From Ignavibacteria bacterium (GTDB lineage Bacteria > Bacteroidota > Ignavibacteria > Tepidaquicellales > Tepidaquicellaceae), in contig DATCHW010000016.1 of NCBI GenBank assembly GCA_036508135.1, positions 2,500 through 66,499 of the forward strand: a stretch of 64,000 bases of DNA, in the 5' to 3' direction. This document shows positions 1 through 64,000 of the stretch, one piece after another; positions within the stretch are counted from its first letter, which is position 1; every line of letters begins with the position of its first letter. The notes beneath the pieces were generated by a model, which was given only the letters and a program-made list of their open reading frames with translations, was not told where the DNA came from and did no database searches. The position numbers and the translations under genes were made by a program.

Positions 1-52
1 TTTTTGAAGTTTAAATAATAAATTTCTCAAACTCCCGGAAAGGAATTTCCTC

Positions 53-529
53 ATGAAAAAAATTATAAAATTTAATCTTAACGGAAAACCGGTAACTCTC
101 GATGTGGATATTGAGCGTAAATTAATCTGGGTATTACGTGTTGACCTCGGATTGACAGGGACAAAATACGGCTGTGGTGAAAGTTATTGCGGAGCCTGCA
201 CAGTTATCGTAAATGATAACGCAGAAAGGTCTTGTCAAATGACTATTCAGGATGTGCAGGATAAAGATGTTATCACAATTGAGGGTCTTTCAAAAGGTGA
301 TGAACTTCATCCTTTACAAAAAGCTTTCATTGAACACGATGCACTACAATGCGGATATTGCACACCGGGAATGATAATGAATGCATACTCACTTCTAAAG
401 AAAAATCCAAAGCCATCAATACAAGAAATCAAAGCCGGTATGGAAGATAATCTGTGCCGTTGCGGAGCACATAAGCGTATAATTGACGCTATCCAATCAG
501 CAGCAATGGAAACGAAAGGAGTAAATTAA
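53..529 (+). CDS. (2Fe-2S)-binding small subunit of a molybdenum hydroxylase (aldehyde oxidase/xanthine dehydrogenase family, IorA-like)
   Basis: 158 aa. Cys clusters CGESYCGAC and CGYCTPG...CRCG are typical of the [2Fe-2S] subunit. Its stop lies 1 nt from the start of the large subunit. Confidence 0.85.
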   Translation: MKKIIKFNLNGKPVTLDVDIERKLIWVLRVDLGLTGTKYGCGESYCGACTVIVNDNAERSCQMTIQDVQDKDVITIEGLSKGDELHPLQKAFIEHDALQCGYCTPGMIMNAYSLLKKNPKPSIQEIKAGMEDNLCRCGAHKRIIDAIQSAAMETKGVN

Positions 530-530
530 T

Positions 531-2687
531 ATGGAAAAGAATGATAACATTTATGAAGAAATTACGGAAGAAAAAAAAGAATATAAAATAAGCAGGCGCT
601 CTTTTATAAAAATGACCGGCGGAGGGATTTTATTATACTTCACTTTAGGAAATTTATCTTTGTTTGACTGGGAAGAAAATGTACTGGCGCAGCAAATGCC
701 ATCTGACTTTAATGCATATCTGAAAATCGGTACAGATGGAAGGGTAACCCTCTTTACCGGTAAAATTGAAATGGGACAGGGTGTGGTAACATCACTCGGT
801 CAAATGCTTGCTGATGAACTTGATGTTGTACTCGAAAATGTTGATATGGTAATGGGAGATACAGATTTATGTCCGTGGGATATGGGGACTTTCGGTTCTA
901 TGTCTACCCCCGTATTTGGAACTGAACTCAGGAAAGCAGGCGCTCAGGCAAGAAGGGTACTACTGGAAATGGGAGCGGAAAATTTAAAAGTTCCTTTAGA
1001 AGATCTTGAAATTAACAATGGAGTCATTTTTAGCAGTAAAAATAAAAATTTAAAAATTTCATATTCTGAACTTGCAAAAGGAAATAAAATTGACAGGCAG
1101 CCAACAGGAGAAACGGAAATAAAAAAACCTTCTGAATTAAAAATAATAAATAAAAGTTATAAAAGAAGAGATGCAATTGAAAAAGTAACCGGAAAAGCTA
1201 AATACACCGCAGATATTCAATTATCCAGAATGCTTTACGCTAAAATACTTCGTCCACCGGCACATAACGTAAAACTCCTGGAAGCAGATATATCCGAAGC
1301 GTCGCAGGTGGAAGGTGTTCAGGTAATAAGAGAACCGGACTTAATTGCAGTCCTGCATAAGTATCCTGATGTTGCAGAATTTGCTCTTTCAAAGATAAGG
1401 GCAAAATATGATAATCCTGAAATAAAGGTAGATGATAAAACAATTTTTGAACATCTTCTTAAAGTTGCACCCGAAGGACAAACAGTTGTAAAAGATGGCG
1501 ATATTAATATCGGAGAGCGGGATTCAAAAATATTATTTGACGAAACTTATTATAATGATTATGTCGCTCACTCACCAATAGAGCCGCATACGGCTGTTGC
1601 AAGTATTGAAAATGATAAAGTTACAGTTTGGGCATCAACCCAAACGCCGTTCAGGGCTAAGGATGATGTTGCAAAGGCACTTGATTTTCAACCGGAAAAT
1701 GTTCGTATTATCACCCCGTTTGTAGGCGGTGGATTTGGCGGAAAATCCAGAAACCTGCAGGTTGTTGAAGCTGCCCGTCTTGCAAAGCTTTGTGGTAAAC
1801 CTATACAGGTGGCATGGACCCGGAAAGAAGAATTTTTTTATGATTCTTTCAGACCTGCTGCAATAATTAAAATACGTTCAGGTATATCAGATGAAGGTAA
1901 AATTAATTTATGGGATTATAATGTTTATTATGCCGGCGATAGAGGGTCAAAGCAATTTTATAACATTCCAAATCATCAAACCATTGCATACGGATCAGGC
2001 TGGACAGGTGTCCCCGGCTCACATCCTTTTGCAACAGGACCATGGCGTGCACCCGGAGCTAATTCCAACACATTTGCAAGGGAATCCCAGATAGACATTA
2101 TGGCATCAAAAGCAGGTATCGACCCGCTTGAATTCCGCTTACAAAACCTGACAGATAAAAGAATGATTCGGGTTCTAAAAACTGCTGCTGATGAATTCGG
2201 ATGGAAACCCATGAAAGCTCCGAGCGGCAGAGGTTACGGTATTTCCTGTGCAATAGAAGTGGGGACTTATGTTGCAAGCATTGCAGAAATTGAAGCAGAT
2301 AAATTAACGGGTAAGGTGAAAGCGAAGCGTGTAGTTTGTGCTCAGGATATGGGACTTGTAATTAATCCGGAAGGAGCAACTATGCAAATGGAAGGATGTA
2401 TTACGATGGGACTTGGTTATGCACTTAGTGAAGGCATTCATTTTAAAGGTGAAGAGGTTCTTGATCTTAATTTTGATACATATAACATCCCGCGATTTTC
2501 CTGGTTACCTGAAATTAAAACAATACTTATAGATAATAAAGAATCAGAAGCGTTAGGCGGTGGTGAGCCTCCAATTGTAAATATGGGTGCCTTAATTGCC
2601 AATGCAATATATGATGCAATAGGAATCAGAATGTTCCAGCTTCCGATGACTCCCGAAAGAATAAAGGAGGCTATTAAAAAAGATTAG
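531..2687 (+). CDS. Molybdopterin-binding large subunit of a molybdenum hydroxylase (IorB-like), Tat-exported
   Basis: 718 aa. Twin-arginine signal SRRSFIKMTGGG. Aldehyde oxidase/xanthine dehydrogenase-type motifs (GQGVVTSLGQM, FVGGGFGGK, GGGEPP). Translationally coupled to 53..529. Confidence 0.85.
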   Translation: MEKNDNIYEEITEEKKEYKISRRSFIKMTGGGILLYFTLGNLSLFDWEENVLAQQMPSDFNAYLKIGTDGRVTLFTGKIEMGQGVVTSLGQMLADELDVVLENVDMVMGDTDLCPWDMGTFGSMSTPVFGTELRKAGAQARRVLLEMGAENLKVPLEDLEINNGVIFSSKNKNLKISYSELAKGNKIDRQPTGETEIKKPSELKIINKSYKRRDAIEKVTGKAKYTADIQLSRMLYAKILRPPAHNVKLLEADISEASQVEGVQVIREPDLIAVLHKYPDVAEFALSKIRAKYDNPEIKVDDKTIFEHLLKVAPEGQTVVKDGDINIGERDSKILFDETYYNDYVAHSPIEPHTAVASIENDKVTVWASTQTPFRAKDDVAKALDFQPENVRIITPFVGGGFGGKSRNLQVVEAARLAKLCGKPIQVAWTRKEEFFYDSFRPAAIIKIRSGISDEGKINLWDYNVYYAGDRGSKQFYNIPNHQTIAYGSGWTGVPGSHPFATGPWRAPGANSNTFARESQIDIMASKAGIDPLEFRLQNLTDKRMIRVLKTAADEFGWKPMKAPSGRGYGISCAIEVGTYVASIAEIEADKLTGKVKAKRVVCAQDMGLVINPEGATMQMEGCITMGLGYALSEGIHFKGEEVLDLNFDTYNIPRFSWLPEIKTILIDNKESEALGGGEPPIVNMGALIANAIYDAIGIRMFQLPMTPERIKEAIKKD

Positions 2688-3030
2688 TAAACAAAATATT
2701 ATTTTGGAAAACAACATTACAAATCCGGAATAATTACTTAATAAAAGCAATAGAAACCAAATCTCAGGCACATTACCATTTGGGCAATGATTTAGAAAAA
2801 CAAGTAGTTGTGTCTAAGTTTTTCAACCCAACCGGTGCAGGAACGTAATGTAACAGCTATTCTAATCATAGCTGCTTCGGGTTATTTTGTATATAACGCG
2901 AGACTAATCACACTCTCTTTTCAAGTCCGGATATTTCTGAGATTGTCTTTTTTTTAGTAATATTAAGTTAATAGAGATTCTTCTTAAATTAGATTATTTT
3001 TACATATATTATTTAAAACTAAAATCTAGT

Positions 3031-4665
3031 ATGAAAAAATTTTTTTCACTTTTATTAGTTTATGTTTTTTGCAATTCTATTGTATTAGCATATACGGGAG
3101 AGATAATAAAATCGATTAACACACCCGGAAAATTTCCAACCGGAATTTGTTATGATGGAAAGAATTTGTGGGTCGCCGACAGAGAAACTGATAAAATTTA
3201 TTACATTAATCCTGATGATGGAAATATTATCAGAGAAATAGAATCTCCTGCTTATTGGCCTATGGGATTAGCCTGGGATGGACAGTATCTCTGGAATGCA
3301 GATTTCAGAGGATTAACAGACAATTCGGAAGAATATAACGGATTGATATTTAAAATTGACCCGCTGGATGGAACAATTTTAAAAACTCTACAATCTCCGA
3401 CAAAAAGCCCCATCGGACTAACATGGGACGGAAAGTATTTGTGGTGTGTTGATGATAAAGCAGATAAAGTAATACAGTTCAGTCCGGTTGACGGAACTAC
3501 TATAAAATCATTCCAATCACCGGCTGCAGATCCGACCGGAATATGTTTCGACGGAACATATTTATGGATTTCTGACAGGATTACAGATGAAATTTATATG
3601 GTCGACCCTAATTCAGGTATTGTGATTATTATCGCCGATGCACCTGGAAAATATGTTCACGGGCTTGCGGTAGATAATAATAAATTATGGGCAGTGGATT
3701 ATGAAGACGGCAAAATATATCAATTAAAAATTCGGGATAATGAAAAAATGTACCAAAAAAATGCTCAATATCACAAAGTAATGTTTCGACACAGCGTTAA
3801 ATGTTTCGGACCAGGAAAAATTAAAACGCTTGATGTAAATATAGCACTCGCAGAAAACAGGGATAACCAGACAATACTGGAAGACATTAAGTTCAACATT
3901 CCACCGACAGATATTTTGACAGATAAGTGGGGACAGAAAACAGCCTGGTTTAGTTTCAGAGATGTAAAACCGGGAGAAAGTAAGGATATTATCGTTGAAA
4001 CAATTTTCCAATCTTTCGAGGTAAGATATTTTATTTATCCTGAATTTGTTGGTTCATTAGAAAGTATTCCCGCAGACATAAAAGAAAGATATTTAGAGGA
4101 TGATGAAAAGTATCAGATTCACAATGAAATAATTCAAAAGGCATTAAAAGAGGCAGTAGGTGATGAAAAAAATCCTTACTGGATTATGAGGAAAATACAT
4201 CAGTACGTGATAGGTCATTTACATTATCTTATGGATGGGATGTGGGATACAGCACCTACTGTGTTAACTAATACACATGGTTCCTGTTCTGAATATTCTT
4301 TTGTATTCATTTCTCTATGCAAAGCTGCAGGACTCCCAACGAGGTATGTAGGATCGACCTGGATTAAGAAAGACGAAAAAAGTACGGATGAAGTTTACCA
4401 CAGATGGGTCGAAGTATATCTTCCAAATTACGGATGGATACCGACAGACCCTACACACGGAGACAGAGATTCCCCGCGAGATCAGGCATTTCCAATAGGT
4501 TATGTCAGCAACTCAGCTTTGATAACAACACAGTCAGGAGGAGGTTCAGAGTCACTGGAATGGACATATAACAGTAATATCAGCTATACAACTGAGCCCA
4601 AAACCAATTTGAACATAACTCATTTTGCAGATTGGGAACCTGTGGATAAGACAAAGTATAAATAA
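3031..4665 (+). CDS. Secreted beta-propeller repeat / transglutaminase-like domain protein
   Basis: 544 aa with a signal peptide. About six ~45-aa repeats (P.G...DG..LW..D...D.I). C-terminal transglutaminase core Cys/His/Asp (GSCSEYSF, HRWVEVYL, GWIPTDPT). Confidence 0.8.
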   Translation: MKKFFSLLLVYVFCNSIVLAYTGEIIKSINTPGKFPTGICYDGKNLWVADRETDKIYYINPDDGNIIREIESPAYWPMGLAWDGQYLWNADFRGLTDNSEEYNGLIFKIDPLDGTILKTLQSPTKSPIGLTWDGKYLWCVDDKADKVIQFSPVDGTTIKSFQSPAADPTGICFDGTYLWISDRITDEIYMVDPNSGIVIIIADAPGKYVHGLAVDNNKLWAVDYEDGKIYQLKIRDNEKMYQKNAQYHKVMFRHSVKCFGPGKIKTLDVNIALAENRDNQTILEDIKFNIPPTDILTDKWGQKTAWFSFRDVKPGESKDIIVETIFQSFEVRYFIYPEFVGSLESIPADIKERYLEDDEKYQIHNEIIQKALKEAVGDEKNPYWIMRKIHQYVIGHLHYLMDGMWDTAPTVLTNTHGSCSEYSFVFISLCKAAGLPTRYVGSTWIKKDEKSTDEVYHRWVEVYLPNYGWIPTDPTHGDRDSPRDQAFPIGYVSNSALITTQSGGGSESLEWTYNSNISYTTEPKTNLNITHFADWEPVDKTKYK

Positions 4666-4872
4666 AATTCGTACTGGAATTTAATTAACCAAGACCCTGA
4701 TCATTGCTGGGGAATCTTCCACATATTTGAAACCGAAGTTGGCAGTTTTTCGAAATCGGAGTTGGTGGATTTTCGAAGTAAGTTTGGATTAGATATTGAG
4801 AGAGATTTATACTTTGAGGAGGTGAACGCAAAAGAACTTTATGAAAGTTTATTTAATGTAAAAAAGGGCTAA
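4666..4872 (+). other. In-frame open extension after the stop of 3031..4665 (truncated C-terminus or gene remnant)
   Basis: 68 sense codons without Met continue in the same frame directly after the TAA at 4663-4665. The peptide is protein-like (..DPDHCWGIFHIFETEVGSFSKSELVDF..). The second stop sits inside the terminator hairpin. Confidence 0.3.
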
Positions 4873-4884
4873 CTACCCTTTTTT
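4860..4884 (+). terminator. Rho-independent terminator
   Basis: AAAAAGGG-ctaacta-CCCTTTTTT hairpin followed by a T-run. Confidence 0.6.
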
Positions 4885-5208
4885 GATATTTGTAGTTCCT
4901 AAGGTTACGAGGATTGTTCGGATTCTCACTACGTTTTCGCTACGTTATCACTCCGTTGGGATTCAGCAAAACTCGACCCCCGGTAGAGCAAGAATAGTTA
5001 TTCTTTTTATTATTTAGTATTCAAGATTGTTCTAAATCCTTTATTAAATTAATCATTTTTCACAACTTAAAACACATTAGCGAGGAAAATCAATAATTCA
5101 ATAAAAATGATTAAGAAGAATATATCATCAAAACAAGATTTGTTTTGATTTATTGAATTTTATTGATTTCCATAACCTAATTCTATTTAATAAACTGAAA
5201 AATTACTA

Positions 5209-7431
5209 ATGAAAAATTTCATTACTAATAGCTCCCAGAATAATCTTAAAAAGCGACTTACCGAACTCATCAAGAACTCAGATGAATTAAAATTCCTTGT
5301 TGGTTTCTTTTACTTTTCGGGAATAAGAGAGTTATATGATAGTCTTGTTAAAAATCCTGACACAATCGTAAAAGTTCTTGTCGGATTGAATGTGGATAAA
5401 TTAAACTATAATCTTATAGAATACGAAGAAAACGAAAATGAATTATCCGATGCTGAAAGAAGTTACAATTTTTTTGAATCCGTAAAGAAATCACTCAATA
5501 ATGAACAATTCGACACTAAGGAATTTTATAAACAGGTCCGTTATTTTCTTAAATTAATTAAAGATGGTAAATTAATAATCCGGAAAACATATGAACCAAA
5601 TCATGCCAAAATATATATATTCAAATTAAACGATTCACAAGTCGGAAGAAGAAACTTATTCATAACAGGAAGCAGTAACTTAACAAGAGCGGGATTAACA
5701 ACACAGGAGGAATTCAACGTTGAACTAAGCGATTACGGTTTTGAAGATACTGAAGAATATTTTGATTCTCTTTGGGAAAAAGCTGTTAAAATCACAGAGG
5801 ATGACACTACAAAGAAAAGATTGATTGAGGTAATAGAAAAAGAGACGTTAGTCAAAGATATAACTCCTTATGAAGCTTTTGTTTTGGTTCTAAAATGTTA
5901 TCTCGATTCTTTTGAACAAAAAGAGATTGGCGAATCGCTCATTAACACTTTAATAAAAAATGATTATAAACCCTACAGTTATCAATTAGACGCAGTAAAA
6001 CAAGGTCTTGCAATAATTGAAAAGAACAATGGTGTTATGATAGCCGATGTTGTTGGTCTCGGAAAAACCATTATCGCGTGTTCAATAGCAAAAGAATTAA
6101 GAAAACGCGGATTAGTTATTTGCCCTCCGGGGCTGATAGGTGATAAAAATAAAAATTCAGGATGGAAAAAATATTCGGAAGAATTTGGATTGCAGGATTG
6201 GGAAATTCGTTCTTCAGGTGACCTTGAAAATATCGCTGAAATAATGAAAAAACTAAAAGATATAGAGGTTGTAATTATAGACGAAGCTCACAGATTCAGA
6301 AATCAAGATACACAGGATTACGAATATTTAAAAAATTTATGCAGGGATAAAATCGTTATACTTCTAACGGCAACCCCTTTTAACAACAGACCGGGTGATA
6401 TACTTTCACTTCTTAAATTATTTATAACCCCGAAAAAGTCAAGCATTACACTTGAAGATAATCTGGTTGACAAATTTAAAATATTTAAAGGACTTTTTGA
6501 CCGTTTGGGATATATTAAAAAATATCATAGTTCAAAAGATGAAAGTAAAAGAGCAAAAGCTCAAAATTATTATAAAGGACTGTTTGAAGAGAATGTAATA
6601 GATTTAAAGAAAGTAAAACAACGCTCCCAATATTTAGCAAAACAAATCAGAGATGTGATAGAGCCTGTAACGATAAGAAGAAACAGGATTGACCTTCAAA
6701 ATAATCCATTCTACAAAGAAGAGGTAAAAGAATTATCAATCATAAAAGACCCGCAAGAATGGTATTTTGAACTGACGAAAGAACAATCAATATTTTATGA
6801 TAAAATCTTAACGCAGTATTTTGCAGACCCTGACGAAGGCGGGCTATTCAAAGGTGCGATATACAGACCATTTGATTATGAGCAGAAAATAGAAGACGAG
6901 AAAAAATTGAATGACAAGCAGAACTTTGAAAGACTGCAACAAAGAAACTTATTTGACTTTATGAGAAGGCTGCTGGTAAAAAGATTTGAAAGCTCTTTTG
7001 GGTCGTTCAAATGCAGTTTAGATAATTTTCATAACATTACAAAAATAGTCAAAGAATTTATTATTAACTCAAAAGGTAAGTTTATACTTGACAGGAAACT
7101 AATAAGGGATATTTATGAAGATAATATTGATGGTATTGAAAAAGCATTGCTTGAATATTCTGAAAAACTTACCGCAGGTGCCTATCCCAAAAACTACAAA
7201 ATATATGATGTAAATAAATTCGATAAAAAAGATGAGTTTCTTTCAGATATCGAATCGGATATAAATCTATTTGATAAAATATTAAAGGAATTAATTGAGT
7301 TAAAATTAGTAGATAACGATCCCAAAACGGATTGTTTGTTAAAAAATCTTGACAAAGTATTAAATGAAAAGCCCAAGAAGGACGAGCCCAAAAGAAAAGT
7401 CATAATATTTTCCGAATATACGATACAGTGA
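5209..7431 (+). CDS. PLD-family nuclease domain fused to SNF2/SF2 helicase, N-terminal part (gene interrupted by a frameshift)
   Basis: 740 aa. HKD motif (HAKIYIF...GSSNLTRAGL). Helicase motif I (VVGLGKT), II (VIIDEAHRFRN) and III (LLTATPFNN). The ORF stops between the two RecA lobes. Confidence 0.8.
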   Translation: MKNFITNSSQNNLKKRLTELIKNSDELKFLVGFFYFSGIRELYDSLVKNPDTIVKVLVGLNVDKLNYNLIEYEENENELSDAERSYNFFESVKKSLNNEQFDTKEFYKQVRYFLKLIKDGKLIIRKTYEPNHAKIYIFKLNDSQVGRRNLFITGSSNLTRAGLTTQEEFNVELSDYGFEDTEEYFDSLWEKAVKITEDDTTKKRLIEVIEKETLVKDITPYEAFVLVLKCYLDSFEQKEIGESLINTLIKNDYKPYSYQLDAVKQGLAIIEKNNGVMIADVVGLGKTIIACSIAKELRKRGLVICPPGLIGDKNKNSGWKKYSEEFGLQDWEIRSSGDLENIAEIMKKLKDIEVVIIDEAHRFRNQDTQDYEYLKNLCRDKIVILLTATPFNNRPGDILSLLKLFITPKKSSITLEDNLVDKFKIFKGLFDRLGYIKKYHSSKDESKRAKAQNYYKGLFEENVIDLKKVKQRSQYLAKQIRDVIEPVTIRRNRIDLQNNPFYKEEVKELSIIKDPQEWYFELTKEQSIFYDKILTQYFADPDEGGLFKGAIYRPFDYEQKIEDEKKLNDKQNFERLQQRNLFDFMRRLLVKRFESSFGSFKCSLDNFHNITKIVKEFIINSKGKFILDRKLIRDIYEDNIDGIEKALLEYSEKLTAGAYPKNYKIYDVNKFDKKDEFLSDIESDINLFDKILKELIELKLVDNDPKTDCLLKNLDKVLNEKPKKDEPKRKVIIFSEYTIQ

Positions 7432-8555
7432 AATATTTAGAACCGTACTTAAAAAAATATAAAGAAAGATTATTAATTATTACGGGTGATCTGTCTGCCA
7501 GTAAAATAATTTTAATAAATAAAAACTTCGACGCATCTTATAAAGATTCGGAAGATAACTGTGATATACTTTTATCTTCGGATAAGATTTCGGAAGGATT
7601 TAATCTGAACCGAGCAGGATTGGTCATAAATTATGATATCCCCCGGAATCCGGTGAGAGTAATACAAAGAGTAGGGCGTATCAACCGAATCAGTAAAAAG
7701 GTTTTTGATGACTTATTTATAGTAAATTTCTTTCCGACAGAAAAAGGTGCCGAACTTGTTAAATCGAGAGAGATAGCAAGCAATAAAATGTTTCTTATAC
7801 ATAACACTTTAGGAGAAGATTCTAAAATTTTTGACATATATGAAGAGCCTTCACCATCGGGATTATTTAACAAAATACAAACAAATCCCGACAAACTTGA
7901 AGAAGAAAGTTTTTATACAAAAGCTTTAAAGAAATATATCGAGATTAAAAACGAAAATCCTGACCCGGAAAGTGATTTAAGTAAATTCCCACCAAGAATT
8001 AAAGTTGCGAAGCAATATAATGAAAACGAATTGATTGTATTCCTGAGAAAAGGAAGAATGTATATAAACATTGCAAAAGTAAATGAAGACGGGAAAGAAG
8101 TTATAAACAGTTCCACCTTTGAAGAAGTATTCGAAAAAATAGAATGCTCAAAAGACGAAAAAGGAATTAAATTAAGCGACGAATTCTGGGAATTATATGA
8201 AAAGGTAAAAAATTATAAAGGAATAAGGAGTTTATCCGATGCCGAGAAAAGTCTTGAGATGAAATCTGTCATTGCGTTAAAATCAATAATCACAAGGCCG
8301 TGTGATGAGGTTCTTCATCGTTTATCTTTTTTAAGAACTTTGCTTGAAGATATAAACAGTTACGGAACTCTTTCAGATTTCACTCTGAGAAGGATATCTA
8401 ACCTCGATATATTCACAGGGAAAAATCTAAAACCATCCATAACAAAAATCGAAGGATTGAGAAAAGAGCTCGGTGATAGTTATTTAGACAGGGAAAAAGA
8501 AAAACATATCAATCTTGCAAAGGAAATAATAATAGCGATAGAAAATGTAAAATAA
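7428..8555 (+). CDS. SNF2/SF2 helicase C-terminal lobe (continuation of 5209..7431 in another frame)
   Basis: 375 aa. Motifs V-VI (SEGFNLNRAG, VIQRVGRINR). The GTG start overlaps the previous stop by 4 nt. This frame is already open upstream of the junction (..YDTVKYLEP). Confidence 0.75.
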   Translation: MKYLEPYLKKYKERLLIITGDLSASKIILINKNFDASYKDSEDNCDILLSSDKISEGFNLNRAGLVINYDIPRNPVRVIQRVGRINRISKKVFDDLFIVNFFPTEKGAELVKSREIASNKMFLIHNTLGEDSKIFDIYEEPSPSGLFNKIQTNPDKLEEESFYTKALKKYIEIKNENPDPESDLSKFPPRIKVAKQYNENELIVFLRKGRMYINIAKVNEDGKEVINSSTFEEVFEKIECSKDEKGIKLSDEFWELYEKVKNYKGIRSLSDAEKSLEMKSVIALKSIITRPCDEVLHRLSFLRTLLEDINSYGTLSDFTLRRISNLDIFTGKNLKPSITKIEGLRKELGDSYLDREKEKHINLAKEIIIAIENVK

Positions 8556-8567
8556 TTAATAAAGGAA

Positions 8568-9743
8568 ATGAAATTCAAAAATTTACTTGGAGTTATAAAA
8601 ACAACTCAAGATGCTTTTTTAAAAAAACACAATCAATATGTAAACGTACTTTTATCTGTCAGAAATTGGTTATTAGGTTATTTCATTTTTGAATTTGAAC
8701 AAAAGGGAGAAGACAGAGCAGAATACGGCGAAGAATTGTTAATCAAGCTTTCAAAAGCATTACAAAAGGAGAAATATAAAGGGTTTTCAGAAACACAATT
8801 AATTATGTTTCGAAAATTCTACTTGAAATTTCCTGATTTTAAAACGACGATATTTAATCAACTAAAAACATTACAAATTCCCCTGACACTGTCGGATAAA
8901 TCAATTTTTAAAATTCCTCCGACAGCGTCAGAGGAATTCCGTGACAAGAATGAGTCAAACATGCCGGATAGCGTTAAACACAACAATAACAATATATTAA
9001 CTGGCACTGAAGTGTCGCAAAACCAATTAAATAATTTAGAAATATTATATAAATTAACTTTTTCACATTTTGTCGAATTATTAAAACTTGATTCCGGGCA
9101 AAAAATAAAATTCTATATATCTCAAACAATAAGCCTTAACTGGACCGTGAGGCAATTAAGGCGCGAAATTGAAAGTATGTTATATGAAAGAATAGGTCTT
9201 TCGAAAAATAAAAAACAAATGATTACGAACCTGCCTTCAGGTTTATCAGAAAGCCCTTTAGAACTTGTCAAAAATCCTTATGTCTTGGAATTTTTAGGAA
9301 TTGAAGAAAAAGCTGAATATTCTGAAAACGATCTTGAAAAAGCTATAATTGACAATTTACAAAAATTCCTCTTAGAATTAGGATACGGATTTTGTTTTGA
9401 AGCGAGACAAAAGCGAATTTTAATTGAAAATATTCAGTATAAAATCGATCTTGTTTTTTATCATCGGATATTAAAGTGTCACGTATTAATTGACCTGAAA
9501 GTTGGCTCATTCTCGCATGCGGATGCCGGGCAGATGAATTTCTATTTAAATCATTATAAATCCTGCGAAATGCATAACGGAGATAATCCTCCTATCGGAA
9601 TAATATTATGCGCTTACAAAAATGAAACCTTAGTAAAATACGCAACAGGTTCTCTTGATAAAGAAATATTTGTATCAAAATATTTGATAAACTTGCCTAA
9701 AGAAGACGAACTGAAAAAGTTAATCGAAAAGGATTTACCCTAA
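8568..9743 (+). CDS. DUF1016/YhcG-like PD-(D/E)xK nuclease family protein
   Basis: 391 aa. C-terminal core ..IDLVFYHRILKCHVLIDLKVG.. (D...D-L-K) and GQMNFYLN are typical of YhcG-type PDDEXK proteins, which are often embedded in R-M loci. Confidence 0.65.
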   Translation: MKFKNLLGVIKTTQDAFLKKHNQYVNVLLSVRNWLLGYFIFEFEQKGEDRAEYGEELLIKLSKALQKEKYKGFSETQLIMFRKFYLKFPDFKTTIFNQLKTLQIPLTLSDKSIFKIPPTASEEFRDKNESNMPDSVKHNNNNILTGTEVSQNQLNNLEILYKLTFSHFVELLKLDSGQKIKFYISQTISLNWTVRQLRREIESMLYERIGLSKNKKQMITNLPSGLSESPLELVKNPYVLEFLGIEEKAEYSENDLEKAIIDNLQKFLLELGYGFCFEARQKRILIENIQYKIDLVFYHRILKCHVLIDLKVGSFSHADAGQMNFYLNHYKSCEMHNGDNPPIGIILCAYKNETLVKYATGSLDKEIFVSKYLINLPKEDELKKLIEKDLP

Positions 9744-9747
9744 ATTT

Positions 9748-12700
9748 ATGAGCAGTGAAAAATTAGATGATATTATAAAAGACTTTCAAATCGGAAAGTT
9801 TACGCAATTATTCCGTGAAAAAAACAGAGACTTTAAGCCGAGAGAAGAAAACCTCGAGAGATATAATGATGATTTATTTAAAGAAGGTTTGAAACTCGGA
9901 GAAATAATATTTTCAGATACGAACAAATTAATCGTCTGCGGGTTCAAAGTGAAACGGGAACTCTCCGAAAGAAGTTGTAAAAAACTTCAGTATGATAAAT
10001 CCAGAAAAATTTTAAAAGAAGAAAGATACGATTCCGGTATATTTATTTTTTATGATTCTGATGGGAACTTTCGATTCAGTTTAGTATATGCAATTTATCT
10101 TGGGAATAGAAGAGACTGGAACAATTTCAGAAGGTTCACCTATTATGTAAATAAAAAATTAACAAATAAAACATTTTTAAAACAGATAGGCAGTTGTGAT
10201 TTTAGCTCAAACGATAAAATAAAAGGATCTTTTTCTATTACAGCAGTCACAGACCTATTTTACAAAGAATTTTTTGATGAGCATTTCACTAAAATGGTTG
10301 ACTCGCTAATAGAAAAATTCGACCTTGAAGATGAGAAAGCACGAGATTTTGTATTACTTTTTTGTATCAGAATAATATTTATCGGTTTTATTCAAAAGCG
10401 TAAATGGATTGGTAAAGATGAACTTTTTATACTGAATTTTTTTAAAGAATACGAAATAAAATTTTACAGTACCGATAAATTTTACGAGAAGTGGTTAACA
10501 CCTTTGTTTTTCGAGGCATTAAATAATCCTCCCGGACGAAAAGTAGCTTATCAAAACAATGAATTTTCAAAGGAAACTGAGGAATCGCTTCAATTGGCAC
10601 CTTATCTAAATGGAGGTTTATTCAAAAAGAAAACCAGTTTTGATGATGAAAGTTATTACTTGCCCGATAAAGACATAAAAAACTTTTTTGAATTCTTATT
10701 CTCACATAGTTTCACGATTGAAGAAAATTCTTTTGAAGATGAAGACCTACAGTTAAACCCGGAATTTCTCGGAATTATTTTCGAAAGACTGGTAAATAAA
10801 GAAAACGGAGCAGTTTATACTCCCCGGACAGAAGTAGATTTTATGTGCCGTTTAAGTCTTGTAAAATGGCTTGAAAAAAACACTTCGAAGAGCATTCAGA
10901 AAAACAACTTATATGAACTGTTTTTTCGTGAAATCGGAGATGGTAAAGATACTGATGACATTCAAAAGGAGGGAAGTTTTTCAAAGAAAGAAATTGAAGA
11001 AATTATTTCACTTCTTGAAAATATTTCAATATGTGACCCTGCAGTCGGTTCCGGTGCCTTTCTTGTGGGTATGTTATTGATTTTGGATGAAATAATTTTG
11101 AATCTAAAACAAAGAATCGGAGCAAAATATGACGATTCTTTTGAAAGAAAGAAAAATATTATTGCAAATTCTCTTTATGGTGTTGAAGTTCAGGAATGGG
11201 CTGTTTGGATTTGTCAATTAAGGCTTTGGATATCATTATTTATAGATGCTCCGGAAGATATGAAGGATTCTCAAACTGCAATTTTACCAAGCCTCGATTT
11301 TAAAGTAAGACAGGGAGACTCATTAGTACAAAGAATCGGAAGTAAAATGTTCCCTGTTACCGGACATGCTCAATTAACAAAATCTATTAAAGATAAAGTT
11401 ACAAAACTAAAGAATATTAAAGTTGATTATTTCTTAAATAAATCAGACTTTGGAGAATTGATTGTCAAACAAAATGAAAATAAACTTTTTATTGAAATTA
11501 TAAATGAAGAAATTTACGAAATAAAAGATACCCTGAAGAAAAAGAAAGGTAAAGAAAAAGTAGAAAAAATTAATCTCTTTCATTCCGATATATCAGAACA
11601 AGAAGTAATAGAATATAATAAAGAAGAAATATCGGAACTTGAAAATTTGTTAAATGAATTAGAAACTCAAAAAAGTCTTATCACTGAAAATAAACCTTTA
11701 ATTTGGAATATTGAATTTGCAGAGATATTTGTAGAAAAAAATGGTTTTGATCTAATCATCGGAAATCCACCTTATGTTCGCCATGAAGATATTGAAGATC
11801 CGACCGGAAAGATTAAAGATAAAAAAGAATATAAGAGTTTACTCGAAGAAATGGTAAGGATTGATTATCCCGACTATTTCAGACCGAAAATTAAAATTAA
11901 TGCGAAATCGGATTTATATATTTACTTTTATCTCCGCTCATTAAAGTTATTAAATAAAAATGGATATCACTGCTTTATATGTTCAAATTCCTGGCTTGAT
12001 GTAGGATATGGAGCATGGTTTCAAAAATTTCTACTTGATAAAGCTCCAATTGATTTTATTATAGATAATCATTCTAAACGAAGTTTTGAATCTGCTGATA
12101 TCAATACAATAATCAGTTTTATAAATGCACCTCAAAAGCAAGTTACACAAAATCATTATATTAAATTTGTAGCATTTAAAAAACCCTTTGAAGAAACAAT
12201 CTTTACGGAATATTTACTAGATATTGATAATACAAAATCAATTAATAATGGTGAGAATTATAGAGTATATCCGATAACTAATAATGATTTATTATCTTCG
12301 GGAACTGAGTATGATTCAGATGAACAAGAGAAACTTAATATGGGGAAATTTATAGGTGACAAATGGGGTGGAAAATATTTAAGAGCACCATTTTTTATGC
12401 AAAAATATTTTAAATCAGAAAATTTAATAAAATTCAACGATCTAATAGATATTAAATATGGACTCAAGACAGGAAAAGTAAAATTTTTCTATATTAAGGA
12501 TGAAATAATAAAGGAATTTAATATTGAAAAAGAGTTCTATCATCCAATTATAACTACGTCGCAAGACTTAGATACTTTATTTGTTGAATCGAATGAGTTT
12601 TTGTTTAATTCAAATCTTTCAAAATTCAAATTAAAGGGAACAGGGGCATTAGAATATATAAAATATGGAGAGAATAACAATATGAGTATTGGATCATCGG

Positions 12701-13251
12701 TTGAGTCCCACAGACCCTATTGGTATTCTTTGAGTTTCGAAGTTGTTGATATATTATTTTTTAGGTTTTGGGATAAAAGATTCTGGTCACCAATAACAAA
12801 ATACAAAACAACTTGTTCTGATAATTTTTGTTATGGAAATTTCAAAACAAATGAATGGTCGGGTAAATTAATTGTAAACAGTACATTTTATTTTCTTCAA
12901 ATTGAATTATTCGGTAGAGATAATCAAGGACAAGGTGTTTTAACAACATATATGGAATTTGATTATCCCTTTATTAGAATGCCAATATTAAATAATGATG
13001 ATGAAAGATATAAAAGCATTTTATATAATTTAGATAAGAGAAAAATAAAAACGCTTTTTGAAGAATGCGGCATTAATCCCAAATCCGAAATTCCAATAGA
13101 AGAACAAGAGCCAAATCCATTACCTGATAGAGCAGAGCTTGATAAAATAGTATTCGATGCGTTAGAATTGACTGAAGAGGAGAGAAAAGAAGTCTATCGG
13201 GCAGTTTGCCGTCTTGTATGGAACAGAATCAGCAAAGCAAAAAGTGTATGA
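9748..13251 (+). CDS. Eco57I-type (gamma-class) N6-adenine DNA methyltransferase with a large specificity region
   Basis: 1167 aa. AVYTPRTEV, DPAVGSGAFLV (SAM motif I) and IIGNPPYVR (motif IV). The C-terminal ~480 aa contains YGLKTGKVKFFYI, which resembles TaqI-like target-recognition domains. Confidence 0.85.
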   Translation: MSSEKLDDIIKDFQIGKFTQLFREKNRDFKPREENLERYNDDLFKEGLKLGEIIFSDTNKLIVCGFKVKRELSERSCKKLQYDKSRKILKEERYDSGIFIFYDSDGNFRFSLVYAIYLGNRRDWNNFRRFTYYVNKKLTNKTFLKQIGSCDFSSNDKIKGSFSITAVTDLFYKEFFDEHFTKMVDSLIEKFDLEDEKARDFVLLFCIRIIFIGFIQKRKWIGKDELFILNFFKEYEIKFYSTDKFYEKWLTPLFFEALNNPPGRKVAYQNNEFSKETEESLQLAPYLNGGLFKKKTSFDDESYYLPDKDIKNFFEFLFSHSFTIEENSFEDEDLQLNPEFLGIIFERLVNKENGAVYTPRTEVDFMCRLSLVKWLEKNTSKSIQKNNLYELFFREIGDGKDTDDIQKEGSFSKKEIEEIISLLENISICDPAVGSGAFLVGMLLILDEIILNLKQRIGAKYDDSFERKKNIIANSLYGVEVQEWAVWICQLRLWISLFIDAPEDMKDSQTAILPSLDFKVRQGDSLVQRIGSKMFPVTGHAQLTKSIKDKVTKLKNIKVDYFLNKSDFGELIVKQNENKLFIEIINEEIYEIKDTLKKKKGKEKVEKINLFHSDISEQEVIEYNKEEISELENLLNELETQKSLITENKPLIWNIEFAEIFVEKNGFDLIIGNPPYVRHEDIEDPTGKIKDKKEYKSLLEEMVRIDYPDYFRPKIKINAKSDLYIYFYLRSLKLLNKNGYHCFICSNSWLDVGYGAWFQKFLLDKAPIDFIIDNHSKRSFESADINTIISFINAPQKQVTQNHYIKFVAFKKPFEETIFTEYLLDIDNTKSINNGENYRVYPITNNDLLSSGTEYDSDEQEKLNMGKFIGDKWGGKYLRAPFFMQKYFKSENLIKFNDLIDIKYGLKTGKVKFFYIKDEIIKEFNIEKEFYHPIITTSQDLDTLFVESNEFLFNSNLSKFKLKGTGALEYIKYGENNNMSIGSSVESHRPYWYSLSFEVVDILFFRFWDKRFWSPITKYKTTCSDNFCYGNFKTNEWSGKLIVNSTFYFLQIELFGRDNQGQGVLTTYMEFDYPFIRMPILNNDDERYKSILYNLDKRKIKTLFEECGINPKSEIPIEEQEPNPLPDRAELDKIVFDALELTEEERKEVYRAVCRLVWNRISKAKSV

Positions 13252-13332
13252 TTTTTATTAGAACAATAATAAATTTATTAAATAATTATTCAATCTTTAA
13301 TCAAACCAAAATATGAATCTTTGATTTTTGTG

Positions 13333-13500
13333 TTTCGAGGATATAAAGTAATGGTAGATATAGATCTTGCTGTTTTGTATGGAACTGAAACAAAAAAATT
13401 AAAGCATAAAATAAAACGAAACATAAAAAAGATTTCCATCGGATTTTATGTTTGAGTTAAATGCTAAAGAAAGAAGTGAACTGGTCACAAATTGGAACTT
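13333..13500 (+). pseudogene. ORF6N/KilA-N-type domain gene remnant (frameshifted and 3'-truncated)
   Basis: Two frames give FRGYKVMVDIDLAVLYGTETKKLKHKIKRNIK, then (shift in an A-run) KRFPSDFMFELNAKERSELVTNWN. This is the N-terminal signature of ORF6N-domain proteins. The rest of the gene is missing. Confidence 0.55.
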
Positions 13501-13904
13501 TTTCTTATTCTGTCCGGATTTTTCCAACAGAATAAAAAACGAGTGAAATATTTACTTAATTCCTATAATTTTGAGCGAACGAAATAAATGAAATAATCTT
13601 TCACGCACCGAATTGACAACCAATTGCTCTTATCCGAGTAGCTGCTTGGTCACAGTTGGGCTGTCGTGTCGGTGGCGGTAAAGCACTATCACCAATAATA
13701 GAATACAAAACTTATTCTTTTTCTTTTACGACCAAAATTTATTTATTAAAAAGAAGGTTGGTGTAATTCAGGCTATGGAGAAGTGGAGTATAGTCAGTAT
13801 AGTTAGGCGGAAATAGAGTATAGAGTTAAATCGCTATTTAGGAGCCGAAACTTCTAATTTGTAAGATGGGATCCACAGTTACAGAGGCTCCCTCTTCAGC
13901 CAAA

Positions 13905-13942
13905 CCTCTCAAAAATCAGACGACTGAGGGGCTTTTTGTTTT
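13905..13942 (+). terminator. Possible rho-independent terminator
   Basis: CCTCTCA-N13-TGAGGGG (one G:T pair) followed by CTTTTTGTTTT. Confidence 0.3.
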
Positions 13943-13962
13943 ATGTGAAATTATTCTTAACT

Positions 13963-16602
13963 CTACCAGCTTTTTGAAAACGTTGCCCTGAATATTATAT
14001 CATTATTATCACCTTCTGCGAATACTTTTTCCCTGAAAAAATTCTTTATAACACTAACCGATAAGTTCCCGATATTGTAAACAGGAATGGTTGAATTGAA
14101 AGATAAAACCGTATTCGTATTTAATCCTGAAGTTCTTTGATAGCTGATCGATAATGTATTATTCCATTTATCGAACAATGTGAGGCTGCTGCTTAAATCA
14201 TAAGAATATATATTTGCCGGGGCAAGTGAATCCGTCAGAACTGAGTTGATAGAAGTAATATTAACTCCTGCCGAGATACTAAATGGTGATTCAAATGAAA
14301 CGGTTTCATTTAGAAGAAAATTATATATAGTATAATCGCCCAACCTCTTTTGTGATTGGTTAGTCTGTCTTGATAATGAAGCCATAGTACCAAGAGTATA
14401 TTTATTTACAGGAATATTGATACCTGTGGTTAAAGAAAACGCGGAAGCGAAGTTATCGATTTTTAATGAATCAATTACTGCGTCATTTTTTTCCGAGTAC
14501 GGTGTGTAATTTACTATCAGATAAGGCAGTTTATCAAGGAACATACTTAAAGCAAAATCATATCTGTTTTTATCCATTGAAGTTTTTTCACTTCTCAGTC
14601 TTTCGGTTGATAATTTCAGGTTAATCTTCTTATCGGCAAAATATTGCTCTATTCCGATAGTGAATCCTTTTACTCCATTAGTAAAAGACGGCGCTCCCAG
14701 AGAAGAATATCCAAGCCCGATATATTTATATCCGCCTTTAAGTTTTGTATTTGATTCGGGAATATTGACAACTGATTCAATATTATACATTAAATCAAAA
14801 TGCGTTCCCATTTTAACGCTTAACAGATTTTTGGCAAAACCGGGAATGTCATCGCTTACTAAATCCGGCGCTCTTAGGTCGTCAGTAATAACCGAGCCTG
14901 AAAACTCTCCTTTTACCACAACCCTGTCTTTAAATAATCTCAGCTTTCCATCTGTACCTAGTATCACATTTTCCATAGGCGACATACTTGAAGTTACTTT
15001 CAGTGTATCATTCAAATCCAGCGAATTAATATTATCTTTTGCCTTCATAAATGTAATATGAAAATGAGAATTATCTTTCCCGCCAATTCCAATTTTTCCT
15101 GCAAAAAGTTGTCGCGCAAAGTTTACGGAATCAATTGCATCAAGATTTTTTATTCCTGAAACGGCTAAATATAATAAACCGGTTGTATATTCAAGGTCGA
15201 GACCTGTTACTTTTGTTCCGTTCAATATATATTTTGAATAACTCGGATATGTTTCGCCGATACCAAGCGTATTAAAACTTGAAAAAAACTTTAATAATCC
15301 GCTTACGCTATTCCCTGCCTTATCTTTTGCGTTATTTATTTCTTCCTGAGTTTTATCTTTTAATTTTTGTTCTATTTCGGTTTTCTTTTCTTCAATTTTT
15401 TGTGTTACAATTTCCTTAAGTTTTGCCGGGTCAAACAGCAAAGCAAAACTGTTGATGTTTTGCTTGAATTCCTGCTGCTGCGTATCGTAATAAAAATTAA
15501 ACGTGAAAGGCAGATCGTATATGGAAACTGTCGGGTCAAACTGAACGCTTAATAAATTTCTCGGAATTTGCGAACCGGTTTTTTGTCTGTCCGTAAATTT
15601 ACCCGATACATTATAGCTTCCCGAGAATTTAAAAGGAGATTTTCCTTGAATTTCACTGAAATCAATTAACGGCGGTGAGATTAAATTCAAATTCTTGGTT
15701 TCACTCAATCCACTAAAACCGCCGATGCCCGATTTTTGTTTTATAAGGTCGGGTAAATTAATGAATGTTTTCTTGTCCTCTTGAAATGTTTTTATGTTTT
15801 TTTCATTAATATCTTTGGACGATAGTGTTCTTCCGTTATACGAGAACTCCCTCACTTCACTTTCTGATAGCAGGCTTCCGTTCAGATATGTTTTCACTCT
15901 CCATGCATATCTCCTTCCGTTTTCCAATGGTAAAGCCGCAATAGGATATTGAAAAAGTCCTGTCATTATATTTTTCTTGAAGTATATATATGGATTAGCC
16001 GTCATCGCATAGTAAGCAGTCTGCCTTTCAAGTATTTCGACAATATTGATTTCGTATGTAACATTATTTCCCGGAGTGATAGGTGATGGCGGCATCCAGT
16101 TAAAAATTGGGAGCATCGTTTTTATTTCGTCCTTATCCTGGGGCGAAATTAATTCACCTTTCACTGTCTGTAATACTTCGAAATCATTACAATACTCTGA
16201 AAGTAAAGTATTGGTTCCTTTGGAATAAACATATATGCAGATATTATATCTTCCTGACGGAAGCGAGCCGGTGGTTTTGAAATTATCATCTACTTCAGTT
16301 GAATATTTTTTCAAATCAATCGGGGAAATAGAAGCTGCGTTTATTAATTTCGGTACTAAAGTAGTCTGCAGTGTGAAACTCGAAGAGGTTGCCTCGACAA
16401 GCATTGTATTGTTTTTTTTGACAATCGCTTTAAGGTAGATATCAATAGCACTGCCTGAATTTGTCAAGCTCACTTTCCAGAGGTCTGAGGCGTTGAACCG
16501 GAACGGCGGCGGCGGATGTAATATAGCCGTAACTTGGGAGTACGATATATTTGAAAAGAACAATAATGCAAACAGAGTTAAAACTATTTTATAGGTTTTC
16601 AT
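13963..16602 (-). CDS. Secreted protein: shared N-terminal module plus putative outer-membrane beta-barrel
   Basis: The long ORF is 13963..16629; the likely start is MKTYKIV.. (signal peptide). The N-terminus is a diverged copy of the module found in the two upstream genes (..LISPQDKDEI...FNW...TYEINIVE...FQYP...GRRYAWRVK). The C-terminal ~600 aa is strand-rich and ends ..ATFSKSW. Confidence 0.75.
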   Translation of the reverse strand: MKTYKIVLTLFALLFFSNISYSQVTAILHPPPPFRFNASDLWKVSLTNSGSAIDIYLKAIVKKNNTMLVEATSSSFTLQTTLVPKLINAASISPIDLKKYSTEVDDNFKTTGSLPSGRYNICIYVYSKGTNTLLSEYCNDFEVLQTVKGELISPQDKDEIKTMLPIFNWMPPSPITPGNNVTYEINIVEILERQTAYYAMTANPYIYFKKNIMTGLFQYPIAALPLENGRRYAWRVKTYLNGSLLSESEVREFSYNGRTLSSKDINEKNIKTFQEDKKTFINLPDLIKQKSGIGGFSGLSETKNLNLISPPLIDFSEIQGKSPFKFSGSYNVSGKFTDRQKTGSQIPRNLLSVQFDPTVSIYDLPFTFNFYYDTQQQEFKQNINSFALLFDPAKLKEIVTQKIEEKKTEIEQKLKDKTQEEINNAKDKAGNSVSGLLKFFSSFNTLGIGETYPSYSKYILNGTKVTGLDLEYTTGLLYLAVSGIKNLDAIDSVNFARQLFAGKIGIGGKDNSHFHITFMKAKDNINSLDLNDTLKVTSSMSPMENVILGTDGKLRLFKDRVVVKGEFSGSVITDDLRAPDLVSDDIPGFAKNLLSVKMGTHFDLMYNIESVVNIPESNTKLKGGYKYIGLGYSSLGAPSFTNGVKGFTIGIEQYFADKKINLKLSTERLRSEKTSMDKNRYDFALSMFLDKLPYLIVNYTPYSEKNDAVIDSLKIDNFASAFSLTTGINIPVNKYTLGTMASLSRQTNQSQKRLGDYTIYNFLLNETVSFESPFSISAGVNITSINSVLTDSLAPANIYSYDLSSSLTLFDKWNNTLSISYQRTSGLNTNTVLSFNSTIPVYNIGNLSVSVIKNFFREKVFAEGDNNDIIFRATFSKSW

Positions 16603-16640
16603 TTTTAAAATTTTAATTATTAATATCATTTATATTGTTT

Positions 16641-18014
16641 CTATTTTACCAAAACAGGCCAAACTACTTGAACTGTGTCTTTACAGATTACTCTCCCATC
16701 CTTATTAAGCCATTCATAAATTACTACAATCGGTTCTGATGAGGAATTTTCAAAAGTAATACTTCCTAAATCGGTTAAGCCAATAGGAATATCGCCTGAA
16801 TTGTTTGTCCACTTTATTCCTGATGAACCCGGAGGGAATTTAGATGGTGTTCGTTTCCAGCCATCCGGTACATCGGAGGCTGATATGATTTTAGTATTTG
16901 CAGTAATTGTAAAACTTACAGGTCTATTTGCAGGTAAACCGCTATAATTATTGGTGATGCTAATGTCATAGTCTTTAATATCTATAGAGATTCTCATTTT
17001 CTCGTCGCCTTTGTTGAGGGCTGTATCTCCCTCTCTTGTGCCGGGTGAGATTTTCATTTTCTCGTTGCCTTTGTTGAGGGCTGTATCTCCCTCTCTTGTG
17101 CCGGGTGAGATTTTTCTTTTCTCGTCGCCTTTATTGAGAGCTGTATCTCCCTCTCTTGTTCCGGGGGAGATTTTCCTTTTCTCGTCTCCTTTATTATTTT
17201 GCACAATATTAAATTTGAAATCCTTACATGTAATTTCCTGCGCGATTAAAAAATTTCCCCATCTGTCAAATATACTCATCGTGCTCTGTAAATCTCCGAT
17301 TTTAACCAGCCATACATATTTCTTTCCGGTTTCAAATTTCGGAGCAGACGCGGGATACTGGAAAAGTGTCGGCGAAATTCCTTCCTTTTCGAAGAATGCT
17401 TTATTTCTTTTAATTGCTTCATCGGGAGATTGACTCTCTTTTAATTCCACGATTCTTAACGTATATGTCTGGTTTGAGCCCGGTGCTTTCGTATGCATCC
17501 ACGTAAATACGGGATTATCAATTCTCAATTCCTCTTCATCTCTCGGAGAAATAAGCTGAGGTGCATCTCCGCCTGTTATTTTCTGGTCGAAGCAGTCTTC
17601 TCCTGCAACTGAGTTATTTGTATATCTGAGTTCACAGCATATTTTATAATCTCCCGGAGGCGCCCCCCCTGTATTCATAAAAGATTGTTTATACTTAGGG
17701 TCTTTTGCCAGATAACTCACGTCGGGTATTTTCGGTAAATCGGATACCTTGAAATTAGTTGTGCCTTTTTTAACCACGAATGTCATCGTCTGACCTGTAG
17801 CTATCAGCTCGCTGTTTTCGTTGTTTGTCATTGAGCCGTAAAGGTAAGCTGTGAAAGTTTCACCGGTGTTTATAATTGTTGCGTTCCATAAATCAGCCGC
17901 TCTCAATTGATTTAACGGAGCACGTTTCATTCTGAATGTAACCTGAGCAAATAATGAACCCGAAGTTGATACGAGAATAATTACTGCGATAAATAATTTA
18001 ATATATTTTTTCAT
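16641..18014 (-). CDS. Secreted protein, paralogue of the N-terminus of the 1686-aa giant, with a 20-aa tandem-repeat linker
   Basis: 457 aa with a signal peptide. The first ~250 aa are nearly identical to 18061..23121. Then (GDEKRKISPGTREGDTALNK) x3.5. The C-terminal domain resembles one module of the giant protein. Confidence 0.85.
   Translation of the reverse strand: MKKYIKLFIAVIILVSTSGSLFAQVTFRMKRAPLNQLRAADLWNATIINTGETFTAYLYGSMTNNENSELIATGQTMTFVVKKGTTNFKVSDLPKIPDVSYLAKDPKYKQSFMNTGGAPPGDYKICCELRYTNNSVAGEDCFDQKITGGDAPQLISPRDEEELRIDNPVFTWMHTKAPGSNQTYTLRIVELKESQSPDEAIKRNKAFFEKEGISPTLFQYPASAPKFETGKKYVWLVKIGDLQSTMSIFDRWGNFLIAQEITCKDFKFNIVQNNKGDEKRKISPGTREGDTALNKGDEKRKISPGTREGDTALNKGNEKMKISPGTREGDTALNKGDEKMRISIDIKDYDISITNNYSGLPANRPVSFTITANTKIISASDVPDGWKRTPSKFPPGSSGIKWTNNSGDIPIGLTDLGSITFENSSSEPIVVIYEWLNKDGRVICKDTVQVVWPVLVK
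16986..17195. repeat. 60-bp tandem repeat, ~3.5 copies, in-frame inside 16641..18014
   Basis: Consecutive 60-nt sequence lines 16981-17200 are in perfect register (..ctcgtcgcctttgttgagggctgtatctccctctcttgtgccgggtgaga..). Confidence 0.95.
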
Positions 18015-18060
18015 AATCTTAATTTTGTTTTTCTCTGTTTAGACTCATAGTTTCAAATAT

Positions 18061-21000
18061 TTAATTCCCGAATCTGAAATTATCAACAATAAGGTTACCG
18101 GTATTATGCGTGACTTCAATCTTATCTATAGCAGTCGGTAAATTTATTCCGAAATAGGGATTAGCGTCTCCCGGTTGCACATAAGTATATATGCAATTAC
18201 CGGAAGTAACTTTAATTGTATAATTCCCAACCATCGGATAATACAGACCCATATCAAATCCCGCTTTTTTATACATTCCGGAGGGGAATACAATTGTAAT
18301 GTATTGACCTGCAGAACTAACAATATATTGATTCCAATAAGACGTGCAATTGGAGAAAGTTAATCCGTTCCTTGTCCAACCTGAAAGAGGAACAGGACTA
18401 CCGGAACTTGAAATTGGACTGCCGTCATCATTAGTGGAAAAATCAATCAGTTGTGATGAAGTTAATGTATTCATGAACGATATCGCGTCATACAGACGGT
18501 GATTTGAAGACGAATCACATCCTGTAGGATTCGGCGGTTTAATTACATCGATGTATGATGTACAACTATCACAAACTTTTCCGTTACATGAAACTTTCAG
18601 ATTAATTGAATATGTCCCTAATTCATTTAATTGAAAATTGTTAATTACTTGTGTATTAAATGATGTTTGTGTGCCTGTTATTGGTGATGTAATTTTCCAA
18701 TCGTAAGAAGCTTTGCAATTCTCTTTACCAATACAATTGTATGTTTGACTGACAAAATCCAAAGATACTCCTTCGATAATACCGGGGTGTTTATTCCCGC
18801 AAGGCAGGAAGGTTTCAATCTCTTCAATTATATTTCCATTAAATCCGTGAATTGTAAATCCTTTTTTATCTTCACTCCATCCACCGCAATCGCAGTCAGG
18901 CTTTCCGACTGTACGGAAATTGAAACCGCATGAATCACAAATTCTATCGCCGCAGTAAGCATAAATTGTAAATCTGTATTTACTTTCCGGTGGTGCCGTA
19001 AATGTAACAGGCAATGTTGTGGTTGTACCGGAATTGATAATACTGCCTGAACCTAAATCAATTATATTCCACTTGTAATTAGTTATACATCCGGGTTTGC
19101 TGCAAAGATAAGAAGATGCATTATATGTAATGTTTGAACCAGCAGCCATCGGACCATAAATCATTTTTTCAAAACAACCTATCTTCATTTTATTTTCGAT
19201 TCCGGTCGGATCTTTATAACCTATATTACTGTGTGGACTCCATCTATCACCGCAACCGCAATCATTTTGGATAACATTAATTCTAACCCAACATGAATCA
19301 CATACTCTTCCGCCGCAATATGCTTTAAATGATAAAATATAAGAGCCGGGTGTATTAAACATATAATTAAATGGATTACCGGTTCCTGTAACATGAATCG
19401 GGATTACTCCTGAACCACCTGTTAAATCCCATGAATATTCAGCGATACAGTTTTCAGTATTACATATATATGCAGGGAAAGTTAAAGTTAATTGAGAGTT
19501 TAAATCAACCGGAAACTTTGCGTCGCATAATACTGGATGCTGTAATCTATCGTTAACCGATACTTGTATTTCATTGCTTTCCCATTTACCGCAATCGCAG
19601 TCCGGCTTTCCGATTGTACTGAAATTAAAACCGCATGAATCGCATACTTTATCGCCGCAGTAAGCATAAATTGTAAATCTATATTTACTTTCCGGCGGTG
19701 CAGTAAATGTAACAGGTAATGTTGTTGTCGTACCTGAGTTAACAATACTGCCTGAACCCAAATCAATTATATTCCACTTGTAATTAGCTATACAATCGGG
19801 TTTGTTGCAAACATAAGAATTTGCATTATAATTAATAACTGAACCAACAGCCATCGGACCATAAATCATTTTTTCAAAACATCCTATCTTTAATTGATTT
19901 TCTTTTCCGTCAGGATTTATGTATCCAATATTGCTGTGTGGACTCCATTTATCACCGCAATCACATGTATCATGGTATATTATTATAGAATCGCAATTCG
20001 GCAGTCTAAAGCATAACGTGTCATAGCATGTATCTGTTTTTACAGGAGTGTATAGGAACATTTCTGTGTATATGCAACAGGACCCGGTCTGACTGGTTGA
20101 GAACTGACCGCTAACCGATATTGTACTGTTTGCAGAAATACTTCCGGAGTTATTACCAAGGAATGTACCGCAGGAGTTTGACAAAACGTAATTACCGATT
20201 GTCGAAGTAAGATTGGTTAAACTAATTATATAACCGTATTTTTTAACACCCGTTGGATCCTTTATGCACCAGAGTGAATCGAGTTTAGTCTCCAAACAGC
20301 CTTGTCCGATGTTGCAATTCGGCATAGTTTTACAAATTTCAGTGCTATAGCAGCACCAGTCATAATATTGCTGACCGTCTATTAATCTGTGTTCATATAA
20401 TGAAATATTAAAACAGAATTGAGAACCGGGATTTACTCCGCTGATTATCAACGTCTGTTGAGGCGAAATCATATTCGGAGCAATTGTAACATTACTGAAA
20501 TTGGCAGGAGAAAATATTAACGATGAAGGCGATAAAGGATTAAACTGGAAGCCTGTAGTTGTATGGGAAGAATTATTTTTTATATGAAACGTATATTGAA
20601 ATGTTCCATTTGGAAGACATATCAAAGAATCATTTATTAATTGCACACAGAGTGTTGGCGGAGGCGGTGGGATACACCGGGTTATCAGAGTATCTACGCA
20701 TTTTACGGAATCTTTCCCCACCCATTCTACAAGAATATGTTGAGTTGTAGATGTATAATTTGTTAAACAGAAATTAGCAATGTTTGATAAATTTCCTGTT
20801 GGGATAAAATTATTCGGATAATTTGCCGGATTATTTATAAGATTAATTTTATTATCCGGATTAGTGTTTGTCGAATACCAATTGTCTGATATATTTGTGT
20901 TCCAGGTACTAAAAGCTACACCTGTTTCAAGTGTTGTTAAATTTATTTGTGTGAAATAATTTCCCGAATAATTATTATGTAAATTCAAACTGTAGCAACA

Positions 21001-23121
21001 GTTCAACGGATCTCCAGTAATATCTGCACTGACCTCATTACATACACAAGATGGAATTTTTACACAAAGAGTATCATAGCACCAGCAGCAGCCATCGGGA
21101 CTTGTGAATTTGAAAATAATGCAGACTGATGAGTCAGGCGTAGCTCCGCTTATTGTAAACGCAGGCTGATTCGTTGTTTGCCCGGGAGTTACAGACGTAG
21201 ATAATGTCAAAGGTGACGGAGAAACACTTATACCTGATGGTACAGTATTAACTACTTCTATTTTATTTATTGGGAAAGAAGAGTTATTAGTGAACGAATA
21301 ATGTAAATTATAATTATTACCGTTGCAAAGTAAAGTATCTTTACTAAATGTAACACAAGGTATATCGCAATTTAAAGTTATTGTATCAGAACAAACTATA
21401 CTATTATCATTTTTTATCCAGTTAACCACAACATGCTGCGGACTTGATAGTTTATTCATGCAAAAATTAAAGAATCCATTTTGCTGACCCGTAGGAATAC
21501 TGCCTGCCAATTTTTGTATCGTAAATTCCTGCGGAGTATTAACAGGGAAAAACCAGCCCGATGGACTTCCTAATTGGCAGCTGCCTGTAACAAATGTATT
21601 CGGTGATTGAGCTAAGAATTGTATTTTTGTAATATTTGCAGTATTAGATGGATGTGTAAGATTTAAACTCCAGCAGCAGTCTCCAATTGCACTGCGTACA
21701 GGGACAACTTTAAATGAGTCACAGATACTGCCGTGATCAGGCGGCGGTACGCAGTCTCCTGTATTCTTTATACATATATTATCATACCCGATTCTTTCAT
21801 TCTGATAGTTTTGTACATCAACCCTTAATCTCACTTTTGTAACATTGCTTAGGAGCGAATTCCAGTTAACCTCAGAACCCGGTGTCATTACCCAATGTCC
21901 ATCTGAATTGGAAGGCAAAGTGCCGTCTGAATTAAGATACTTGAGTGGAGCACAATAAGTATGCCAGCCATCACCAACTGAAATTATATTCCAGGTAACG
22001 AAAGTAGCAGCAAAACCACTTCCTTCAATTGCTATGTAGGGCTGCATAGTAAGCGGAGGACTTGAAAAAGAATCTGTCGTATAGTAATAATCATCTCCAT
22101 TATATATGTAATTAACATCAAAACATAATGAACCACAGCTATCAGTCATCAGATCTCCCCAGTTTCCGGTATAAGTACTATCAACATTGAAAAAATATGA
22201 TGAACCTGATTGATCTGTTGTTTCTATATATTGTCCGGGATGACCGCCCGTCGGTTTAATTGTCTTTAGCGCATTGTTCACTTGCCAGCCCCCGGGTGTT
22301 CCATCTTCAAAATCAGTGCAAAAAGGTGCCAGGGGAGACTTTTTAACAGGAAGTGTCTTTATACCCCACCTGTCAAATATACTTATATTGCTTTGCAAGT
22401 CACCGACCTTAACCATCCATGCATATTTCTTTCCTGCTTCAAATTTCGGAGCGGACGCAGGATATTGAAAAAGTGTCTGCGAAATTCCTTCCTTTTCAAA
22501 GAATACTGTATTTCTTTTCATTGCTTCATCGGGAGATTGATCTCCTCTTATTTCTACAATTTTTATAGTATATGTTTGATTTGAACCGGGAGCTTTTATA
22601 TGCATCCACGTAAATACAGGATTATCAATTCTTATTTCCTCTTCATCTCTCGGAGAAATTAGTTGAGGTGCATCTCCGCCTATAATTTTCTGGTCAAAGC
22701 AGTCTTCTCCTGCAACTGTATTATCCGTCCGGCGTAATTCGCAGCATATTTTATAATCTCCCGGAGGAGCTCCGCCCGTATTCATAAAAGATTGCTTATA
22801 CTTCGGGTCTTTCGCCAGATAACTCACATCGGGAATTTTCGGTAAATCTGATACTTTGAAATTAGTCGTGCCTTTTTTTACTTCGAAAGTCATTGTCTGA
22901 CCTGTAGCTATCAGCTCGCTGTTTTCGTTGTTTGTCAATGAACCGTAAAGGTAAGCCGTGAAAGTTTCTCCGGTATTTATAATAGTTGCGTTCCATAAAT
23001 CCGCTGATCTAAGCTGATTTAACGGAGCACGCTTCATTCTGAATGTAACCTGAGCAAATAATGAACCCGAAGTTGATACGAGAATTATTACTGCGATAAG
23101 ATATATAATAACTTTTTTCAT
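18061..23121 (-). CDS. Giant (1686 aa) secreted Cys-rich multidomain surface protein, unassigned family
   Basis: Signal peptide, then the shared ~250-aa N-module, then many ~110-130-aa Cys-framed modules (e.g. ..CCWSLNL.., ..CCYSLNL.., CDCG.KW..). No T9SS C-terminal domain. Confidence 0.9.
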   Translation of the reverse strand: MKKVIIYLIAVIILVSTSGSLFAQVTFRMKRAPLNQLRSADLWNATIINTGETFTAYLYGSLTNNENSELIATGQTMTFEVKKGTTNFKVSDLPKIPDVSYLAKDPKYKQSFMNTGGAPPGDYKICCELRRTDNTVAGEDCFDQKIIGGDAPQLISPRDEEEIRIDNPVFTWMHIKAPGSNQTYTIKIVEIRGDQSPDEAMKRNTVFFEKEGISQTLFQYPASAPKFEAGKKYAWMVKVGDLQSNISIFDRWGIKTLPVKKSPLAPFCTDFEDGTPGGWQVNNALKTIKPTGGHPGQYIETTDQSGSSYFFNVDSTYTGNWGDLMTDSCGSLCFDVNYIYNGDDYYYTTDSFSSPPLTMQPYIAIEGSGFAATFVTWNIISVGDGWHTYCAPLKYLNSDGTLPSNSDGHWVMTPGSEVNWNSLLSNVTKVRLRVDVQNYQNERIGYDNICIKNTGDCVPPPDHGSICDSFKVVPVRSAIGDCCWSLNLTHPSNTANITKIQFLAQSPNTFVTGSCQLGSPSGWFFPVNTPQEFTIQKLAGSIPTGQQNGFFNFCMNKLSSPQHVVVNWIKNDNSIVCSDTITLNCDIPCVTFSKDTLLCNGNNYNLHYSFTNNSSFPINKIEVVNTVPSGISVSPSPLTLSTSVTPGQTTNQPAFTISGATPDSSVCIIFKFTSPDGCCWCYDTLCVKIPSCVCNEVSADITGDPLNCCYSLNLHNNYSGNYFTQINLTTLETGVAFSTWNTNISDNWYSTNTNPDNKINLINNPANYPNNFIPTGNLSNIANFCLTNYTSTTQHILVEWVGKDSVKCVDTLITRCIPPPPPTLCVQLINDSLICLPNGTFQYTFHIKNNSSHTTTGFQFNPLSPSSLIFSPANFSNVTIAPNMISPQQTLIISGVNPGSQFCFNISLYEHRLIDGQQYYDWCCYSTEICKTMPNCNIGQGCLETKLDSLWCIKDPTGVKKYGYIISLTNLTSTIGNYVLSNSCGTFLGNNSGSISANSTISVSGQFSTSQTGSCCIYTEMFLYTPVKTDTCYDTLCFRLPNCDSIIIYHDTCDCGDKWSPHSNIGYINPDGKENQLKIGCFEKMIYGPMAVGSVINYNANSYVCNKPDCIANYKWNIIDLGSGSIVNSGTTTTLPVTFTAPPESKYRFTIYAYCGDKVCDSCGFNFSTIGKPDCDCGKWESNEIQVSVNDRLQHPVLCDAKFPVDLNSQLTLTFPAYICNTENCIAEYSWDLTGGSGVIPIHVTGTGNPFNYMFNTPGSYILSFKAYCGGRVCDSCWVRINVIQNDCGCGDRWSPHSNIGYKDPTGIENKMKIGCFEKMIYGPMAAGSNITYNASSYLCSKPGCITNYKWNIIDLGSGSIINSGTTTTLPVTFTAPPESKYRFTIYAYCGDRICDSCGFNFRTVGKPDCDCGGWSEDKKGFTIHGFNGNIIEEIETFLPCGNKHPGIIEGVSLDFVSQTYNCIGKENCKASYDWKITSPITGTQTSFNTQVINNFQLNELGTYSINLKVSCNGKVCDSCTSYIDVIKPPNPTGCDSSSNHRLYDAISFMNTLTSSQLIDFSTNDDGSPISSSGSPVPLSGWTRNGLTFSNCTSYWNQYIVSSAGQYITIVFPSGMYKKAGFDMGLYYPMVGNYTIKVTSGNCIYTYVQPGDANPYFGINLPTAIDKIEVTHNTGNLIVDNFRFGN
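18870..19968. repeat. Intragenic duplication: two ~390-bp copies 705 bp apart inside the giant gene
   Basis: 18870-19262 and 19578-19968 align base for base with few changes. They encode CGCGDRWSPHSNIGYKDP.. and CDCGDKWSPHSNIGYINP.. through ..YRFTIYAYCGD(R/K)(I/V)CDSCGFNF. Confidence 0.9.
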
Positions 23122-23136
23122 GTAAGTATTTTTTTA

Positions 23137-23544
23137 TTATTTTAATATTTCACAAACGAACGATAGTGTTTTAACCGGTTCTTTTTCATCATTTGATGTT
23201 ACCGTTATTGTTTTACTGTTTATGCCTTCCCGTCCTTGTGTATTAAAAGTAACTTTTATTTCACCAGATTCACCGGGTGCAAATTCTTTTTTATCTCTCA
23301 GGGTTGCTCCCGTGCATCCGCAAGACGGGTGAACGGATTCTATAATTAAGTTAGCTGTTCCTGTATTTTTGAATTGAAAAAGATGCTCAAGCGTTTCTCC
23401 CTGCTGTACTTTTCCGAAATCAAATTGCATTTCATTAAATGTTAAAATCGCTTCCTTTTCAGTAGGTGTCACTTTTGCGCTGATTTTTATTGCTGCAAAA
23501 CAGATAAAAGTAAGCAGCAGCATACTATAAATAATTTTTTTCAT
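23137..23544 (-). CDS. DUF1573 domain-containing secreted protein
   Basis: 135 aa with a signal peptide. The HPSCGCTGA motif and surrounding Ig-like pattern are typical of DUF1573. Confidence 0.8.
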   Translation of the reverse strand: MKKIIYSMLLLTFICFAAIKISAKVTPTEKEAILTFNEMQFDFGKVQQGETLEHLFQFKNTGTANLIIESVHPSCGCTGATLRDKKEFAPGESGEIKVTFNTQGREGINSKTITVTSNDEKEPVKTLSFVCEILK

Positions 23545-23596
23545 TTTAATTTTTTATTTTTATTTTGTAAAGTATATTTTTATTAGAATTGGATTT

Positions 23597-23842
23597 ACTC
23601 AACTATCTTCCCGTTTTTTATCCGAATTGAACTTTTATTTTTCAGATTTTCCAGAGACTTTCTTAACACTTCAAGTTTTTCCTTCGGAATATTAAGGTCG
23701 TTTTCAAGGTCGGCGATTGCTTTTCGACTGTATCGTATTCTTTTGTTTCTGAGCTGTCAGAATCTTTTTGTATTATTATTAGCGGAGCTGAATTATGGTT
23801 TTGTTTTTTTATAATTCCCTTTAATCTATTCCAAATATTCAT
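23597..23842 (-). pseudogene. Frameshifted copy of the 82-aa gene 27037..27285
   Basis: The N-terminus MNIWNRLKGIIKKQNHNSAPLIIIQKDS is identical. The C-terminal half (..AIADLENDLNIPKEKLEVLRKSLENLKNKSSIRIKNGKIVE*) is readable only in another frame after small indels. Confidence 0.7.
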
Positions 23843-23906
23843 TGTGTGCAAATTTATTTAACACAAATTAGGACAATATAAACGTCACGGCAAGTATGAA
23901 TCAATA

Positions 23907-23955
23907 AACGGTATGAATTATTAAGTTAACGGTAGTGATTTCTAAACTAACGGTA
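23907..23955 (-). promoter_or_regulatory. Three direct ACCGTT repeats with 21-bp phasing (candidate LytTR operator), copy B
   Basis: AACGGTA on the plus strand starts at 23907, 23928 and 23949. On the coding strand it reads TACCGTT(A/T)A. It lies upstream of the pseudogene/DUF1573 operon. Confidence 0.55.
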
Positions 23956-24035
23956 AAGGAGAATATGAAAATAATGATGATTATAGTATTATTTCTTTGG
24001 ATAGAGTGCTGGCTGACACCGGTCAAAGACGCAAT

Positions 24036-24074
24036 TCAATAAAATAAACCCCTTGTGATATTCTTCAAGGGGTT
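24036..24074 (-). terminator. Rho-independent terminator of the 27285-24107 operon
   Basis: On the minus strand: AACCCCTTG-N10-CAAGGGGTT followed by TATTTTATT. Confidence 0.7.
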
Positions 24075-24106
24075 TTCAAAGTTAAGATTATGAATAATAA
24101 TAATTT

Positions 24107-24799
24107 TTATTTCACCAACACAAGTTTTTTAGTTATTACAGATTTAATATCACCGTCGGTCATAAGTCTATAGAAATACGCGCCGCTTGAAATTCCCGAA
24201 GCATCAAATTGCACGGTATAATATCCTGCTGTTTTGAATTCTTTCACGAGAGTCCTGATTTCACGTCCGGACATATCAAAGATGGTTATTTTCACATTAG
24301 CATCTTTTGGTATATCAAAATCAATCTTTGTGACAGGATTAAACGGATTCGGATAATTCTGGCTCAAATTAAATTTAGCAGGAATTCCGATTTCTACGGT
24401 TCCGCTCAGATTATGAAATTCAAAGTTCCCGTTATTATCTATTTGTTTGAGTCTGTAAGAATACTTTCCTGTTTGAAGGTTTCTATCTTCAAACGAATAG
24501 ATTGACGGAGTATTGACCGTTCCTCTTCCCGGCAGAAAACCAACTTTCGCAAAATTACCCGTAAGAGTTTTTCTTTCGATATCAAAGCCGGAGTTATTTT
24601 GTTCCGATGCAGTCACCCAATTTAGTTTGATATTTTGACCGCTTACAATTGATGTAAAAGAAGCAAGTTCAACGGGAAGCGGCGAATCAATTATTTCCAC
24701 GGAGAAAGCACCTCCGCCATTACCGCCTGTATATTGGGCTGTTAGCACTACCGGCAATGCCAGCATTAGCAGCGCTAAGTATATTGTTATCTTTTTCAT
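24107..24799 (-). CDS. T9SS C-terminal-sorting-domain secreted protein
   Basis: Likely start MKKITIYLALL.. (signal peptide); the long ORF extends to 24883. C-terminus ..LSQNYPNPFNPVTKIDFDIP...YFYRL...LVLVK. Confidence 0.8.
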   Translation of the reverse strand: MKKITIYLALLMLALPVVLTAQYTGGNGGGAFSVEIIDSPLPVELASFTSIVSGQNIKLNWVTASEQNNSGFDIERKTLTGNFAKVGFLPGRGTVNTPSIYSFEDRNLQTGKYSYRLKQIDNNGNFEFHNLSGTVEIGIPAKFNLSQNYPNPFNPVTKIDFDIPKDANVKITIFDMSGREIRTLVKEFKTAGYYTVQFDASGISSGAYFYRLMTDGDIKSVITKKLVLVK

Positions 24800-24849
24800 A
24801 TTTTTATTTTGATTTTTAATTTTAAAATTGTTTTCATTGATAACCCCGG

Positions 24850-26868
24850 CTAAGGTGCTAAACGAACTCCACGACCGCCACAATTACTGCTGTTACTATT
24901 GTCGGCGTTTTCCGCAATGGTGCGGTCGGAAACCTGCAAGAGCGTAGTATTACTTTGGTTCCAAGCGCCGCCACGCCAACCTGTGCCTGCTGCTTGCGTA
25001 ACACCGGTTATTCCCAAATAAATCGTATTTGCCGTTGTGGTTGTGCCATTTCCATTTATCCCCGGCCAGTAATTTACGTTTGCATCACCATTCTTATTCA
25101 ATGTGCCATCTCCGTTTAATCCGGTAAAACTACGTCCCGCAACATCACCTACAGTTACAGAACGATCCCATAGATTGCCGGTCATCTCCATTATACCATA
25201 ATACGTGGCGCCTGATGTTACGCGGGTAGATGTACCTGTTGCAAATACCCCAACCCGCACAGGTCCATTAATACTACCGGCGGAAGGAATAGTTGCAACA
25301 TATGCAGCATTGCCACAGATTGCTATGCCGTTAACAACATTTGCTTGATCAGAATATAAGCGGTGTGTAGGCATAACAGACACCGTAAAATGTGTTGCAT
25401 CTGTAATTCCTGTAACAACTGTACCCAGAGCAAAGGCGGCAGCGGTTTCGGCGCCGGCAATACCAGTGACGCTTACGGGCATTCCGATTCCGAGCCCCGT
25501 TGTGCTGATAACTGTAATTATGTTTCCTCCGGTAGAAGTAGCACCCGCATCAGAAATATAATTCGAACTATTAAGGTAATTAGTAGCTATAACTTCGTTG
25601 AATGCGCCGCTGTTGCTTAATGTATATGGGCTGCCAGCAATACCAGTTGTGCCCCAGGCATATTCGTTGGCTACTGCTGATACAGGTCCCCGGCAGGATT
25701 TTTCAAATTCCAGCTCAGTCATCGGGCGCAAGCCGCTCCAATCGAAATACGCCGCCATATCTGACCAGCTTATATCGTTACATGCTACAGACGAGTCGGC
25801 GGTAACATAACTACCTACCGCGCTGCCTGAAATACCATACCGAAAGCCACTGCTGGTGAATTTCCGTAACGTCGCCTGAGTTTGTGTCAGACTATTCAAA
25901 AAATCCACATACTCTTGTTGGCTTATTTCGTATTTCATGCAATAAAATGCAGAGTAACCGGTGGGGAATCCCGCTGAGAGAGTAGCGGTCGTTGTTCCTG
26001 TTAAATCCAAGCTGCCTCTGGCGGATAAATTAGATGCACTCGAACTTGAACTATTACCCTGAATTGTTGGTGCCGTAGATGTGATTTGAAACGGTATAGT
26101 AACCCCTGATATGCTATTAGCTGCTGTAAAGCTGAAATTTTCTGTTCCTCCGCTACCCACATAAAAATTCCCTTGCGGAACATACACCATCTCAACTGCA
26201 TAAACCCGTATATCCAAAGAAGCACCGTCGGCTACTCCGTTTACTCCATATTCCCAGCGGAGTTGTGTGTTAGTAAATGTGTTTGTGCCGGTACCATCGG
26301 CATCCCTATAAATAAATGCACCGGTTCCATCGGTTGCCGGAGTTATGGTTCTGCCTGAGATTGGGGAAAGCCCAGTTGTGTTAATCTTAGCGTGTTCCCA
26401 GATTGCAGAGCCGGTAATAACATTCGCTGCACCGGATAAAGGAGTAGTTGGAGTTGCAGACACTGTAAAAGTTGTTGTATTTATAATTGCTGTAACAACT
26501 GTACCCGCAGCAAATGTACCTGTACCTCCCGATTTGCTTACTGGCATTCCAACTCTAAGCCCCGAAGTACTAGTAACAGTAATTGTAGTACCTGAAGAAG
26601 TAGCGCCCGCAGCTGAAGTATAATTTCCTCTAACCTTGTACTTCACAAACACCCATGCGGCATCATAGTTATTGGGAGCAGAAGAGGTACGCCAGGAGTT
26701 TTCCCAGGTGAGGTCGAACTGAACTAGCGTGAAATGACTGCCAGTGTTTTCACCTGTTAAACTAACACTTCCAGGAGTGACACTAATGTTATTTGAAAAA
26801 GCACTGTATGTCAACAGCATAAACATAAAGACAAATAAGATTTGCCTTTGCAGAGATTTAAAAGACAT
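24850..26868 (-). CDS. FGE-sulfatase/SUMF1 (GldJ/GldK-like) domain protein with two inserted Thr/Gly/Ala-rich repeats
   Basis: Likely start MSFKSLQRQILFVF.. (signal peptide); the long ORF extends to 26991. SUMF1-type motifs YCMKYEISQQEY, RPMTELEFEKSCRG, YYGIMEMTGNLWD, RGGAW. Visibly higher G+C than its neighbours. Confidence 0.75.
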   Translation of the reverse strand: MSFKSLQRQILFVFMFMLLTYSAFSNNISVTPGSVSLTGENTGSHFTLVQFDLTWENSWRTSSAPNNYDAAWVFVKYKVRGNYTSAAGATSSGTTITVTSTSGLRVGMPVSKSGGTGTFAAGTVVTAIINTTTFTVSATPTTPLSGAANVITGSAIWEHAKINTTGLSPISGRTITPATDGTGAFIYRDADGTGTNTFTNTQLRWEYGVNGVADGASLDIRVYAVEMVYVPQGNFYVGSGGTENFSFTAANSISGVTIPFQITSTAPTIQGNSSSSSASNLSARGSLDLTGTTTATLSAGFPTGYSAFYCMKYEISQQEYVDFLNSLTQTQATLRKFTSSGFRYGISGSAVGSYVTADSSVACNDISWSDMAAYFDWSGLRPMTELEFEKSCRGPVSAVANEYAWGTTGIAGSPYTLSNSGAFNEVIATNYLNSSNYISDAGATSTGGNIITVISTTGLGIGMPVSVTGIAGAETAAAFALGTVVTGITDATHFTVSVMPTHRLYSDQANVVNGIAICGNAAYVATIPSAGSINGPVRVGVFATGTSTRVTSGATYYGIMEMTGNLWDRSVTVGDVAGRSFTGLNGDGTLNKNGDANVNYWPGINGNGTTTTANTIYLGITGVTQAAGTGWRGGAWNQSNTTLLQVSDRTIAENADNSNSSNCGGRGVRLAP

Positions 26869-27036
26869 TACAAAGTCCCGTTGAAAAGAACAGGGATTTT
26901 GGGCTGAGTGCTCCGTAAAGGGTAAGAAGAAAGAAAGAACATTTAATAAGCTCTTCCGAATCTTTAACAGAACATTTTTGAAATTTTTCATTTGATTTAT
27001 TTTTATTTGACGAAATATATTTTATTAGAATTTGAT

Positions 27037-27285
27037 TTAATCAACTATCTCCCCATTCTTTATCCGTATTGAACTTTTATTCTTAAGACTGTTCAGAGAC
27101 TTTCTTAACTGTTCAAGTTTATCCTTAGGAATGTTAAGGTCGCCCTCAAGGTCTGCGATTGCTATTTCGATTGAGCTGTATTCTTTATTCTCAATGCTGT
27201 TAGAATCTTTTTGTATTATTATTAGCGGAGCTGAATTATGGTTTTGTTTTTTTATAATTCCCTTTAATCTATTCCAAATATTCAT
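27037..27285 (-). CDS. Small (82 aa) hypothetical protein, first gene downstream of the candidate LytTR operator
   Basis: Intact ORF with no signal peptide and a predicted helical, charged C-terminus. A frameshifted second copy lies at 23597..23842. Confidence 0.55.
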   Translation of the reverse strand: MNIWNRLKGIIKKQNHNSAPLIIIQKDSNSIENKEYSSIEIAIADLEGDLNIPKDKLEQLRKSLNSLKNKSSIRIKNGEIVD

Positions 27286-27347
27286 TGTGTAAATTTATTT
27301 GACACAAATTAGGACAATATAAACGCCGCGGCAAGTATGAATCAGTA

Positions 27348-27396
27348 AACGGTATGAATTATTAAGTTAACGGTAGTGATTTCCAAATTAACGGTA
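27348..27396 (-). promoter_or_regulatory. Three direct ACCGTT repeats with 21-bp phasing (candidate LytTR operator), copy A
   Basis: AACGGTA starts at 27348, 27369 and 27390. On the coding strand they are followed by TTG-N20-TAATTTG and then the ATG at 27285. Confidence 0.55.
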
Positions 27397-27696
27397 CCGG
27401 AACAAATGAAGATATTGGTAAGTAATGAACAATGAAGAGAAAAAACAAGCTATATTTAGATAATCAGTTCTCAAATTGATTGCAAACCGGCAAGAAAACT
27501 TTTAGAATATGAACTTTTAAAAGAAATAACACCGAGGGCATGAAGGAGAAATATTTTCAATATTCATCCGATGACAAAGAGCAGTCAGCGGATGATAAAA
27601 TTATTCTTTTCTTCTCTTTTTCTTCGGGAGCTTCGTGAAATTGTTTTTAATAATTATTTTTAGTTCTGGCTTTATCCGTTTAGATATTATAAAATA

Positions 27697-30663
27697 TCAA
27701 ATTAGCTCTTCGGAGATATTTTTGTATAGGGTATTTGGAAGTGTAATTATAACTTCAGTGCCGGTTGAATTTATAGTTCGTAAACTCAGGTCTTCTATAA
27801 TTACAGGCTGAGGCAGTTCCAGTTCCTGACTTAATAATTGAAGACGTTCTTCGATTATTTTTATTCCTTTAGAAATATGACCTTCTTTCTTGTTTTCACC
27901 GGATTTTTTCAACCCGATTCCATTATCTGTTATTTTAATTACAAGGCATCTGTGCAAATTTGATTCAATATTTACATCCTCAAACCTGAAAGATATTTTC
28001 ACAAACCCTTTTTTGCCTGAATTCATTATACCGTACCATACGGCATTTTCAACGAATGGCTGAAGTATCATATTCGGAATCATAACTGAATCGATATCAA
28101 CATCATCCCCGGCATTAATTTCATAGGAGAATTTATCCTGAAACCTTAACTTTTCTATTTCTAAATACAATGTCAGTCTGTTAATCTCTTCATCTAAAAG
28201 TATAAAACTATTACTCGCTATATCTAAGTTCTTTCTTATTAGCTTAGCCAGTATAAAAATATAATTATTCGCCTCTTCATTTCTGCCCTTGTTAACAAGA
28301 TACTGAACCGAGTTCAGGGAATTGAATATGAAATGCGGATTCATCATTGCGGATAATGCCTGATGTTCTAGTTCGAACATCTTCTTTGAGTTTTCTATCT
28401 TTTCCGCGCTTTTTTTCCTGTTAAGATTTATACTGTATTTAGCTATAAATAAAATAATACCAGCGAAACACAGAAATATCAACAACCGGAACAATATCGT
28501 TTCTATAAATTTCGGTTTAATAATAAATGAAATATTTGAAGGCTCGCTCCATTCACTGTCTCTCATTTTAGCCCTGAAAGAGACGTCGTATTTACCTTCT
28601 TTCAAAGATTTAAAATCAAGAAAATCATTCTCTGTGTTTATCCATTCATTATTTAATTTATACTGATACTTCAAATTTGAAGGAGATGAATAACTAAAAA
28701 CACTGTACAGAATATGAATATCATTGTTCCCGGGTTCAAATTCCAAATCATCAAATTTTGTATAAATTGAGTCGCCTGCTTTGACGTTATCAATTTTGAT
28801 GTTAAGAGACTGATGTTTATAACCGTCAAACATATCTATATCAAAAGAGCTGAAACCGCTGCTCGTGCCTATCCACATAACATTTTTTTCGTTTTCATAA
28901 TATAAAGTTAATACTTCATTAGATGGAAGACCTTGTGCCATATTTATTAATTTTACAGAATTATTCTCCAGTATGTAGAGGCCATTCATATTCCCTATCC
29001 AGATTCTGTCATATTTATCGACAGCAATCGAGGTTGATAAAGAGAGATCATAACCCGAAATGTTCTTAAAACTTGACACGCTGGAATCTTTAAGATTATA
29101 GCATGCTATTCCTTTTTCTCCTGCAAACCAGATTTTATTCCGGTTATCCTGAATGATTGATTTTACGGCTGAGTTTAAAATTTCGTTTTCGGGGAATAAT
29201 TTTTTCTCCCTGTTTTTAATTCTGCATAATCCAAGCGTTGTTCCTATCCATAAATTGTTTTCATAATCCTCAAAAATTTTGTTTACTCTGTTGTTTTTGC
29301 TTTCGTCTCCGATTACACTAAAATAAGGTCCTTCATTCATAGCGTTTGTAATTTTTTTATTCGTAAAGATCTGATTCTGCCAACCGCCCACTAAATAATT
29401 AGTATCCTTTGTCATGCAAAAGGAAGTTCCCTGGAATAAAACGAACTCTGAATTTTTGTAGAATCTTTTAATTACATCGTAATTGTGTAACGACGAACAC
29501 ACATATATTTTATCATTGACTAATTTCATTTCCCGAACGAAATCCGTGAAATTGATTTTTGCTCCGATTTCCAGCACGTTGTATTTTCCGTTTTCTAATA
29601 TATTTATTCCGTTCAGTGTTCCCAGAATCATCCTTCCATTTTTATCTTGTTCTATTGCCTGAACGGTATTGTTGCTCAGTCCGTCTTCCTCACTGTAATT
29701 ATTGATATAAAAATTATGCAAACAAAATACTCCTTTTCCAAATGTACTTACCCATATATTGCCTTCCATATCTTCACAGAAATCATTTACAACTGTTTTC
29801 TGCAATTTTAAATTACTGCCAATATCAAAAATCTTATCCGAACCCGCCGGAATAACATAAAAACCCCTGCTTAATATAGAGAACCAGATATTACCCCGGC
29901 TGTCGGTCATGATGGTAGTAATTTTATCATCTTCAAAACCGGTCTTGATAACTTTTACAACATTATAGTTTTTTATTTGGTAAATTTTACCGGTGGAACC
30001 TGCAAATATATTTCCGTCCTTGCTTTCAAATATGCAGAAAATTTCTGAATCCCTGAAACCTCCTATATTTATTTTTTTAAAATCTTTATTCTCAACTTTA
30101 TAAAAACCGTTCGATGTGGAAGCTAAGAATGTTCCGTCTGAAACTTTGTTTAATTTATTAAAAACGATTGGATTATTATTGGAGTCCGCGCCTAATACAT
30201 AATTTAAAACACCTTCAATTTTTCCGTTAGTAAACAAACACAATCCGCCGGATCCATATCCATACAATTTATTTTGTTCAAGAAATATATAATTAATACG
30301 AACTATTTTATCATCTGATTTTGTATAATTCGTTATATTGCCGTCTTTTAAGATATTAATGCCTTTTTCATAATTTGCGATATATATTTCTCCTTCGCTT
30401 CCTTCCAGAATTGCCGTTATCGTATTCGAATTCAGTCCCTCTTTTATACCATAGTTTTTAAATCTATGTCCGTCAAATCTGCTGATTCCGTTGGCTGTAG
30501 CACACCAGATATATCCTTTGCTGTCCTGGAATATGTCATATACTGTAGAAGATGCGAGACCGTCGCTTGAAGTATAATGGTAGTAAGGCGGAGTTTGAGA
30601 GAAAAGAAAACTATTCAGAGGAATAAATACAAAGATTAATAGTTTAAGTGCTAATTTCATCAT
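27697..30663 (-). CDS. Sensor histidine kinase: periplasmic two-component-regulator propeller/Y_Y_Y region plus LytS-type kinase core
   Basis: 988 aa. Signal peptide and repeated propeller blades (..G.IW..T..G...), one TM segment, His_kinase motif NPHFIFNSLNSVQ, ATPase N-box QPFVENAVWYG. Confidence 0.85.
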   Translation of the reverse strand: MMKLALKLLIFVFIPLNSFLFSQTPPYYHYTSSDGLASSTVYDIFQDSKGYIWCATANGISRFDGHRFKNYGIKEGLNSNTITAILEGSEGEIYIANYEKGINILKDGNITNYTKSDDKIVRINYIFLEQNKLYGYGSGGLCLFTNGKIEGVLNYVLGADSNNNPIVFNKLNKVSDGTFLASTSNGFYKVENKDFKKINIGGFRDSEIFCIFESKDGNIFAGSTGKIYQIKNYNVVKVIKTGFEDDKITTIMTDSRGNIWFSILSRGFYVIPAGSDKIFDIGSNLKLQKTVVNDFCEDMEGNIWVSTFGKGVFCLHNFYINNYSEEDGLSNNTVQAIEQDKNGRMILGTLNGINILENGKYNVLEIGAKINFTDFVREMKLVNDKIYVCSSLHNYDVIKRFYKNSEFVLFQGTSFCMTKDTNYLVGGWQNQIFTNKKITNAMNEGPYFSVIGDESKNNRVNKIFEDYENNLWIGTTLGLCRIKNREKKLFPENEILNSAVKSIIQDNRNKIWFAGEKGIACYNLKDSSVSSFKNISGYDLSLSTSIAVDKYDRIWIGNMNGLYILENNSVKLINMAQGLPSNEVLTLYYENEKNVMWIGTSSGFSSFDIDMFDGYKHQSLNIKIDNVKAGDSIYTKFDDLEFEPGNNDIHILYSVFSYSSPSNLKYQYKLNNEWINTENDFLDFKSLKEGKYDVSFRAKMRDSEWSEPSNISFIIKPKFIETILFRLLIFLCFAGIILFIAKYSINLNRKKSAEKIENSKKMFELEHQALSAMMNPHFIFNSLNSVQYLVNKGRNEEANNYIFILAKLIRKNLDIASNSFILLDEEINRLTLYLEIEKLRFQDKFSYEINAGDDVDIDSVMIPNMILQPFVENAVWYGIMNSGKKGFVKISFRFEDVNIESNLHRCLVIKITDNGIGLKKSGENKKEGHISKGIKIIEERLQLLSQELELPQPVIIEDLSLRTINSTGTEVIITLPNTLYKNISEELI

Positions 30664-31398
30664 TCATAAAGTATTGAGAATCTTCTTTGCTGTATTGATA
30701 AAATCTGCAATTCTTCTTCTCGAAATTTCTACTACACTGCCGTCCTTTAAAGTGATATGACCGCCGTCTATTTTTGAATATTCCTTCACGTAACGCAGGT
30801 TAATAATATGTGATTTATGAATTCTGTAAAAATCATACTTTGAAACGGTACCTTCAAATTCTTTTAATGTTTTTGATATTAATAATGTCTTTCCTTCTTT
30901 TAAATAAACTTTAGTATAACATCCGTCCGCCTCAAATCTGATAATATCATCAATATCAAATACTTCAAAACCATTTGTTAAAGGAAGTGCGATTTTTGAG
31001 GATTTATTAGACAGTGGGAATTTGTCATTTTCTTTTTTAAATGCCAGCAATTTTTTTACTGTCTGTTGAAGTTCTTTTATATTGACCGGCTTCAAAAGAT
31101 AATCTTCTACTCTTTCTTTAACCGCCCTGATTCCAAAATCAGAATGAGCGCTTACAAGTACAACCATAAAATTACGTTTACTGAAACACTCCAAAAAATC
31201 AAATCCGTCTAAAATAGGCATATTAATATCCAGAAATACAACATCCGGTTTATGTTTCAGAACAAGTTCTTTTGCTTCGATAGCCGATTCCGCGGTATCA
31301 ATAACTGTCAGTTCATTACAATAAGATTCAATAATTGTTTTCAGATTTTCTCTGCCGTGTAACTCATCATCAACTATTATCGAAGTTAATTTTTCCAT
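30664..31398 (-). CDS. LytTR-family response regulator
   Basis: 244 aa. Receiver domain (VVFLDINMPILDG). C-terminal LytTR domain (..IIRFEADGCYTKVYL...FYRIHKSHIINLRYV..). Abuts the kinase start. Confidence 0.9.
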   Translation of the reverse strand: MEKLTSIIVDDELHGRENLKTIIESYCNELTVIDTAESAIEAKELVLKHKPDVVFLDINMPILDGFDFLECFSKRNFMVVLVSAHSDFGIRAVKERVEDYLLKPVNIKELQQTVKKLLAFKKENDKFPLSNKSSKIALPLTNGFEVFDIDDIIRFEADGCYTKVYLKEGKTLLISKTLKEFEGTVSKYDFYRIHKSHIINLRYVKEYSKIDGGHITLKDGSVVEISRRRIADFINTAKKILNTL

Positions 31399-31768
31399 GT
31401 GCTATATTATTATTAAAATACACTCTAAAATTTTTACAAAAGAATGAAAGAACTAACTCTACATCTGCTATGCAATTGAAATTATTAATTTGTTGTAGAA
31501 TTTAATATGTTCTTAAGAGTTTCCGAAATAAGCAATTTGTTTTGGGGGAAACGTAGTTCTCTCCGTATATTTTAATTTAATTGAAAAATGGCGTAAATGC
31601 AAATGTATTGCTTCAAGGTAAAAAATCTAAATAATCTATAGAAAGAAAACACCTCAATATCATAAGAAACATCCGGAATGAACCCGGAAACATCAGCACG
31701 GATAAAGAAAGACATGAATGAGTTCTTCTTTATTTAACAGAATAAAAAAGTGGCTGTTAGATGAAGTA

Positions 31769-32395
31769 TTATATTTTCTTCAAAAGCAGTGTTAATATTC
31801 TCGGTAAACTTGTTCTGTTGTTGTCGTCAAAAAATTCGTTGATATCCATAATTTCAAGACCATGCATTTTTGCAGACTGTATGAAGTCCGAAATATTATG
31901 ATTGAAACAGGTTAAAATTTGTTCTCCTGCTTCGGTCTCAAACCGGGCTTTACTGCCTGAATATTGTTTAAAAGGATGCAGTTCGCCAATATAAACATGT
32001 CCGCCTGAAACCATTACCTTTGAAACTTCACTGAATATATTCTCAAGGTTCTCAATATGTTCAAGTACAAGACTGAAACTTACAAGTTCATACTTCCCAT
32101 TAATGAAAGTCCAATTTTTAGTAATATCGGCTTGTTGGAACCGAACTTTTTCAGAAGTTACTCTTTCTTTTGCTTTTGCAAGCATATCGGAAGAAAGGTC
32201 AACCGCAGTAATTTGTTTCGCTTTTGTTATAAACCACTCAGTGTTTTTTCCTGTACCGCAACCAATCTCCAGACAAGTGTCAAAACGAATGTCTGCTAAA
32301 GTTGTCTTCAAAGCCTGAGCCTCAAGGTCTCGTGTTTTGTTATTATCAGTATCGTACTGTTTCGACCAAATGTCGTAAGCTTGTCTTATATCCAT
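31769..32395 (-). CDS. Class I SAM-dependent methyltransferase
   Basis: 208 aa; motif I CLEIGCGTGKNT. Confidence 0.8.
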   Translation of the reverse strand: MDIRQAYDIWSKQYDTDNNKTRDLEAQALKTTLADIRFDTCLEIGCGTGKNTEWFITKAKQITAVDLSSDMLAKAKERVTSEKVRFQQADITKNWTFINGKYELVSFSLVLEHIENLENIFSEVSKVMVSGGHVYIGELHPFKQYSGSKARFETEAGEQILTCFNHNISDFIQSAKMHGLEIMDINEFFDDNNRTSLPRILTLLLKKI

Positions 32396-32487
32396 ATTTA
32401 ATGTTTCAGAGTACTTACACTTAACGGTTCGTGTAAACGAACTTATTTAAATAATTTATATTTTGATTGAATTTAAAAATAATTCAA

Positions 32488-33159
32488 TTAATCCTTAACA
32501 CAACGAACGGACAATCCATTTACCTTATAGTCGAAGTTTCGGTACACATCTAAACCGCGATTATTCAGCATACGATACCACGCCTCGTCGTAATCTACCT
32601 CCAGCGAAGACCAGAAGCAAGCGTACATACCAATATATACGAAGTTCCCATAGAGGCGAAAGCCTGCGGGAAGAACTGAAAATCCGATTTCGTTTGTTGC
32701 TCCTTTATTTGGACTTTCCCATAACTCGGTAGTTTTCAATTTGCCACCGGCAATATCCTTTCCACCCAGATAATCTGTTAATATTGTCCAATCATCGTCA
32801 GTAGATACGTGCCAGCCTTCAGGTGCAAGTCCGCGAGTATCAGTTACGGCATACCAATTATATAATTTGCCGTATGTTGTTCCATTTTCAGTTTTATTTT
32901 CGTAATAGCACCAGGTACCTGTTGTTAAGTTATTCCACTTATCTATGTCTTTTACTTGCGGAATAACATCGCCGTTACGATAGTGTTCAACATTCAGATT
33001 TTCTGCCATCCATACTTGAGTATCGATTGTTACTGTTTTGTATGTATTACCATCAATGTCGGTAACTTGTGAAAAGGATTTGTTTACACCAAAGGTAAAT
33101 ATCAGGGTAACCATTAAGATTGCTTGTAGAACTATGTTATTTTTCATATTATATTTCAT
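32488..33159 (-). CDS. FISUMP (Fibrobacter succinogenes major paralogous) domain protein
   Basis: 223 aa with a signal peptide. D.DGN.YKTV.I..Q.WMAENL, YGKLYNWYAV, PEGWHV..DDDW, GF..LPAG.R. Confidence 0.8.
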   Translation of the reverse strand: MKYNMKNNIVLQAILMVTLIFTFGVNKSFSQVTDIDGNTYKTVTIDTQVWMAENLNVEHYRNGDVIPQVKDIDKWNNLTTGTWCYYENKTENGTTYGKLYNWYAVTDTRGLAPEGWHVSTDDDWTILTDYLGGKDIAGGKLKTTELWESPNKGATNEIGFSVLPAGFRLYGNFVYIGMYACFWSSLEVDYDEAWYRMLNNRGLDVYRNFDYKVNGLSVRCVKD

Positions 33160-33377
33160 AATATTTTATAAAAAAAGTATTTTATTATTTTCACGTTATA
33201 ACAAGTAAAAGATGAATCCTTATCAACTGCCGCATAATTTCCTTTCAGATTACTTTTTATTAGTTCCCGTTTAATCCAAACCGGTCTTGGAAATAATTTC
33301 ACTTTTATTGAGACTCTCGATTGTTGAATAAATTAAGAAATAATATTTAACGTGTTAATTTTAAATATAAAACTATA

Positions 33378-33725
33378 TTATCTTACCTCATAACTTACAT
33401 CTGGTTTCCATTCGTCACCAAATTTTGTATATCTAACTGTTACATCTAAATTAACATCTTTTTCTTCTGTTTGCCCGGTAATATATTTTATAACATTTTT
33501 TGCTTTTACTTTGCACTGTACGACAGTTATTCCAGATACTTGTTCTCTGCCAACAATATTAATATCTTTTATAACCATATAATTTATTCCATCTTTTCTT
33601 TTATTGAAATAATTATTTATATCATCTTTAACAACATCGTCTTTGGGTCCTTTTGAACATCCAACAAGAACAATAATCGTTATTAAAAACAGAATAAATG
33701 AATTTACTTTTAAAATTAATTTCAT
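33378..33725 (-). CDS. Hypothetical lipoprotein
   Basis: 115 aa; lipobox LVGCS after a signal peptide. Confidence 0.6.
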   Translation of the reverse strand: MKLILKVNSFILFLITIIVLVGCSKGPKDDVVKDDINNYFNKRKDGINYMVIKDINIVGREQVSGITVVQCKVKAKNVIKYITGQTEEKDVNLDVTVRYTKFGDEWKPDVSYEVR

Positions 33726-33885
33726 AATGTATGGTTTTAATTATTAAAAAAATAATTTTGTAATTTTAAAACTAATGCAACAATGTATATTAAAACAAAG
33801 AGAAATTTTATTCAATTTTCTCGATATTCCGGATAATTCTTCTTGAGCCAATATTGGAAAGTGAAATATTCAACGATATTAATAT

Positions 33886-34371
33886 TTATTTCTCCTTCTC
33901 TGCAAATATATTCCAGTCTTCACAGGCAATGCCTTCGGCTTTAATGGTTTTGTTTTCTCCTTCGGGTTTGTATGTGCATTTTACGAATCTGAAGTTATTA
34001 ACACCGTTAACATCGGGGTTTAAATTAACGATTAAATCTAAAGTAAATTTTCCATCTTTAACATCAACGTTTTTGTAAACAGATGTGTCTTGCTCCCAAT
34101 TATCTTCAACTCCCATTGTTGCACCATATATGAGAACTATGTTCAAAACGTTACCCTGCGTTGTTATTTCAAAGGTTAATCCTGACTCATAAGTTTCTGA
34201 AGTAGCGTTATATCTCCCTTCGTATTTGGAAATATCCTGCTGTATATTTGTATTAAAGTTAGAGGAACTAACATACTTGCCGGCTCCAGCTACAAAATAT
34301 TCCTGAGAATAGGTTCTTCCGGATAATATAAATGCGGAGAGGACTAAAAAAAGTAAATGAGCTTTTTTCAT
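33886..34371 (-). CDS. Hypothetical secreted protein
   Basis: 161 aa with a signal peptide. Preceded by conserved promoter/hairpin element E1. Confidence 0.6.
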   Translation of the reverse strand: MKKAHLLFLVLSAFILSGRTYSQEYFVAGAGKYVSSSNFNTNIQQDISKYEGRYNATSETYESGLTFEITTQGNVLNIVLIYGATMGVEDNWEQDTSVYKNVDVKDGKFTLDLIVNLNPDVNGVNNFRFVKCTYKPEGENKTIKAEGIACEDWNIFAEKEK

Positions 34372-34410
34372 AATTATTGTTTTTTTAATTCAGTTAATTT
34401 AGAGCTATAA

Positions 34411-34486
34411 ACGCAATAATCCCAATGTAGAGTGGTAGATTATTTGATTAATGAAAATTAGTTAGTTTTTGAAATAAAACAAACGT
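34411..34486 (-). promoter_or_regulatory. Conserved promoter plus 5' hairpin element, copy E1
   Basis: Minus strand: TTTG-N19-TAATTTTC, then AATAATC-N16-GATTATT hairpin, ~45 nt before the ATG. Same architecture at 37251 and 55358. Confidence 0.5.
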
Positions 34487-34540
34487 AAAATAAGAAGATA
34501 TAGGGTTTGTAATTATAAGAACCAAGATATTTGATTTTTA

Positions 34541-34700
34541 ATCCGTTCAATCCAACCGATTGAAAAATGAGCAGTTTTCCACTCATATTGCATTAAACAA
34601 TTCCTCGGTATGATCCTGAATAATCTATTCAATCGTGACACGGAACAGAGCAGCGAATAAATGTATGATCCCTTTTATTAAAACATAATCGTACTCAAGG
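34541..34700 (-). pseudogene. Highly degraded copy of the PHA-granule-like gene 3' part with terminator and flank
   Basis: ..tccgttcaatcc..aaaaatgagcagttttccactcat..caattcctcgg..ttcaatcgtgac..atcccttttatt.. parallels 55495-55640. Confidence 0.35.
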
Positions 34701-34935
34701 GGCAGGTTGGTCTAAACTTTAAAACCGTTAAGAAAATCTAGTCACTTGAATAAAAGACTTTCAAGACTGCCCGATAGTCTATATATCAGCACCTTAAATT
34801 CCACAAATGGCTGTCAATTCAACGTAAAATCAACTACCTTCAATGTAGTCGAAATATCTATATGATATTATCTGCAGTAAGTATAATATTCCTATTTATT
34901 CGTCTTTATTAATTCATAAATATAATCGAGAAATA

Positions 34936-36192
34936 ATGCGTTTAAAAATTTCTAAAATATTAAAGATTAGCATAATCTTCCTCCTGTTTTCAGTTTTTTC
35001 CAATGCTCAGGTTAAAATAACTTCCTATAACCTTTTAAACTATCCCGGAACAGATACTACAACGCGTAATCCTTATTTCCGCACTGTAATAAATTCCATA
35101 AATCCCGATATCCTCGTTGTTCAGGAAATTACTTCACAAGATGCTATAAATGGTTTTTTAAACGGTATTATGAACAGTAATGGAAATTTTTATAGTGCCG
35201 GTACATTTATCAACGGTCCTGATACAGATAACGGAATATTTTTTAAAACCTCTTTGTTTTCTTTTATCAGCAATACTCCTATTAAAACAGCTTTAAGGGA
35301 TATAAATGAATTTAAGCTCGTTTGTCTTTCCAATCTCGATACTTTAAGAATTTATTCTGCTCATTTAAAAGCAAGTACGGGTACTTCAAATGAATTGTCA
35401 AGAGCCGCCGAAGTTGACAGCCTTAGAAAAGTCACCAATACTTTGCCGTTTAATTCATATTTTATAGTTTGTGGTGATTTTAATCTTTATCGTTCAGGTG
35501 AGCCCGCTTATCAAAAATTGCTTGAAATAACAACCGGTAATTATGGCAATTTTAACGACCCTTTAAATATGATAGGAACATGGAATAATTCTGCATATGC
35601 ATCTTATCATACTCAATCATCAAGAGTTCGTTCTTTTGGTGGTGGTGCTTCGGGTGGTCTCGATGATAGATTTGATTTTATTTTATACTCAAGCGCAATT
35701 AAAAATCCGGGTAGATTAACTTATGTTTTAAATTCTTTGACCGCTTATGGCAACGATGGTAATCATTATAATGATTCAATTAATAAATCTCCCAATACAG
35801 TTGTTTCGCAGTTTATTGCTAATGCAATTCATTATGCTTCTGATCATCTTCCGATTTACGCATTGTTCTCTTTTTCAACAATCAGTTCTATCAATTTAAT
35901 GAATTCAAATATTCCTTCGGAATTTAAGTTGTCTCAGAATTACCCGAACCCATATAACCCAACAACAAAAATTATTTTTGATTTGCCGAAGGATGCTAAA
36001 GTCACACTTGTTATTTACGACATTCTTGGCAGGCAAATGGCTAAACTTGCAAGCGGAGAGTACAAGAAAGCGGGAACATACATGGTTGAATTCAACGGTC
36101 AGAATTACGTAAGCGGAGTTTACTTTTACAAAATAGTCGCGGAAGGTGAAACAAAGTATACCGCAGTGAAAAAGATGATGCTTGTGAAATGA
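34936..36192 (+). CDS. Endonuclease/exonuclease/phosphatase (EEP) family protein with T9SS C-terminal sorting domain
   Basis: 418 aa with a signal peptide. ILVVQEI, GDFNL, SDHLPIYALF. C-terminus LSQNYPNPYNPTTKIIFDLP..YFYKI. Confidence 0.85.
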   Translation: MRLKISKILKISIIFLLFSVFSNAQVKITSYNLLNYPGTDTTTRNPYFRTVINSINPDILVVQEITSQDAINGFLNGIMNSNGNFYSAGTFINGPDTDNGIFFKTSLFSFISNTPIKTALRDINEFKLVCLSNLDTLRIYSAHLKASTGTSNELSRAAEVDSLRKVTNTLPFNSYFIVCGDFNLYRSGEPAYQKLLEITTGNYGNFNDPLNMIGTWNNSAYASYHTQSSRVRSFGGGASGGLDDRFDFILYSSAIKNPGRLTYVLNSLTAYGNDGNHYNDSINKSPNTVVSQFIANAIHYASDHLPIYALFSFSTISSINLMNSNIPSEFKLSQNYPNPYNPTTKIIFDLPKDAKVTLVIYDILGRQMAKLASGEYKKAGTYMVEFNGQNYVSGVYFYKIVAEGETKYTAVKKMMLVK

Positions 36193-36425
36193 AGGGATCC
36201 CATAATTAATTTTGCATTAAAGATAAATTCATTTAATTAATATTGTAAGTTTTTTGAGCCTGTAAATATTTTTGTGTTTTTGGTATCCGCATTTAAAAAT
36301 CGAACCTGCATCTTTCTTCAAAGATAATTAAAAATTGACTTAGAATAAGTCCCCAGTTTCTTATACTGTGATTCCATTTTTTTTCGACAAAAAAAGAAAC
36401 GAGTCTAAATCAGTTCATTTTGTGC

Positions 36426-36461
36426 CATTGTTGGTGTTTGAGCGCAGCGACACCAACAATG
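36426..36461. repeat. Perfect 12-bp inverted repeat with a 12-nt loop between convergent genes
   Basis: CATTGTTGGTGT-ttgagcgcagcg-ACACCAACAATG; no flanking T-run on either strand. Confidence 0.8.
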
Positions 36462-36611
36462 TGAGATTGAAATGCATTTGGCGATGATAAAATTTAATTA
36501 AATGTAAAACTATTGGTTATAAAAAAACATCATTTTAAATAATTTGATGCGATATTTGTATAATTTCCATAAAAAGAGAACCGGGGATAAAGTATTTTTA
36601 TGATTCATTTT

Positions 36612-37184
36612 CTAATCTGAATTTGCCAAATCTATCATTATTAAGTTACCGTTTTCAAATGTATAAATTCCTTCATATATAAGAATATATTCACTTTTGT
36701 CATCGATAATGCAATTTACATCCGTCGCATAATATTCCAAAGTGTTATCTGTTTCAACTGATGGTTCACCCAGAATTGATCGAACCTCATTTTTTTGCAT
36801 CCCAAGTTTAACTCCCTTTTTTGAAGTAATATCATCAGTAGATAAATTACACATACTTTTTTTAGTTATGCTCACTGCACTTTCTTTTGCAATTACTATC
36901 TGCTCAGCTCCTCCGTCCATATATCCGAAAATCAGGAACACTTTTTTATCAGGGTCGAAATATGCGTATCCTCTTCCGTGTCCGTAATTGCAATTTGATT
37001 CTATTTCCCCGTATTTATTAAATATATCTGTGAACGGAGTCCAGATGTTAATATTTTTCGTTCCGTAATCAATATAAGAACAGGTGTCTCTATTAATATT
37101 AGATACAACTTGATTTACATCATAGTTAAATCCTGTCAAATTAAGCCAAATGAGAATAATTAAAAGTGTTAAAGATATTTTCAT
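36612..37184 (-). CDS. Hypothetical secreted protein
   Basis: 190 aa with a signal peptide. Preceded by element E2. Confidence 0.6.
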   Translation of the reverse strand: MKISLTLLIILIWLNLTGFNYDVNQVVSNINRDTCSYIDYGTKNINIWTPFTDIFNKYGEIESNCNYGHGRGYAYFDPDKKVFLIFGYMDGGAEQIVIAKESAVSITKKSMCNLSTDDITSKKGVKLGMQKNEVRSILGEPSVETDNTLEYYATDVNCIIDDKSEYILIYEGIYTFENGNLIMIDLANSD

Positions 37185-37250
37185 AAAATTTTTTAAATTT
37201 TCTGTTTTGCAGCTCCTTAAATTTGAATTTAATATTTATACAAAAAAGAT

Positions 37251-37325
37251 CGTAATAATCCCGAGCTATTTTTGGGGATCATTAATTTAATGAAATTTAG
37301 TTACTTGAGGAAATAAAACAAATGA
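37251..37325 (-). promoter_or_regulatory. Conserved promoter plus 5' hairpin element, copy E2
   Basis: Minus strand: TTTG-N19-TAAATTTC, then TAATGATCCCC-N10-GGGATTATTA hairpin. Confidence 0.45.
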
Positions 37326-37475
37326 TATTATAAAAGGTGGTATAATAGTTTTAGGGCAGTAATGCTCTCGTTTTTTTCTGTGGGGAAGGGGTTTTTATTT
37401 TGTTCGTTTTAAAGGAAGGGAATAAAAAAGAAGGTCCCACATTAACTACAGCCATATTTTAAAAAAGCTGTGCTT

Positions 37476-38024
37476 TTATATTATAAACGGTATAAACATT
37501 TTACTTCGTTTCATATATTCACTGTATTTTTCACCAAAGAATTTAATACATTCTTTCTCATCAAATATTGCCGTAAGATAAAGAAATGCAGTTGATAGTA
37601 CTGTTATAAATAACAATAAATCTGTTGTATTCTTTAAAAATATACCCCAGGTTAAAAAAAGTAATGAAGAATAAAGCGGATGTCTTATATATTTAAAAAT
37701 CCCCTTATCTATCAACTCGGAAGTTTTTTCAAATTGATAAAGTGTCTTTTCATATCTATTCTTTACTTGTTTTCCTGTTTTTTTCATAAGAATCACACCA
37801 GTGATAACAAGATAAACTGAAAATATCAGAAAAACCCATGAAAATATCTGTTTAACACTAAAAGGATTATCAAACCAAAATTTACAGTTATTAATTAAAA
37901 GCCAAATAATGCACTCCTCACTAAAGAATCTATAAAAGCCATGACTTTTAATATTAAATAAAGTCCGCCATGAGATAATAATAAGGGGTAAGCTTAAAAT
38001 TCCAAAAACTATTAATTTTTCCAT
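37476..38024 (-). CDS. Isoprenylcysteine carboxyl methyltransferase (ICMT)/phospholipid methyltransferase-family membrane protein
   Basis: 182 aa, multi-TM; motif GIFKYIRHPLYSSLLFLTWG. Confidence 0.7.
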   Translation of the reverse strand: MEKLIVFGILSLPLIIISWRTLFNIKSHGFYRFFSEECIIWLLINNCKFWFDNPFSVKQIFSWVFLIFSVYLVITGVILMKKTGKQVKNRYEKTLYQFEKTSELIDKGIFKYIRHPLYSSLLFLTWGIFLKNTTDLLLFITVLSTAFLYLTAIFDEKECIKFFGEKYSEYMKRSKMFIPFII

Positions 38025-38536
38025 ATATTAACTAAAACAGGTTTTTCCTATTTACATTTTTATTTTACTTTTTTCAGCTCGCCGGAGTCGGAGTTTTCTT
38101 GCAACAAAGTTAGTAAAAATTCCTGAAGTTTTTTTTCTTATAAATACCGGTCGTACATGCTGGAAATAGTATTTCTTCCAGAGTAACTGCTTTTTTGTAC
38201 TTATCATCCATTGAGCCAGATCTGATTTCTTGAATTTGAGGAAAGTTAAACGTTTCAACATTTAATTATAATTCAAAAAAATAAAGAAATGTAAGTTAAG
38301 TTGAGTGACACTGAATTATACTTTTTCTGGGGAAGGCCGGAATCTTCGACCTGACGTTCACAGAAACATTGTCTATAGCCCAATTTGTGGCAGATACAAA
38401 ACTGTTATAGAAGTACGTCCGCCCCGCTATTGCAAATGTTCTGTTATGCTTTTGTGCTACTGTTGATACAAAAAAGTGTCATGTCAAGATAGCTACAAAA
38501 ATTTTGTGAAATCGGTTATACATTTGTACCTACTTC

Positions 38537-39925
38537 TTACTTATTATCAATTCTTTCTTCCAGTTGCTCAATCGTTTTTTTTGCATTTGCCAATCTGATT
38601 GCTTTATTTTTCTCAACCAATTTTGCCGTAGACCATTTTTCAACCTTGTTATGAAGCGGTATTAGAAATGCGGCAACACAAACTAAACCCAATAACATAA
38701 GCACAGGAGTATGATTCGTTACTCTTTCTAAAAAAGGATCCAGGAATAAATTAAAGAACTCAAATACAATCAGCAAAGCCATTACACCAAGAAATTCAAT
38801 CAGCTTTGTACTGGTGATAAAACTGCGGCTGAGCAATAAAAACAGAATGATGAAAATGATGATACCAAGGGTAATTAATGCATATTCAATATCAAGTTTT
38901 CGTTCTGCTTCATCTTTTTTTTCTATTTCAGCTATTTCACTTTCTCTTTTTGTTTCATTAAAAAGCAGATTTTGAATCTGCATTGTTCTATCCCTGCTAA
39001 ATAAACTATCTCTGGCTGCCAGAGAAATTTGAAGATACCGTAAAGCTTCTTTATCGTTTTTTCCTTCATATAGTTTAGACAGCAGTTTTCCTGACTCTAT
39101 AACATTTTCCAGAACACTGGCTTTTTGTGCACAAAGCATCGACAGTCCTGCATAAAAAATACTTGAATCCTTCGGTTCGGCGTCTTCATAGAGTTTGGCG
39201 ATATTAAGAAAAGTAAAAGACAATCCCAATGAATCATTATATGAAATTCCGTTTCTTATTGCTTCTCTGTAATAAGCCAATGCCAATTCTATATTACCCA
39301 TTTTAAATTGCACCTCGCCTAACCCGTTAAGTGTAAGATTAAGTTGATATTTATCTTTGACTAAATTATAATTTTCATAGCTGCGCTGATAATACATTAA
39401 TGCAGAATCCTGTTTGTTAAGCACCGCATATAAATCACCGAAACATCCATTCAACTCGGCTAACCAATAGTTATCATCCGGATGCATGGATTCAGATTTT
39501 CGATAATAGTTAATTGCATTTTTATAATCACCCTGTGATTTATAAATTAAGCCAATGCTATAATAAGAACGTGCCATGCTATTTTTATCGTTCATTCGTT
39601 CGAATATTTTTAATGCATCTAAATAATAATCAAGTGCTATGGGGTAATTGCTGATGCTCCAATACTGATTAGCTAGCTGGTGCAAGCAATCCGCTTCACC
39701 TTTTTCATATTTTATTTTACGTGCCAGTTCAAGGCCTTCCTGTGCTGTTTTTAAACCATGTTCAAAGGACTGGTCATAAAAACTTAATTTGACAAGCACC
39801 ATCACTTTTACAGTATCTTCTTTAGTAGCAGCCAACAATTTATTTAAACTGTCCACCTGCGGCGCCTGTGCCGATATTCTTACTACTGATGAGAAGAATA
39901 TTAAAAACAGAAATATTTTTTTCAT
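38537..39925 (-). CDS. Tetratricopeptide-repeat protein with C-terminal transmembrane segments
   Basis: 462 aa. Signal peptide, repeated TPR-like A..YY..A/L..Y patterns, then three hydrophobic helices and a coiled tail. Confidence 0.75.
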   Translation of the reverse strand: MKKIFLFLIFFSSVVRISAQAPQVDSLNKLLAATKEDTVKVMVLVKLSFYDQSFEHGLKTAQEGLELARKIKYEKGEADCLHQLANQYWSISNYPIALDYYLDALKIFERMNDKNSMARSYYSIGLIYKSQGDYKNAINYYRKSESMHPDDNYWLAELNGCFGDLYAVLNKQDSALMYYQRSYENYNLVKDKYQLNLTLNGLGEVQFKMGNIELALAYYREAIRNGISYNDSLGLSFTFLNIAKLYEDAEPKDSSIFYAGLSMLCAQKASVLENVIESGKLLSKLYEGKNDKEALRYLQISLAARDSLFSRDRTMQIQNLLFNETKRESEIAEIEKKDEAERKLDIEYALITLGIIIFIILFLLLSRSFITSTKLIEFLGVMALLIVFEFFNLFLDPFLERVTNHTPVLMLLGLVCVAAFLIPLHNKVEKWSTAKLVEKNKAIRLANAKKTIEQLEERIDNK

Positions 39926-40337
39926 ACTTAATTTTTAATTATAATTTCTTTCAAGTCTTAAGATTTGGTATTTCATTGCTGGTCAGTTTCAAATTAGCAA
40001 TATCGCCACAGCATGAAGCATAACATCTGTTATACTCTGCTAATATAACATTAATAGCATATAACTGCAATGTTGCTGTTGGATTTGCAGGGTTTTTGTT
40101 TTTATTGAGTAGCGTATTTTTACAAAAATTTATCGATGGGTGCATGTGATTTCCCAATTACAGCACCTATAAAAATTAAAACAACTACCGGTAATTTATA
40201 TTAAAAACGGTCAACTTAAGATATTAAATAAAAATAAATATAAAATTATAGGGTAAAGTAGTATGCTAGCTTATAGGCTATTTTTTCTCAATCCGTTCGG
40301 ATTTTTTCGACAAAATAAAAAATAAACCAAACACGGT

Positions 40338-40568
40338 TCATTTTTTCAGTAATTCTTCAGCGTGCATCCGAATTGTTTTTTCTATTGTTCTTTTAAAAGG
40401 TGCAGCCAGAAAGGGGATATCCCCTTTTATCAATACTTCTGACTCACTTATGGCTAAACTTCCGCTGACCTTGAAGCTTTTAATCTTAAATTTAAATTAT
40501 CCGGTGCTGCCCGACCAGGATTCTTCTAAATCACTGATTCGGTCTGAATGTTGGGCTTTTAAATCCGG
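40338..40568 (-). pseudogene. PHA-granule-like gene copy, 5'-truncated with an internal nonsense codon
   Basis: Aligns to 55535-55765. CAA is changed to TAA at 40497-40499. Homology ends at ..aaatccgg (40568). Confidence 0.75.
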
Positions 40569-40612
40569 GCGGTTATTGAAGCGTTTGTAATAAGTTACTA
40601 AAGCTAAAAGAA

Positions 40613-41332
40613 TTATTCTAAACCCTTAGTCCCAAATTTATTATCGTTAGTGAAATCCTTAATATCACGGCGTACCCTTAAGTATTTTTCCGGTGTGGAA
40701 ACGGGATAACCTAAACGACAGGAAAAAGCAATCTTTAAATTTTCAGGAATATGAAGAATGTTTTTTACTTCTTCCTCTACTGTGTCTGCACTAAGGGAAC
40801 TCAGGATATGAAAGTTGATGCCAAGAGAATTTGCCATGAGCCACATATTTTCCATTACACATCCTAAACTCAAAATGCCCAGGAAATCGCCTTCGGAAGC
40901 CGGGGCTCGTTTAGCCGGATCATACACAACAATCAGCATTAATGGACATAACGGGAAAGGTCTTTGTATTGATGAATCCGCTTCCTCATCATATTTATCC
41001 AGCCTGAAATCAGGGACTCTCCAGGATGGAGGGAACATCGCAGCCAATATTCCTGTTTTTTTTCTAAGCAGCTCCTCCTCTGAAAAAGATAACTGCTGAT
41101 AGTTTTCCCGGATAAAGGTTTCTGATATCGGGCGTTTTATTTTTGCAATGGACTGCAGGATTTTTTCATCATCCACAACAATGATTTCAAAATTCTGCAT
41201 ATTATGCGCTGAAGGAGCCCAGCGTCCTGCTTCCAGTATTTTTAATAAATCCTGTTTCTCTATAGGATGTTTAGTGTCAAATGGCATCCTGGAAGATTGC
41301 CTTGCCTGCATGAGTTTTAATAATTCATTCAT
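40613..41332 (-). CDS. Nitroreductase family protein
   Basis: 239 aa; RQSSRMPFD and WAPSAHNMQNFEIIVV motifs. Confidence 0.8.
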   Translation of the reverse strand: MNELLKLMQARQSSRMPFDTKHPIEKQDLLKILEAGRWAPSAHNMQNFEIIVVDDEKILQSIAKIKRPISETFIRENYQQLSFSEEELLRKKTGILAAMFPPSWRVPDFRLDKYDEEADSSIQRPFPLCPLMLIVVYDPAKRAPASEGDFLGILSLGCVMENMWLMANSLGINFHILSSLSADTVEEEVKNILHIPENLKIAFSCRLGYPVSTPEKYLRVRRDIKDFTNDNKFGTKGLE

Positions 41333-41368
41333 ATTACCTCCTGATTTAAAAAAATATTTATTATTTAT

Positions 41369-42379
41369 TTATTGACCTATTTTCAACACTGACCTGAAAT
41401 GCACTTTTGCGGTCATCATTTTTTCATAAGCCAATGCCGCTTGTTCCAAAGGAAATACTTCAACCATTGGAATAATCTTAGTCATGACACTGAAATTAAG
41501 AGCATCTTTTATATTTCCTGTTACAAATCCGCGTATAGAACGTTCACCTCCCAATAAAAGCATTGGAGGTATCTGCATCATATCTCCGGCACCTGTAACA
41601 ATAATTGCCTGCCCGTTACGACCAAGTCCCGGAATTAAATCAGAGATTGCTTTCCCGCTTGGTGCTGTACAAAGAATTACCCGCGCACCGCCTAATTTCA
41701 TTAATTGCTTTACTGCTTCGCCTGTATCAGTATCGATATATACATGAGCACCCAGTTTATAAGCGAGTTCTTCCTTATCCTTGCCGCGGGATAATACTAC
41801 TGTTTTAAATCCTAATTTAACGGCATATTGCACAGCAAGATGTCCCAATCCTCCGAGTCCGTGAATTGCTACGACATCTCCGCCCTGAGCACCACTATGT
41901 ATTAATGCTCCAAAAGTTGTTCTGCCGGCACACAATATAGGTGCTGCATCTATTGAGCTCAGCTCATCAGGAATATTTACCACTGCTTCCGGTCGTGCTA
42001 TCATATATTCAGCATAACCGCCATCCAGGTGAATGCCCGTAGTTAAGGACTTCTCGCAGGCACCGAAATCACCTTTACGGCATGCACTGCACTGATTACA
42101 ATGACCACCGTGCCAGCCAACACCGACTCTTTGTCCTGCTTTCCAGTTAGTAACCATCGGTCCTATTTTATCTACTATCCCCACCACTTCATGCCCCGGA
42201 ACGATTGGATATTTAATTCCGGGAAAATGTCCTTCTTTGGCTATAGCATCTCCATGGCATATCCCGCATGCTTCTACTTTTATTAAAACTTCGTTATTCC
42301 CGGGTTCGGGAATTTCTTTCTGAATTATCTCAAAGTCTGCACCCGGTGAACTTACCTGAACTGCTTTCATTAACTGCAT
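41369..42379 (-). CDS. Zinc-dependent NAD(P) alcohol dehydrogenase
   Basis: 336 aa. GICHGD, GHEVVGIV, structural-Zn Cys cluster CNQCSACRKG, GLGGLGH Rossmann motif. Confidence 0.9.
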   Translation of the reverse strand: MQLMKAVQVSSPGADFEIIQKEIPEPGNNEVLIKVEACGICHGDAIAKEGHFPGIKYPIVPGHEVVGIVDKIGPMVTNWKAGQRVGVGWHGGHCNQCSACRKGDFGACEKSLTTGIHLDGGYAEYMIARPEAVVNIPDELSSIDAAPILCAGRTTFGALIHSGAQGGDVVAIHGLGGLGHLAVQYAVKLGFKTVVLSRGKDKEELAYKLGAHVYIDTDTGEAVKQLMKLGGARVILCTAPSGKAISDLIPGLGRNGQAIIVTGAGDMMQIPPMLLLGGERSIRGFVTGNIKDALNFSVMTKIIPMVEVFPLEQAALAYEKMMTAKVHFRSVLKIGQ

Positions 42380-42562
42380 AAAATTATTTTAATAGAAATT
42401 TTGATTTAGAATGAATATATATAATATTTATTAAATTAAACAATTCTATAACTTGTCTTTTTCATTATTAAAACTTTTGAGGGGAAGCTCTCGCCTATGG
42501 GTTGGGGGGTTTATTTTGTTCGTTTAAAAGGAACGTTATAAAAAAATGAGCAGTCTCCCCAC

Positions 42563-42690
42563 TCATTTCTTCAAAAGTATCTCCGCCTTTTCCGGCAAAG
42601 GGATATCCCCTTTAATCAGTACATAGTTGTTTTCTACTAACAGGCTCCCGCTGACTTTGAAGCCTTTAATCTTGAATTTGAATTGTCCGG
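42563..42690 (-). pseudogene. PHA-granule-like gene, 3' half only (variant type, internal deletion)
   Basis: Encodes ..GQFKFKIKGFKVSGSLLVENNYVLIKGDIPLPEKAEILLKK* with its terminator hairpin. Homology stops at ATTGTCCGG (42682-42690). Confidence 0.7.
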
Positions 42691-42728
42691 CAATTAAATA
42701 TACACTTGTTAGCAGATGTTTAAATAAG

Positions 42729-43211
42729 CTATTCCGGTCTAGGATTTGAGCCGTTAAATAATCTCCATTTCCATTCGTTTCCTTTTTTAACCAGGATACC
42801 TGTAAATCGATATGGAGGTTTTCTTATTTTTCCTGCTTTAGTTTCTACTACCATTTTCCCATCAACAAATACCCAGGCAGTATTACCACTGTAATCAATA
42901 TCAATCCTGTCCATTTCCCAGGAAAAACTGGCATAATCAAAAAGTTGGGTTAGCCATTCTTTGATTTGATTTTTACCTTTAAATACTTCTCCGCTGTCCG
43001 AACCTACTAAGAGTATATTCTCAGAGTCATCAAATAGTGATATCGCTTGATCTACATTCGAATTCTTAGCAGCAGCATTCCACAGTTCCAATGCTTTAGT
43101 AATTTCGCCTTTGACATTATCGGTTAGAATTTGGGCAGTTAAAGAATTAGATACTACTAATAATAAGATGAATATTATTGTCCGAAGGAAAATGTTCTTT
43201 TTCATAATCAT
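42729..43211 (-). CDS. NTF2-like (SnoaL/DUF4440-type) secreted protein
   Basis: 160 aa. Signal peptide; size and pattern typical of NTF2-fold proteins. Confidence 0.55.
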   Translation of the reverse strand: MIMKKNIFLRTIIFILLLVVSNSLTAQILTDNVKGEITKALELWNAAAKNSNVDQAISLFDDSENILLVGSDSGEVFKGKNQIKEWLTQLFDYASFSWEMDRIDIDYSGNTAWVFVDGKMVVETKAGKIRKPPYRFTGILVKKGNEWKWRLFNGSNPRPE

Positions 43212-43236
43212 TTTTATTGTTTAATTATTTATTATC

Positions 43237-43365
43237 GCTAACGTTTTTTGGCTTGGCGAAGTGGGGAATTAAAAATACAAATGTTCAATTTAGTATAAAA
43301 GTACAATAGAATTCTAATGTCCAAATATAGTGCAAAAGCCCCCATTTTGCCAAACCAATGTTAGC
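43237..43365. repeat. 129-bp element bounded by long imperfect inverted repeats (MITE- or attC-like)
   Basis: GCTAAC-gtttttt-GGCTTGGCGAAGTGGGG ...72 nt... CCCCCATTTTGCCAAACC-aat-GTTAGC. 14 of 17 inner pairs are Watson-Crick; the outer boxes are perfect. Confidence 0.6.
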
Positions 43366-43427
43366 AGTAGGCGTTTTTGAGTTATTCATTTTTAATCTCG
43401 TTCCTCCGCCAACAATTTTATCATAAT

Positions 43428-43910
43428 CTAATCCTTAGGCTCCCGCAATTCAATTTTATTTCCTTCAAGGTCTAAAATATGAACAAACTTTCCATAATCA
43501 TATGTTTCAATTTTGTCCACGATAGTTACGTTTTTCTTTTTTAATTCTTCAACCAATACTTCTAAATTATCTACTCTATAGTTTATCATAAAGTCTTTTG
43601 TTGAAGGGTCAAAATATTTTGTATTATCCGGAAAAGGATTCCACACGGTAAGTCCCTTTTTTGTGCTGTCATCATTTTCTCGCCATTCAAAGTTTGTTCC
43701 ATATGGACTTGTGACAAACCCAAGGTGAGTTTTATACCATTCGTTAATTGCTTTTGGATCTTTGCATTTGAAAAAAATGCCGCCGATGCCTGTTACTTTT
43801 TTCATATTAATTGTGCTTTTATTTTGTTGAGATGTTATTATTGTTTTAAATGCGAAACCAAAGCAAAATGATGTCGCAATTATCAGGATTATTAAAGTCG
43901 CTTTTTTCAT
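43428..43910 (-). CDS. VOC (glyoxalase/bleomycin-resistance) family protein
   Basis: 160 aa. N-terminal hydrophobic segment, then GIGGIFFKCKDPKAINEWYKTHLGF and ..FVHILDLEGNKIEL. Confidence 0.75.
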   Translation of the reverse strand: MKKATLIILIIATSFCFGFAFKTIITSQQNKSTINMKKVTGIGGIFFKCKDPKAINEWYKTHLGFVTSPYGTNFEWRENDDSTKKGLTVWNPFPDNTKYFDPSTKDFMINYRVDNLEVLVEELKKKNVTIVDKIETYDYGKFVHILDLEGNKIELREPKD

Positions 43911-44109
43911 TGCTTATATAAAGTTATATTTTTTTTCGTTATCGAATACTTGTTACTCTGTTATTGTTGGTTGTCGTCACGCTTACCGCTAAAGTATATA
44001 TTTATAATAAAAAGAAACCTGTACATCTATAATTATTCAGATTTAATTCTATAAACAAATTTATTTTTTGAAAAATTCAAATGGAAAGAAATATTCCTTT
44101 ATCAAAAAA

Positions 44110-44142
44110 CGAATATCCTCCCTAACTGCTGGAGGATATTCG
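44110..44142. repeat. Perfect 12-bp-stem hairpin, member of a repeated hairpin family
   Basis: CGAATATCCTCC-ctaactgct-GGAGGATATTCG. The same stem occurs at 44666 and 47002. Confidence 0.85.
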
Positions 44143-44366
44143 CAATGTGATTAAATTTAAAATTAAAATTTAAAACCCTGATGGTTTTGAATATACGGTT
44201 TTGTCATAATTAACAACTACAGAAGTCTCAAAGGATGTTTGAAAATAGACTATTCCTATTATTCCCAATAAAATCAGAACTTTCCTATTTCTTTCATAAT
44301 AGAACTTTAAAATATTTGAAAATTATTATTACTCCTTCTAAACTAGTGCTTAGGAAGGAGGATAAA

Positions 44367-44567
44367 TCATTCATTATCTGTTTTATTTGTGTTTGACCAT
44401 TGGATAAAACGTGTAAATGAGACTCCAATCGACATCCCCAATGCAAGGATAAACCAGAAGCCGGCATCACTTGGTTTACATTCTATTCTGGAATTAAAAA
44501 CTATAAACAAACAGGTCGTTATTATAACCGGGAATAAAACAGCCAATAGACCTTTTCTCTTTTTCAT
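44367..44567 (-). CDS. Small two-TM membrane protein (hypothetical)
   Basis: 66 aa with two hydrophobic helices; no homology recognised. Confidence 0.35.
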   Translation of the reverse strand: MKKRKGLLAVLFPVIITTCLFIVFNSRIECKPSDAGFWFILALGMSIGVSFTRFIQWSNTNKTDNE

Positions 44568-44665
44568 GTTATTTAATTTATTTATTCAATTAATTAAAGT
44601 ATTCTATTTTCTATCGCTTTCCCAATATATTAATTGCAAATGAAAACTAATATTCCCTTTATAAT

Positions 44666-44783
44666 GCAAATATCCTCCCTTGATGGAGGATATTCGCTAG
44701 CGTATTATGAAAATCTTCCCCGCTCATTGTTCCCAATCAAGTGTTTTAAGACCGAACAGTCATGTTTGGAAAGGAGAGTGATA
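44666..44783 (-). terminator. Repeated ~110-nt double-hairpin element downstream of the T9SS gene
   Basis: AATATCCTCC-cttgat-GGAGGATATT plus the shared tail ..aaaatcttccccgctcattgttc... On the minus strand the hairpin is followed by a T-rich run. Confidence 0.55.
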
Positions 44784-46853
44784 TTATTTTATCAACAACA
44801 TTTTCTTCGTATCTGTAAACCCATCAGTGATTAGTTTGTAGAAATAAACTCCGCTTGAATAATGCGAACCGTCGAACGATGCTTCGTACGTACCGGGCTT
44901 CAGCGATTCGCTCACGAGTGTTTGCACCTCGCGACCCATTACGTCATAAACTTTCAACACCACATTGTCATTCCCGCGAAAGCGGGAATCCAGAGCAACA
45001 TCAAACTTTATCTTCGTCACCGGATTAAATGGGTTAGGATAGTTCTGTGACAGCGAAAATAAAGAAGGAATTGTTGTAGTTATTTGATTTACCGACGTAA
45101 TATCCGAAATCAATCTCCTGCTAATTCCATGATCATAATTTCCTGCATAAATATATCCGTCTGCTGTTATTAAAGCTGATATATTGATTCCTGTAAGTCC
45201 CTCATTTTTTACCACCCATGTATCACCATTGTTCGATGACATGTATATTCCATTACCTGTTGTTCCTGCAAATAAATAATTTCCTTCTGTTAAAATGCAC
45301 CAGGCACCTTTATCTGCTAATACCGCTGACCAGTTTGCACCTTCATTGCTTGAACGTAACACTCCCGGTACATTGTTGCAGGCAGCAAATAAATAATTAG
45401 AATTAGCAGTAATATCCATAACTGAATTTATATTCATAACTGAATCCCAACTGACTCCTTCATTAGTCGTAAAATACAGACCTGTCAGGAAATAATGATT
45501 ATCCCTGAACATTCCTGTGAATATTTTTGAGCCTCTTTGATAAAAACAATTAGGAACACAACCTGTACGGTTATATACACCATTCCAGCTAACTCCGTTA
45601 TTAGTAGATTTATATATTCCTGAATATGCGGCACCTGCGTATAAATTAGAATTAAAATTCTTTAGTGCATAAATCGTTATTCTGTTCAGAGATGATTTTG
45701 TCCAGTTTATTCCGTTATCGGATGAAATATAAACACCCCCTGTATCTGAAATATAATCATATATACCTGCATAGAGAGTTGTTCCAATAGATGTCATTGA
45801 TCGCGCACTCAGCCGTGGATTAAGTTTTGATTGTATCCAGTTTAATCCTCCGTCACCCGAATAATATATCCCATTGCTTACTCCTGCGAACAATCTTGTA
45901 TTAAGTTTATAAAAACAATATACATTAATGTCAGGCGGTAAATAGTGTGTCCAGCTTAATCCGTTATCAGATGATAAGTGAACACCTCCGTATTCTAATC
46001 CTAATATTAAAACATTATTCACTTTTGAAAGCGATATCACTTTTCCATTTGGAACTGTGTTTAATAAATTCCAGGTTGTACCATTGTCTGTTGATTTATA
46101 AAACTCATAAATTGAAGTACTTGCAATCGTACTCAAATAAATATCCGCGCCTATAACTGTTATATTATAAATTGGACGTCCCTGGAATGCTGAATTAACC
46201 CAGCTAATACCATTGTCGGAAGATTTATACAATCCGTTTAATGTTGTACCAGCAAATATTATTCCGTTAATTGTATTCATTGATGAGACAGAAACACTGT
46301 CAAGTCCTCTTACGCTCCAGTTAACTCCGTTGTTTGAGGAATATATCACTTTTCCCGGCGAATATTCTCCCGTTCCTATTCCCGCAAAAATATAATTATC
46401 CTTTACTGTAAGTGAAGTAACAAAGTTAGATCCTGCACCATAAACAGTTGACCAGTTATAACCATTATTTGTGGATTTCAGTATAGCTGTTCCATTAGAT
46501 GCAAATATATCAGAACCGAATGATATCATACTCGTGAAACTGTAGTATGAATTAGAGGTTTGAGTCCAGTTTATTCCTTCGTTGGTTGAAACAAATATAC
46601 CTCCAGACCCTGCTGTTATAAGGTAGGAATTTTTTTGAAGTATTACTGATAAATTAACGGTTAAAGAAGACTGCACCCATTTAATACCGTTATTCGTCGA
46701 ATAATAAAAACCTGTCTGATTTGCAGAATATACTTTCCCGTTTGCAGAATAAGTGTAATAGGAAACACTCGGTAATCCTGAACTTACGGATGCCCACTGC
46801 CCATTAGCATTCATTGCTACGAGCATTACTAAGATGAAAAATAACTTTTTCAT
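44784..46853 (-). CDS. BNR/Asp-box (Ycf48/sortilin-like) beta-propeller repeat protein with T9SS C-terminal sorting domain
   Basis: 689 aa with a signal peptide. More than 12 repeats of S.(N/D)(N/G)G..W. C-terminus LSQNYPNPFNPVTKIKFDV...YFYKL. Confidence 0.85.
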   Translation of the reverse strand: MKKLFFILVMLVAMNANGQWASVSSGLPSVSYYTYSANGKVYSANQTGFYYSTNNGIKWVQSSLTVNLSVILQKNSYLITAGSGGIFVSTNEGINWTQTSNSYYSFTSMISFGSDIFASNGTAILKSTNNGYNWSTVYGAGSNFVTSLTVKDNYIFAGIGTGEYSPGKVIYSSNNGVNWSVRGLDSVSVSSMNTINGIIFAGTTLNGLYKSSDNGISWVNSAFQGRPIYNITVIGADIYLSTIASTSIYEFYKSTDNGTTWNLLNTVPNGKVISLSKVNNVLILGLEYGGVHLSSDNGLSWTHYLPPDINVYCFYKLNTRLFAGVSNGIYYSGDGGLNWIQSKLNPRLSARSMTSIGTTLYAGIYDYISDTGGVYISSDNGINWTKSSLNRITIYALKNFNSNLYAGAAYSGIYKSTNNGVSWNGVYNRTGCVPNCFYQRGSKIFTGMFRDNHYFLTGLYFTTNEGVSWDSVMNINSVMDITANSNYLFAACNNVPGVLRSSNEGANWSAVLADKGAWCILTEGNYLFAGTTGNGIYMSSNNGDTWVVKNEGLTGINISALITADGYIYAGNYDHGISRRLISDITSVNQITTTIPSLFSLSQNYPNPFNPVTKIKFDVALDSRFRGNDNVVLKVYDVMGREVQTLVSESLKPGTYEASFDGSHYSSGVYFYKLITDGFTDTKKMLLIK
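44970..44989. repeat. GC-rich palindromic element embedded in-frame in the T9SS domain
   Basis: ATTCCCGC-gaaa-GCGGGAAT encodes ..SRFRGND.. on the coding strand and ..IPAKAGIQ.. on the opposite strand. Confidence 0.7.
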
Positions 46854-47001
46854 AATCTTTTATGTTTTAAATATTTTCCTGACTATTTATAACTGGTCAG
46901 GAGGTGAAAAAATATTTTAAACGGGAGTCCGCCGCGGTGGATTATCTCTCACCTAAATTTAAGAATTTTATTCGCTAATTGTCACGTATTTTATCTAAAA
47001 C

Positions 47002-47104
47002 GCAAATATCCTCCCTTTGTGGAGGATATTCGCATTGTTTTATAAAATCTTTCCCGCTCATCGTTCACAAAAGAAACCGTGAACGAGAGCAATAGAAGTA
47101 ATAA
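47002..47104 (-). terminator. Repeated double-hairpin element downstream of katG
   Basis: GCAAATATCCTCC-ctttgt-GGAGGATATTCGC plus TCGTTCAC-N10-GTGAACGA. Shares the ..aaaatctttcccgctcatcgttc.. tail with 44700-44740. Confidence 0.6.
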
Positions 47105-49294
<2,190 letters not shown>

Positions 49295-49372
49295 TTATAA
49301 AGTAATAAACTATTTATTTCCTGATAAGGTTTCATAACACTGGCAGGTGATAAGGAACTCTGAGAGGAAAAA

Positions 49373-49936
49373 TTATCTTATTATAGTGTTGTGTTCATCT
49401 GTTACTATTCTTTTTTCCCATTCCCTTCTAGTTTGTTCCATTGTTTTTCTAATAAGTTCATCCGTTAATCCTAATCTGTCTGCATATATTTTTGTGTAAT
49501 TAGTGAGCTTTTCATCTAACACTTTTGCCCGTTCACAGAATTCAATAAAATCTTTTATCATCCTTTTCTGTCCACTATCGGAATAAAATAATTCATTATT
49601 AAATCGAAAATAATCATGAGTAATGTAGTTTCTTAATTTTAAAACATTATTTAATTCAATGCTATCTTCATCCGATAAATTATAAAGAACACTTACTTCT
49701 TTTATTAATTTCCCAAAAGTTCGTTTACCTAAGTCATAAGTATCCCATAGTTCATTAATTTCTTTTGGAGATCTCAAGTTATCTTTTGATTGTCGGAAAA
49801 CTGCAATCATATTAATAGATTGTTGCTCTAAAACTTGTGCACAAAATACTGCCTGTCCAAAATGAGCATAGATTTCTTTAGCTTTATTGTTACTATCTAA
49901 AGTCTCGAATAATTCAATTTCTGTCTTATAGTCCAT
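49373..49936 (-). CDS. HEPN-like (Rx4H motif) hypothetical protein
   Basis: 187 aa, predicted all-helical. ..LKLRNYITHDYF.. fits the HEPN R-x4-H catalytic motif. Confidence 0.45.
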   Translation of the reverse strand: MDYKTEIELFETLDSNNKAKEIYAHFGQAVFCAQVLEQQSINMIAVFRQSKDNLRSPKEINELWDTYDLGKRTFGKLIKEVSVLYNLSDEDSIELNNVLKLRNYITHDYFRFNNELFYSDSGQKRMIKDFIEFCERAKVLDEKLTNYTKIYADRLGLTDELIRKTMEQTRREWEKRIVTDEHNTIIR

Positions 49937-50094
49937 GTTTGATTCTTAAATTCTCCTTCCCAAGGTCTACCTTGAGAGGACATTGCTACAATTAGTAATT
50001 CTAATTTGTATTTGATTTTTATTCTTCTCACCTTCCCAAGGAAAGATTGAGAAGACGAGAAGAAATCATTCTTGAGCACTTTGGGATTTTCTCT

Positions 50095-50157
50095 GGTTAC
50101 TATGCTCCAGCGTAGTAACCATTTAATTTCCCGTTACAACGCCGGAGCATTGTAACG
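50095..50157 (-). other. Pair of 26-nt hairpins with mutually complementary loops in the leader of the HEPN-like gene
   Basis: GGTTACTA-tgctccagcg-TAGTAACC (50095-50120) and CGTTACA-acgccggagcat-TGTAACG (50132-50157). One unit is the near-exact reverse complement of the other. Confidence 0.6.
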
Positions 50158-50194
50158 AGAAATATCTATCATCCGTAACCGGAAAAAAACTTTT

Positions 50195-50223
50195 CCCCTC
50201 CTTCAAGCGAATAACAGGAGGGG
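50195..50223 (-). terminator. Rho-independent terminator after the membrane-protein gene
   Basis: Minus strand: CCCCTCCT-N13-AGGAGGGG followed by aaaagTTTTTTT. Confidence 0.65.
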
Positions 50224-50248
50224 GAATACGATGACGCGACGAACGTTT

Positions 50249-50794
50249 TCAAAAAACTTTTACACCTTTACACAAAATAAATTGTAATATTGATATTATC
50301 AGAAGAATAATGTAAAAAAACATGAGAAATAATGAAAGTTTTATCATTTGTTTCGATACTGAAGGTTTCTTTAGTATAGATTTTCTAATCATTAAATCAA
50401 ATTTATTTGGCTCTTTAATAGAATCATCAATTTGAAGAAATGATTCAACATCCTTATTAATTGTATCATAATTTACAGAGAAGAAATTCATTCCACTACC
50501 TGAAGTAGAGTGTTTTTCAAATTCTGCAGTTTTCTTTTCCCATCTTGTTTGCCAAAACTTGCTACCCAAATTAACTTTATACCATAATCTTGATACAATA
50601 ATTCCAAACACTGATATAATTATTGAGAATATTATATTATTCTTCAAATTTAATAAAACACCAGTAGCAATAGCAGTACATAAAATTAAGAAATAATTAC
50701 TCCTTTGCCAGAACATTTTTATTTCAAAATTACGAGTTTCAATTGCTAAATTATAAAATTCTTTATTATTTATTGATTCATTTGTATAATCCAT
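50249..50794 (-). CDS. Three-TM membrane protein (hypothetical, possible effector)
   Basis: Likely start MDYTNES.. (181 aa); the long ORF extends to 50884. ..RNFEIKMFWQRSNYFLIL.. is followed by two TM helices, a soluble segment, and a C-terminal TM. Confidence 0.6.
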   Translation of the reverse strand: MDYTNESINNKEFYNLAIETRNFEIKMFWQRSNYFLILCTAIATGVLLNLKNNIIFSIIISVFGIIVSRLWYKVNLGSKFWQTRWEKKTAEFEKHSTSGSGMNFFSVNYDTINKDVESFLQIDDSIKEPNKFDLMIRKSILKKPSVSKQMIKLSLFLMFFYIILLIISILQFILCKGVKVF

Positions 50795-50937
50795 ATTTAA
50801 TATTTTAAATATAAAAAAAATATTTTCTCCTCTTTCCCAAAGTCCTCTTTGGGAATGAAAAGAAAGTTCTACTTTTAATTGCAAAAATAATTTAGATAAA
50901 CACTTTTCCTACAATTTACCAATTTTATTTTAAAAAA

Positions 50938-50972
50938 AGACTTCAAAACCTTTCGGGTTTGAAGTCTTTTTG
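50938..50972. terminator. Bidirectional rho-independent terminator
   Basis: AAAAAAAGACTTCAAAACC-tttc-GGGTTTGAAGTCTTTTT. Confidence 0.7.
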
Positions 50973-51215
50973 TTTATCGTTGGGGGAGGTTAATCCGAAC
51001 GAAATTAATTTCTTATTTAAAGAAAAAAAAGAAATTCTCTCATCCACAACAAACGCCTGTATCCAGGCTCGTGCGGTTTATCTTTGTAAACATGCTTCAG
51101 AAATTGTGCTCACCTCCTTCACCGCATCAGGAAACTCGCTCACCTTTTCCCGCTTCATCATCATCGGGTATGTAAACAGCATAACACTTCTGCTCTACTT
51201 CCGGAAGTATCAATA

Positions 51216-51590
51216 TTATCCCTTAAACTTATCCTCCACCTCCTTCACCGCATCAAGAAACTCGCTCATCTTCTCCATCGCCACACCTTTCCCGACATTC
51301 GAAACGCTCTTCACTTCCTGCTGACGTATTTTCCACAACGGATGGCTTTCTGTAGCGCGCTCTTCCTTATCCGCCACCCAGTAAAACAAATCACTCGGCA
51401 GGCACTTCAGAGCCACGCACAATTTCTCTATATGCCCGGGAGTTAGCCCAGCCATTTTCTCCGTCCCGAGTCTCGAAGCCACATTCCGCGAAAACCCTTT
51501 TCTCCTCAAAAAAGCATAAGGTTGAGTAATTCCTCTCAGCTTCATCAGATTTTTAATGTTATATTTCAGCATAAATCTCCTTTTCTGCAA
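51216..51590 (-). CDS. XRE-type helix-turn-helix DNA-binding protein
   Basis: The likely start is MLKYNIKNLMKLRGI.. at 51572. HTH ..LRRKGFSRNVASRL.. and ..IEKLCVALKCLPSDLFYW... Sits next to the 21-bp repeat array. Confidence 0.7.
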   Translation of the reverse strand: MQKRRFMLKYNIKNLMKLRGITQPYAFLRRKGFSRNVASRLGTEKMAGLTPGHIEKLCVALKCLPSDLFYWVADKEERATESHPLWKIRQQEVKSVSNVGKGVAMEKMSEFLDAVKEVEDKFKG

Positions 51591-51653
51591 ATATAATAAT
51601 TCATTTCCACTTAATTAACACATTTTTCGAAACATTATTTTACGCCGCCCCTT

Positions 51654-52072
51654 CTCAATTTTATACTTCCAAACTCAATTAAAATCCTTTTCCTCTCAAT
51701 TCAAACACTTATCGTGTCAATTTATACTCTTGCCAGGTCGATTTCCACCCTTGGACACTCAATTTATATGTCTAACTACTCAATTGATATGCATTGCCAC
51801 TCAATTAATATGCATTGCCACTTAATAAATATGTATAAACACTCTATTAATATGCATACCTACCCAATTGATATGCATAGACACTTAGTTTGTATGTCTA
51901 AACACTTAATAAATATGCATAAACACTCTATTAATATGCATACCTACTCAATTGATATGTATAGACACTTAATTTGTATGCTTAACCACTCAATTTGTAT
52001 TACCGGTGATTAGATTTCTTCATCTTCCAATCCAATTTCCACCCCCGCCAATTCAATTTCCACCCCCGCCTT
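51654..52072. repeat. Array of 20 contiguous 21-bp direct repeats (iteron/centromere-like)
   Basis: The CTCAATT-type core recurs at 51654, 51674, 51695, 51716 ... 52052, spaced exactly 21 bp after the first unit. The best units read CACTCAATTRATATGCATNNN. An 84-bp higher-order repeat spans 51819-51986. Confidence 0.95.
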
Positions 52073-52184
52073 TTCCCTAATAGTTGATTCAATCTGACCT
52101 CTAAAGGGCAGAGCCAGAAAGGGGATATCCCCTTTTATCAATACTTCTGACTCACTTGCGGCCAAACTTCCGCTGACTTTAAAG
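52066..52184 (-). pseudogene. PHA-granule-like gene fragment (both ends replaced)
   Basis: ORF 52010..52216 encodes ..FKVSGSLAASESEVLIKGDIPFLALPFRGQIESTIREKA, then runs into the repeat array. It shares its 5' breakpoint with the 54696..54860 copy. Confidence 0.7.
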
Positions 52185-52359
52185 CAGGATACAGAATACT
52201 CCTTGGGGAATTTCATCTAAACTACGAGCTTGTGGGTTACTTTTAATTTCATTCAAAAGCATATCCGCAAATTTCTTTGGAATTTATAACATTCAATTTT
52301 GTTCTTTCTTATGTTTTTAAAAAAATTAAATAATCCCACACGGTTTATTTTTGTTATTT

Positions 52360-52737
52360 TCACCAGACATAAGCGTCTCCTACTCTTCTAACTTCTGATG
52401 GTGCTCTGTTGTGAATTAACATTGCAGTACTTAATGCAACTAAATAGTTATAATACTTTTCAATTTGAGCTTCATTGAAATGATGAATACAATATCCGGT
52501 TAAATGAATCTTCAATCTTTCTTTATCAAACTCTTTTGCAATTCTACTAATTGCAATTGATTTTAAGAAGATAGCTCTTGCTGTGCCACAATCAATTTTG
52601 TTATTTAAAATACACAATAATTCTTTAGTTCCTGCATTAACGTCTTTTTCACCTTTTGGGAACATAGAATCAAACATTTTATCTAATCGTTCCTTTAATG
52701 GAATTTTTTTATGTCTAAGAAAACTTAAGAAGCCCAT
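52360..52737 (-). CDS. Hypothetical protein
   Basis: 125-aa ORF, no motif recognised. Confidence 0.45.
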   Translation of the reverse strand: MGFLSFLRHKKIPLKERLDKMFDSMFPKGEKDVNAGTKELLCILNNKIDCGTARAIFLKSIAISRIAKEFDKERLKIHLTGYCIHHFNEAQIEKYYNYLVALSTAMLIHNRAPSEVRRVGDAYVW

Positions 52738-52876
52738 AATTTGTACTTTATCATTTGCCTACTCTAAATCGGTTTTCGGCTTTCCCCGTTATTTTATTCC
52801 TCTCAACAGTTTGCTTATACGAACATTTTCAAAACACATACAATTTAAAAAATAATTAATAAGGTAAATTGTCATA

Positions 52877-54139
52877 TTAATCTTTCCAAAATGCATTCGA
52901 CATTAATTCTTGCTCTTCTTTTGAAATGTTATGTTTTTTTGCATAAGTATTCCAATTACTTACAACTTTTTTAATTATGTTAATAATTTCTTTTGCATTT
53001 TTAGAGTTAACCCTAAAAAATTCTGCGACTTCTAATGCTAATTGTAAATCAAGAGAATTATCATTATCAGAAATATTTAAATTTAAACCGGTTCCCATTG
53101 GATTTGGATTAACATCATAGGCAGGTGACAAAGTCCAACCAGCTTGAGTTAGAAAAAAACCGTGATTTCTTAGATGGTCATCTGTGTTTTTGACACAAAT
53201 ATTAAAGACAATTCTTCTCCATATCTCTTCAAGGTCAGTATTAGTATTACTTCCGTTTCTAATTAAGAATTCTGCTAATTCCAAATAACTAACACCATCT
53301 GCATGGTCTGTATATCCTAACATAGTCATTGCGGAAGCAAAATGTATTCTTTTTCCATTTTCTTCTCTATCAAATCTTTTTGTAAGATACGTATGATGAT
53401 TTACCGTAAACTTTTTAACCATTCCTTTTGCTACGTTTATTCCTGATTTGACTGCTAACTCATTTGTGATCATTTCCCATAAGCCTTTGTCAATATCATC
53501 TTTTGTACTTGGAAATTTAGCAATCCATAAATGTTTTTTTTCATCTATTACACTTGCTTTCGGTCTAGCACCCCCTAATGAAGAACCGGGAGCAATTAAT
53601 AAATTCAACCATTTCATATAATCTGGATCTTCACTTATATTTTCCTTTTCCAATTGTAAACTGGCAAACTCTAAATCTCTAATTTCAGCCCAAGGAGGAG
53701 TAGCCATTTTTTTGTTATCGTTTAAGAATGGTCCTTCATTATTTTCTTTAAATCTTAAAGCTCCCATTCTATGTCCGTCAAATACACCTAATAGATAATC
53801 AGTTTCTAACAGAGTTTTTTCGCTTCTCTTTTCTCGTTTTGCTAAAGCTGCTTCACGTCTTTTCATCAATACCCTTCCCCATCTATCAGGAGACGAATCT
53901 AAAAAAACTCCAAAATTCTCTTTTTCATCTCTCAAATATTGAGAGCCTCTATATAGCTGTAAATCCGGATCGAGTGTTTGAGCTATCCCTGATTTTAACC
54001 ATTTCTCGTCATATTCAAAAGAAAAAATTTCTTTACCTCTTGAAAGAACAACATTTAATATTCCCATCAGTTCTGGTCTTTCAAATTCTCTCCAATCAGC
54101 ATATACGTATAATTGTTTTTTACTTTCCTTATGTGCCAT
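52877..54139 (-). CDS. hipA: HipA-family serine/threonine kinase toxin
   Basis: 420 aa. N-terminal coupling domain (LYVYADW..GIL). Kinase motifs GGARPKASV and TDDHLRNHGF. Confidence 0.9.
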   Translation of the reverse strand: MAHKESKKQLYVYADWREFERPELMGILNVVLSRGKEIFSFEYDEKWLKSGIAQTLDPDLQLYRGSQYLRDEKENFGVFLDSSPDRWGRVLMKRREAALAKREKRSEKTLLETDYLLGVFDGHRMGALRFKENNEGPFLNDNKKMATPPWAEIRDLEFASLQLEKENISEDPDYMKWLNLLIAPGSSLGGARPKASVIDEKKHLWIAKFPSTKDDIDKGLWEMITNELAVKSGINVAKGMVKKFTVNHHTYLTKRFDREENGKRIHFASAMTMLGYTDHADGVSYLELAEFLIRNGSNTNTDLEEIWRRIVFNICVKNTDDHLRNHGFFLTQAGWTLSPAYDVNPNPMGTGLNLNISDNDNSLDLQLALEVAEFFRVNSKNAKEIINIIKKVVSNWNTYAKKHNISKEEQELMSNAFWKD

Positions 54140-54460
54140 TTATTTTGTTTTGATTTTAGGGGCTCTTTTCTTTTCTAATATTTTTGCGTCTTGAAGTTTT
54201 CGTCCAAGAATATCGTCTTTCGCAATATTTAATAGATCTTTTTCCAAACCCAATACAAAAATAACCTGTGCATATGCTCCCATTGAAACTCGAGGTGACC
54301 CTTTTTCAATTTGCCATAATGTAACTCTATTAACATCTGCTCTTTCTGCAACTTGAGTAGTGCTTAGTTTTCTTCGTAGTCTGGCAAGTTTTATATTTAT
54401 TCCCAAATCAGCCAAAATTTCTATGACTGAAGGGGATATTCCTGAATTTATTTCTTTCAT
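54140..54460 (-). CDS. XRE-family HTH antitoxin (HipB-like)
   Basis: 106 aa. ..LSTTQVAERADVNRVTLWQIEKG... Its stop abuts the hipA start. Confidence 0.8.
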   Translation of the reverse strand: MKEINSGISPSVIEILADLGINIKLARLRRKLSTTQVAERADVNRVTLWQIEKGSPRVSMGAYAQVIFVLGLEKDLLNIAKDDILGRKLQDAKILEKKRAPKIKTK

Positions 54461-54486
54461 AATGTTAATTTATATAAACAATAATA

Positions 54487-54510
54487 GTTGATTTGTTTAT
54501 TATAATCAAC
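54487..54510. promoter_or_regulatory. Candidate operator palindrome upstream of the HTH-hipA operon
   Basis: GTTGATT-N10-AATCAAC, 27 nt upstream of the HTH start codon. Confidence 0.3.
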
Positions 54511-54695
54511 ATTATAATTAATGCAATAAATATAAAAAAAATATATATTACTCCTTCTTTTATTAGTAAACAACCATTTTAAAATTATAATGTATAGTTT
54601 CAGAACTTAGTAGACCAATAAGGATGATTTAAAAAGAGATGAAATTCATTAAAATTAAACCAAGAAAAAAAGAGAAAAAATGAGCAGTCCCCCAC

Positions 54696-54860
54696 TCATT
54701 TCTTCAAAAGTATCTCCGCCTTTTCCCGAATTGTTGATTCAATGGTGCCGTTAAAAGGTGTAGCCAGCAAAGGGATATCCCCTTTTATCAATACGTAGTT
54801 GTTTTCTACTAATAGGCTCCAGCTGACTTTGAAACCTGATACAGCGAAATCGGCTTGCAT
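54696..54860 (-). pseudogene. PHA-granule-like gene, 5'-truncated variant copy
   Basis: Encodes ..SGFKVSWSLLVENNYVLIKGDIPLLATPFNGTIESTIREKAEILLKK* with a terminator hairpin aatgag-N10-ctcatt. Confidence 0.65.
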
Positions 54861-54990
54861 GAATTTATCATAATAATTTTCGAAGCATCGTGCGTCATTT
54901 ATTTGTATTATATTGGTATATTGAAATCAAATAAATCAAGAGAATTTATTTTCTAAAGTTTATGAGTTCATTTGAAAATTTTAACCATTT

Positions 54991-55323
54991 TCAAATTCCC
55001 ATGTTGGCCAGCATACTTGCAATTTTATTAACTTTATCAACTAACTTCGGATGTGATACTTCAAACTCTTTAACCGATGCATATAAACCGTCAATAGACA
55101 ATTTGAAAAGATTTGAATTTTTATGCTTTCGGGTCGCTTCGTGAGTGGAACGTTCCATAAAACCAACTATGCTTTCGGCATGCTCTGCTTTCGATTTAGC
55201 TAATTCTGAAATTTCTTTCTTAAGTTTCACAATTAAACTAAGAAGCTCAGATTTTTTTTCTTTGCTGAGAATATCATATGTGCGAATTTTCTCTTCGATA
55301 TTTTCAAGTGTATTCTTTTTCAT
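54991..55323 (-). CDS. DUF4404-like small helical protein
   Basis: 110 aa, coiled. The C-terminus ..HPKLVDKVNKIASMLANMGI is typical of DUF4404. Preceded by element E3. Confidence 0.5.
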   Translation of the reverse strand: MKKNTLENIEEKIRTYDILSKEKKSELLSLIVKLKKEISELAKSKAEHAESIVGFMERSTHEATRKHKNSNLFKLSIDGLYASVKEFEVSHPKLVDKVNKIASMLANMGI

Positions 55324-55357
55324 TTAATTTCTAATTTAAATTATTTACAAAATGAAT

Positions 55358-55432
55358 GTAATAATCCTTTGAGTGCGATCAGTGGATTATTTGTTTGGTG
55401 AAAATTACTAAGTTTGGAAATTAAAACAAATG
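55358..55432 (-). promoter_or_regulatory. Conserved promoter plus 5' hairpin element, copy E3
   Basis: Minus strand: TTTG-N19-TAATTTTC, then AATAATCC-N16-GGATTATT hairpin. Confidence 0.5.
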
Positions 55433-55534
55433 AATTATTCAAAGTTCAAAGTGTTGATTATATGTGAAATAGAATAAAAGTACAAATTTCTATTCTGTTC
55501 GGATTTATCAAAAAAATGAGCAATTTTGTAATGC

Positions 55535-55843
55535 TCATTTCTTCTGCAACAATTCCTCCGCCTTTTCCCTAATAGTTGATTCAATCTGACCTCTAAAGGG
55601 CAGAGCCAGAAAGGGAATATCCCCTTTTATCAATACTTCTGACTCACTTACGACCAAACTTCCGCTGACCTTGAAGCCTTTAATCTTGAATTTAAATTGT
55701 CCGGTGCTGCCCGACCAGGATTCTTCTAAATCACTGATTCGGTCTGAATGTTGGGCTTTTAAATCCGGAAGGAATTGTTGGATTCGGGTTAAAGCTTCTG
55801 TTTGAGTTAGTTCGTGTGGTACTTTTATTTCTAGTTTTGGCAT
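55535..55843 (-). CDS. Polyhydroxyalkanoic-acid-system (PHA_gran_rgn)-like small protein, the only intact copy
   Basis: 102 aa. MPKLEIKVPHELTQTEALTRIQQFL...W.G....F.F...G..V.G.L.V....V.I.G..PF...PF...IE..I fits the family pattern as I recall it. Confidence 0.6.
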   Translation of the reverse strand: MPKLEIKVPHELTQTEALTRIQQFLPDLKAQHSDRISDLEESWSGSTGQFKFKIKGFKVSGSLVVSESEVLIKGDIPFLALPFRGQIESTIREKAEELLQKK

Positions 55844-56460
55844 GATTTTATTTTATGATAGTTAGAGATAGTATTCTCTAATTTCAAAAACAATGTTAAA
55901 ATGATTATTAAATAACATACGCATTAAGTCATAAATAATTTAATCATGCGAGTAGCAGAACTATTGCAGTTACTTCATAATTAACGTAACCGTAGTACAA
56001 TTCTAATAAAGGTAACTTATTATGATAAAGGCATCAATACAAGACCGTAGTTCTATTGATAGTAATGCATCATAATATTGCAGGAAGGAAGGATCTTCAT
56101 GAATGATTCAACCAAAGAAACGAAAAAGTTATGTACAGTCTGTAAACAAACTATAAGACATAATTTGCTATTCAGAGATCTCAGAGGAAGCAATACCAGT
56201 AAGTAATAACAGTTAGTTTTAACCGTTAAGGAAGAAAGTAGATATTATTCAGGAAAGCCGTATAAGGAAAAACCGAGCGTACAATTTGATGAGGAGTCAA
56301 GAGAAACAGACTGCTACTACAGAAGTATAGCAACCTTGTCCCACTCTATAATATTATCGATAATCGGTATCAAGAAACGTATTAAAAAGAAAGCAGGTCT
56401 AAGCCTGCCTTCTTTATTAAAAAAATTCAGAGAAATAATTTACTATTAGTAAATTTGTCG

Positions 56461-57678
56461 TTATTTAATCAACGTCATTCTCTTTGTCTCGGTGTAATTT
56501 TCGGTTTCAAATCTATAAAAATATATTCCACTAGAATAATTACTTGCATTCCAAATAACTTCATAAACTCCCGGATTCATTTCTTCATTTATTAAGTACT
56601 CAAGCAACCTTCCGTTTATATCATAAATATTCAATTTGACATAACTTGATTTGGGAATCTCAAATTTTATGTTAGTCGATGGATTAAATGGATTGGGAAA
56701 GTTTTGATGTAGCATGAAATCTGAAGGAATTTTATTGTTACCGTTCGTTGTGAATGTCAAACCACCATCTGTAGTATTATAAATCTGTCCTACGTCTCCG
56801 ACAGCCCATCCAAGATTGAGATTGACAAAATATGCCGCACGAACCCAGCCGGTCAACGTACTAACTTGTACAATCCAATTACTACCACCATTCGTTGTTT
56901 TCATCACTATTCCGCCATCACCTGTGATGTAACCGGTTGTGTTGTCAATAAAATATGTGCAATATAAAGAACCTGTATATGGACTTGTCTGCGAAACCCA
57001 GCTGTTACCACCATCCGTTGTTTTCTTAATTAAGCCATTTGATCCAACACCATATCCCGTCGATTCACTCGGAAAATGTATGGAAAAAAACATAGTTGTT
57101 GTTCCGGTAACAACGGAATCCCAGTTTGTTCCTGCATTTGTTGTTTTCAGAATTTTTCCTCCTTGACCGCCTATCCAGCCCGTACTCGGATTGATAAAAA
57201 ATATGCTGTAAAGAAGTGTAGACCCGGCACCTGTTTGCGCTGTCCAGTTGTTTCCCGCATCCGTTGTTTTCATTATTTTCCCGCTGAGACCCACAAAATA
57301 TCCTATTGAATCACTCGTGAAATATATCGAATAATTGTTTGTTGAACCAAGGGTTTGTGTTGTCCAGTTTTCCCCCGCATTGGTCGTCTTTGAAAAATGA
57401 CCGGTTGCTCCTGCAATGTATCCGGTTGTCGGAGAAGTAAAGCATACACCATATAAATATTTTGTAGTAAAACTTATTTGAGTTGACCAGTTAACTCCTC
57501 CATTGGTTGTTTTAAGTATTGTCCCGCTTTGTCCGACTACCCAGCCGGTATTTTCATTTATAAATTTTACGGACCAGAGAATATTTGATGTTCCGCTTAA
57601 TTGTTGAGTCCATTGAGCATTTAAACCGGTTATAAATAAAAAAAGAGTAATAACGGATAATACGATTAGCTTTTTCAT
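56461..57678 (-). CDS. BNR/Ycf48-like beta-propeller protein with T9SS C-terminal sorting domain
   Basis: 405 aa with a signal peptide. Repeats ..KTT(N/D)(A/G)G.NW... C-terminus LHQNFPNPFNPSTNIKFEIP..YFYRF. Confidence 0.85.
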   Translation of the reverse strand: MKKLIVLSVITLFLFITGLNAQWTQQLSGTSNILWSVKFINENTGWVVGQSGTILKTTNGGVNWSTQISFTTKYLYGVCFTSPTTGYIAGATGHFSKTTNAGENWTTQTLGSTNNYSIYFTSDSIGYFVGLSGKIMKTTDAGNNWTAQTGAGSTLLYSIFFINPSTGWIGGQGGKILKTTNAGTNWDSVVTGTTTMFFSIHFPSESTGYGVGSNGLIKKTTDGGNSWVSQTSPYTGSLYCTYFIDNTTGYITGDGGIVMKTTNGGSNWIVQVSTLTGWVRAAYFVNLNLGWAVGDVGQIYNTTDGGLTFTTNGNNKIPSDFMLHQNFPNPFNPSTNIKFEIPKSSYVKLNIYDINGRLLEYLINEEMNPGVYEVIWNASNYSSGIYFYRFETENYTETKRMTLIK

Positions 57679-57874
57679 AATGTTATTTTTTTAAAAATGT
57701 TAAAAAACATAAAAGAAACGATTCAATTGTCTAAAATATAAATTGTTTATATTTTTGAGTTGTTGGAAATGTTTTACCTTTTCCTGTACAACATTACCGC
57801 TTTCCTTTTGTAAAATCAATTCTAAAAACAAATATTATTTCAAAAATCAACAGAGAAAATTTCTGATGAACGGC

Positions 57875-58020
57875 ATTGTCCGGTGCTTCCGGACCAGGAT
57901 TCTTCTAAATCACTGATTCGGTCTGAATGTTGGACTTTTAAATCCGGAAGGAATTGTTGGATTCGGGTTAAAGCTTCTGTTTGAATTAGTTTGTGTGGTA
58001 TTTTTATTTCGAGTTTTGGT
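57875..58020 (-). pseudogene. PHA-granule-like gene, 5' half only, start codon lost
   Basis: Encodes PKLEIKIPHKLIQTEALTRIQQFLPDLKVQHSDRISDLEESWSGSTGQ, then unrelated sequence. Homology begins at ATTGTCCGG (57875-57883). Confidence 0.7.
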
Positions 58021-58194
58021 TTATTGGTGATTTTGATTGCAATGGTTTTTCTGCATATGTTAGAGAATTGAAATATTCTGAGAACCGGAATGAATCTAGC
58101 AAATATTTATTAACAAAAATATTTAATAAAACACTCCAATCATTTTGTTGATTGGAGTGTAGTCAAAAATATCTGAAAATATATTATGTTGTTA

Positions 58195-59661
58195 TTACTG
58201 TTTGTTATTTTCCTTCTTATTATTTGAATTCGATTGTGTTGTATTGTCTTTTAGAACCGGATTAACTTTAGGTGCCGGATTAACTTTAGGTGCCGGATCA
58301 ACCTTAGGAGCCGGATTAACTTTAGGTGCCGGATTAACTTTAGGTGCCGGATTAACTTTAGGTGCCGGGTTAACCTTAGGAACAGTGTTAATATTCGAAT
58401 TTGTATTTCCGGACTTTATTATATTCTCGCTTTTATTACTTGTATTATTTGTGTTTCCGGTTTTAATACCCGTGTTATTTGTGTTCTCTGTTTTTATAAC
58501 CGTTTTTTTATCATTATTAGTATTGTTCAAATTTTCTTTTGTTTTTGTGTTTATAGTGGTATTAATTTTTGTATTTTTATCATTTGCAGAATTTTTATCA
58601 ACACCTTTATTAATAATTTCAGTTTTTGGTGCGGGTTCTTTAGTTATCTTTTTTTCTACTGTTTTAGTTACAACAGCATTTTTCTTTTTTGTATTTATAT
58701 TAATTTTCGGGTCAGTTTTAGTTACTGATTTTTTATCTACGACTTTTTCGATTGATTTCACATCGGGACCGGAATTAAAAAGTTTTTTACCTTCCTGTTT
58801 CAATCCTATAGTCTGATTTGAGTTAGTTAATATTCCTTTATTGTTTTTATATGGCATAACTGTTGAGACACTAACTTCTTTTGTGAAATCTTTTGTTTTG
58901 ACAAAAACCCAATGGTTCTCGTTAAAATGATGGTTGCCCCATGATGTAAAATTCCATTCTCTATGACGTATGCGTGGAGATATCGGATACCACCCTTCAT
59001 AATTTCTATGATGAGACCAGAAAACCCAGGCGGGAGCCCATCTTCGTCCCGGTGACCATACCCAGCCATAAACAGGAGAATACCACCATCTTCCGTAATG
59101 ATAAGTTGCCCAACCCCATCTGTAATTAGACTCCCAGCTCCAGCCCCTAAATGTCCAGGTCCAGCTTCCATTTGTATAAGGATTCCATCCTTCACCCGTA
59201 TAATGCGAGTTTGGTATCCAGATTGTATTAGTGTAAATATCCTCGTCCATAGCATCATTTTCACCGGAGGTAATATTTTCAGGGTCAACTTCATTTTCAT
59301 TTATTGATACAAATTCACCGTCAGAAGAAAGTGAATTCTGCAATGTCATAAGGCTGATTGTATCTTCGGTATTAGCTGTTTCATCAGAATAACTTGAATC
59401 TTCGGAGGGAATCGAAGCATCTGTTAAATACGAATCTTCGGAAGAATATGAATTAACAGGGATATATGAATTAGATGTAAAATCTGAGTTAACATCAGGA
59501 TTGTTTGCATTATAGATATTATCGTTCTGATTTGAATTTTCCGAAAGATTTTTTTTGCCGGTTACCAAGGAGCGGGTATTACTAACCGAATTTGTACTAT
59601 TATTGATTGCCGCAAATAAAACCGCAGCAAACAAGCTAATTAATATTACTATTGTTTTCAT
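58195..59661 (-). CDS. Secreted Trp-rich-core protein with a low-complexity Asn/Lys/Pro tail (DUF6600-like?)
   Basis: 488 aa with a signal peptide. Central ..WGWATYHYGRWWYSPVYGWVWSPGRRWAPAWVFW... C-terminal (PAPKVN)x7. Confidence 0.7.
   Translation of the reverse strand: MKTIVILISLFAAVLFAAINNSTNSVSNTRSLVTGKKNLSENSNQNDNIYNANNPDVNSDFTSNSYIPVNSYSSEDSYLTDASIPSEDSSYSDETANTEDTISLMTLQNSLSSDGEFVSINENEVDPENITSGENDAMDEDIYTNTIWIPNSHYTGEGWNPYTNGSWTWTFRGWSWESNYRWGWATYHYGRWWYSPVYGWVWSPGRRWAPAWVFWSHHRNYEGWYPISPRIRHREWNFTSWGNHHFNENHWVFVKTKDFTKEVSVSTVMPYKNNKGILTNSNQTIGLKQEGKKLFNSGPDVKSIEKVVDKKSVTKTDPKININTKKKNAVVTKTVEKKITKEPAPKTEIINKGVDKNSANDKNTKINTTINTKTKENLNNTNNDKKTVIKTENTNNTGIKTGNTNNTSNKSENIIKSGNTNSNINTVPKVNPAPKVNPAPKVNPAPKVNPAPKVDPAPKVNPAPKVNPVLKDNTTQSNSNNKKENNKQ
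58257..58382. repeat. 18-bp tandem repeat x7 (encodes PAPKVN repeats)
   Basis: CCGGATTAACTTTAGGTG units are contiguous from 58257. Confidence 0.95.
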
Positions 59662-59927
59662 TTTAGTACTCCTTTCGTGTTTTCTTTTTTATTTTCTTTA
59701 ACACAATTTAATTATTTTTTGTTCCCCCCCTCGGGGGTAAATTTTTCACTATCTTTCTTTAATAGTTAGACACGGAATATTTTAAAAACCTTCGGTTAAT
59801 TTTTGGAATCATAAATGAAACGGTGCCGGCTGAGTTAAATTTAGACACACCTTGTTTTCCATTCAATATGTTACTTTTTATTGCTAATTTTACACACATT
59901 GGTGTTAGTTAATCAAATTAATTCGAT

Positions 59928-61997
59928 ATGAAAATCTGTTTTTTAAAATTATTTTTTATAATTCTTATTATGTCTTTTTTTATGACCGGAAATAACGGGA
60001 ATGCGCAGGAAGAAATCAATTTTGATAAATTCAAAGGTGTGAAAACAGAAAACTTTGATTTATCTGTTTCTCCCGGGCAGAATTTTTATCAGTATGTAAA
60101 TGGTACCTGGCTCAGGAATAATCCAATTCCTGCTGAGTTTGGCAGATGGGGAAGTTTTATCATCCTCGCAGATGAAACGAATAAAGTTTTGAAATATATA
60201 CTCGAAGATGCTGCAAATAAAAGCGACGCTATAAAAGGCAGTTCTGTACAGAAGATTGGCGATATATATTATACTGCGATGGATTCAGCTACAATTGAAG
60301 CTCTCGGTTATAAACCGATAATTCCTTTTATGGAAAAAATTAATTCCATCGGAAGCACGGACGAATTTATCAAGGTGCTTGCTTACCTGCATACTTACCG
60401 GCTGGGACCGCTGTTCGGCTTTTCTACGGGTCAGGATAAAAAGAGCAGCAATGATGTGATTCCTCAGTTTTATCAGGGTGGACTCGGACTTCCGGACAGG
60501 GATTATTATACGAAAGATGATCCGAAATCAGTTGAAATTAGAGGTAAATATGTTGAACATATCGTCAATCTGTTCAAACTGGTCGGGGATGATGAGCAAA
60601 CTGCGAAAACAAAGGCAGATGTGGTAATGAAAATAGAAACACGTCTTGCAAATGCTTCAATGACAAAACTTCAGCAAAGAGATCCTGAAGCCACATATAA
60701 TAAATTTACCCCCGATGAATTGAAAAAGCATACTCCGGATTTTAACTGGGATATTTATTTTAATATAGCCGGATTAAATGACGCAGGAAAATTTAAAAAA
60801 GGAATAAATGTCGGGCAAAAAGATTTCTTTACAGAAGTGAATAAAATGATGAGCGATGTAAACCTTAATGACTGGAAAATTTATTTAAACTGGCATTTGA
60901 TAAACCGCACCGCAGATTTACTAAGTTCGGATTTCGTAAATGAAGATTTCGATTTCAACAGCCGCATAATGGGCGGAGTGAAAGAGCAGCAGCCGAGATG
61001 GAAAAGAATGCTTGGTATGGTGAACCGCTCTGCGGGCGAACTGCTCGGGAAAGTTTATGTTGAGAAGATGTTCAGCCCGAAGGCAAAAGAAAAAGCTTTA
61101 AAAATGGTGAATAATATTACCGCCGTACTTAAAGAACGAATTCAGAATCTTTCCTGGATGGATAACGCTACAAAAGATGCTGCGATAAATAAACTCAGCA
61201 AGTTCACGGTAAAAATCGGATATCCCGATAAATGGCGTGACTATTCCGGTCTTGAAATCAGCCGTGAATCTTTCTTCAACAATATGATAAAAGCATCTAA
61301 CTTTTCATTTAATTTCAATCTGAATAAAATCGGAAAACCCGTTGACAGGGATGAATGGGGAATGACACCCCAGACAATTAATGCATATTACAATCCTTCA
61401 AAAAATGAAATAGTGTTTCCTGCCGCGATACTTCAACCTCCGTTCTTTGATGCAGACGCAGATGACGCCTTGAATTACGGCGGTATTGGTGCGGTTATCG
61501 GTCACGAAATCACGCACGGCTTCGACGACCAGGGAAGAAAATATGACGGAGATGGGAATTTAAAAGACTGGTGGACAGAGCAGGACGGCAATAAATATAA
61601 GGAACTTGCAGATATGATAGCTGAACAGTACGATAATTTCACCGTCCTTGACAGCGTTCACGTAAACGGGAAATTCACTCTCGGGGAAAATATTGCAGAT
61701 CTCGGCGGACTTACACTTGCTTATTACGGACTGCAGAAAGCTTTAAAAGATAAAGATATGAATTTAATAGACGAATACTCACCTGTGCAAAGATTCTTCA
61801 TTTCCTGGGCACAAATCTGGAGAATAAATATTACCCCTGAACTGTCATTGAATTTTATTAATAATGATCCCCATTCACCAGGTGTACACAGGGTAAACGG
61901 ACCTCTCTCGAATATGAATGAATTCATTAATGCATTCAATATTAAAGAGGGCGATGATATGATAAGACCAAAAGATAAAAGAGTAGTTATCTGGTAA
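59928..61997 (+). CDS. M13-family (neprilysin/PepO-like) zinc metallopeptidase
   Basis: 689 aa with a signal peptide. HEITHGFD zinc motif, GENIADLGG, NAYY. Confidence 0.9.
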   Translation: MKICFLKLFFIILIMSFFMTGNNGNAQEEINFDKFKGVKTENFDLSVSPGQNFYQYVNGTWLRNNPIPAEFGRWGSFIILADETNKVLKYILEDAANKSDAIKGSSVQKIGDIYYTAMDSATIEALGYKPIIPFMEKINSIGSTDEFIKVLAYLHTYRLGPLFGFSTGQDKKSSNDVIPQFYQGGLGLPDRDYYTKDDPKSVEIRGKYVEHIVNLFKLVGDDEQTAKTKADVVMKIETRLANASMTKLQQRDPEATYNKFTPDELKKHTPDFNWDIYFNIAGLNDAGKFKKGINVGQKDFFTEVNKMMSDVNLNDWKIYLNWHLINRTADLLSSDFVNEDFDFNSRIMGGVKEQQPRWKRMLGMVNRSAGELLGKVYVEKMFSPKAKEKALKMVNNITAVLKERIQNLSWMDNATKDAAINKLSKFTVKIGYPDKWRDYSGLEISRESFFNNMIKASNFSFNFNLNKIGKPVDRDEWGMTPQTINAYYNPSKNEIVFPAAILQPPFFDADADDALNYGGIGAVIGHEITHGFDDQGRKYDGDGNLKDWWTEQDGNKYKELADMIAEQYDNFTVLDSVHVNGKFTLGENIADLGGLTLAYYGLQKALKDKDMNLIDEYSPVQRFFISWAQIWRINITPELSLNFINNDPHSPGVHRVNGPLSNMNEFINAFNIKEGDDMIRPKDKRVVIW

Positions 61998-62025
61998 AGA
62001 ATATTTTATGCGTTCCTAATATACG

Positions 62026-62058
62026 TTCCCAATCAGAGATTGGGAACAAGTTTTTTCT
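62026..62058 (+). terminator. Rho-independent terminator of the peptidase gene
   Basis: GTTCCCAAT-cagag-ATTGGGAAC followed by aagTTTTTTC. Confidence 0.7.
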
Positions 62059-62304
62059 TGTTTCGAAAGCCCACTTTCGAGACATACCCGTTCGATATAA
62101 ACGATACGAAGGTAGGCTTTCGTATCGAGGGGTAAATCTTTTCACACTTCCGTTTTCAATTTTTGATTTTTTAAATTTTATTTTTTAATCTTGTCTTAAC
62201 TTAATTTTACAAGTAAAAAGTCTTCGCTCCCTACAGTTTCATTTTTTGCTTTCTGTTTTTTATTTTTGATTTTTTAAATTTTATTTTTATAATCTTGTCT
62301 TAAC

Positions 62305-63024
62305 TTACTTTTTGCGGTCCATTGGCACTTCGATAAAGAGCACTTTGGAATTTTCTTCTGCCGAAATAATTATTTCGGAGGTTTCCCAGATACCTATTGC
62401 ATCTCTCCTTGACAATGTTTCATCCTCAACCGCAATTTTACCTTCAATCAAAAATATATAAACGCCGTTTCCTTCTTCTTGGATTTTATAAGTTGCACTA
62501 TTTGATTTATCGAGGTCGCAAAGTGAGAAATAAGCATCCTGGTTAATCCATAATTTATCTTTCCCCTTCTCGGGAGAAACAAATGTGTGTATTTTGTTTT
62601 TTCTTTTTCCCGGGTCGAGAGTTATCTGGTCATATCTTGGCGTTATATTTTGCTCTTTTGGAAACACCCACGTTTGTAACAGGTTAATAAGTTTTTTATC
62701 CGAGTGATTAAATTCGGAATGGTACACACCTGAACCGGCAGACATTATCTGAATATCGTTCACCCTGATTACTCCGCTGGTACCGGTGCTGTCTTTATGT
62801 TCCAGTTCACCTTCAAGCGGGATAGTAACAATTTCCATATTATCGTGAGGATGTTCCCCGAATCCTTCACCCGGTTCAACAATATCATCATTCAGCACTC
62901 TTAACAATCCGAAGTTCATTTTTTCGCGGTTAAAATATGCCGCGAAACTGAATGAATGGCGTGCTTTTAACCACCCGTGATCCGCATATCCCCTGTCTTC
63001 TGCTTTGTGAATTATCTTTTTCAT
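62305..63024 (-). CDS. Pirin family protein
   Basis: Likely start MKKIIHKAEDRG.. (the long ORF extends to 63060). Cupin His motif GEHPHDNMEIVTIPLEGELEHKDS. Confidence 0.85.
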   Translation of the reverse strand: MKKIIHKAEDRGYADHGWLKARHSFSFAAYFNREKMNFGLLRVLNDDIVEPGEGFGEHPHDNMEIVTIPLEGELEHKDSTGTSGVIRVNDIQIMSAGSGVYHSEFNHSDKKLINLLQTWVFPKEQNITPRYDQITLDPGKRKNKIHTFVSPEKGKDKLWINQDAYFSLCDLDKSNSATYKIQEEGNGVYIFLIEGKIAVEDETLSRRDAIGIWETSEIIISAEENSKVLFIEVPMDRKK

Positions 63025-63072
63025 TTTAATAGGATTTAATTTTAGAAAATTAAACCTCAACCCCTGATAAAA

Positions 63073-63681
63073 TTATTTTTCCCAGATTTTTATCAATTCT
63101 AAAAATTCTTTTTGTATGGTCTGCGTTTTATCTTCCGCGTACCACAGCATAGACCTCTTTGTTCTTTCCGCTTTTGGCACATCCGGATTTGCAACAAGCT
63201 CTTTAATCAGTTTCTGCACCGGAGCAGGTCTCGGTCCCCATTTGCCGAGCTCTTCCAGTGTTTCTGCATTAAAGCATACAAGTATCGGAATAGCTTTGCC
63301 GCCATTGGTCAGATAAGCATTCATAATATCCGGATATTCATCCCTCAGAATTATCTTGAGTTCTATGCTATTACTGTTTTCAGCTATCTTTGCTATGACA
63401 GGTACATTCATAGATACATCTCCGCACCAGGCTTCGGCAATAATCATCCAGATAAGTTTTCTTCCGGGATTTTTCAATTTTTTTAATAATTCATTGTTTA
63501 TCACCGTTGTCTTATCCAGCCGGTTCATTCTTTGAATATTCAGCTTTGTATAGCCAAGCATTTCCGGTGAATGGTTTGCGCCCGTTGTTTTTCCTTCTGC
63601 CAAAAGTTTATCAATCATTTTTCTGAATGATTGATAAGTATAAGCATTATCTAATATTTCTCTCGTTAAAGGATGTGACAT
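63073..63681 (-). CDS. Thioredoxin-fold family protein
   Basis: 202 aa. ..IIAEAWCGDV.. motif, in the size class of Bacteroidetes thioredoxin-like proteins. Confidence 0.65.
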   Translation of the reverse strand: MSHPLTREILDNAYTYQSFRKMIDKLLAEGKTTGANHSPEMLGYTKLNIQRMNRLDKTTVINNELLKKLKNPGRKLIWMIIAEAWCGDVSMNVPVIAKIAENSNSIELKIILRDEYPDIMNAYLTNGGKAIPILVCFNAETLEELGKWGPRPAPVQKLIKELVANPDVPKAERTKRSMLWYAEDKTQTIQKEFLELIKIWEK

Positions 63682-63747
63682 AGTTTATAATTTGGTTGTT
63701 GAAATATTCTGCAGGAGGTTTGAACTCCGGCAAAATTTTAAAATAAT

Positions 63748-64000
63748 CTATTTGGCAGTAATATTAAATTGAATATTAAAGTTGTCATTTATCATTTTAT
63801 CACCAAGATTATCGAAGAATTTTCCCGAACCATATTTAACTTCCCATAGTGTTCTGTCAATATCAAAATCTGCAGAAGCCGTAACCACACCGTTTTCAAC
63901 ATTTATAAATGCAGGGTAAGTTATTCCGTTAGTTTTACCTTTCATTGTTAGGTTTCCCTTTACCGAAAAGTTATAATTCGGTTTTGCCGGGTCGTTTAAC
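63748..64000 (-). CDS. YceI-like domain protein (5' end outside the window)
   Basis: The C-terminal ..DIDRTLWEVKYGSGKFFDNLGDKMINDNFNIQFNITAK matches the YceI fold pattern. The frame stays open to the window edge. Confidence 0.6.
   Translation of the reverse strand, partial: LNDPAKPNYNFSVKGNLTMKGKTNGITYPAFINVENGVVTASADFDIDRTLWEVKYGSGKFFDNLGDKMINDNFNIQFNITAK

Follow-up and report, generated by a model that had tools for sequence, protein, structure and literature searches.

A candidate outer-membrane display or secretion module of Ignavibacteria: a large β-barrel genetically paired with proteins bearing a tandem Ig-like N-terminal handle

Three secreted proteins encoded in one operon of an Ignavibacteria bacterium begin with the same module, and the locus raises the question of whether this module couples two of them to the third, a predicted outer-membrane β-barrel. 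The first-pass annotation of the window (the whole stretch of DNA analysed, 64,000 nucleotides) had proposed a docking handle that links exposed domains to a barrel anchor. Only a small and well-catalogued set of routes is known by which proteins cross the outer membrane or become attached to it, and each newly found one (T9SS, Slam, the type V subtypes) opened a field. The operon lies on the minus strand and consists of four co-directional genes in the order DUF1573 protein (135 aa; 23137..23544), 1686-aa giant (18061..23121), 457-aa protein (16641..18014) and 888-aa barrel protein (13963..16629). The gaps calculated from the ORF coordinates are 15, 46 and 11 nt, in exact agreement with the layout annotated initially (all gaps below 50 nt). 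The second Met (M10) of the 888-aa ORF is its probable start, in line with its homologues.

The DUF1573 protein has a signal peptide and a single Ig-like domain with a CGC motif. Its identity is given by PF07610 (E 1e-29; 102.5 bits against a gathering cutoff of 26.1), and it also matches HYDIN/VesB-like Ig domains (E 2.5e-19). A DUF1573 gene is found at the same position in seven homologous loci (L001, L013, L016, L025, L027, L030 and L036); it is missing from most loci and is therefore an optional accessory rather than a core component. The T9SS sorting domain (Por_Secre_tail or CHU_C) was not matched in the giant, the 457-aa or the 888-aa protein, even at E ≤ 1, and is present in the neighbouring ORF 24107..24883, as the annotation had it. 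Assignment of the three proteins as type A or type B T9SS cargo was rejected on this basis.

The shared module of ~230 aa directly follows the signal peptide and has two domains. In the giant it covers residues 24–253 (22363..23052, minus strand; domain A ~24–147, domain B ~150–244), with HMM E values of 1e-50 and 2e-42 for domains A and B, respectively. The corresponding regions are residues 24–253 of the 457-aa protein (17256..17945, minus strand; 1e-51 and 1e-41) and residues ~33–264 of the 888-aa protein (15838..16533, minus strand; 4e-47 and 6e-41). Pairwise matches and a 14-sequence alignment, in which the motifs quoted in the first-pass annotation appear as conserved columns, bear out a two-part module common to the three proteins. 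The giant and the 457-aa protein are identical at 224 of residues 1–253 (89%), close to the nine in ten judged by eye, and the similarity claimed for their DNA amounts to ~89% identity from the start codon to the DRWG motif. The module of the 888-aa protein is diverged, as had been noted (31% identity to the giant over 239 residues, E 5e-29).

The module was modelled by AlphaFold2 as two β-sandwich (Ig/FN3-like) domains; in the 888-aa protein it is all-β with a pLDDT of about 80–90, and Foldseek returned tandem Ig/FN3 pairs only. Both sandwiches appear complete in the models, with no evident missing strand. That the module belongs to no named family was confirmed, as no above-threshold sequence match was obtained in Pfam, NCBIfam or the PDB; similarity to known peptidoglycan-binding domains was also absent. 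We describe the module as tandem Ig/FN3-like sandwiches, with domain B remotely related to DUF928 and Ig_Rha78A_N. The DUF928 profile (PF06051) scores 13.4–13.6 bits for the window proteins against a cutoff of 26, and it matches 11 of 45 family members (best E 1e-10) at profile positions ~12–95 of 184, within domain B only. Gln24 (numbering of the 457-aa protein) is invariant in the alignment and fits the signal-peptidase Q-rule; the Q-value of Ignavibacterium album is 77% (PMC5837995). The cargo signal peptides are predicted to be of the SPI type with Gln at +1, so the cargo proteins would not be lipoproteins.

In the 888-aa protein the signal peptide and the barrel-type module are followed by a helix, a disordered linker and the barrel domain (residues ~333–888; 13966..15633, minus strand), with a helical insertion at 401–450 and the terminal sequence FSKSW. 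AlphaFold2 gave a barrel of ~26 strands (mean pLDDT 76, pTM 0.74, barrel blocks mostly 80–90), and 26 long strands were counted in the model by DSSP. At probability 1.0 the Foldseek matches were exclusively outer-membrane barrels, the best being MtrB, FimD/PapC ushers, SlpA, Occ porins and TonB-dependent transporters. The barrel suspected at this C-terminus is thus borne out. Its likeness to known translocons is generic, since the top match (MtrB, 6r2q_B; E 1.4e-8) has a TM-score of only 0.34/0.45, and the 888-aa protein has no Pfam or NCBIfam match even at E ≤ 1; for its barrel, the PDB gave no above-threshold sequence match either. The signal peptide, the even number of predicted strands and the C-terminal aromatic residue are those expected of an outer-membrane barrel. 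The first half of the barrel, loops included, is where conserved polar residues cluster; in the model, strand 4 is followed by an insertion, plug-like in position, on what is presumably the periplasmic side.

Beyond the module, the giant carries a Cys-rich, adhesin-like region with 80 Cys residues, none of them in a CXXCH haem motif. The ~1400-aa Cys-rich array described initially holds as to its Cys content, but it is not built from one repeat type; it contains several kinds of unit of ~115–135 aa and non-repeat ends. Orthologues of the giant adjoin the barrel gene in loci L001, L004, L006 and L007. The 457-aa gene clearly appears to be a recent, lineage-specific duplicate of the 5' end of the giant gene. 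Its product consists of the signal peptide and module, a disordered linker of ~85 aa and a ~115-aa β head domain. The linker is encoded by a tandem repeat (60 nt × 3.4; 16987..17192, minus strand; Tandem Repeats Finder) with the unit GDEKxKISPGTREGDTALNK, and the copy number differs among close relatives of 437–477 aa. By analogy, this layout matches that of an anchored, stalked surface protein.

The module family was found to be large, with 5510 clusters (at 50% identity) at E ≤ 1e-3 and at least 858 strong ones at E ≤ 1e-30. The module almost always occupies residues ~1–260 of proteins of 260–3400 aa, and barrel fusions account for 16 of the best 144 family members. The variable parts carry PKD, GEVED, SdrD_B, Laminin_G_3, fn3 and CarboxypepD_reg domains, all known from surface proteins. 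The families listed for 45 scanned members do not include the T9SS tail, and many T9SS-tagged proteins are encoded in the same genomes. Domain B is also found as an internal repeat of a generic kind, as in the 617-aa protein of L002 and in P0084.

Synteny of the homologues, on which the initial proposal depended, was confirmed from both sides, and related genomes with the pairing number in the dozens. Among barrel-centred loci with usable flanks, 18 of 19 have one or two adjoining co-directional module genes (the exception is L020). Cargo-centred metagenome loci numbered 59, and 33 of them have a barrel; among the 26 without one, 25 end within 3.5 kb of the cargo gene, leaving 33 of 34 informative loci and one true exception, L060. 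In L020 and L060 no partner was found within 10 kb. Two separate systems, each with its own barrel, occur in one MAG (L007 and L014). Pairing with module-bearing cargo, often at gaps of 4 nt, is retained by barrel-only homologues, which have no N-terminal module (L021, L022, L023, L024, L067, L068, L071, L073, L074, L078 and L082) and include variants from Caldithrix and from a Chlorobi MAG. The constant partnership is therefore that of the cargo handle with the barrel, not that of handle with handle. Within a genome the barrel-type module shares only ~30% identity with the cargo-type module, and each type is 70–80% conserved between genomes; the barrel–cargo pairing is therefore ancient and has been maintained.

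In the reading that we prefer, and to which we give about an even chance, the locus encodes a module dedicated to display or secretion at the outer membrane, which comprises one large barrel and at least one handle-tagged cargo and is switched on by a LytTR system. All of the operon proteins would be carried over the inner membrane by Sec, with signal peptidase I cleaving before the invariant Gln24, and the ~26-strand barrel would insert into the outer membrane. The cognate barrel would recognize the tandem-Ig handle of the cargo (domains A and B), at its periplasmic face or in its lumen, and the handle would remain bound as an anchor or plug. The variable C-terminal part (the Cys-rich PKD-like array, or the linker and small domain) would pass through for display at the cell surface, a location suggested by the domain content of the cargo. 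The Ignavibacteria barrel would have gained its own handle in cis, which may fill the docking site or extend it. DUF1573 may serve as an optional periplasmic helper. The docking-handle and barrel-anchor proposal of the first-pass annotation fits all of the data, with one refinement drawn from the barrel-only homologues: the constant partner of the cargo handle would be the barrel rather than a second handle. A wider claim is more tentative, namely that barrel and handle form an undescribed export and anchoring pathway of Ignavibacteriota, Calditrichota and relatives, parallel to T9SS, in which adhesin-like proteins of very large size are directed by a folded N-terminal handle, not a C-terminal tag, to a private ~26-strand barrel that translocates and retains them.

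Because soluble domains N-terminal to a barrel are usually periplasmic (LptD, BamA, ushers, OmpM), the handle might stay in the periplasm throughout, and the same might hold for the cargo. In a tether of this kind (like SLH-OmpM/SlpA), which we regard as unlikely, the handle would bind a periplasmic polymer, e.g. peptidoglycan, the barrel protein would staple the outer membrane to the polymer layer, and the remaining handle proteins would be periplasmic or wall-associated without translocation. An N-terminal domain that occurs on barrels and on other proteins alike is just what SLH shows, SlpA (SLH, coiled coil and large barrel) is among the Foldseek matches (8agd, 7zgx), and the barrel can do without a handle, as the barrel-only variants demonstrate. 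SLH-type sharing needs no tight one-to-one operon pairing, however, and here pairing is near-universal; several separate barrel–cargo pairs per genome, and pairing that persists with a handle-less barrel, also speak against a common tether, as do the typically extracellular PKD, GEVED, SdrD_B and Laminin_G domains of the cargo and a module unlike peptidoglycan-binding domains. Still less probable is the absence of any functional coupling, with the module as an Ig-type stalk widespread among envelope proteins and adjacency produced by tandem duplication and domain shuffling. The duplication of the 5' end of the giant gene and the internal repeats of domain B would suit this explanation, but it was already disfavoured by the module identities within and between genomes and by the near-constant presence of the barrel in informative cargo loci. 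As pairing is kept when the barrel has no module, paralogy cannot explain the adjacency.

Fibre assembly of the usher type, in which the barrel would polymerize handle-bearing subunits by Ig-domain strand exchange with DUF1573 as a PapD-like chaperone and the giant as tip adhesin, seems improbable to us. The operon combines one large barrel with several Ig-tagged subunits; as in FimD and PapC, which take Foldseek ranks 2–5, 7, 10 and 11, soluble β-sandwich domains precede the pore and the modelled insertion lies at a presumed periplasmic turn. Some loci also encode the small Ig-like protein DUF1573, with a HYDIN/ASH-type Ig fold that we take to belong to the PapD-like clan. Sequence homology is nevertheless lacking: neither the usher family (PF00577; plug, NTD and CTDs) nor PapD was matched in Pfam, and the usher TM-scores are only 0.22–0.37. 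The sole candidate for the two-domain chaperone is single-domain and absent from most homologous loci, many systems have one cargo gene only, the handle sandwiches are modelled as complete, and the partners are huge, heterogeneous multidomain proteins, not pilins. We are likewise doubtful of an uptake complex like SusCD or XusAB, in which the barrel would import a solute or polymer, the handle proteins would be surface capture partners that also plug the pore, and the kinase would induce the set as in polysaccharide utilization loci (PULs). The kinase does have Reg_prop and Y_Y_Y domains, the sensor type of Bacteroides PUL regulators; TonB-dependent transporters including XusA–XusB are among the Foldseek matches, a barrel of this width needs a plug that partner domains could supply, and the distribution of conserved polar residues would suit a channel. 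Against this, no TonB-dependent plug or receptor was matched in Pfam, the cargo signal peptides are not those of lipoproteins, no glycoside hydrolases or other catabolic genes were found in the operon or its homologues, and the cargo domains are adhesin-like rather than binders of one substrate class.

A close organizational parallel is two-partner secretion (type Vb; TpsA/TpsB, FHA/FhaC), in which a dedicated barrel is likewise encoded side by side with large, variable, adhesin-like exoproteins that share a ~250-aa domain right after the Sec signal peptide, and several cognate pairs are possible per genome. The barrel described here differs in its strand number (~26, against 16) and in lacking both POTRA domains and an Omp85/ShlB match, and in Ignavibacteria it carries a handle copy itself; the handle is a tandem β-sandwich, not the TPS β-helix, for which Pfam gave no match. 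A type Vb transporter and TPS (haemagglutination activity) cargo were both rejected, as was a classical autotransporter (type Va; 12-strand barrel, PF03797; no Pfam match). Type-B CTD cargo of T9SS is paired with a PorP-like barrel. SprB/SprF, from the same superphylum, resembles our system in that a giant surface adhesin is encoded beside its own small outer-membrane barrel family and is attached through an Ig-like sandwich tag. That tag is C-terminal and single (for the CTD fold, see PMC11285876), whereas the handle is N-terminal and double; our barrel is far larger, no PorP_SprF match was obtained, and the operon has no link to the SprA translocon. MtrAB(C) and LptD/LptE also have ~26-strand barrels, the lumen of which is filled by a separate partner so that polypeptide spans the outer membrane, but the cargo here lacks the CXXCH motifs of a multihaem partner (which excluded a porin–cytochrome assignment), and LptD/OstA was not matched.

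At the level of sequence, the barrel and the module family, both without curated annotation, have the genetic signature of a cognate transporter–substrate pair. The host lineage is hard to culture and is abundant in sediments, soils and bioreactors. If the preferred reading is true, hundreds of giant proteins now listed as 'hypothetical' would gain a role, a case of a wide barrel filled by Ig domains of a partner would be added, and an N-terminal display tag that is portable, together with a defined promoter inducible through LytTR boxes, would become available for organisms of this lineage. If it is wrong, the conserved pairing still flags a complex worth solving.

Control of expression by a LytTR system, as suggested initially, is strongly supported by phased boxes and recurrent regulator adjacency, and the operon is predicted to be LytTR-controlled. 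A response regulator with REC and LytTR domains (30664..31398, minus strand; Pfam Response_reg 4e-20, LytTR 2e-19) and a sensor histidine kinase with Reg_prop propellers, Y_Y_Y and a LytS-type His_kinase domain (27697..30663, minus strand) are encoded together. In many loci a regulator orthologue immediately precedes the homologous operon; a kinase orthologue does so in L018 (E 7e-290), and others are upstream in L013, L038, L047, L051, L061, L063 and L064. Immediately upstream of the operon promoter are three CCGTT(A/C)ACTT boxes (ACCGTTAGT, ACCGTTAAC and ACCGTTTAT; 23907..23953, minus strand) with an exact spacing of 21 nt. A nearly identical set of three CCGTT boxes with the same spacing (27348..27394, minus strand) precedes a small ORF and an FGE-sulfatase/T9SS gene. 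A search with the box pattern gave five matches in the window against 0.05 expected, and 13 further loci retain the boxes, on the strand of the operon and in the interval from the kinase gene to the first gene of the operon. Each set forms 9-bp direct repeats with ~12-bp spacers, and the core CCGTT(A/C)AC resembles the AlgR consensus CCGTTCGTC, a 12-bp spacer being typical of LytTR repeats (PMC4064291). AlgZ/AlgR, AgrC/AgrA and ComD/ComE share the domain types of both proteins and the placement of the repeats just upstream of the promoter; the system described here differs in the large periplasmic propeller/Y_Y_Y domain of its kinase and in having three boxes rather than two. The LytTR pair was not seen in about two-thirds of the loci with enough upstream flank, and LytTR regulation is therefore specific to a subfamily.

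The response regulator would bind the three boxes and activate a promoter that drives the small-ORF, DUF1573, giant, 457-aa and barrel genes. A conserved block in the promoter alignment contains the −7 element TAATTTGT (23863..23870, minus strand), which we take to be of the Bacteroidetes TAnnTTTG type; exact TAnnTTTG is found at this position in L013, L016 and L018. The small ORF after the first box set is intact (82 aa; 27037..27285, minus strand), and homologous ORFs follow the boxes in L013, L016 (80 aa) and L018. In a further difference from the LytTR systems named above, the gene that comes first after the boxes encodes an 82-aa protein that lacks a leader peptide. Behind the operon promoter, the leading gene is a frameshifted second copy (23595..23842, minus strand), in which a 62-aa ORF is continued by an out-of-frame tail ending in ENLKNKSSIRIKNGKIVE; it matches both the intact copy and the 80-aa ORF of L016.

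The operon consists of four co-directional minus-strand ORFs, encoding a DUF1573 protein (23137..23544), a giant of 1686 aa (18061..23121), a 457-aa protein (16641..18014) and an 888-aa protein (13963..16629). The intergenic gaps are 15, 46 and 11 nt, in agreement with the first-pass annotation. The GC content of the window is ~30–40%, and all named homologues come from Ignavibacteria/Ignavibacteriota MAGs, so that the window is assigned to that lineage. The product of the first gene has a signal peptide and was assigned to PF07610 (E 1e-29). An N-terminal module of ~230 aa, referred to here as the handle, is common to the other three proteins. The near-identity of this module in the giant and the 457-aa protein, first estimated by eye, was borne out by 224 of 253 identical residues (residues 1–253). 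The two genes also share ~89% of their nucleotides between the start codon and the DRWG motif, beyond which similarity is lost abruptly. The copy in the 888-aa protein is indeed diverged (31% identity to the same region, E 5e-29). The three proteins were also said to lack the T9SS sorting domain, and none was detected in them even at E<=1; it is present in the next upstream ORF (24107..24883). The 888-aa ORF begins with MILIIKILKMKTYK... (16603–16629), and its homologues begin where it has its second Met. Judged from this comparison, the true start is probably M10, giving 879 aa; with that start, 38 nt rather than 11 nt would separate it from the 457-aa gene.

The handle was analysed by aligning 14 modules taken from six loci. 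A Gln residue is invariant right behind the signal peptide, consistent with cleavage by signal peptidase I according to the 'Q-rule'; Ignavibacterium album has a Q-value of 77% (PMC5837995). Domain A (residues ~24–147) has a conserved DLW, a G-x-Y-x-I-C motif and a second Cys, and domain B (residues ~150–245) follows the pattern LISP...F.W...Y...VE...QYP...G..Y.W.V. The two domains are separate units, since domain B occurs four times in a 617-aa protein of locus L002 and domain A is present twice in the homologue P0055. Both were modelled by AlphaFold2 as beta-sandwiches, with a pLDDT of ~80–90 in the model of the 888-aa protein. The model of the 457-aa protein is weak (pLDDT 49.6), with the handle as its sole usable part, and Foldseek matched it to generic tandem Ig/FN3 pairs only (transglutaminase C-terminal barrels, NCAM FN3 and phage lambda J). 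The module could at first not be placed in a named family; Pfam and NCBIfam gave no match above threshold, and sequence/profile searches of the PDB gave none. The DUF928 match of the window proteins is far under threshold. Among 45 family members scanned, domain B resembles DUF928 positions 12–95 in 11 (best E 1e-10) and Ig_Rha78A_N in nine (best E 4e-20). Given the fold class, these sub-threshold or remote matches and the lack of a PDB match, the module is an unnamed tandem Ig/FN3-like unit, and domain B appears to be remotely related to two Ig families, which are themselves uncharacterised or structural.

The C-terminus of the 888-aa protein, read earlier as an outer-membrane barrel, was also modelled as one. 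The AlphaFold2 model, built with 32 homologues as input (mean pLDDT 76, pTM 0.74), has the module at residues 33–264, a helix at residues 271–286, a disordered linker at residues 290–329 and a barrel of 26 long strands at residues 333–887, with a helical insertion following strand 4 (residues 401–450). Foldseek returned outer-membrane barrels exclusively, including MtrB (E 1.4e-8), with FimD/PapC ushers, SlpA, Occ porins and TonB-dependent transporters as the other best matches. The TM-scores are low (<=0.45), so that the resemblance to known barrels is generic. Sequence searches of Pfam, NCBIfam and the PDB with the 888-aa protein gave no match above threshold. The consensus of the barrel family ends in ...SKSW, and the first half of the barrel is the most conserved.

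An exhaustive search with the module profile over 1.84 billion cluster representatives recovered 5510 proteins at E<=1e-3, of which 3127 reach E<=1e-10 and 858 reach E<=1e-30; a word-indexed search with the same profile retrieved just 17, and it is the exhaustive search that makes the family visible. The module is nearly always N-terminal, in proteins of 260–3400 aa. Module–barrel fusions account for 16 of the top 144 representatives, and the variable regions of the remainder contain PKD, GEVED, SdrD_B, Laminin_G_3, fn3, CarboxypepD_reg or RCC1 domains. No T9SS tail was found among the families listed for the scanned members (n = 45).

The association of module genes with a barrel recurred in a neighbourhood survey of two samples. 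The barrel-centred sample comprised five loci obtained by contig look-ups, 13 loci from GTDB genomes, three loci of barrel-only variants (homologues of the barrel without the N-terminal module) and two loci of distant cargo; one or two co-directional module genes stand directly beside every barrel with usable flanks, except in L020. The mixed module alignment contained no stretch conserved enough for a metagenome scan, and a scan with cargo-type modules only gave the cargo-centred sample of 59 metagenome loci. A barrel adjoins the cargo in 33 of the 59. No barrel was seen in the other loci, in 25 of which the contig or locus ends <3.5 kb from the cargo genes; in one (L060) both sides are informative. 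Two separate systems were found in one MAG (L007 and L014). Within a genome, a barrel-type module shares only ~30% identity with a cargo-type one, whereas each type is 70–80% conserved between genomes, which shows that the pairing of barrel and cargo is old. Even barrels without any module have module-bearing cargo as their direct partner, in many cases across a gap of 4 nt, as in P0211 (Chlorobi CHB2), P0214 and the Caldithrix locus L024, and further in L023, L067, L068, L071, L073, L074, L078 and L082. The conserved partnership is therefore that of the cargo handle and the barrel; the handle that the barrel itself carries was added in Ignavibacteria.

Several loci have further genes. In one operon subfamily (L053, L054, L057, L061, L064, L066, L070 and also L023) a conserved secreted protein of ~700–720 aa without a Pfam match is encoded between the cargo and barrel genes, as a possible third component; no such protein is encoded in the window. 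The barrel-first operon of L005 encodes the barrel, a handle protein of ~400 aa and then a 710-aa protein (14019–16151) with a Peptidase_C13 domain (legumain-like, clan CD; E 1e-6), a possible processing enzyme; the gene order of L011 is similar. In metagenome locus L030 (5007–20635) DUF1573 is followed by four consecutive handle-bearing cargo genes, and a barrel, if any, lies outside the 10-kb flank covered.

The loci bear the genetic signature of a cognate transporter or anchor and its substrates: a private barrel is accompanied by large and variable adhesin-like proteins, from one to a few in number, with a folded N-terminal tag in common, the lineage is T9SS-bearing yet the proteins have no T9SS tag, several pairs occur per genome, and the gene junctions are tight or overlapping. 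This signature favours a model of handle recognition and display, in which the barrel would recognise the cargo handle and retain it as an anchor or plug, with the variable part of the cargo displayed outside the cell. We put the chance of this model at about even, and every step beyond Sec export is inferred. The layout of the 457-aa protein, a handle, a linker and a head, fits it. Against a periplasmic tether of the SLH/OmpM type, and against mere paralogy, stands the fact that the pairing persists in barrel-only systems. For usher-like fibre assembly a chaperone and pilin-like subunits are missing, and for a SusCD-like uptake complex the plug, TonB box, lipoproteins and catabolic genes are missing.

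Relative to known systems, the handle–barrel pair functions most like two-partner secretion and the T9SS type-B-CTD/PorP pairs, and its architecture is reminiscent of ushers and of MtrAB or LptDE, but it lacks the sequence or fold features that define each of these. No curated family, solved structure or paper was found for the handle or the barrel, and no description of the system was found in published literature on DUF928, DUF1573 and Ignavibacteria barrels. The system is read as an outer-membrane barrel dedicated to cognate, tagged cargo; that it forms an independent export pathway of a distinct kind is less likely than not.

In the giant, the handle is followed by a region of ~200 aa without family assignment, five Cys-containing units of ~115–135 aa each, four PKD-like units of ~120 aa each (one pair 83% identical) and an end region of ~150 aa. 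Residues 255–455 and the C-terminal 150 aa have no Pfam or NCBIfam match above threshold. The PKD-like Cys-rich units at residues 1050–1175 and 1285–1412 are the pair with 83% identity, a sign that a block of two units was recently duplicated within the protein. The giant has 80 Cys residues and no CXXCH, and a haem/porin-cytochrome reading was rejected on the latter ground. In the 457-aa gene, restricted to close relatives (P0040–P0044), the signal peptide and handle are a recent copy of those of the giant and are joined to a repeat linker and a beta domain of ~115 aa, which is weakly similar to the giant units and has no Pfam or NCBIfam match above threshold. The linker repeats a charged 20-aa unit, and the DNA behind it (16987–17192) is a tandem repeat of 60 nt in 3.4 copies with 92% matches. 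Its copy number differs among P0040–P0044 (437–477 aa), which suggests slippage-driven variation of stalk length.

The DUF1573 gene was found in the window and in L001, L013, L016, L025, L027, L030 and L036; most loci are without it, and it is accessory. DUF1573 as a redox helper of Cys-rich cargo was rejected as a rule, as the Cys-rich giants of L004, L006 and L007 occur without it. Its CGC motif is replaced at the same position by UGC in selenoprotein variants (PMC9312934), which hints at possible redox chemistry. Sequence/profile searches of the PDB gave no match to DUF1573.

Control of the operon by the LytTR system, proposed earlier, gained strong and independent computational support from phased boxes and from the recurrent adjacency of the regulator and kinase. 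A REC + LytTR regulator and a kinase (Reg_prop, Y_Y_Y, His_kinase) lie upstream, separated from the operon by an FGE-sulfatase/T9SS gene. Three boxes, ACCGTTAGT, ACCGTTAAC and ACCGTTTAT, were located at an exact 21-nt spacing (23907–23953) within the 562 nt upstream of DUF1573. They are followed by a TAnnTTTG-like element, which we take to be the -7 promoter element, and then by a small ORF. CCGTT-N16-CCGTT has five matches in the window (0.05 expected), four of which form two box sets, that at 23907–23953 and a near-identical one at 27348–27394, which precedes a small ORF that is intact (82 aa) and the FGE-sulfatase gene. A 14-nt repeat in the promoter region was dropped as a separate element, as it is part of the 21-nt-phased CCGTT boxes. 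The LytTR hallmark is 9-bp direct repeats with 12-bp spacers, and the AlgR consensus is CCGTTCGTC (PMC4064291); the LytTR assignment is strengthened by this repeat arrangement and by a box core that resembles the AlgR consensus.

Related loci totalling 1.17 Mb have boxes of the same kind and phasing on the operon strand, a short way ahead of the gene that opens the operon (L013, L016, L018, L025, L027, L028, L033, L044, L047, L051, L054, L060 and L069), and they directly follow the kinase wherever the locus includes it. Orthologues of the regulator and/or kinase lie directly upstream in L013, L018, L028, L033, L038, L044, L047, L051, L061, L063, L064 and L069; the pair is ~6 kb upstream in L065 and convergently adjacent in L020. 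Other loci, L001 and L004 among them, have upstream regions of another kind. From these surveys the LytTR link would hold for roughly one third of the family.

The box promoter and small ORF are present in two copies on the minus strand (27037–27394 and 23595–23953), and the small ORF ahead of the operon is frameshifted. Neither a signal peptide nor a Pfam or NCBIfam match was found for the small protein; its ORF is conserved behind the boxes in L013, L016 and L018. Also on the minus strand, a 713-aa ORF with the FGE-sulfatase domain (24850–26991) and the 258-aa ORF with the T9SS sorting domain (24107–24883) overlap by 34 nt in different frames; 24107–26991 is probably a single T9SS cargo gene of ~960 aa split by a frameshift or sequencing error. 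Just downstream of it is a perfect 10-bp hairpin (24046–24075) followed by a T-run. Genes for a Fibrobacter succinogenes major paralogous domain protein (32488–33159; PF09603, E 8.5e-49) and a class I methyltransferase (31769–32395) lie just upstream of the LytTR regulator. Convergent with the operon is a plus-strand defence-like cluster (5209–13251), comprising a PLD-nuclease/SNF2-type helicase in two ORFs (5209–7431 and 7428–8555), a YhcG/DUF1016 PDDEXK nuclease (8568–9743) and an Eco57I/MmeI-type restriction-modification methylase of 1167 aa (9748–13251).

Follow-up and report, generated by a model that had tools for sequence, protein, structure and literature searches.

The window, i.e., the whole stretch of 64,000 nucleotides that was analysed, carries on its minus strand a two-component system followed by two predicted operons (27285 to 24107 and 23842 to 13963), each of which is preceded by a repeat array and a promoter-like region (Table 1). 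In the direction of reading, the regulator gene is followed by the kinase gene, array A with its promoter, small gene A, a 713-aa gene, a type IX secretion gene and a hairpin; after the hairpin come array B with its promoter, the frameshifted small gene B, and the genes for a DUF1573 protein and for proteins of 1686, 457 and 888 aa. The preliminary description of this DNA had placed a LytTR regulator and its kinase directly upstream and co-directional, and the Pfam domains and gene positions bore this out.

Table 1. Coordinates of the features at the regulator/kinase locus, in window positions and in the order in which the minus strand is read.
Feature	Position	Strand	Remarks
Response regulator, 244 aa	30664..31398	(-)	Pfam Response_reg E=4e-20, LytTR E=2e-19
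Sensor histidine kinase, 988 aa	27697..30663	(-)	Pfam Reg_prop, Y_Y_Y, His_kinase PF06580, HATPase
Array A	27342..27396	(-)	Three phased units, period exactly 21 bp
Array A units	27396-27384; 27375-27363; 27354-27342	(-)	TACCGTTAATTTG; TACCGTTAACTTA; TACCGTTTACTGA
-33-like TTG and degenerate fourth unit, copy A	27327..27334	(-)	TTG 27334-27332; TGCCGCG 27333-27327
-7 box, copy A	27304..27311	(-)	TAATTTGT; Bacteroidota sigma-A type, TAnnTTTG / TAnnTTGY
Small gene copy A, 82 aa	27037..27285	(-)	First gene after array A
Secreted protein, 713 aa, FGE-sulfatase-like domain	24850..26991	(-)	Operon 1 cargo
Type IX secretion C-terminal sorting domain protein	24107..24883	(-)	Pfam Por_Secre_tail; last gene of operon 1
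Intrinsic terminator-like hairpin	24035..24075	(-)	10-bp stem, U-rich tail
Array B	23901..23955	(-)	Three units, period 21 bp
Array B units	23955-23943; 23934-23922; 23913-23901	(-)	TACCGTTAGTTTA; TACCGTTAACTTA; TACCGTTTATTGA
Promoter, copy B	23863..23893	(-)	TTG 23893-23891 in TGCCGTG; -7 box TAATTTGT 23870-23863
Small gene copy B, frameshifted	23598..23842	(-)	tblastn and translation
Operon 2 cargo	13963..23544	(-)	Four genes after small gene B
DUF1573 protein	23137-23544	(-)	Operon 2
PKD-containing giant protein, 1686 aa	18061-23121	(-)	Operon 2
457-aa protein	16641-18014	(-)	Operon 2
888-aa protein	13963-16629	(-)	Operon 2

The regulator is the sole LytTR regulator within the 64-kb window. 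Its best NCBIfam match was BtsR at 128 bits, where the cutoff is 246, and the kinase lacks the LytS membrane sensor; the assignment as a BtsR orthologue was therefore rejected. When the LytTR domain was compared with PDB sequences using phmmer, only a marginal match was obtained (3d6w, E=0.03). The kinase consists of extracytoplasmic Reg_prop beta-propeller repeats and a Y_Y_Y domain, followed by LytS-type His_kinase and HATPase domains. In operon 2, the 1686-aa, 457-aa and 888-aa proteins have a common N-terminal domain of ~250 aa. The terminator-like hairpin (RNA fold -14.1 kcal/mol, z = -3.06) separates operon 1 from promoter copy B, indicating that operon 2 needs its own promoter. The whole window was also searched against Rfam at gathering thresholds, and no known RNA family was found. 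Elsewhere in the window, another 21-bp tandem array is present at 51650-52070.

On the minus strand, the heptamer TACCGTT occurs three times at an exact 21-bp period in array A (27396-27348) and again in array B (23955-23907). The corresponding plus-strand AACGGTA starts at 27348, 27369 and 27390 and at 23907, 23928 and 23949, with a spacing of 21 bp throughout; exact phasing had been claimed for these six positions, and all of them were confirmed. AACGGTA was seen 16 times in the window, compared with 5.8 +/- 2.3 expected, and six of the 16 occurrences make up the two arrays. When the full triple pattern was searched with up to three mismatches, only arrays A and B matched in the window, and the expectation from 100 dinucleotide-preserving shuffles was 0.00. 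Read on the minus strand, copy A has the units TACCGTTAA / TACCGTTAA / TACCGTTTA and copy B the units TACCGTTAG / TACCGTTAA / TACCGTTTA. When read in the register ACCGTTNNN, the units match the AgrA-type consensus [TA][AC][CA]GTTN[AG][TG] at 9, 8 and 8 of 9 positions in each copy, in agreement with the earlier count of 8-9 of 9.

On the coding strand, the layout is TACCGTTAATTTG-N8-TACCGTTAACTTA-N8-TACCGTTTACTGA for array A and TACCGTTAGTTTA-N8-TACCGTTAACTTA-N8-TACCGTTTATTGA for array B. The spacers of the window arrays are not repeated; that is, repetition is limited to the core and positions 9-13. Unit 3 is followed by a degenerate fourth phased unit, which reads TGCCGCG in copy A and TGCCGTG in copy B. 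The array had been described as three units of a 9-mer. Three full units do exist and the 9-mer does fit the consensus, but the degenerate fourth unit, which overlaps the -33 TTG, had been overlooked, and the conserved unit is longer, at ~13 nt in 42 promoters (see below).

A promoter-like pair adjoins each array downstream. In copy A, it consists of TTG (27334-27332), a 20-nt spacer and TAATTTG (27311-27305); it had been noted at ~10 nt beyond the third repeat, and we found the TTG 11 nt past the unit 3 9-mer. The distance from the start of unit 3 to the -33 TTG is about 20-21 nt in copy A, and the distance from the -7 box to the ATG is 18-20 nt over both copies and 18 nt in copy A. The -33 region is weak (CTTG). 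The Bacteroidota/Chlorobi-type sigma-A promoter has the form TTG-N17-23-TAnnTTTG (bioRxiv 10.1101/172254; PMC9723704), and TAnnTTGY has been described as a variant -7 element (PMC9723704). The TAATTTGT of the window fits the TAnnTTTG type and also the TAnnTTGY variant. A scan with the sigma-70 consensus was uninformative for this Bacteroidota-type lineage. As in LytTR operators, the predicted promoter elements thus lie immediately downstream of the array, and this layout is kept in 42 loci.

The two arrays lie within a segment of ~405 bp that is duplicated (23578-23983 vs 27020-27424) with 86-90% identity. The duplicated segment contains the array, the Bacteroidota-type promoter-like elements and the small 82-aa gene. 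The preliminary description reported the array as present twice; two arrays exist and had been placed correctly, but they represent one duplication event and not two, and the module of promoter and small gene that was duplicated with them had been missed. Because both arrays go back to one duplication, they do not corroborate each other.

Conservation was therefore assessed in related loci. When one genome per species was scanned, 80 loci with kinase homologues of 32-58% identity were obtained, from Ignavibacteria, Melioribacteraceae, Prolixibacteraceae, Lutibacter and other Bacteroidia. Of these, L027 (Stygiobacter electus) appears to be the sole record from an isolate rather than a metagenome-assembled genome. 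In most of these loci, ACCGTT occurs within 330 bp past the kinase stop codon, in every case in the forward orientation, with 0 reverse matches, and typically as pairs or triples exactly 21 bp apart. We scored three heptamers at 21-bp phase (maximum 21) in the 400 bp after the kinase gene of 62 usable loci. The best triple score was at least 15/21 in 49 of the 62 post-kinase regions but in only 2 of 116 random 400-bp segments from the same loci; at a threshold of 17/21, the counts were 39/62 and 1/116, respectively. Conservation of the phased repeats in related loci had been put forward as a check on the original proposal, and the repeats are indeed kept.

A second check concerned the possibility that the motif is scattered over the genome. 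In 1.43 Mb comprising the related loci and the window, arrays scoring at least 19/21 were found 29 times in the related loci and three times in the window; all 32 stand at such promoter positions, and none was found in shuffled sequence. That is, the motif is not scattered. In many loci, a distance of just 15-60 bp without an obvious terminator separates the kinase stop from the start of the array, and the start codon of the small gene lies ~113-116 bp from unit 1 in most loci. The layout across loci is ctTACCG(T/A)TtAaTTa - TACCGTTnRnTTA - tACCGnnnnCTTgTTnGCTAT-TG - ~20 nt - TAGnTT(T/C)G, in which GCTATTG is conserved over the -33 position and TAGnTT(T/C)G at the -7 equivalent. The array architecture, its conservation and its linkage to a regulator/kinase pair were thus directly observed. 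The exact triple pattern alone is not specific: in a metagenome scan, 108 of 118 matches were ordinary 21-bp or 7-bp tandem repeats in which the spacers repeat too, and the remaining 10 resembled arrays, but most of their contigs were too short for interpretation.

The shape of the unit was determined by pooling the three units from each of 42 independent promoters outside the window (126 units). The consensus is TACCGTTnRnTTA, i.e., ~13 nt. Positions C3 (125/126), C4 (126/126) and G5 (111/126) are near-invariant, and strong preferences are also seen for T1, A2, T6 and T7. A purine occupies position 9 (A in 81 units, G in 40) and again position 13, and positions 11-12 are TT (121 and 108 units). 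The heptamer cores carry 1.1-1.7 bits of information per position and positions 8-13 about 1.1 bits, compared with 0.55-0.7 bits for the distal spacers of units 1 and 2 and 0.33 bits for the 30 nt upstream of unit 1. Since information is high over both the cores and positions 8-13, the recognised unit would be ~13 nt, extending beyond the 9-mer. In ten distinct close copies, 20 of 20 positions upstream of unit 1 vary, compared with 15 of 63 in the array, indicating that the conserved and copied module begins at the first base of unit 1. Among close relatives, cores and spacers did not differ significantly in conservation (3/21 vs 12/42 positions vary, p = 0.35); the footprint is resolved by the distant comparison of 42 promoters only.

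LytTR regulators are common in Bacteroidota-lineage genomes, and the LytTR direct-repeat operator is a well-known kind of element. AgrA sites lie upstream of the -35 and are imperfect direct repeats of the form [TA][AC][CA]GTTN[AG][TG] with 12-13 bp spacers (PMC5600425); the proximal repeat is at about -60 (PMC4227749). [quoted passage not shown] Both window arrays, at 21 bp, conform to this spacing, and a LytTR-domain regulator, the predicted cognate, is encoded beside the sites.

The likeness to the AgrA operators of Staphylococcus aureus agr P2/P3 is that consensus-fitting imperfect direct repeats recur ~21 bp start to start, upstream of the -35/-33 of a weak or suboptimal core promoter (PMC5600425, PMC4227749). 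AgrA operators are bound by a LytTR response regulator, and the same class of regulator is predicted to bind here. However, AgrA promoters have two repeats each, whereas each window array has three full ~13-nt units, with a degenerate fourth overlapping the -33. In addition, the window promoter is of the Bacteroidota -33/-7 type, its kinase has a large propeller/Y_Y_Y sensor rather than a peptide-sensing membrane domain, and there is no array before the regulator/kinase operon. No array was found upstream of the regulator gene in the window (31399-31770), and in the corresponding regions of 69 loci the best triple scores were indistinguishable from those of random segments. Therefore, at this level the system lacks the auto-induction loop that characterises Agr, Com and Pln.

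PlnC/PlnD and ComE-type promoters likewise have 9-bp direct repeats with a 12-bp spacer directly before the -35 equivalent. One regulator there serves several operons through a copied promoter arrangement (PMC2714321), which parallels the control predicted for the window. The Pln and ComE systems, however, are peptide quorum-sensing systems with double-glycine-leader peptides, ABC exporters and two units; none of these components is present here, there are three units instead of two, and the first downstream gene encodes an 82-aa cytoplasmic-looking protein of an unnamed family. Among nine genes searched against Pfam and NCBIfam, no pheromone precursor or leader peptide, C39/ABC exporter, or AgrB-like or processing gene was found. 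Both hallmarks of a peptide-pheromone LytTR circuit (Agr, Com, Pln, Blp), namely repeats for auto-induction and a peptide with its exporter, are thus missing from this locus.

Two further comparisons concern the kinase. Like BtsS/BtsR (YehU/YehT) and YpdA/YpdB of E. coli, the window pair combines a LytS-type kinase with a LytTR regulator, and the E. coli pairs each have one target gene, which is preceded by the direct repeats that they bind (PMC4847170). In contrast to these pairs, the sensor is of the Reg_prop/Y_Y_Y type, and the predicted targets are secreted and surface proteins rather than a transporter. Reg_prop/Y_Y_Y sensors are known from the hybrid systems of polysaccharide utilisation loci. 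The window kinase shares the Reg_prop repeats, the Y_Y_Y sensor and the phylogenetic neighbourhood with the hybrid two-component systems of Bacteroides; however, these combine HisKA, receiver and AraC-type output in one protein, whereas the window has a PF06580 kinase and a separate LytTR regulator. A classification as a Bacteroidota hybrid two-component system was rejected, as the kinase contains neither a receiver nor an AraC domain.

We consider it likely that the arrays are the operator, in an unusual three-box form, of the adjacent LytTR regulator. From sequence, we infer binding, the oligomeric state and stoichiometry, activation and the start of transcription. Each array would act as the operator of an activator-dependent promoter. 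The phosphorylated regulator (30664-31398) may bind as an oligomer, with one LytTR domain per ~13-nt unit; the units are two helical turns apart, so that all protomers would be placed on one face of the DNA. Three, possibly four, such same-face sites would be occupied, with the -33 TTG itself in the fourth phase position. The promoter-proximal protomer would then recruit or stabilise the sigma-A RNA polymerase at the weak -33/-7 promoter. If transcription starts a few nucleotides past the -7 box, the centres of the units would fall near -51, -72 and -93, which is comparable to AgrA.

The signal would come from the adjacent propeller/Y_Y_Y kinase (27697-30663), presumably sensing something outside the cytoplasm. 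The output would be transcription of the 82-aa gene and of the operons for secreted, type-IX-secretion and cell-surface proteins. Duplication of the module would have put the second operon under the same control as the first.

The main alternative, which we regard as unlikely, is that the arrays are genuine LytTR sites but that the regulator acts as a repressor or has a dual role, as in the case of PlnD. The activator PlnC and the repressor PlnD bind the same repeats (PMC2714321), and, with the array 15-60 bp past the kinase stop, a bound protein could block expression that arises by read-through from the regulator/kinase operon. However, the array lies wholly upstream of the -33 and overlaps neither the -7 box nor the predicted start, and a weak -33 such as CTTG is typical of activator-dependent promoters. 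Copy B, moreover, lies behind the terminator-like hairpin, so that read-through cannot be the main source of transcription there. These features favour activation by the regulator.

A different binder, either the 82-aa protein acting on its own promoter or a LytTR paralogue from another part of the genome, appears less probable still. In favour of self-regulation, no neighbour of the array is more constant in the main clade than the small gene, and the array, the regulator/kinase pair and the small gene usually occur together. However, five loci (L069, L070, L072, L075 and L076) have a regulator, a kinase and a triple TACCGTT array but no homologue of the small gene; their kinases show 32-35% identity, the array follows the kinase directly, and different genes come next. 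At L023, a divergent pair of arrays is present, one of which directly precedes a 2039-aa gene while the other faces a membrane protein gene. Since the array persists without the small gene, it goes with the regulator. The small protein also has no recognisable DNA-binding fold.

As for a paralogous regulator, L075 and L076 come from the same metagenome-assembled genome, i.e., paralogous LytTR systems sharing the TACCGTT core coexist in a single genome; another regulator could therefore use the same sites, and control by the adjacent regulator may not be exclusive. On the other hand, no second LytTR regulator is encoded in the window, and the 3' half of the unit differs between clades. In nearly all loci of the main clade, two or three of the units have TT at positions 11-12, whereas in L069, L070, L072 and L075 (34-35% kinase identity) these positions are TC (CTCA), with no TT. 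This suggests covariation between the 3' half of the unit and the clade of the regulator/kinase pair; as a contrast of two clades, it is supportive but not decisive. Taken together, the separability of the array from the small gene, the clade covariation, and the fit of motif and spacing to the LytTR consensus make the LytTR regulator a more probable binder than the small protein.

That the repeats are a non-functional by-product of tandem duplication or slippage, recopied by the 405-bp duplication, is effectively refuted and has a negligible probability: plain tandem repeats do make up 108 of the 118 exact metagenome matches and the window does contain the other 21-bp tandem array (51650-52070), but the spacers are not repeated here, conservation across loci is confined to unit positions, and the kinase identity of 32-58% argues against recent horizontal copies of a single element.

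In the literature searched, no operator or regulon was described for any Bacteroidota-lineage LytTR regulator. New here are the three-plus-one phased form with a 13-nt unit and its wide conservation in Ignavibacteria and Bacteroidia, as well as the link to propeller-type kinases, the unnamed small-protein family and the copying of cassettes in tandem. The array would be the first predicted operator for this class of regulator in the Ignavibacteria/Bacteroidia lineage, with a layout found in dozens of genomes. The locus and its relatives provide an operator model, i.e., a 13-nt unit in three phased copies at a fixed distance to a -33/-7 promoter, together with a recognisable target set (secreted, type-IX-secretion and cell-surface proteins) and a new family of small proteins linked to the system. 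With the position-weight matrix, regulons could be predicted across Ignavibacteria and Bacteroidia genomes, and the clade-specific 3' half of the unit (TTA vs TCA) may offer a handle on how targets are kept separate among paralogous LytTR regulators.

The two downstream operons had been delimited without recognition of their first gene, which belongs to a conserved 82-aa family and is frameshifted in the second copy. The family consensus is M..KKLM.LFTKK.S.SAPLLIIKKD.DD.NVKEY.SIEEAIADLENDPNVP.DKIEKLKSSLK.LKNKTSIKIRNGEIIK. A profile search found at least 800 metagenomic relatives, all of which are unnamed or carry evidently spurious automatic names, and neither Pfam and NCBIfam nor a profile search of PDB sequences gave a match for the 82-aa protein. 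AlphaFold performed poorly on the single sequence (pLDDT 58); with an alignment, it predicted an alpha/beta fold at moderate confidence (pLDDT 73). A Foldseek comparison of this model with the PDB returned nothing significant, the best E-value being 0.5 to de novo designed proteins; therefore, no function was assigned to the protein.

In close relatives, the small gene occurs more than once per locus. L081 (at 1692, 6430 and 10001) and L082 (at 519, 6774 and 10001) have three copies each, and each copy heads a different set of secreted-protein genes and has a triple array at the same distance before it. The cargo sets are an FGE-sulfatase-like protein together with a second protein that has a type IX secretion tail, a Fib_succ_major protein, and DUF1573 with a giant protein; the 713-aa gene type of the window follows the first cassette in both loci. 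The single-cassette form occurs in L085 and L001, where the small gene is directly followed by the DUF1573 and giant-protein genes, and homologues of the operon 2 cargo follow the small gene in L001, L085, L060 and other loci. In the window, the FGE-sulfatase/type IX secretion cassette is placed between the kinase and the older DUF1573/giant-protein operon.

It is possible, and we offer it only tentatively, that the regulator and the kinase make up, together with the 82-aa protein, a conserved module of three components in Ignavibacteria and Bacteroidia, in which the 82-aa protein is a functional partner and the array with its gene is a portable cassette. If so, the small gene would always be induced first, its protein may be, e.g., a feedback modulator of the regulator or of the kinase or a factor that each secreted-protein operon needs, and tandem copying of the triple array and small gene would bring new operons into the regulon, with cassette counts of three in L081 and L082 and two in the window. 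In the window, copy B has residues 1-40 in one frame and residues 31-82 in another; the same frameshift is present on the metagenome contig L116, which has identical flanking genes, and the gene is intact in the close relative L140.

The predicted LytTR operators, arrays of three TACCGTT units with a 21-bp period, also occur beside homologous regulator and kinase genes, and they vary between clades. In four related loci (L069, L070, L072 and L075), whose regulator/kinase pairs form a distant clade, the arrays lie immediately 3' of the kinase gene. Unit positions 10-13 read CTCA in these four loci, where the other clade has nTTA, and the TACCGTT core is unchanged. The genes downstream of the arrays are also different in the distant clade; in L069 they encode a small membrane protein and a 313-aa protein, and in L072 a small membrane protein related to that of L069. 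CTCA versus nTTA may be a specificity determinant. From the kinase stop codon to the first box, both the window and its close relative L082 have a stretch of 300 bp; in most related loci this distance is 15-100 bp.

At another related locus, L023, two arrays face divergent genes, one encoding a 2039-aa protein, with no small gene ahead of it, and the other a 304-aa membrane protein. The back-to-back arrays are predicted to drive these two genes. Phased TACCGTTCGTCGG units were also observed on three short, unrelated metagenome contigs (L117, L149 and L192); their core resembles the AlgR binding sequence CCGTTCGTC.

Features of the window and of related locus L023, with coordinates in the respective sequence
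Feature	Position	Strand	Description
1167-aa ORF	9748-13251	+	convergent with operon 2; NPPY motif (GNPPYVRHE) read from the translation
1686-, 457- and 888-aa proteins	13963-23121	-	common N-terminal domain of ~250 aa
60-bp repeat, 3.4 copies	16987-17192	-	within the 457-aa gene; encodes GDEKRKISPGTREGDTALNK three times
82-aa gene, second copy	23598-23842	-	frameshifted
Gap, kinase stop codon to first box	27397-27696		300 bp in the window
21-bp tandem array	51650-52070	+	intergenic; ~14 units head-to-tail; consensus CACTCAATTAATATGCATAAC
L023 paired arrays	19386-19434 and 19590-19638	- and +	back to back, 155 bp between

The 82-aa gene has its second copy in operon 2. The close relative L140 carries this copy intact, and metagenome contig L116 has the window's frameshift, between flanking genes identical to those of the window. 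In the window the copy is either a recent pseudogene or the product of an assembly error common to the window and L116. The N-terminal domain shared by three operon 2 proteins had no match in Pfam or NCBIfam; it is 88% identical between the 1686-aa and 457-aa proteins, and their copies of it constitute a DNA repeat (17257-17556 versus 22364-22663). Many related loci encode homologues of this domain downstream of the small gene.

The 21-bp tandem array was resolved by TRF into a main block of 11.4 copies (51756-51995) and shorter blocks at 51674-51722 and 52027-52070. Its units bear no relation to the TACCGTT boxes in sequence, and the array looks iteron-like. N6-adenine DNA methyltransferases and fused restriction-modification enzymes typically carry an NPPY motif like that of the ORF opposite operon 2.

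What the first reader, a model, noticed from the sequence alone, without database searches (positions are those of the whole stretch)
34541..58020. At least seven copies or fragments of one small PHA-granule-like gene punctuate a 24-kb mosaic of unrelated genes
Only 55535..55843 is intact. The other copies, all on the minus strand, are listed here. 34541-34700 is very degraded. 40338-40568 is 5'-truncated with a CAA-to-TAA change. 42563-42690 is a 3' half with an internal deletion. 52066-52184 has both ends replaced. 54696-54860 is 5'-truncated and shares its breakpoint and the flanking ..gatacag.. with the 52-kb copy. 57875-58020 is a 5' half without a start codon. Two sequence types exist (..VSESEVLIKG.. 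and ..VENNYVLIKG..). The gene's terminator (aaaaatgagca..N..ctcatt) and a downstream junction motif (TCYGTTCGGATTT..TTCGACAAAA..AAAACGAG) also recur alone at about 13505-13545, 33268-33300 and 36375-36415. The fragments sit at the borders between blocks of functionally unrelated genes: nitroreductase plus ADH, NTF2 plus VOC, hipBA, DUF4404, and T9SS proteins. This resembles the displaced orphan modules of Rhs/CDI loci, where retained homology tracts let new cargo be swapped in by recombination. No recombinase gene is present in the window.
Basis: seen in the sequence. Interest (0 to 1): 0.7.

Follow-up and report, generated by a model that had tools for sequence, protein, structure and literature searches.

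The report
Gene-fragment scars mark a cargo-swapping hotspot
In an Ignavibacteria genome, one small intact gene and six broken copies of it mark the seams of a strain-variable gene array, and comparison with close relatives shows that blocks of genes are gained, lost and swapped by recombination inside these copies, with no recombinase gene in or near the region examined.

Summary
A profile search finds exactly seven PHA_gran_rgn (PF09650) copies, all on the minus strand. One is intact (55535-55843). Five are 5'-truncated and one is a 5' half. DNA-only remnants of the gene's 3' end lie at 36.4 and 37.4 kb. Independent metagenome assemblies reproduce the layout, so it is not a chimera.

Close relatives (about 95-99.6% nucleotide identity in the flanks) differ block by block, and the boundaries fall in PHA copies:
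- One relative has a single intact gene where the window has 15.2 kb of extra DNA flanked by CCGGACAAT.
- Another relative is 99.6% identical downstream of one fragment but has different cargo upstream. The switch point lies inside the fragment.
- Copies exchange sequence by gene conversion.
- No recombinase or transposase domain occurs in the window or in 10 kb of called genes beyond its right end.

Best explanation: homology-anchored serial displacement, as proposed for Rhs, CDI and T6SS orphan arrays. The difference is that the anchor here is a small helix-grip protein gene, not a toxin gene. The cargo is detoxification, toxin-antitoxin and secreted-protein genes. Recombination at the copies is shown; how the junctions first formed is inferred.

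I rate it a new variant of a known kind, of moderate interest.

The parts
58195..59661 (-). DUF6600 gene. This is the stable upstream flank of the array, present next to the PHA gene in all relatives.
   Evidence: PF20245. It is collinear with the M13 peptidase, Pirin and Trx9 genes in L008 and L042.
57875..58019 (-). PHA 5' remnant (gene nt 4-148), start codon lost. This is the in-place resident copy.
   Evidence: HMM 1.2e-19. Its upstream intergenic region is orthologous to the DUF6600-PHA spacer of L008, L012 and L027. In strain L051 it still has an ATG.
57875..57883 (-). CCGGACAAT, the left copy of the 9-bp direct repeat flanking 15,184 bp that L008 lacks.
56461..57678 (-). Cargo: BNR/Ycf48-like protein with a T9SS sorting tail.
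   Evidence: PF14870 and PF18962
55535..55843 (-). The only intact PHA_gran_rgn gene (102 aa).
   Evidence: PF09650 E 1.6e-16. AF2 pLDDT 88, beta-alpha-beta5-alpha helix-grip, with weak SRPBCC/Bet v 1-like matches.
55509..55541 (-). Intrinsic-terminator-like hairpin (atgagca-N9-tgctcat plus a T run) overlapping the stop codon. Homology between copies ends just after it.
   Evidence: Read directly from the sequence. The equivalent hairpin of the 54.8-kb copy is called by the scan.
55350..55444 (-). Leader element 'beta' (promoter-like TTTG..TAnnTTTC plus a hairpin) upstream of DUF4404. Further copies lie at 37241-37336 and 34402-34489.
54991..55323 (-). Cargo: DUF4404.
   Evidence: PF14357. It is adjacent to PHA also in the distant MAG L021.
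54699..54837 (-). PHA 3' fragment (nt about 165 to the end, 'VENNY' type). It contains the crossover point (about 54796) at which strain L055 switches to other upstream cargo.
52360..54460 (-). Cargo: hipB-hipA plus a 125-aa ORF. GC3 is low (0.18-0.21).
   Evidence: HipA_C 2.3e-47 and HTH_31; GC3
52063..52185 (-). PHA internal fragment (nt 167-289), 95% identical to the intact copy.
47105..52070 (-). Cargo: 21-nt repeat array, HTH_26 gene, 8xMP, a 187-aa ORF and KatG.
42729..46853 (-). Cargo: BNR T9SS protein (689 aa), small ORFs, VOC/glyoxalase-like and SnoaL-like genes.
42563..42690 (-). PHA 3' fragment (nt 140 to the end, with a 42-nt deletion). It begins with the right copy of CCGGACAAT (42682-42690). 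The same junction is present in L012.
40613..42379 (-). Cargo: Zn-ADH plus nitroreductase.
   Evidence: these two proteins are 97-100% identical in L008 and L012.
40338..40568 (-). PHA 3' fragment (nt 76 to the end, CAA changed to TAA). This is the oldest junction seen in all three relatives that cover it. Its nt 76-240 were overwritten by intact-type sequence in this genome.
37388..37429 (-). Remnant of post-terminator sequence without PHA, homologous to 42504-42545.
36379..36421 (-). Remnant of the PHA stop codon and terminator (40.5-kb type). Collinearity with L008 ends here.
   Evidence: z = 8.3
34592..34774 (-). Most degraded PHA 3' fragment, followed by a terminator and a beta leader.
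   Evidence: tblastn 8.6e-6; HMM 6.8e-7; nhmmer 0.001

Best explanation
This is a strain-variable accretion locus downstream of a stable flank (M13 peptidase, then DUF6600). It is built and reshuffled by ordinary recombination that uses the small PHA_gran_rgn gene as its homology tract.

Proposed steps:
1. DNA carrying a PHA copy, or part of one, plus foreign genes enters. It may be a circle that integrates by a single crossover, or a linear piece with one homologous end and one illegitimate end.
2. It recombines with the resident PHA gene. This leaves one intact gene and a truncated duplicate at the far side of the new cargo, and pushes older modules further from DUF6600.
3. The resulting same-strand repeats then allow three things: deletion of the blocks between them, exchange of upstream cargo between strains by crossover inside a fragment, and gene conversion between fragments and the intact gene.
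4. The fragments decay with age.

Shown: the copies themselves; block-wise differences between relatives bounded by the copies; a crossover inside a fragment; gene conversion; absence of a recombinase in the sequence examined.

Inferred: the direction of each event (gain or loss), how the DNA entered the cell, whether circles are involved, and how the non-homologous junctions formed.
For: 1. Seven copies, all co-oriented, with one intact.

2. Five states of the same locus occur in relatives whose flanking proteins are 94-100% identical. L008 has DUF6600-PHA-ADH-NTR-fragment-TPR. L012 has PHA, a small fragment, SnoaL, a fragment, then ADH-NTR and a fragment. L042 has PHA, a PEMT-like gene and urocanase. 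L055 and the window are the other two.

3. L008's single PHA gene aligns to the 58.0-kb remnant (nt 1-148) and to the 42.7-kb fragment (nt 140 to the end). The window therefore has 15,184 extra bp inside one gene.

4. Junction age fits polar growth. The nt-76 junction is identical in three genomes and the nt-140 junction in two. The junctions nearest DUF6600 occur only in the window lineage. Decay increases with distance from DUF6600.

5. L055 is 99.6% identical to window 54796-42022. Upstream it has a DinB-like ORF and a longer, different PHA fragment. The switch lies in the conserved stretch GTATTGATAAAAGGGGATATCCC inside the fragment. A window-type contig from the same sample ends there.

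6. Gene conversion. The 40.5-kb copy is 64/64 identical to the intact gene over nt 76-139. Its orthologues in L008 and L012 are 87-89% identical there and carry a 1-nt deletion, while the flanks are 98-100% orthologous. The intact gene of L051 carries the middle segment of the 54.8-kb fragment.

7. Intact alleles share a 98-100% identical core (nt 76-166) but are 64-95% identical elsewhere. Every breakpoint seen inside the window lies within or at the edge of that core.

8. Another block in the same region is also flanked by partial duplications: 1.28 kb in L008, with repeats of about 80 nt.

9. GC3 differs between blocks (0.18 to 0.44), as expected for imports from different sources.

10. No recombinase or transposase domain was found.

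11. The same logic has been proposed for Rhs tips (homologous recombination through a circular intermediate; PMC2935791) and for T6SS effector-immunity arrays (homology-facilitated illegitimate recombination; PMC5361080).
Against: - Two independent 5' breakpoints begin exactly at CCGGA. The 9-mer CCGGACAAT ends one remnant and begins another, like a target-site duplication or an att core. Two junctions share CTGTATC. A purely random illegitimate join does not predict this.
- Cargo blocks end only 38-174 nt after their last stop codon. That is tidier than random end-joining would suggest unless selection removed the rest.
- The direction of events (insertion or deletion) cannot be fixed from five states.
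- Competence, conjugation and circular intermediates are all unknown for this organism.
- Only part of the genome was seen, so a recombinase acting in trans cannot be excluded.
Confidence: 0.62

Rival explanations
1. Site-specific cassette or island integration. A recombinase encoded elsewhere (integron-like, Xer-like, or a lost island integrase) recognises short sites within the PHA gene. It inserts circular cargo there and leaves core duplications.
For: - A 9-bp direct repeat, CCGGACAAT, flanks the 15.2-kb insert relative to L008.
- Two other junctions start at CCGGA, and two share CTGTATC.
- All cargo is co-oriented, and the blocks end close to stop codons.
- In other Ignavibacteria, PHA copies or fragments lie near tyrosine integrases and defence islands (L037 with tRNA-Leu plus an integrase; L045).
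Against: - Breakpoints sit at about seven different positions (nt about 63, 76, about 102, 140, 148, 165, 167), not at one core.
- There is no sequence similarity between the putative attP and attB arms, and no terminal inverted repeats (read).
- No recombinase occurs in the 64-kb window or among the called genes over 10 kb beyond its right end.
- PHA was not found in viral contigs.
- The L055 switch point lies in a long stretch of identity, as homologous recombination would give.
- CCGG is not avoided in this genome, so a restriction-linked origin has no support.
Confidence: 0.13
2. Silent-cassette variation system. The truncated copies are kept as a reservoir that diversifies the C-terminal half of the expressed protein by gene conversion, as pilS copies do for pilE. 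The cargo is incidental.
For: - There is one expressed copy and several promoterless truncated copies on the same strand.
- The expressed gene differs between strains L051 and the window by a segment identical to a silent fragment.
- A conversion tract is seen in the 40.5-kb copy.
- The alleles are mosaics with a conserved core and variable 3' halves.
Against: - By eye I see no signal peptide, and the predicted helix-grip fold suggests a small intracellular ligand-binding protein, not a surface antigen.
- The fragments carry stop codons and deletions and lie 2-10 kb apart, separated by functional genes.
- Most relatives in other genera have a single copy.
- Conversion is also seen from the intact gene into a fragment, which has no adaptive reading.
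Confidence: 0.08
3. Static paralogue decay. The gene was duplicated locally several times in an ancestor and the copies simply decayed. The blocks between them are ordinary resident genes.
For: - Tandem intact duplicates exist elsewhere: L050 has PHA, an 86-aa ORF, then PHA.
- Some junctions are old and are shared by several genomes.
Against: - Block-wise presence and absence occur among relatives at about 95-99.6% identity.
- GC3 is heterogeneous across blocks.
- Each truncation carries a different non-homologous junction directly after cargo.
- A recent crossover lies inside a fragment.
Confidence: 0.05
4. Assembly artefact. The fragments are chimeric joins created by a multi-copy gene in a metagenome assembly.
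For: Several assemblies break their contigs inside PHA copies (L003, L004, L063-L065, L067).
Against: - Long contigs from independent samples and assemblers span the whole array at 99.6-100% identity.
- The fragments have unique flanks and their own mutations.
Confidence: 0.01

Closest known systems
Rhs C-terminal displacement and orphan tips (Jackson et al. 2009, PMC2935791; read)
   Same: One full gene is followed on the same strand by displaced 3' pieces that keep a fragment of the conserved core. The core is conserved and the 3' part is variable. The authors' proposed mechanism is homologous recombination that excises and inserts core-fragment-plus-tip units through a circular intermediate, with no dedicated recombinase.
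   Different: The anchor here is a 102-aa helix-grip protein gene, not a large YD-repeat toxin gene. The modules carry enzymes, a toxin-antitoxin pair and secreted proteins rather than toxin tips with immunity genes. A 5' remnant upstream of the intact copy also occurs.
Vibrio cholerae T6SS effector-immunity arrays (Kirchberger et al. 2017, PMC5361080; read)
   Same: Successive insertions next to a conserved upstream region push old modules downstream and leave 3' remnants. Intermediate states are found in related strains. The authors propose a mechanism akin to homology-facilitated illegitimate recombination. No integrase is known.
   Different: There is no secretion system and no effector-immunity logic here. 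The homology tract here is itself duplicated and reused for crossovers.
CDI orphan cdiA-CT/cdiI modules (Poole et al. 2011, PMC3150448; only title and abstract seen; the comparison rests on my own knowledge)
   Same: Arrays of 5'-truncated gene pieces with downstream partners that retain homology to the full gene.
   Different: Those are toxin-immunity pairs. That is not the case here.
Chromosomal integron cassette arrays (own knowledge)
   Same: A co-oriented array of small, functionally diverse genes, including toxin-antitoxin, VOC and NTF2-like types. New units are added at one end.
   Different: No IntI and no attC-like sites were found. Junction positions vary. Boundaries are pieces of a protein-coding gene.
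pilE/pilS-type silent-copy gene conversion (own knowledge)
   Same: One expressed gene plus truncated silent copies, with segmental transfer between them.
   Different: The protein appears to be intracellular. The silent copies are degraded and interspersed with unrelated genes.

Membership tests
PHA_gran_rgn (PF09650) protein family, for the repeated gene itself | Profile match above Pfam's gathering score over the full domain. | tested here: met
   60.8 bits against a cut-off of 26.6, profile positions 2-87 of 87. There are 51 homologues, mostly from Ignavibacteria.
Rhs/CDI-type displacement (orphan-module) array | An intact gene followed on the same strand by truncated copies that keep part of the conserved region plus a variable 3' part. 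| tested here: met
   Five 5'-truncated copies lie downstream of the intact gene. The core (nt 76-166) is 98-100% conserved among alleles, and the 3' parts are 64-86% identical.
Rhs/CDI-type displacement (orphan-module) array | Modules gained or lost as units between related genomes, with boundaries in the repeated gene. | tested here: met
Rhs/CDI-type displacement (orphan-module) array | The anchor gene encodes a polymorphic toxin (YD/Rhs repeats or CdiA) with a cognate immunity gene immediately downstream. | tested here: not met
   The anchor is PF09650 with a helix-grip fold. The cargo is ADH, nitroreductase, SnoaL, DUF4404, hipBA, KatG and T9SS proteins. The locus therefore works like such an array but is not a member.
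Integron or CALIN cassette array | An IntI-type tyrosine recombinase with attI next to the array. | tested here: not met
   No Phage_integrase domain in the scanned window ORFs or among the called genes over 10 kb beyond the right edge. tblastn with two integrases was negative.
Integron or CALIN cassette array | attC sites (imperfect inverted repeats with R''/R' boxes) after each cassette. | not tested
   No attC model was available. By eye, the boundaries are pieces of coding sequence followed by a 7-bp-stem terminator, which does not look like attC.
Integrase-mediated tandem islands at a target gene | The same att core duplicated at every junction, and an integrase inside each island. | tested here: not met
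   Junctions lie at nt 76, 140, 148, 165 and 167, with only one 9-bp direct-repeat pair. No integrase was found.
Homology-facilitated illegitimate recombination products | One homologous anchor, and one junction without homology (microhomology at most). | tested here: inconclusive
   The junctions have non-homologous flanks, and the upstream flank is homologous. The donor sequences are unknown, so microhomology cannot be scored. The duplication of the target fits a circular single-crossover better.
Homology-facilitated illegitimate recombination products | The host takes up linear DNA (natural competence or interrupted conjugation). | not testable with these tools
   Only 64 kb of the genome, plus flanks, was seen.
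Silent-cassette gene conversion (pilE/pilS-like) | Segmental transfer from silent copies into the expressed gene. | tested here: inconclusive
   The intact gene of L051 has the middle segment of the 54.8-kb fragment. Neither the direction of transfer nor within-population switching is shown.
Silent-cassette gene conversion (pilE/pilS-like) | The product is a surface-exposed antigen or receptor under diversifying selection. | tested here: not met
   By eye I see no signal peptide. The model is a compact helix-grip fold.

The most novel reading that the evidence does not exclude
The PHA gene may be more than a passive scar site. Its near-invariant 91-nt core and its truncated copies could act as a portable attachment tract, making the locus in effect an 'integron without an integrase'. 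In that reading, units of PHA fragment plus cargo circularise by recombination between repeats, move between co-occurring Ignavibacteria strains, and re-insert at any PHA gene. The preferred break sites (CCGGA and CCGGACAAT) would reflect a specific nicking or recombination activity encoded elsewhere. As a by-product, the fragments would diversify the expressed protein.
Probability: 0.15. Interest if true: 0.8.

Novelty: new variant of a known kind. Interest (0 to 1): 0.5.

Why it matters
Serial-displacement arrays have been described mainly for toxin systems (Rhs, CDI, T6SS), where selection for immunity explains why old modules are kept. This locus shows the same architecture around an ordinary small gene, in a little-studied group (Ignavibacteria).

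The cargo is stress, detoxification, toxin-antitoxin and secreted-protein genes. Intermediate states, and a crossover inside a fragment, are visible among co-occurring strains.

This suggests that homology-anchored displacement is a general, recombinase-free route by which bacterial accessory regions grow and exchange cargo. It also suggests that short pseudogene fragments at block borders can be read as a record of that history. For practical annotation, such fragments explain recurrent contig breaks in metagenome assemblies.

Tried and rejected
- Homologue search with the flanking DUF6600 protein, to sample more strains. Low-complexity candidates swamped it and it returned nothing closer than 49% identity.
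- The first PHA alignment was too diverse for locus scanning.
- The metagenome scan gave mostly short contigs.
- The viral-contig scan found no PHA relatives.
- Rfam found no family at gathering score in the window or in three related loci. Only weak sub-threshold hits appeared.
- PADLOC found no defence family for ten of the cargo and array proteins (including the PHA and DUF4404 proteins); one spurious weak Cas9 hit.
- Restriction-cut origin of the CCGGA breakpoints. CCGG is not under-represented (ratio 1.01), whereas GGCC, CTAG and GATC are. The idea has no support.
- Transposon origin of the 15.2-kb insert. Its ends carry no terminal inverted repeats and the window has no transposase.
- dif/Xer-like reading of the TGTAT-containing junction flanks. 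Inspected by eye only; the arms are not palindromic. Dropped.
- The isolated motif at 33268-33300 is not above chance.
- Possible PHA-end remnants at 44.7 kb and 47.0 kb are marginal (z = 4.5 and 2.0) and are not counted.
- The apparent extension of the 54.8-kb fragment to aa 41 in protein alignments is about 30% nucleotide identity by my count, so I treat nt 165 as a true breakpoint.

Full report
WHAT IS THERE

The window has 34.5% G+C. Source names attached to homologues place it in the Ignavibacteria.

The gene at 55535-55843 (minus strand) encodes a 102-aa protein that matches Pfam PF09650 (PHA_gran_rgn) over the whole domain (E 1.6e-16). An AlphaFold model has mean pLDDT 88 and a beta-alpha-beta5-alpha helix-grip topology. 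Its matches to solved SRPBCC/Bet v 1-like proteins are only weak (best E 2e-3, TM 0.5-0.67). It looks like a small ligand-binding protein, not an enzyme of DNA metabolism and not a toxin.

A profile built from 28 family members and run against the six-frame translation of the window finds exactly seven copies, all on the minus strand. BLAST gives the same set.

In gene coordinates the pieces are:
- 58.0 kb: nt 4-148.
- 54.8 kb: nt about 165 to the end.
- 52.2 kb: nt 167-289.
- 42.7 kb: nt 140 to the end, with a 42-nt deletion.
- 40.5 kb: nt 76 to the end, with CAA changed to TAA.
- 34.7 kb: heavily degraded.

Homology between copies stops right after the terminator hairpin that overlaps the stop codon. 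Remnants of only that 3' end or its downstream sequence lie at 36379-36421 (z = 8.3), 37388-37429 and 13499-13539 (z = 12.4). The site claimed at 33.3 kb is chance.

NOT AN ARTEFACT

Contigs from independent assemblies (ENA, JGI, Logan) are 99.6-100% identical to the window and span the fragments. Several other assemblies break inside PHA copies. That is what a repeat carrying strain variation does to short-read assemblers.

COMPARISON WITH RELATIVES

Five states of the locus were recovered.

- L008 has flanking proteins 94-100% identical to the window and about 95% nucleotide identity. Its order is M13 peptidase, DUF6600, intact PHA, ADH, nitroreductase, PHA fragment (nt 76 to the end), then the TPR gene.
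- L012 has DUF6600, intact PHA, a small fragment, SnoaL, a fragment (nt 140 to the end), ADH, nitroreductase, and a fragment (nt 76 to the end).
- L042 and L027 have DUF6600, PHA, a PEMT-like gene and urocanase.
- L051 has the window's arrangement at the DUF6600 end, but its 5' remnant still has a start codon.
- L055 is described below.

In whole-locus alignment, L008's single PHA gene matches the 58.0-kb remnant through nt 148 and the 42.7-kb fragment from nt 140. The window therefore carries 15,184 extra bp (42691-57874) inside one gene, flanked by the 9-mer CCGGACAAT.

The junction 'aataaccgc|CCGGATTT' (nt 76) is identical in three genomes. The junction 'ttaattg|CCGGACAAT' (nt 140) is identical in two. 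The junctions close to DUF6600 are private to the window lineage. Decay increases with distance from DUF6600. This polarity fits growth at the DUF6600 end.

Collinearity between L008 and the window ends at 36379, exactly at a PHA-end remnant.

DIRECT EVIDENCE THAT THE COPIES ARE RECOMBINATION TRACTS

L055 is a 13.4-kb contig that is 99.6% identical to window 54796-42022. That stretch covers hipBA through to the start of the ADH gene. Upstream of that point L055 has a DinB-like ORF and a longer PHA fragment of another sequence type. The window instead has DUF4404 and the 5' part of the 54.8-kb fragment.

The switch lies inside the fragment, in the stretch GTATTGATAAAAGGGGATATCCC that all copies share. 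A window-type contig from the same sample ends at that place. Co-occurring strains therefore carry different upstream cargo joined to identical downstream DNA through a crossover within a PHA fragment.

GENE CONVERSION

The 40.5-kb copy is 64/64 identical to the intact gene over nt 76-139 and about 93% identical to nt 240. Its orthologues in L008 and L012 are 85-89% identical there and share a 1-nt deletion. The junction flank and the 3' end are 98-100% orthologous. The window's copy was therefore overwritten.

The 3' end of the 42.7-kb copy resembles the 54.8-kb copy rather than its own orthologue. The intact gene of L051 carries a middle segment nearly identical to the 54.8-kb fragment, whereas the window's intact gene carries the other type.

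Intact alleles are mosaics. Their core (nt 76-166) is 98-100% identical, while the 5' parts are 80-95% and the 3' parts 64-86% identical. Every breakpoint seen in the window lies in or at the edge of that core.

NO RECOMBINASE

Pfam scans of nearly all called ORFs of the window found no integrase, transposase or resolvase. That covers all genes of the region 33-60 kb and most outside it. The ORFs at 53-2687 and 59928-63945 were not scanned by me; some of the 59928-63945 ORFs have precomputed annotations.

tblastn with two Ignavibacteria tyrosine integrases was negative. The called genes over 10 kb beyond the right edge are housekeeping-type genes. The window has no tRNA gene. No Rfam family reaches its gathering score.

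The insert has no terminal inverted repeats.

MECHANISM

The structure is an intact gene, cargo, a non-homologous junction, then a truncated duplicate. The reciprocal form is a 3'-truncated remnant upstream of cargo and the intact gene.

Both forms are what a single crossover between the resident gene and a circular molecule carrying a truncated copy produces. This is the model Jackson et al. proposed for Rhs tips (PMC2935791).

Homology-facilitated illegitimate recombination gives a similar product. It was proposed for V. cholerae T6SS effector-immunity arrays (PMC5361080) and described in naturally competent species (PMC3240628).

A second block in the same region is also flanked by a partial duplication: 1.28 kb in L008, with repeats of about 80 nt, where the window has a single copy. 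This favours a general repeat-mediated process over a PHA-specific enzyme.

GC3 ranges from 0.18 (hipBA, 8xMP) to 0.44 (KatG) against about 0.28-0.38 for the flanks. This is consistent with imports from several sources.

I put this explanation at about 0.6. Recombination within the copies is shown. The origin of the junctions, the route of DNA entry and the direction of each step are inferred.

WHAT DOES NOT FIT NEATLY

Two independent 5' breakpoints start exactly at the gene's only two CCGG sites (CCGGA). CCGGACAAT ends one remnant and starts another. Two junctions share CTGTATC. By a rough estimate of my own, the chance probability is near 1%.

CCGG is not avoided in this genome, so restriction cutting is not supported. 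With about seven different breakpoints, and no similarity between the putative attachment arms, a single site-specific system is unlikely. A recombinase or nickase acting in trans cannot be excluded, and I give this rival 0.13.

The silent-cassette reading gets some support from L051. However, the protein looks intracellular and the fragments are degraded (0.08). Static paralogue decay and assembly artefact are largely refuted.

WIDER CONTEXT

Most other Ignavibacteria loci recovered carry a single PHA gene in varied surroundings. There are exceptions. L050 has two intact copies separated by an 86-aa ORF and a weak 3' remnant.

L036 and L037 have only fragments next to restriction-enzyme and other genes that look defence-related to me. 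In L037 there is a tRNA-Leu gene and an integrase about 7 kb upstream. DUF4404 is adjacent to PHA in a distant MAG. The gene therefore tends to sit in variable regions, but the seven-copy array is specific to this species cluster.

VERDICT

The locus works like an Rhs/CDI/T6SS displacement array but is not a member of those families, because the defining toxin-immunity content is absent. I rate it a new variant of a known kind, with interest about 0.5.

Noticed in passing
51674-52070 and 51216-51590 (minus strand): About 400 nt of 21-nt tandem repeats (11.4 copies, consensus CACTCAATTAATATGCATAAC, plus two shorter arrays). They lie directly upstream of a Cro/C1-type HTH_26 gene and abut the 3' breakpoint of the 52.2-kb PHA fragment. 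They look like an iteron or operator array, perhaps from a plasmid-like element.
   Followed up: partly
55350-55444, 37241-37336, 34402-34489 (minus strand); also L020 4984-5069, L037 7733-7796, L017 8571-8652: A conserved leader with a promoter-like TTTG..TAnnTTTC and a hairpin (AATAATCC..GGATTATT) precedes three unrelated cargo genes (DUF4404, a 190-aa ORF, a 161-aa lipoprotein-like ORF). In other Ignavibacteria it is followed by about 250 nt of conserved, structured-looking sequence that has no Rfam family.
   Followed up: partly
52756-52789 (minus strand): Sub-threshold match to the DUF805b RNA motif (27.3 bits against a gathering score of 35.6, E 5.8e-4), upstream of the 125-aa ORF.
   Followed up: no
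44074-44148, 44632-44736, 46990-47070: Three copies of a hairpin family (gcgaatatcctcc..ggaggatatt), each downstream of a cargo gene. The 44.7-kb copy may include the last codons of a PHA gene (z = 4.5).
   Followed up: partly
5209-13251 (plus strand): A restriction or defence cluster: a PLD-SNF2 helicase (apparently split between 5209-7431 and 7788-8555), a YhcG PDDEXK nuclease, and an Eco57I/MmeI-type methylase. GC3 is low, at 0.23-0.28.
   Followed up: no
whole window: The palindromes GGCC (observed/expected 0.20), CTAG (0.31) and GATC (0.34) are strongly under-represented. CCGG is not (1.01).
   Followed up: no
17257-18014 with 22364-23121; 23537-23976 with 26984-27417; 18877-19255 with 19582-19960: Large internal duplications (about 87% identity) lie in and around the cluster of giant secreted or T9SS-type proteins.
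   Followed up: no
38114-38195; L008 14670-14751 and 16033-16114: L008 carries an extra 1.28-kb block (a 149-aa ORF plus a Fib_succ_major protein) flanked by direct repeats of about 80 nt. The window has a single copy of that sequence. This is a second example of a block bounded by a partial duplication.
   Followed up: partly
L037 2646-3951; L045 261-1286: In other Ignavibacteria, a tyrosine integrase (next to tRNA-Leu in L037) lies 1-7 kb from a PHA gene or fragment. In L037 and L036, restriction-enzyme and other genes that look defence-related to me follow. The two integrases are 33% identical.
   Followed up: partly

Follow-up and report, generated by a model that had tools for sequence, protein, structure and literature searches.

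A strain-variable island interrupts a small PF09650 gene

The segment 42691-57874 of the window (the whole 64,000-nucleotide stretch of DNA analyzed here) is a strain-variable island of accessory genes that interrupts a small PF09650 gene, hereafter gene X, of an Ignavibacteria species. The original prediction had read two complementary halves of the gene, overlapping by 9 bp, as the mark of a 15.2-kb insertion, and the sequence is as it described, with a direct repeat bounding the segment. On the plus strand, the side of the 3' half reads ..cttgaatttgaATTGTCCGG|caattaaat, where homology to the gene stops at 42690, and the side of the 5' half reads ..gatgaacggc|ATTGTCCGGtgcttccgg, where homology starts at 57875. 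The intact copy of the gene (55535-55843, minus strand, 102 aa) has ..aatttaaATTGTCCGGtgctgcc.. at 55696-55704. In gene coordinates the overlap of the two halves is exactly nt 140-148. Both broken pieces end in the 9-mer ATTGTCCGG, which reads CCGGACAAT on the gene strand. The split gene matches PF09650 (PHA_gran_rgn) over residues 5-99 with 54.2 bits against a gathering cut-off of 26.6, and nearly all of the 51 homologues found are 100-103 aa long. The locus is laid out as follows.

58195-61997: right flank, with a DUF6600 protein (58195-59661, minus) and an M13 peptidase (59928-61997, plus), kept in empty and occupied haplotypes
57875-58020, minus: gene nt 4-148 of X, its 5' half, orthologous to that part of the intact gene in the empty-site contig L010
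57875-57883, no strand: 9-bp direct repeat ATTGTCCGG, junction on the gene's 5' side, read from the sequence
42691-57874, no strand: the 15,184-bp inserted island, which the empty-site haplotype lacks
42682-42690, no strand: 9-bp direct repeat ATTGTCCGG, junction on the gene's 3' side, read from the sequence
42563-42690, minus: 3' half of gene X, gene nt 140-309, with a downstream flank as in L010 and L006
40613-42379, minus: left flank, with a zinc ADH (41369-42379) and a nitroreductase (40613-41332), kept in empty and occupied haplotypes
40342-40568, minus: 3' relic of the small gene (nt 76-309), older and displaced, lying beyond the island and shared by all haplotypes

The empty site exists in the same population

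The empty site, which the original prediction had proposed to look for, was found in nine samples of the same species-level population. Nine metagenome contigs, one from each sample, have the same flanks (M13 peptidase, DUF6600 protein, ADH and nitroreductase) and carry one intact gene with one 9-mer exactly where the window holds 15,184 bp. When the window flanks were joined in silico by script, eight contigs matched colinearly across the junction; the ninth (L140) came from a separate search. In L010, positions 3994-10148 correspond to window 64000-57875 and positions 10140-14751 to window 42690-38114, and the two matches overlap by exactly the 9-mer, present in single copy at 10140. The empty allele of gene X is a full-length, family-typical 102-aa ORF (P0003, PF09650). 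Flank identity between haplotypes is 98-100%, indicating that they belong to one population, and the presence of an intact, uninterrupted gene in other members of that population therefore establishes the insertion as real. It is also the empty site that lifts the 9-mer observation above chance. The 9-mer by itself is unremarkable: the window has 5 occurrences, three of which fall within copies of the gene, where 0.35 would be expected, and the genome has 45, against roughly 14 predicted by base composition.

Independent assemblies (L018-L026) repeat the occupied form at ~100% identity, and an independent ENA contig of 98 kb, among others, has both junctions with 100% identity, so the locus is no assembly artefact. 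The genome is a 311-contig MAG with 3% contamination and the gene is repeated, circumstances that would favor a chimera across repeated copies of the small gene. However, both junctions were reproduced in independent assemblies, from other samples and with other assemblers, and the empty site in nine samples. An assembly chimera is refuted by the independent contigs, and it or a chance resemblance has practically no probability. We also considered whether the occupied state is ancestral, the empty allele having arisen by deletion between the 9-bp repeats. Deletions between short direct repeats do occur at this locus: in L010, 1.36 kb lies between two copies of an 82-bp repeat of which the window has one. 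Here, however, a deletion would have to build a family-typical 102-aa ORF from two unrelated-looking stumps, and a full-length ORF at the empty site is expected only if an insertion first split the gene. We regard an ancestral occupied state as very improbable. Our search for an outgroup species with the same flanks and an intact gene found none, synteny being lost even within the genus.

Both halves of gene X decayed after the split, through loss of the ATG, a 39-nt deletion and patches converted from neighboring copies. The 5' half has lost its ATG and carries 7 private substitutions; its upstream flank is that of the intact gene in L010. The 39-nt deletion lies inside the 3' half, whose sequence has been changed by conversion to variant "B". 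That the halves might prove to be different variants had been the first objection foreseen; it is superseded, as the 3' half differs in the window through later conversion. Less decayed alleles in L006 and L123 reveal that the difference reflects later gene conversion together with the 39-nt deletion. L123/P0047, a lineage ~4% diverged, has the same left junction (at the 5' half), and its 5' half keeps the ATG and is of the empty-allele type.

The island carries accessory genes and no recognizable mobility gene

The content named in the original prediction is present in the segment, namely katG, the HEPN-like/8xMP pair, an HTH gene with 21-bp repeats, hipBA and further copies of the small gene. 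From the 5'-half side of gene X, the features are the following.

56461-57678, minus: T9SS cargo protein, BNR/Ycf48-like propeller with Por_Secre_tail, first island gene
55535-55843, minus: intact 102-aa PF09650 (PHA_gran_rgn) gene "A", the sole intact copy in the genome
54991-55323, minus: DUF4404 protein
54695-54881, minus: divergent 3' relic of the small gene, variant B
52877-54460, minus: toxin-antitoxin pair, hipB (54140-54460) and hipA (52877-54139)
52063-52185, minus: relic of the small gene's interior (nt 167-289) with 95% identity to A, within ORF 52010-52216
51654-52072, no strand: array of 21-bp direct repeats (family D1, period 21), adjoining the HTH gene
51216-51590, minus: HTH_26 (Cro/C1-type) DNA-binding protein
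49373-50884, minus: 8xMP membrane protein (50249-50884) and HEPN/HepT-like protein (49373-49936; a weak match below the Pfam cut-off)
47105-49285, minus: katG catalase-peroxidase
44784-46853, minus: T9SS cargo protein with BNR repeats
43428-43910, minus: glyoxalase-family protein
42729-43211, minus: SnoaL-like protein, last island gene

The block from katG to the glyoxalase gene shares 90-92% identity with a contig from a different genus (G008); our searches for a donor context for the island found none. The copy number of the 21-bp array differs between assemblies.

The original prediction had seen neither terminal inverted repeats nor a transposase, and we likewise found none in the island. 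A domain search detected no recombinase or transposase domain in any island ORF or gap, and none of the genome's 19 PF00589 matches to tyrosine recombinases lies on the 99-kb contig C16. The island ends, GCCGTTCATCAG.. and ..TATATTTAATTG, are unrelated to each other, and both 100-nt ends are unique in the genome. The sequence of a circular junction is absent from IMG/VR, a weak negative. An inverted-repeat scan returned mostly terminators.

The suggestion of an integrated plasmid-like remnant found no support: domain searches of the island detected no Rep, Par or relaxase domain, and it showed no plasmid or phage similarity beyond the generic hipBA. In its most specific form, a plasmid would have integrated by Campbell-type homologous recombination of the small gene it carried with the one in the chromosome. 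The HTH gene beside the 21-bp array, the hipBA module and the homologous copy of the target gene in the island are in keeping with such an event, and the array with the HTH gene could be iteron-like. However, Campbell integration yields two full-length hybrid genes rather than truncated halves overlapping by 9 bp, the HTH protein has no plasmid match, and hipBA alone matches plasmid DNA, at 65% identity to plasmid-borne hipBA. Plasmid integration of this kind is extremely improbable.

One insertion or two recombination events

The explanation we favor, at about even probability, is that a single non-homologous insertion that duplicated 9 bp made both junctions. The 9-bp overlap would then be the product of one staggered or core event, and an overlap of 1-15 bp under independent breaks has a chance of about 5%, as estimated from the 309-nt gene. 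Such an event could have been transposase-like, with a staggered cut filled in, or recombinase-like, with a circular form crossing over with the gene in a 9-bp core; the recombinase would have acted in trans or since been lost. The second option has its counterpart in the identical 9-mer at both ends and its single copy in L010. For the first, DDE transposons of the IS4/IS10/Tn5 and IS1 families make 9-bp target duplications. As here, a 9-bp direct duplication of the target flanks their insert and the empty site has one copy, but this island has no transposase, no terminal inverted repeats and ends that are single-copy in the genome. Nor would random transposition account for the presence, within the insert, of a homologue of the gene that the insert has entered. 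The lack of a mobility gene, inverted repeats and a circle junction and the uniqueness of the ends count against a single insertion.

Other haplotypes bear on this question. The L006-L009 haplotype contains a 1.05-kb insert that has the window's right junction (the 3'-relic side) and not the left one, which leaves room for a two-step origin. It has an intact hybrid gene followed by cargo and, after that, a 3' relic that begins with CCGGACAAT. The block 43248-42691 is common to this insert and the window's island; a relic in the inner spacer is only 74% identical, indicating that the spacer did not arise from the window's island by simple deletion. The empty and 1.05-kb haplotypes were both found in one sample, 3300046504. 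L020 represents a fourth haplotype, which diverges from the window at 54796 and is different upstream of that point. Accordingly, of the proposal that the 9 bp are a target-site duplication or recombination core, the direct repeat stands, while an origin in one event does not follow, since L006-L009 has one junction only. Under the favored single insertion, the other haplotypes would be later products of homologous recombination among the many copies of the small gene that lie in direct orientation. A crossover joining the 146-bp 5'-half repeats 57875-58019 and 55696-55840, for instance, would drop the T9SS gene, and the cargo lying from A to the SnoaL gene would be swapped. The island would no longer be autonomous and would be gained and lost by allelic replacement via the conserved flanks.

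The main rival, which is possible but on the unlikely side, invokes two separate homology-anchored illegitimate recombination (HFIR-like) events. In the first, an incoming A-type gene copy with cargo ending in the SnoaL gene would have undergone a homologous crossover inside the gene or immediately upstream of it, with an illegitimate join at CCGG (nt 140) at the far end, displacing the old 3' half and giving the L006 type. In the second, the T9SS gene, A and further cargo would have entered through a homologous crossover on the right side and an illegitimate join at nt 148 on the left, leaving the 5' stump. The 9-bp overlap would be a coincidence, possibly aided by a local hot spot. Exactly the product predicted for the first event is present in L006-L009, and the older relic 40342-40568 has the same architecture in all haplotypes: it starts at CCGGATTTA and follows an intact gene, ADH and nitroreductase. 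Junctions of HFIR events fall at G+C-rich microhomologies, and both well-defined illegitimate junctions here lie at the gene's only two CCGG sites. PMC6382021, citing de Vries and Wackernagel (2002), speaks of segments of 3-10 bp. Homology-facilitated illegitimate recombination (HFIR) in natural transformation leaves one homologous junction and one at a short site, here G+C-rich, and adds foreign cargo beside an anchor gene. This combination of one homologous and one illegitimate junction fits the 1.05-kb haplotype and the relic 40342-40568, whereas the 15.2-kb form has two abrupt junctions, none in the anchor. Against two events also stands the ~5% coincidence that the 5' stump ends (nt 148) no more than 9 nt from where the older 3' relic begins (nt 140), and no donor was found for a comparison of microhomologies.

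The original prediction correctly noted that another copy breaks at ..aaaTCCGG (40568). Its proposal of TCCGG as a preferred breakpoint was not clearly supported: it has two boundaries behind it, and CCGG is neither rare nor avoided in the genome; that both boundaries sit on the gene's sole two CCGG sites is suggestive.

Relics of the small gene accumulate in this genome

The genome holds 14 copies or relics of the small gene, compared with 0-5 in 30 relatives. At least 10 are 3' relics and two are 5' relics, mostly in direct orientation, arguing for repeated recombination at this gene and showing that a process yielding displaced 3' ends only is common in this genome. All window copies lie on one strand, contigs C247 and C279 hold more arrays of co-oriented 3' relics, and relics begin at many different gene positions. 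The excess of 3' relics, the single strand and the co-oriented arrays speak for HFIR-like events, and the excess counts against a single insertion.

Several known systems resemble this locus in part. Like the tRNA-targeting islands and the Prochlorococcus tycheposons (bioRxiv 10.1101/2020.12.28.424599), the island is rich in cargo, strain-variable and flanked by a short direct repeat; one population has both empty and occupied alleles, and partial copies of the target gene are scattered as if newer arrivals had pushed older ones along. In contrast to those islands, the target is a small protein-coding gene cut mid-way rather than a tRNA 3' end, the junction does not restore the gene (a whole spare copy lies 2 kb inside), there is no integrase in the island or on the contig, and relics start at many positions rather than one core. 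Orphan arrays of cdiA/rhs consist of displaced 3' ends with partner genes downstream of cdiA/rhs. They share with this locus the order of one intact gene followed by co-oriented displaced 3' fragments spaced by other genes, but the repeated gene here is conserved and 102 aa long, not a large toxin with a variable tip, and accessory genes of a general kind take the place of immunity genes as cargo. Cassette arrays of integrons likewise present a long co-oriented run of unrelated small accessory genes, including toxin-antitoxin modules; here, however, the contig has no intI, attC-type R''/R' core pairs are not in excess (8 on both strands versus ~14 in shuffles), and a single attC/MITE-like element is present, at 43237-43365.

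The validated flexible island provides clean, population-verified variation in gene content in an uncultured lineage, with empty, 1-kb and 15-kb forms of one locus in the same species. It supplies genes for oxidative stress (katG), toxin-antitoxin function and secreted proteins, and its insertion was correctly inferable from two complementary gene stumps by sequence alone. It also poses a mechanistic puzzle: an island with neither integrase nor transposase sits in a gene whose spare copy it carries, amid relics throughout the genome. We tentatively suggest, as a doubtful reading, that the small PF09650 gene is a dedicated landing pad for recombinase-independent gene acquisition in this species. 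Incoming DNA with a copy of the gene would be captured via homology, or at a specific site near nt 140-149, and every capture would add cargo and displace part of the resident copy, producing co-oriented relic arrays. If so, the locus would correspond, with a protein gene in place of a tRNA and no integrase, to the trails of tRNA fragments in tycheposon islands, and a reusable capture site of this kind would give bacteria that lack obvious mobile-element machinery a route to flexible islands. Recurrent pairing with an upstream T9SS cargo gene may be the reason that the small gene travels with mobile cargo; the order of T9SS gene then small gene is seen also in another genus (L029).

A small gene is split around a 15.2-kb island

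The split gene encodes a 102-amino-acid protein of family PF09650 (PHA_gran_rgn; a Pfam match scoring 54 bits, with the cut-off at 26.6). Its two pieces enclose the island, and the sole intact copy in the genome lies between them.

Pieces and intact copy of the small gene
57875-58020, minus strand: 5' piece, gene nt 4-148, ATG lost, 95% identity to the intact copy
55535-55843, minus strand: intact copy
42563-42690, minus strand: 3' piece, gene nt 140-309, with an internal 39-nt deletion

Both pieces terminate at ATTGTCCGG, beyond which the sequence is unrelated; the original prediction's description of two halves ending at a shared 9-mer was an exact match to the window. The 9-mer is part of the small gene itself, and its 45 occurrences genome-wide (~14 expected) are unremarkable by themselves.

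The empty site that an insertion calls for was found, in contigs that join both flanks at one 9-mer. The intact copy, used as a protein query, led to closely related metagenome sequences, and from there we compared gene order on their contigs. The 91-kb contig L010 (JGI 3300048803) is of the empty type. It carries, in order, an M13 peptidase, a 496-aa DUF6600 protein, an intact 102-aa gene (P0003), a zinc ADH, a nitroreductase, a 64-aa ORF and a TPR protein, which is how the genes run when the window's right flank is followed directly by its left. Window 64000-57875 aligned with L010:3994-10148 at 94.7% identity, and window 42690-38114 with L010:10140-14751 at 95.4%. On L010 the matches share precisely nine bases, the 9-mer, which occurs there as a single copy. 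When the window flanks were joined by script with a single 9-mer and aligned to contigs, they gave one colinear match in 8 contigs from 8 samples, and a ninth empty-type contig came from a separate search. Species-representative genomes yielded no usable empty site, and none of the genomes searched provided an outgroup with conserved synteny: synteny with same-genus genomes begins only at ~59855, and G008, from another genus of the family, has the katG-to-glyoxalase block but its contig stops at 43433.

The occupied form was recovered at 99.6-100% identity in independent assemblies (a 98-kb ENA contig, several JGI contigs and Logan contigs), ruling out an assembly artefact, and the ENA contig L018 covers both of its junctions. 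Flank identity between haplotypes was 98-100%, a few variable patches excepted, indicating that they belong to one species-level population. Insertion of 15,184 bp (42691-57874) is thus confirmed by the empty sites.

Related alleles also account for the differences between the two halves. In a lineage ~4% diverged (L123), the left junction is as in the window, CACCGGACAAT followed by GCCGTC, and the 5' half still begins with a start codon and belongs to the sequence type of the empty allele; the window 5' stump was therefore converted later toward the neighbouring intact copy. In alignment, the 3' stump of L006, a contig with a shorter insert, is free of the 39-nt deletion and resembles the empty allele at its end. 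The window 3' stump was converted toward a divergent variant, B, with loss of 39 nt. Together, the L123 and L006 alleles remove the objection that the halves stem from different sequence variants, showing later conversion and deletion instead.

The locus has been reshaped repeatedly

Four samples contained a haplotype with a 1.05-kb insert (L006-L009), ordered as the upstream flank of the split gene, an intact gene resembling the island copy (P0002), ~300 nt with another relic, a SnoaL gene, the junction, the old 3' half and ADH. The right junction, TAATTG adjoining CCGGACAAT, is the same as in the window, and the 9-mer lies at positions 756 and 1802 of L006. Sample 3300046504 yielded both a contig of this type and an empty-type contig. 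A further variant, L020, diverges from the window upstream of 54796, with a DinB-like gene in that part and a longer relic of the B type. Separately, L010 carries an additional 1.36 kb, with a 149-aa ORF and a Fib_succ_major protein, bounded by 82-bp direct repeats (14670-14751 and 16033-16114) that are 89% identical to each other, whereas the window has one hybrid copy (38114-38195); this is another indel polymorphism that short direct repeats have produced. The variety of haplotypes and the L010 indel indicate repeated remodelling of the locus, for which copies of the small gene or further short direct repeats were often the site.

Island content and comparison with element classes

Order of features in the island, on the gene strand
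1, T9SS cargo protein (BNR/Ycf48-like)
2, intact small gene
3, DUF4404 protein
4, B-type small-gene relic
5, hipB and hipA
6, 125-aa unknown protein
7, internal small-gene relic
8, about twenty 21-bp repeats
9, HTH_26 protein
10, 8xMP membrane protein
11, weakly HepT/HEPN-like protein
12, katG
13, second T9SS cargo protein
14, glyoxalase
15, SnoaL protein

No island ORF or gap matched a recombinase, transposase, Rep, Par or relaxase, and none of the genome's 19 tyrosine recombinase matches lies on this contig. The island ends have no inverted-repeat relation and each is unique in the genome. Similarity to plasmids or phages was limited to hipBA, at 65%; with no Rep, Par or relaxase, the earlier suggestion of a plasmid remnant is unsupported. 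An integron was rejected, as there was no excess of attC core pairs, no intergenic inverted-repeat family and no intI on the contig. The right junction has an att-like palindrome (ATTTAATTG-CCGGA-CAATTCAAAT), which folded no better than shuffled sequences (z = -0.7), and an Rfam scan of window 30-64 kb gave nothing above the gathering score. By these features the island does not qualify as an integrative element with its own integrase, a DDE transposon, an integron array or an integrated plasmid. A circular form would read TATATTTAATTG-CCGGACAAT-GCCGTTCATC across its junction.

The katG-to-glyoxalase block (43433-48442) shares 90-92% DNA identity with contig C170 of G008 (L001), far above the 65-75% of other shared genes, suggesting recent transfer of this module. 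A 129-bp element at 43237-43365 has GCTAAC/GTTAGC outer boxes, and a second copy was not found. The window begins to match the 1.05-kb haplotype at the element's TTAGCG box (43248), so the element may mark a module boundary. The 21-bp repeat array (51654-52072) is length-variable, since the spacing from relic ORF to HTH gene is 438 or 465 nt in otherwise identical assemblies; the called HTH protein has 109, 118 or 124 aa across assemblies.

Relics of the small gene and the route of acquisition

Copies or relics of the small gene number 14 in this genome, compared with 0-5 in 30 relatives. At 11 loci in other species (MAGs of Ignavibacteria and Verrucomicrobiota) the gene is single-copy, with no neighbouring relics. 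The seven or eight window copies are all on the minus strand, as are 20/20 ORFs in 37476-59661. Seven further relics lie on other contigs: C247 (12755-12916, 20595-20822), C279 (2794-3072, 14315-14470), C110, C139 and C57. C247 and C279 each have two 3' relics in the same orientation, 8-11 kb apart; the cargo between them includes HNH, histidine kinase, DUF5677 and transglutaminase genes. The small gene has a T9SS gene immediately upstream in the island, on C247 (an Exo_endo_phos gene directly before a relic) and in another genus.

The 3' relics start at nt 29, 67, 76, 105, 112, 140, ~141, 149, 165, 167, 184, 206 and 208, some clusters just marking the starts of conserved blocks; 5' relics number only two. 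The sharpest boundaries, 40568 and 42690, coincide with the gene's only two CCGG sites, which is unlikely by chance (rough estimate 0.001-0.01), and restriction avoidance is no explanation. Breakage driven by CCGG restriction was rejected: CCGG occurs at 1.03 of Markov expectation (13,178 sites), with no hint of a CCGG restriction system. The 5' relic at C139:2650-2752 (also in L128), which ends at nt 103, is part of a defence-type island (ResIII/RE_endonuc, SLFN_AlbA_2, AAA_21); a tyrosine recombinase gene lies 6 kb away. The C247 3' relic starting at nt 105 could be its other half, making a second split pair; a search for the corresponding empty site found none.

Weighing relic counts, the 9-bp overlap and the intermediate haplotype together, we favor a single non-homologous insertion that duplicated 9 bp, a reading to which we give an even chance. 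It would explain the exact overlap at no cost, and later homologous exchange between direct-repeat copies would produce the other haplotypes; it has to do, however, without an enzyme, terminal repeats or a donor. Two homology-anchored illegitimate events are possible, if more doubtful. Such homology-facilitated illegitimate recombination is described for transformable bacteria in the passage of PMC6382021 citing de Vries and Wackernagel 2002, and the 1.05-kb haplotype and an older relic (40342-40568) have exactly its architecture. The excess of 3' relics indicates that these events are common in this genome, but the 9-bp overlap must then be coincidence, at roughly 5%. Deletion polarity, plasmid integration and artefact share the small remaining probability. 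A search for donor context through the T9SS gene in JGI metagenomes returned just the same junction or a 71% relative that has no small gene, and looking up SnoaL and ADH added no further contexts. Whether by one insertion or two events, target and island share a homologous gene, which is unlikely to be accidental and points to acquisition guided by homology or by a site within the small gene.

The island works like att-flanked flexible genomic islands, and its trail of partial target-gene copies is similar to that of tycheposon islands (bioRxiv 10.1101/2020.12.28.424599). We regard it as a well-documented, not exceptional, flexible island; what deserves following up is that one small gene has repeatedly served as an anchor for recombination.

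An 18-bp tandem repeat coding for PKVNPA (58225-58404, within ORF 58195-59661) differs in copy number between assemblies, and the protein has 488 aa in the window, 464 in L018 and 496 in L010. At L123:1-34, in the diverged haplotype of the occupied type, a G+C-rich palindrome (CGCCGCAAGCGGCG) takes the place of the terminator hairpin that follows the DUF6600 gene and is similar to a G+C-rich palindromic insert at window 44970-44989.
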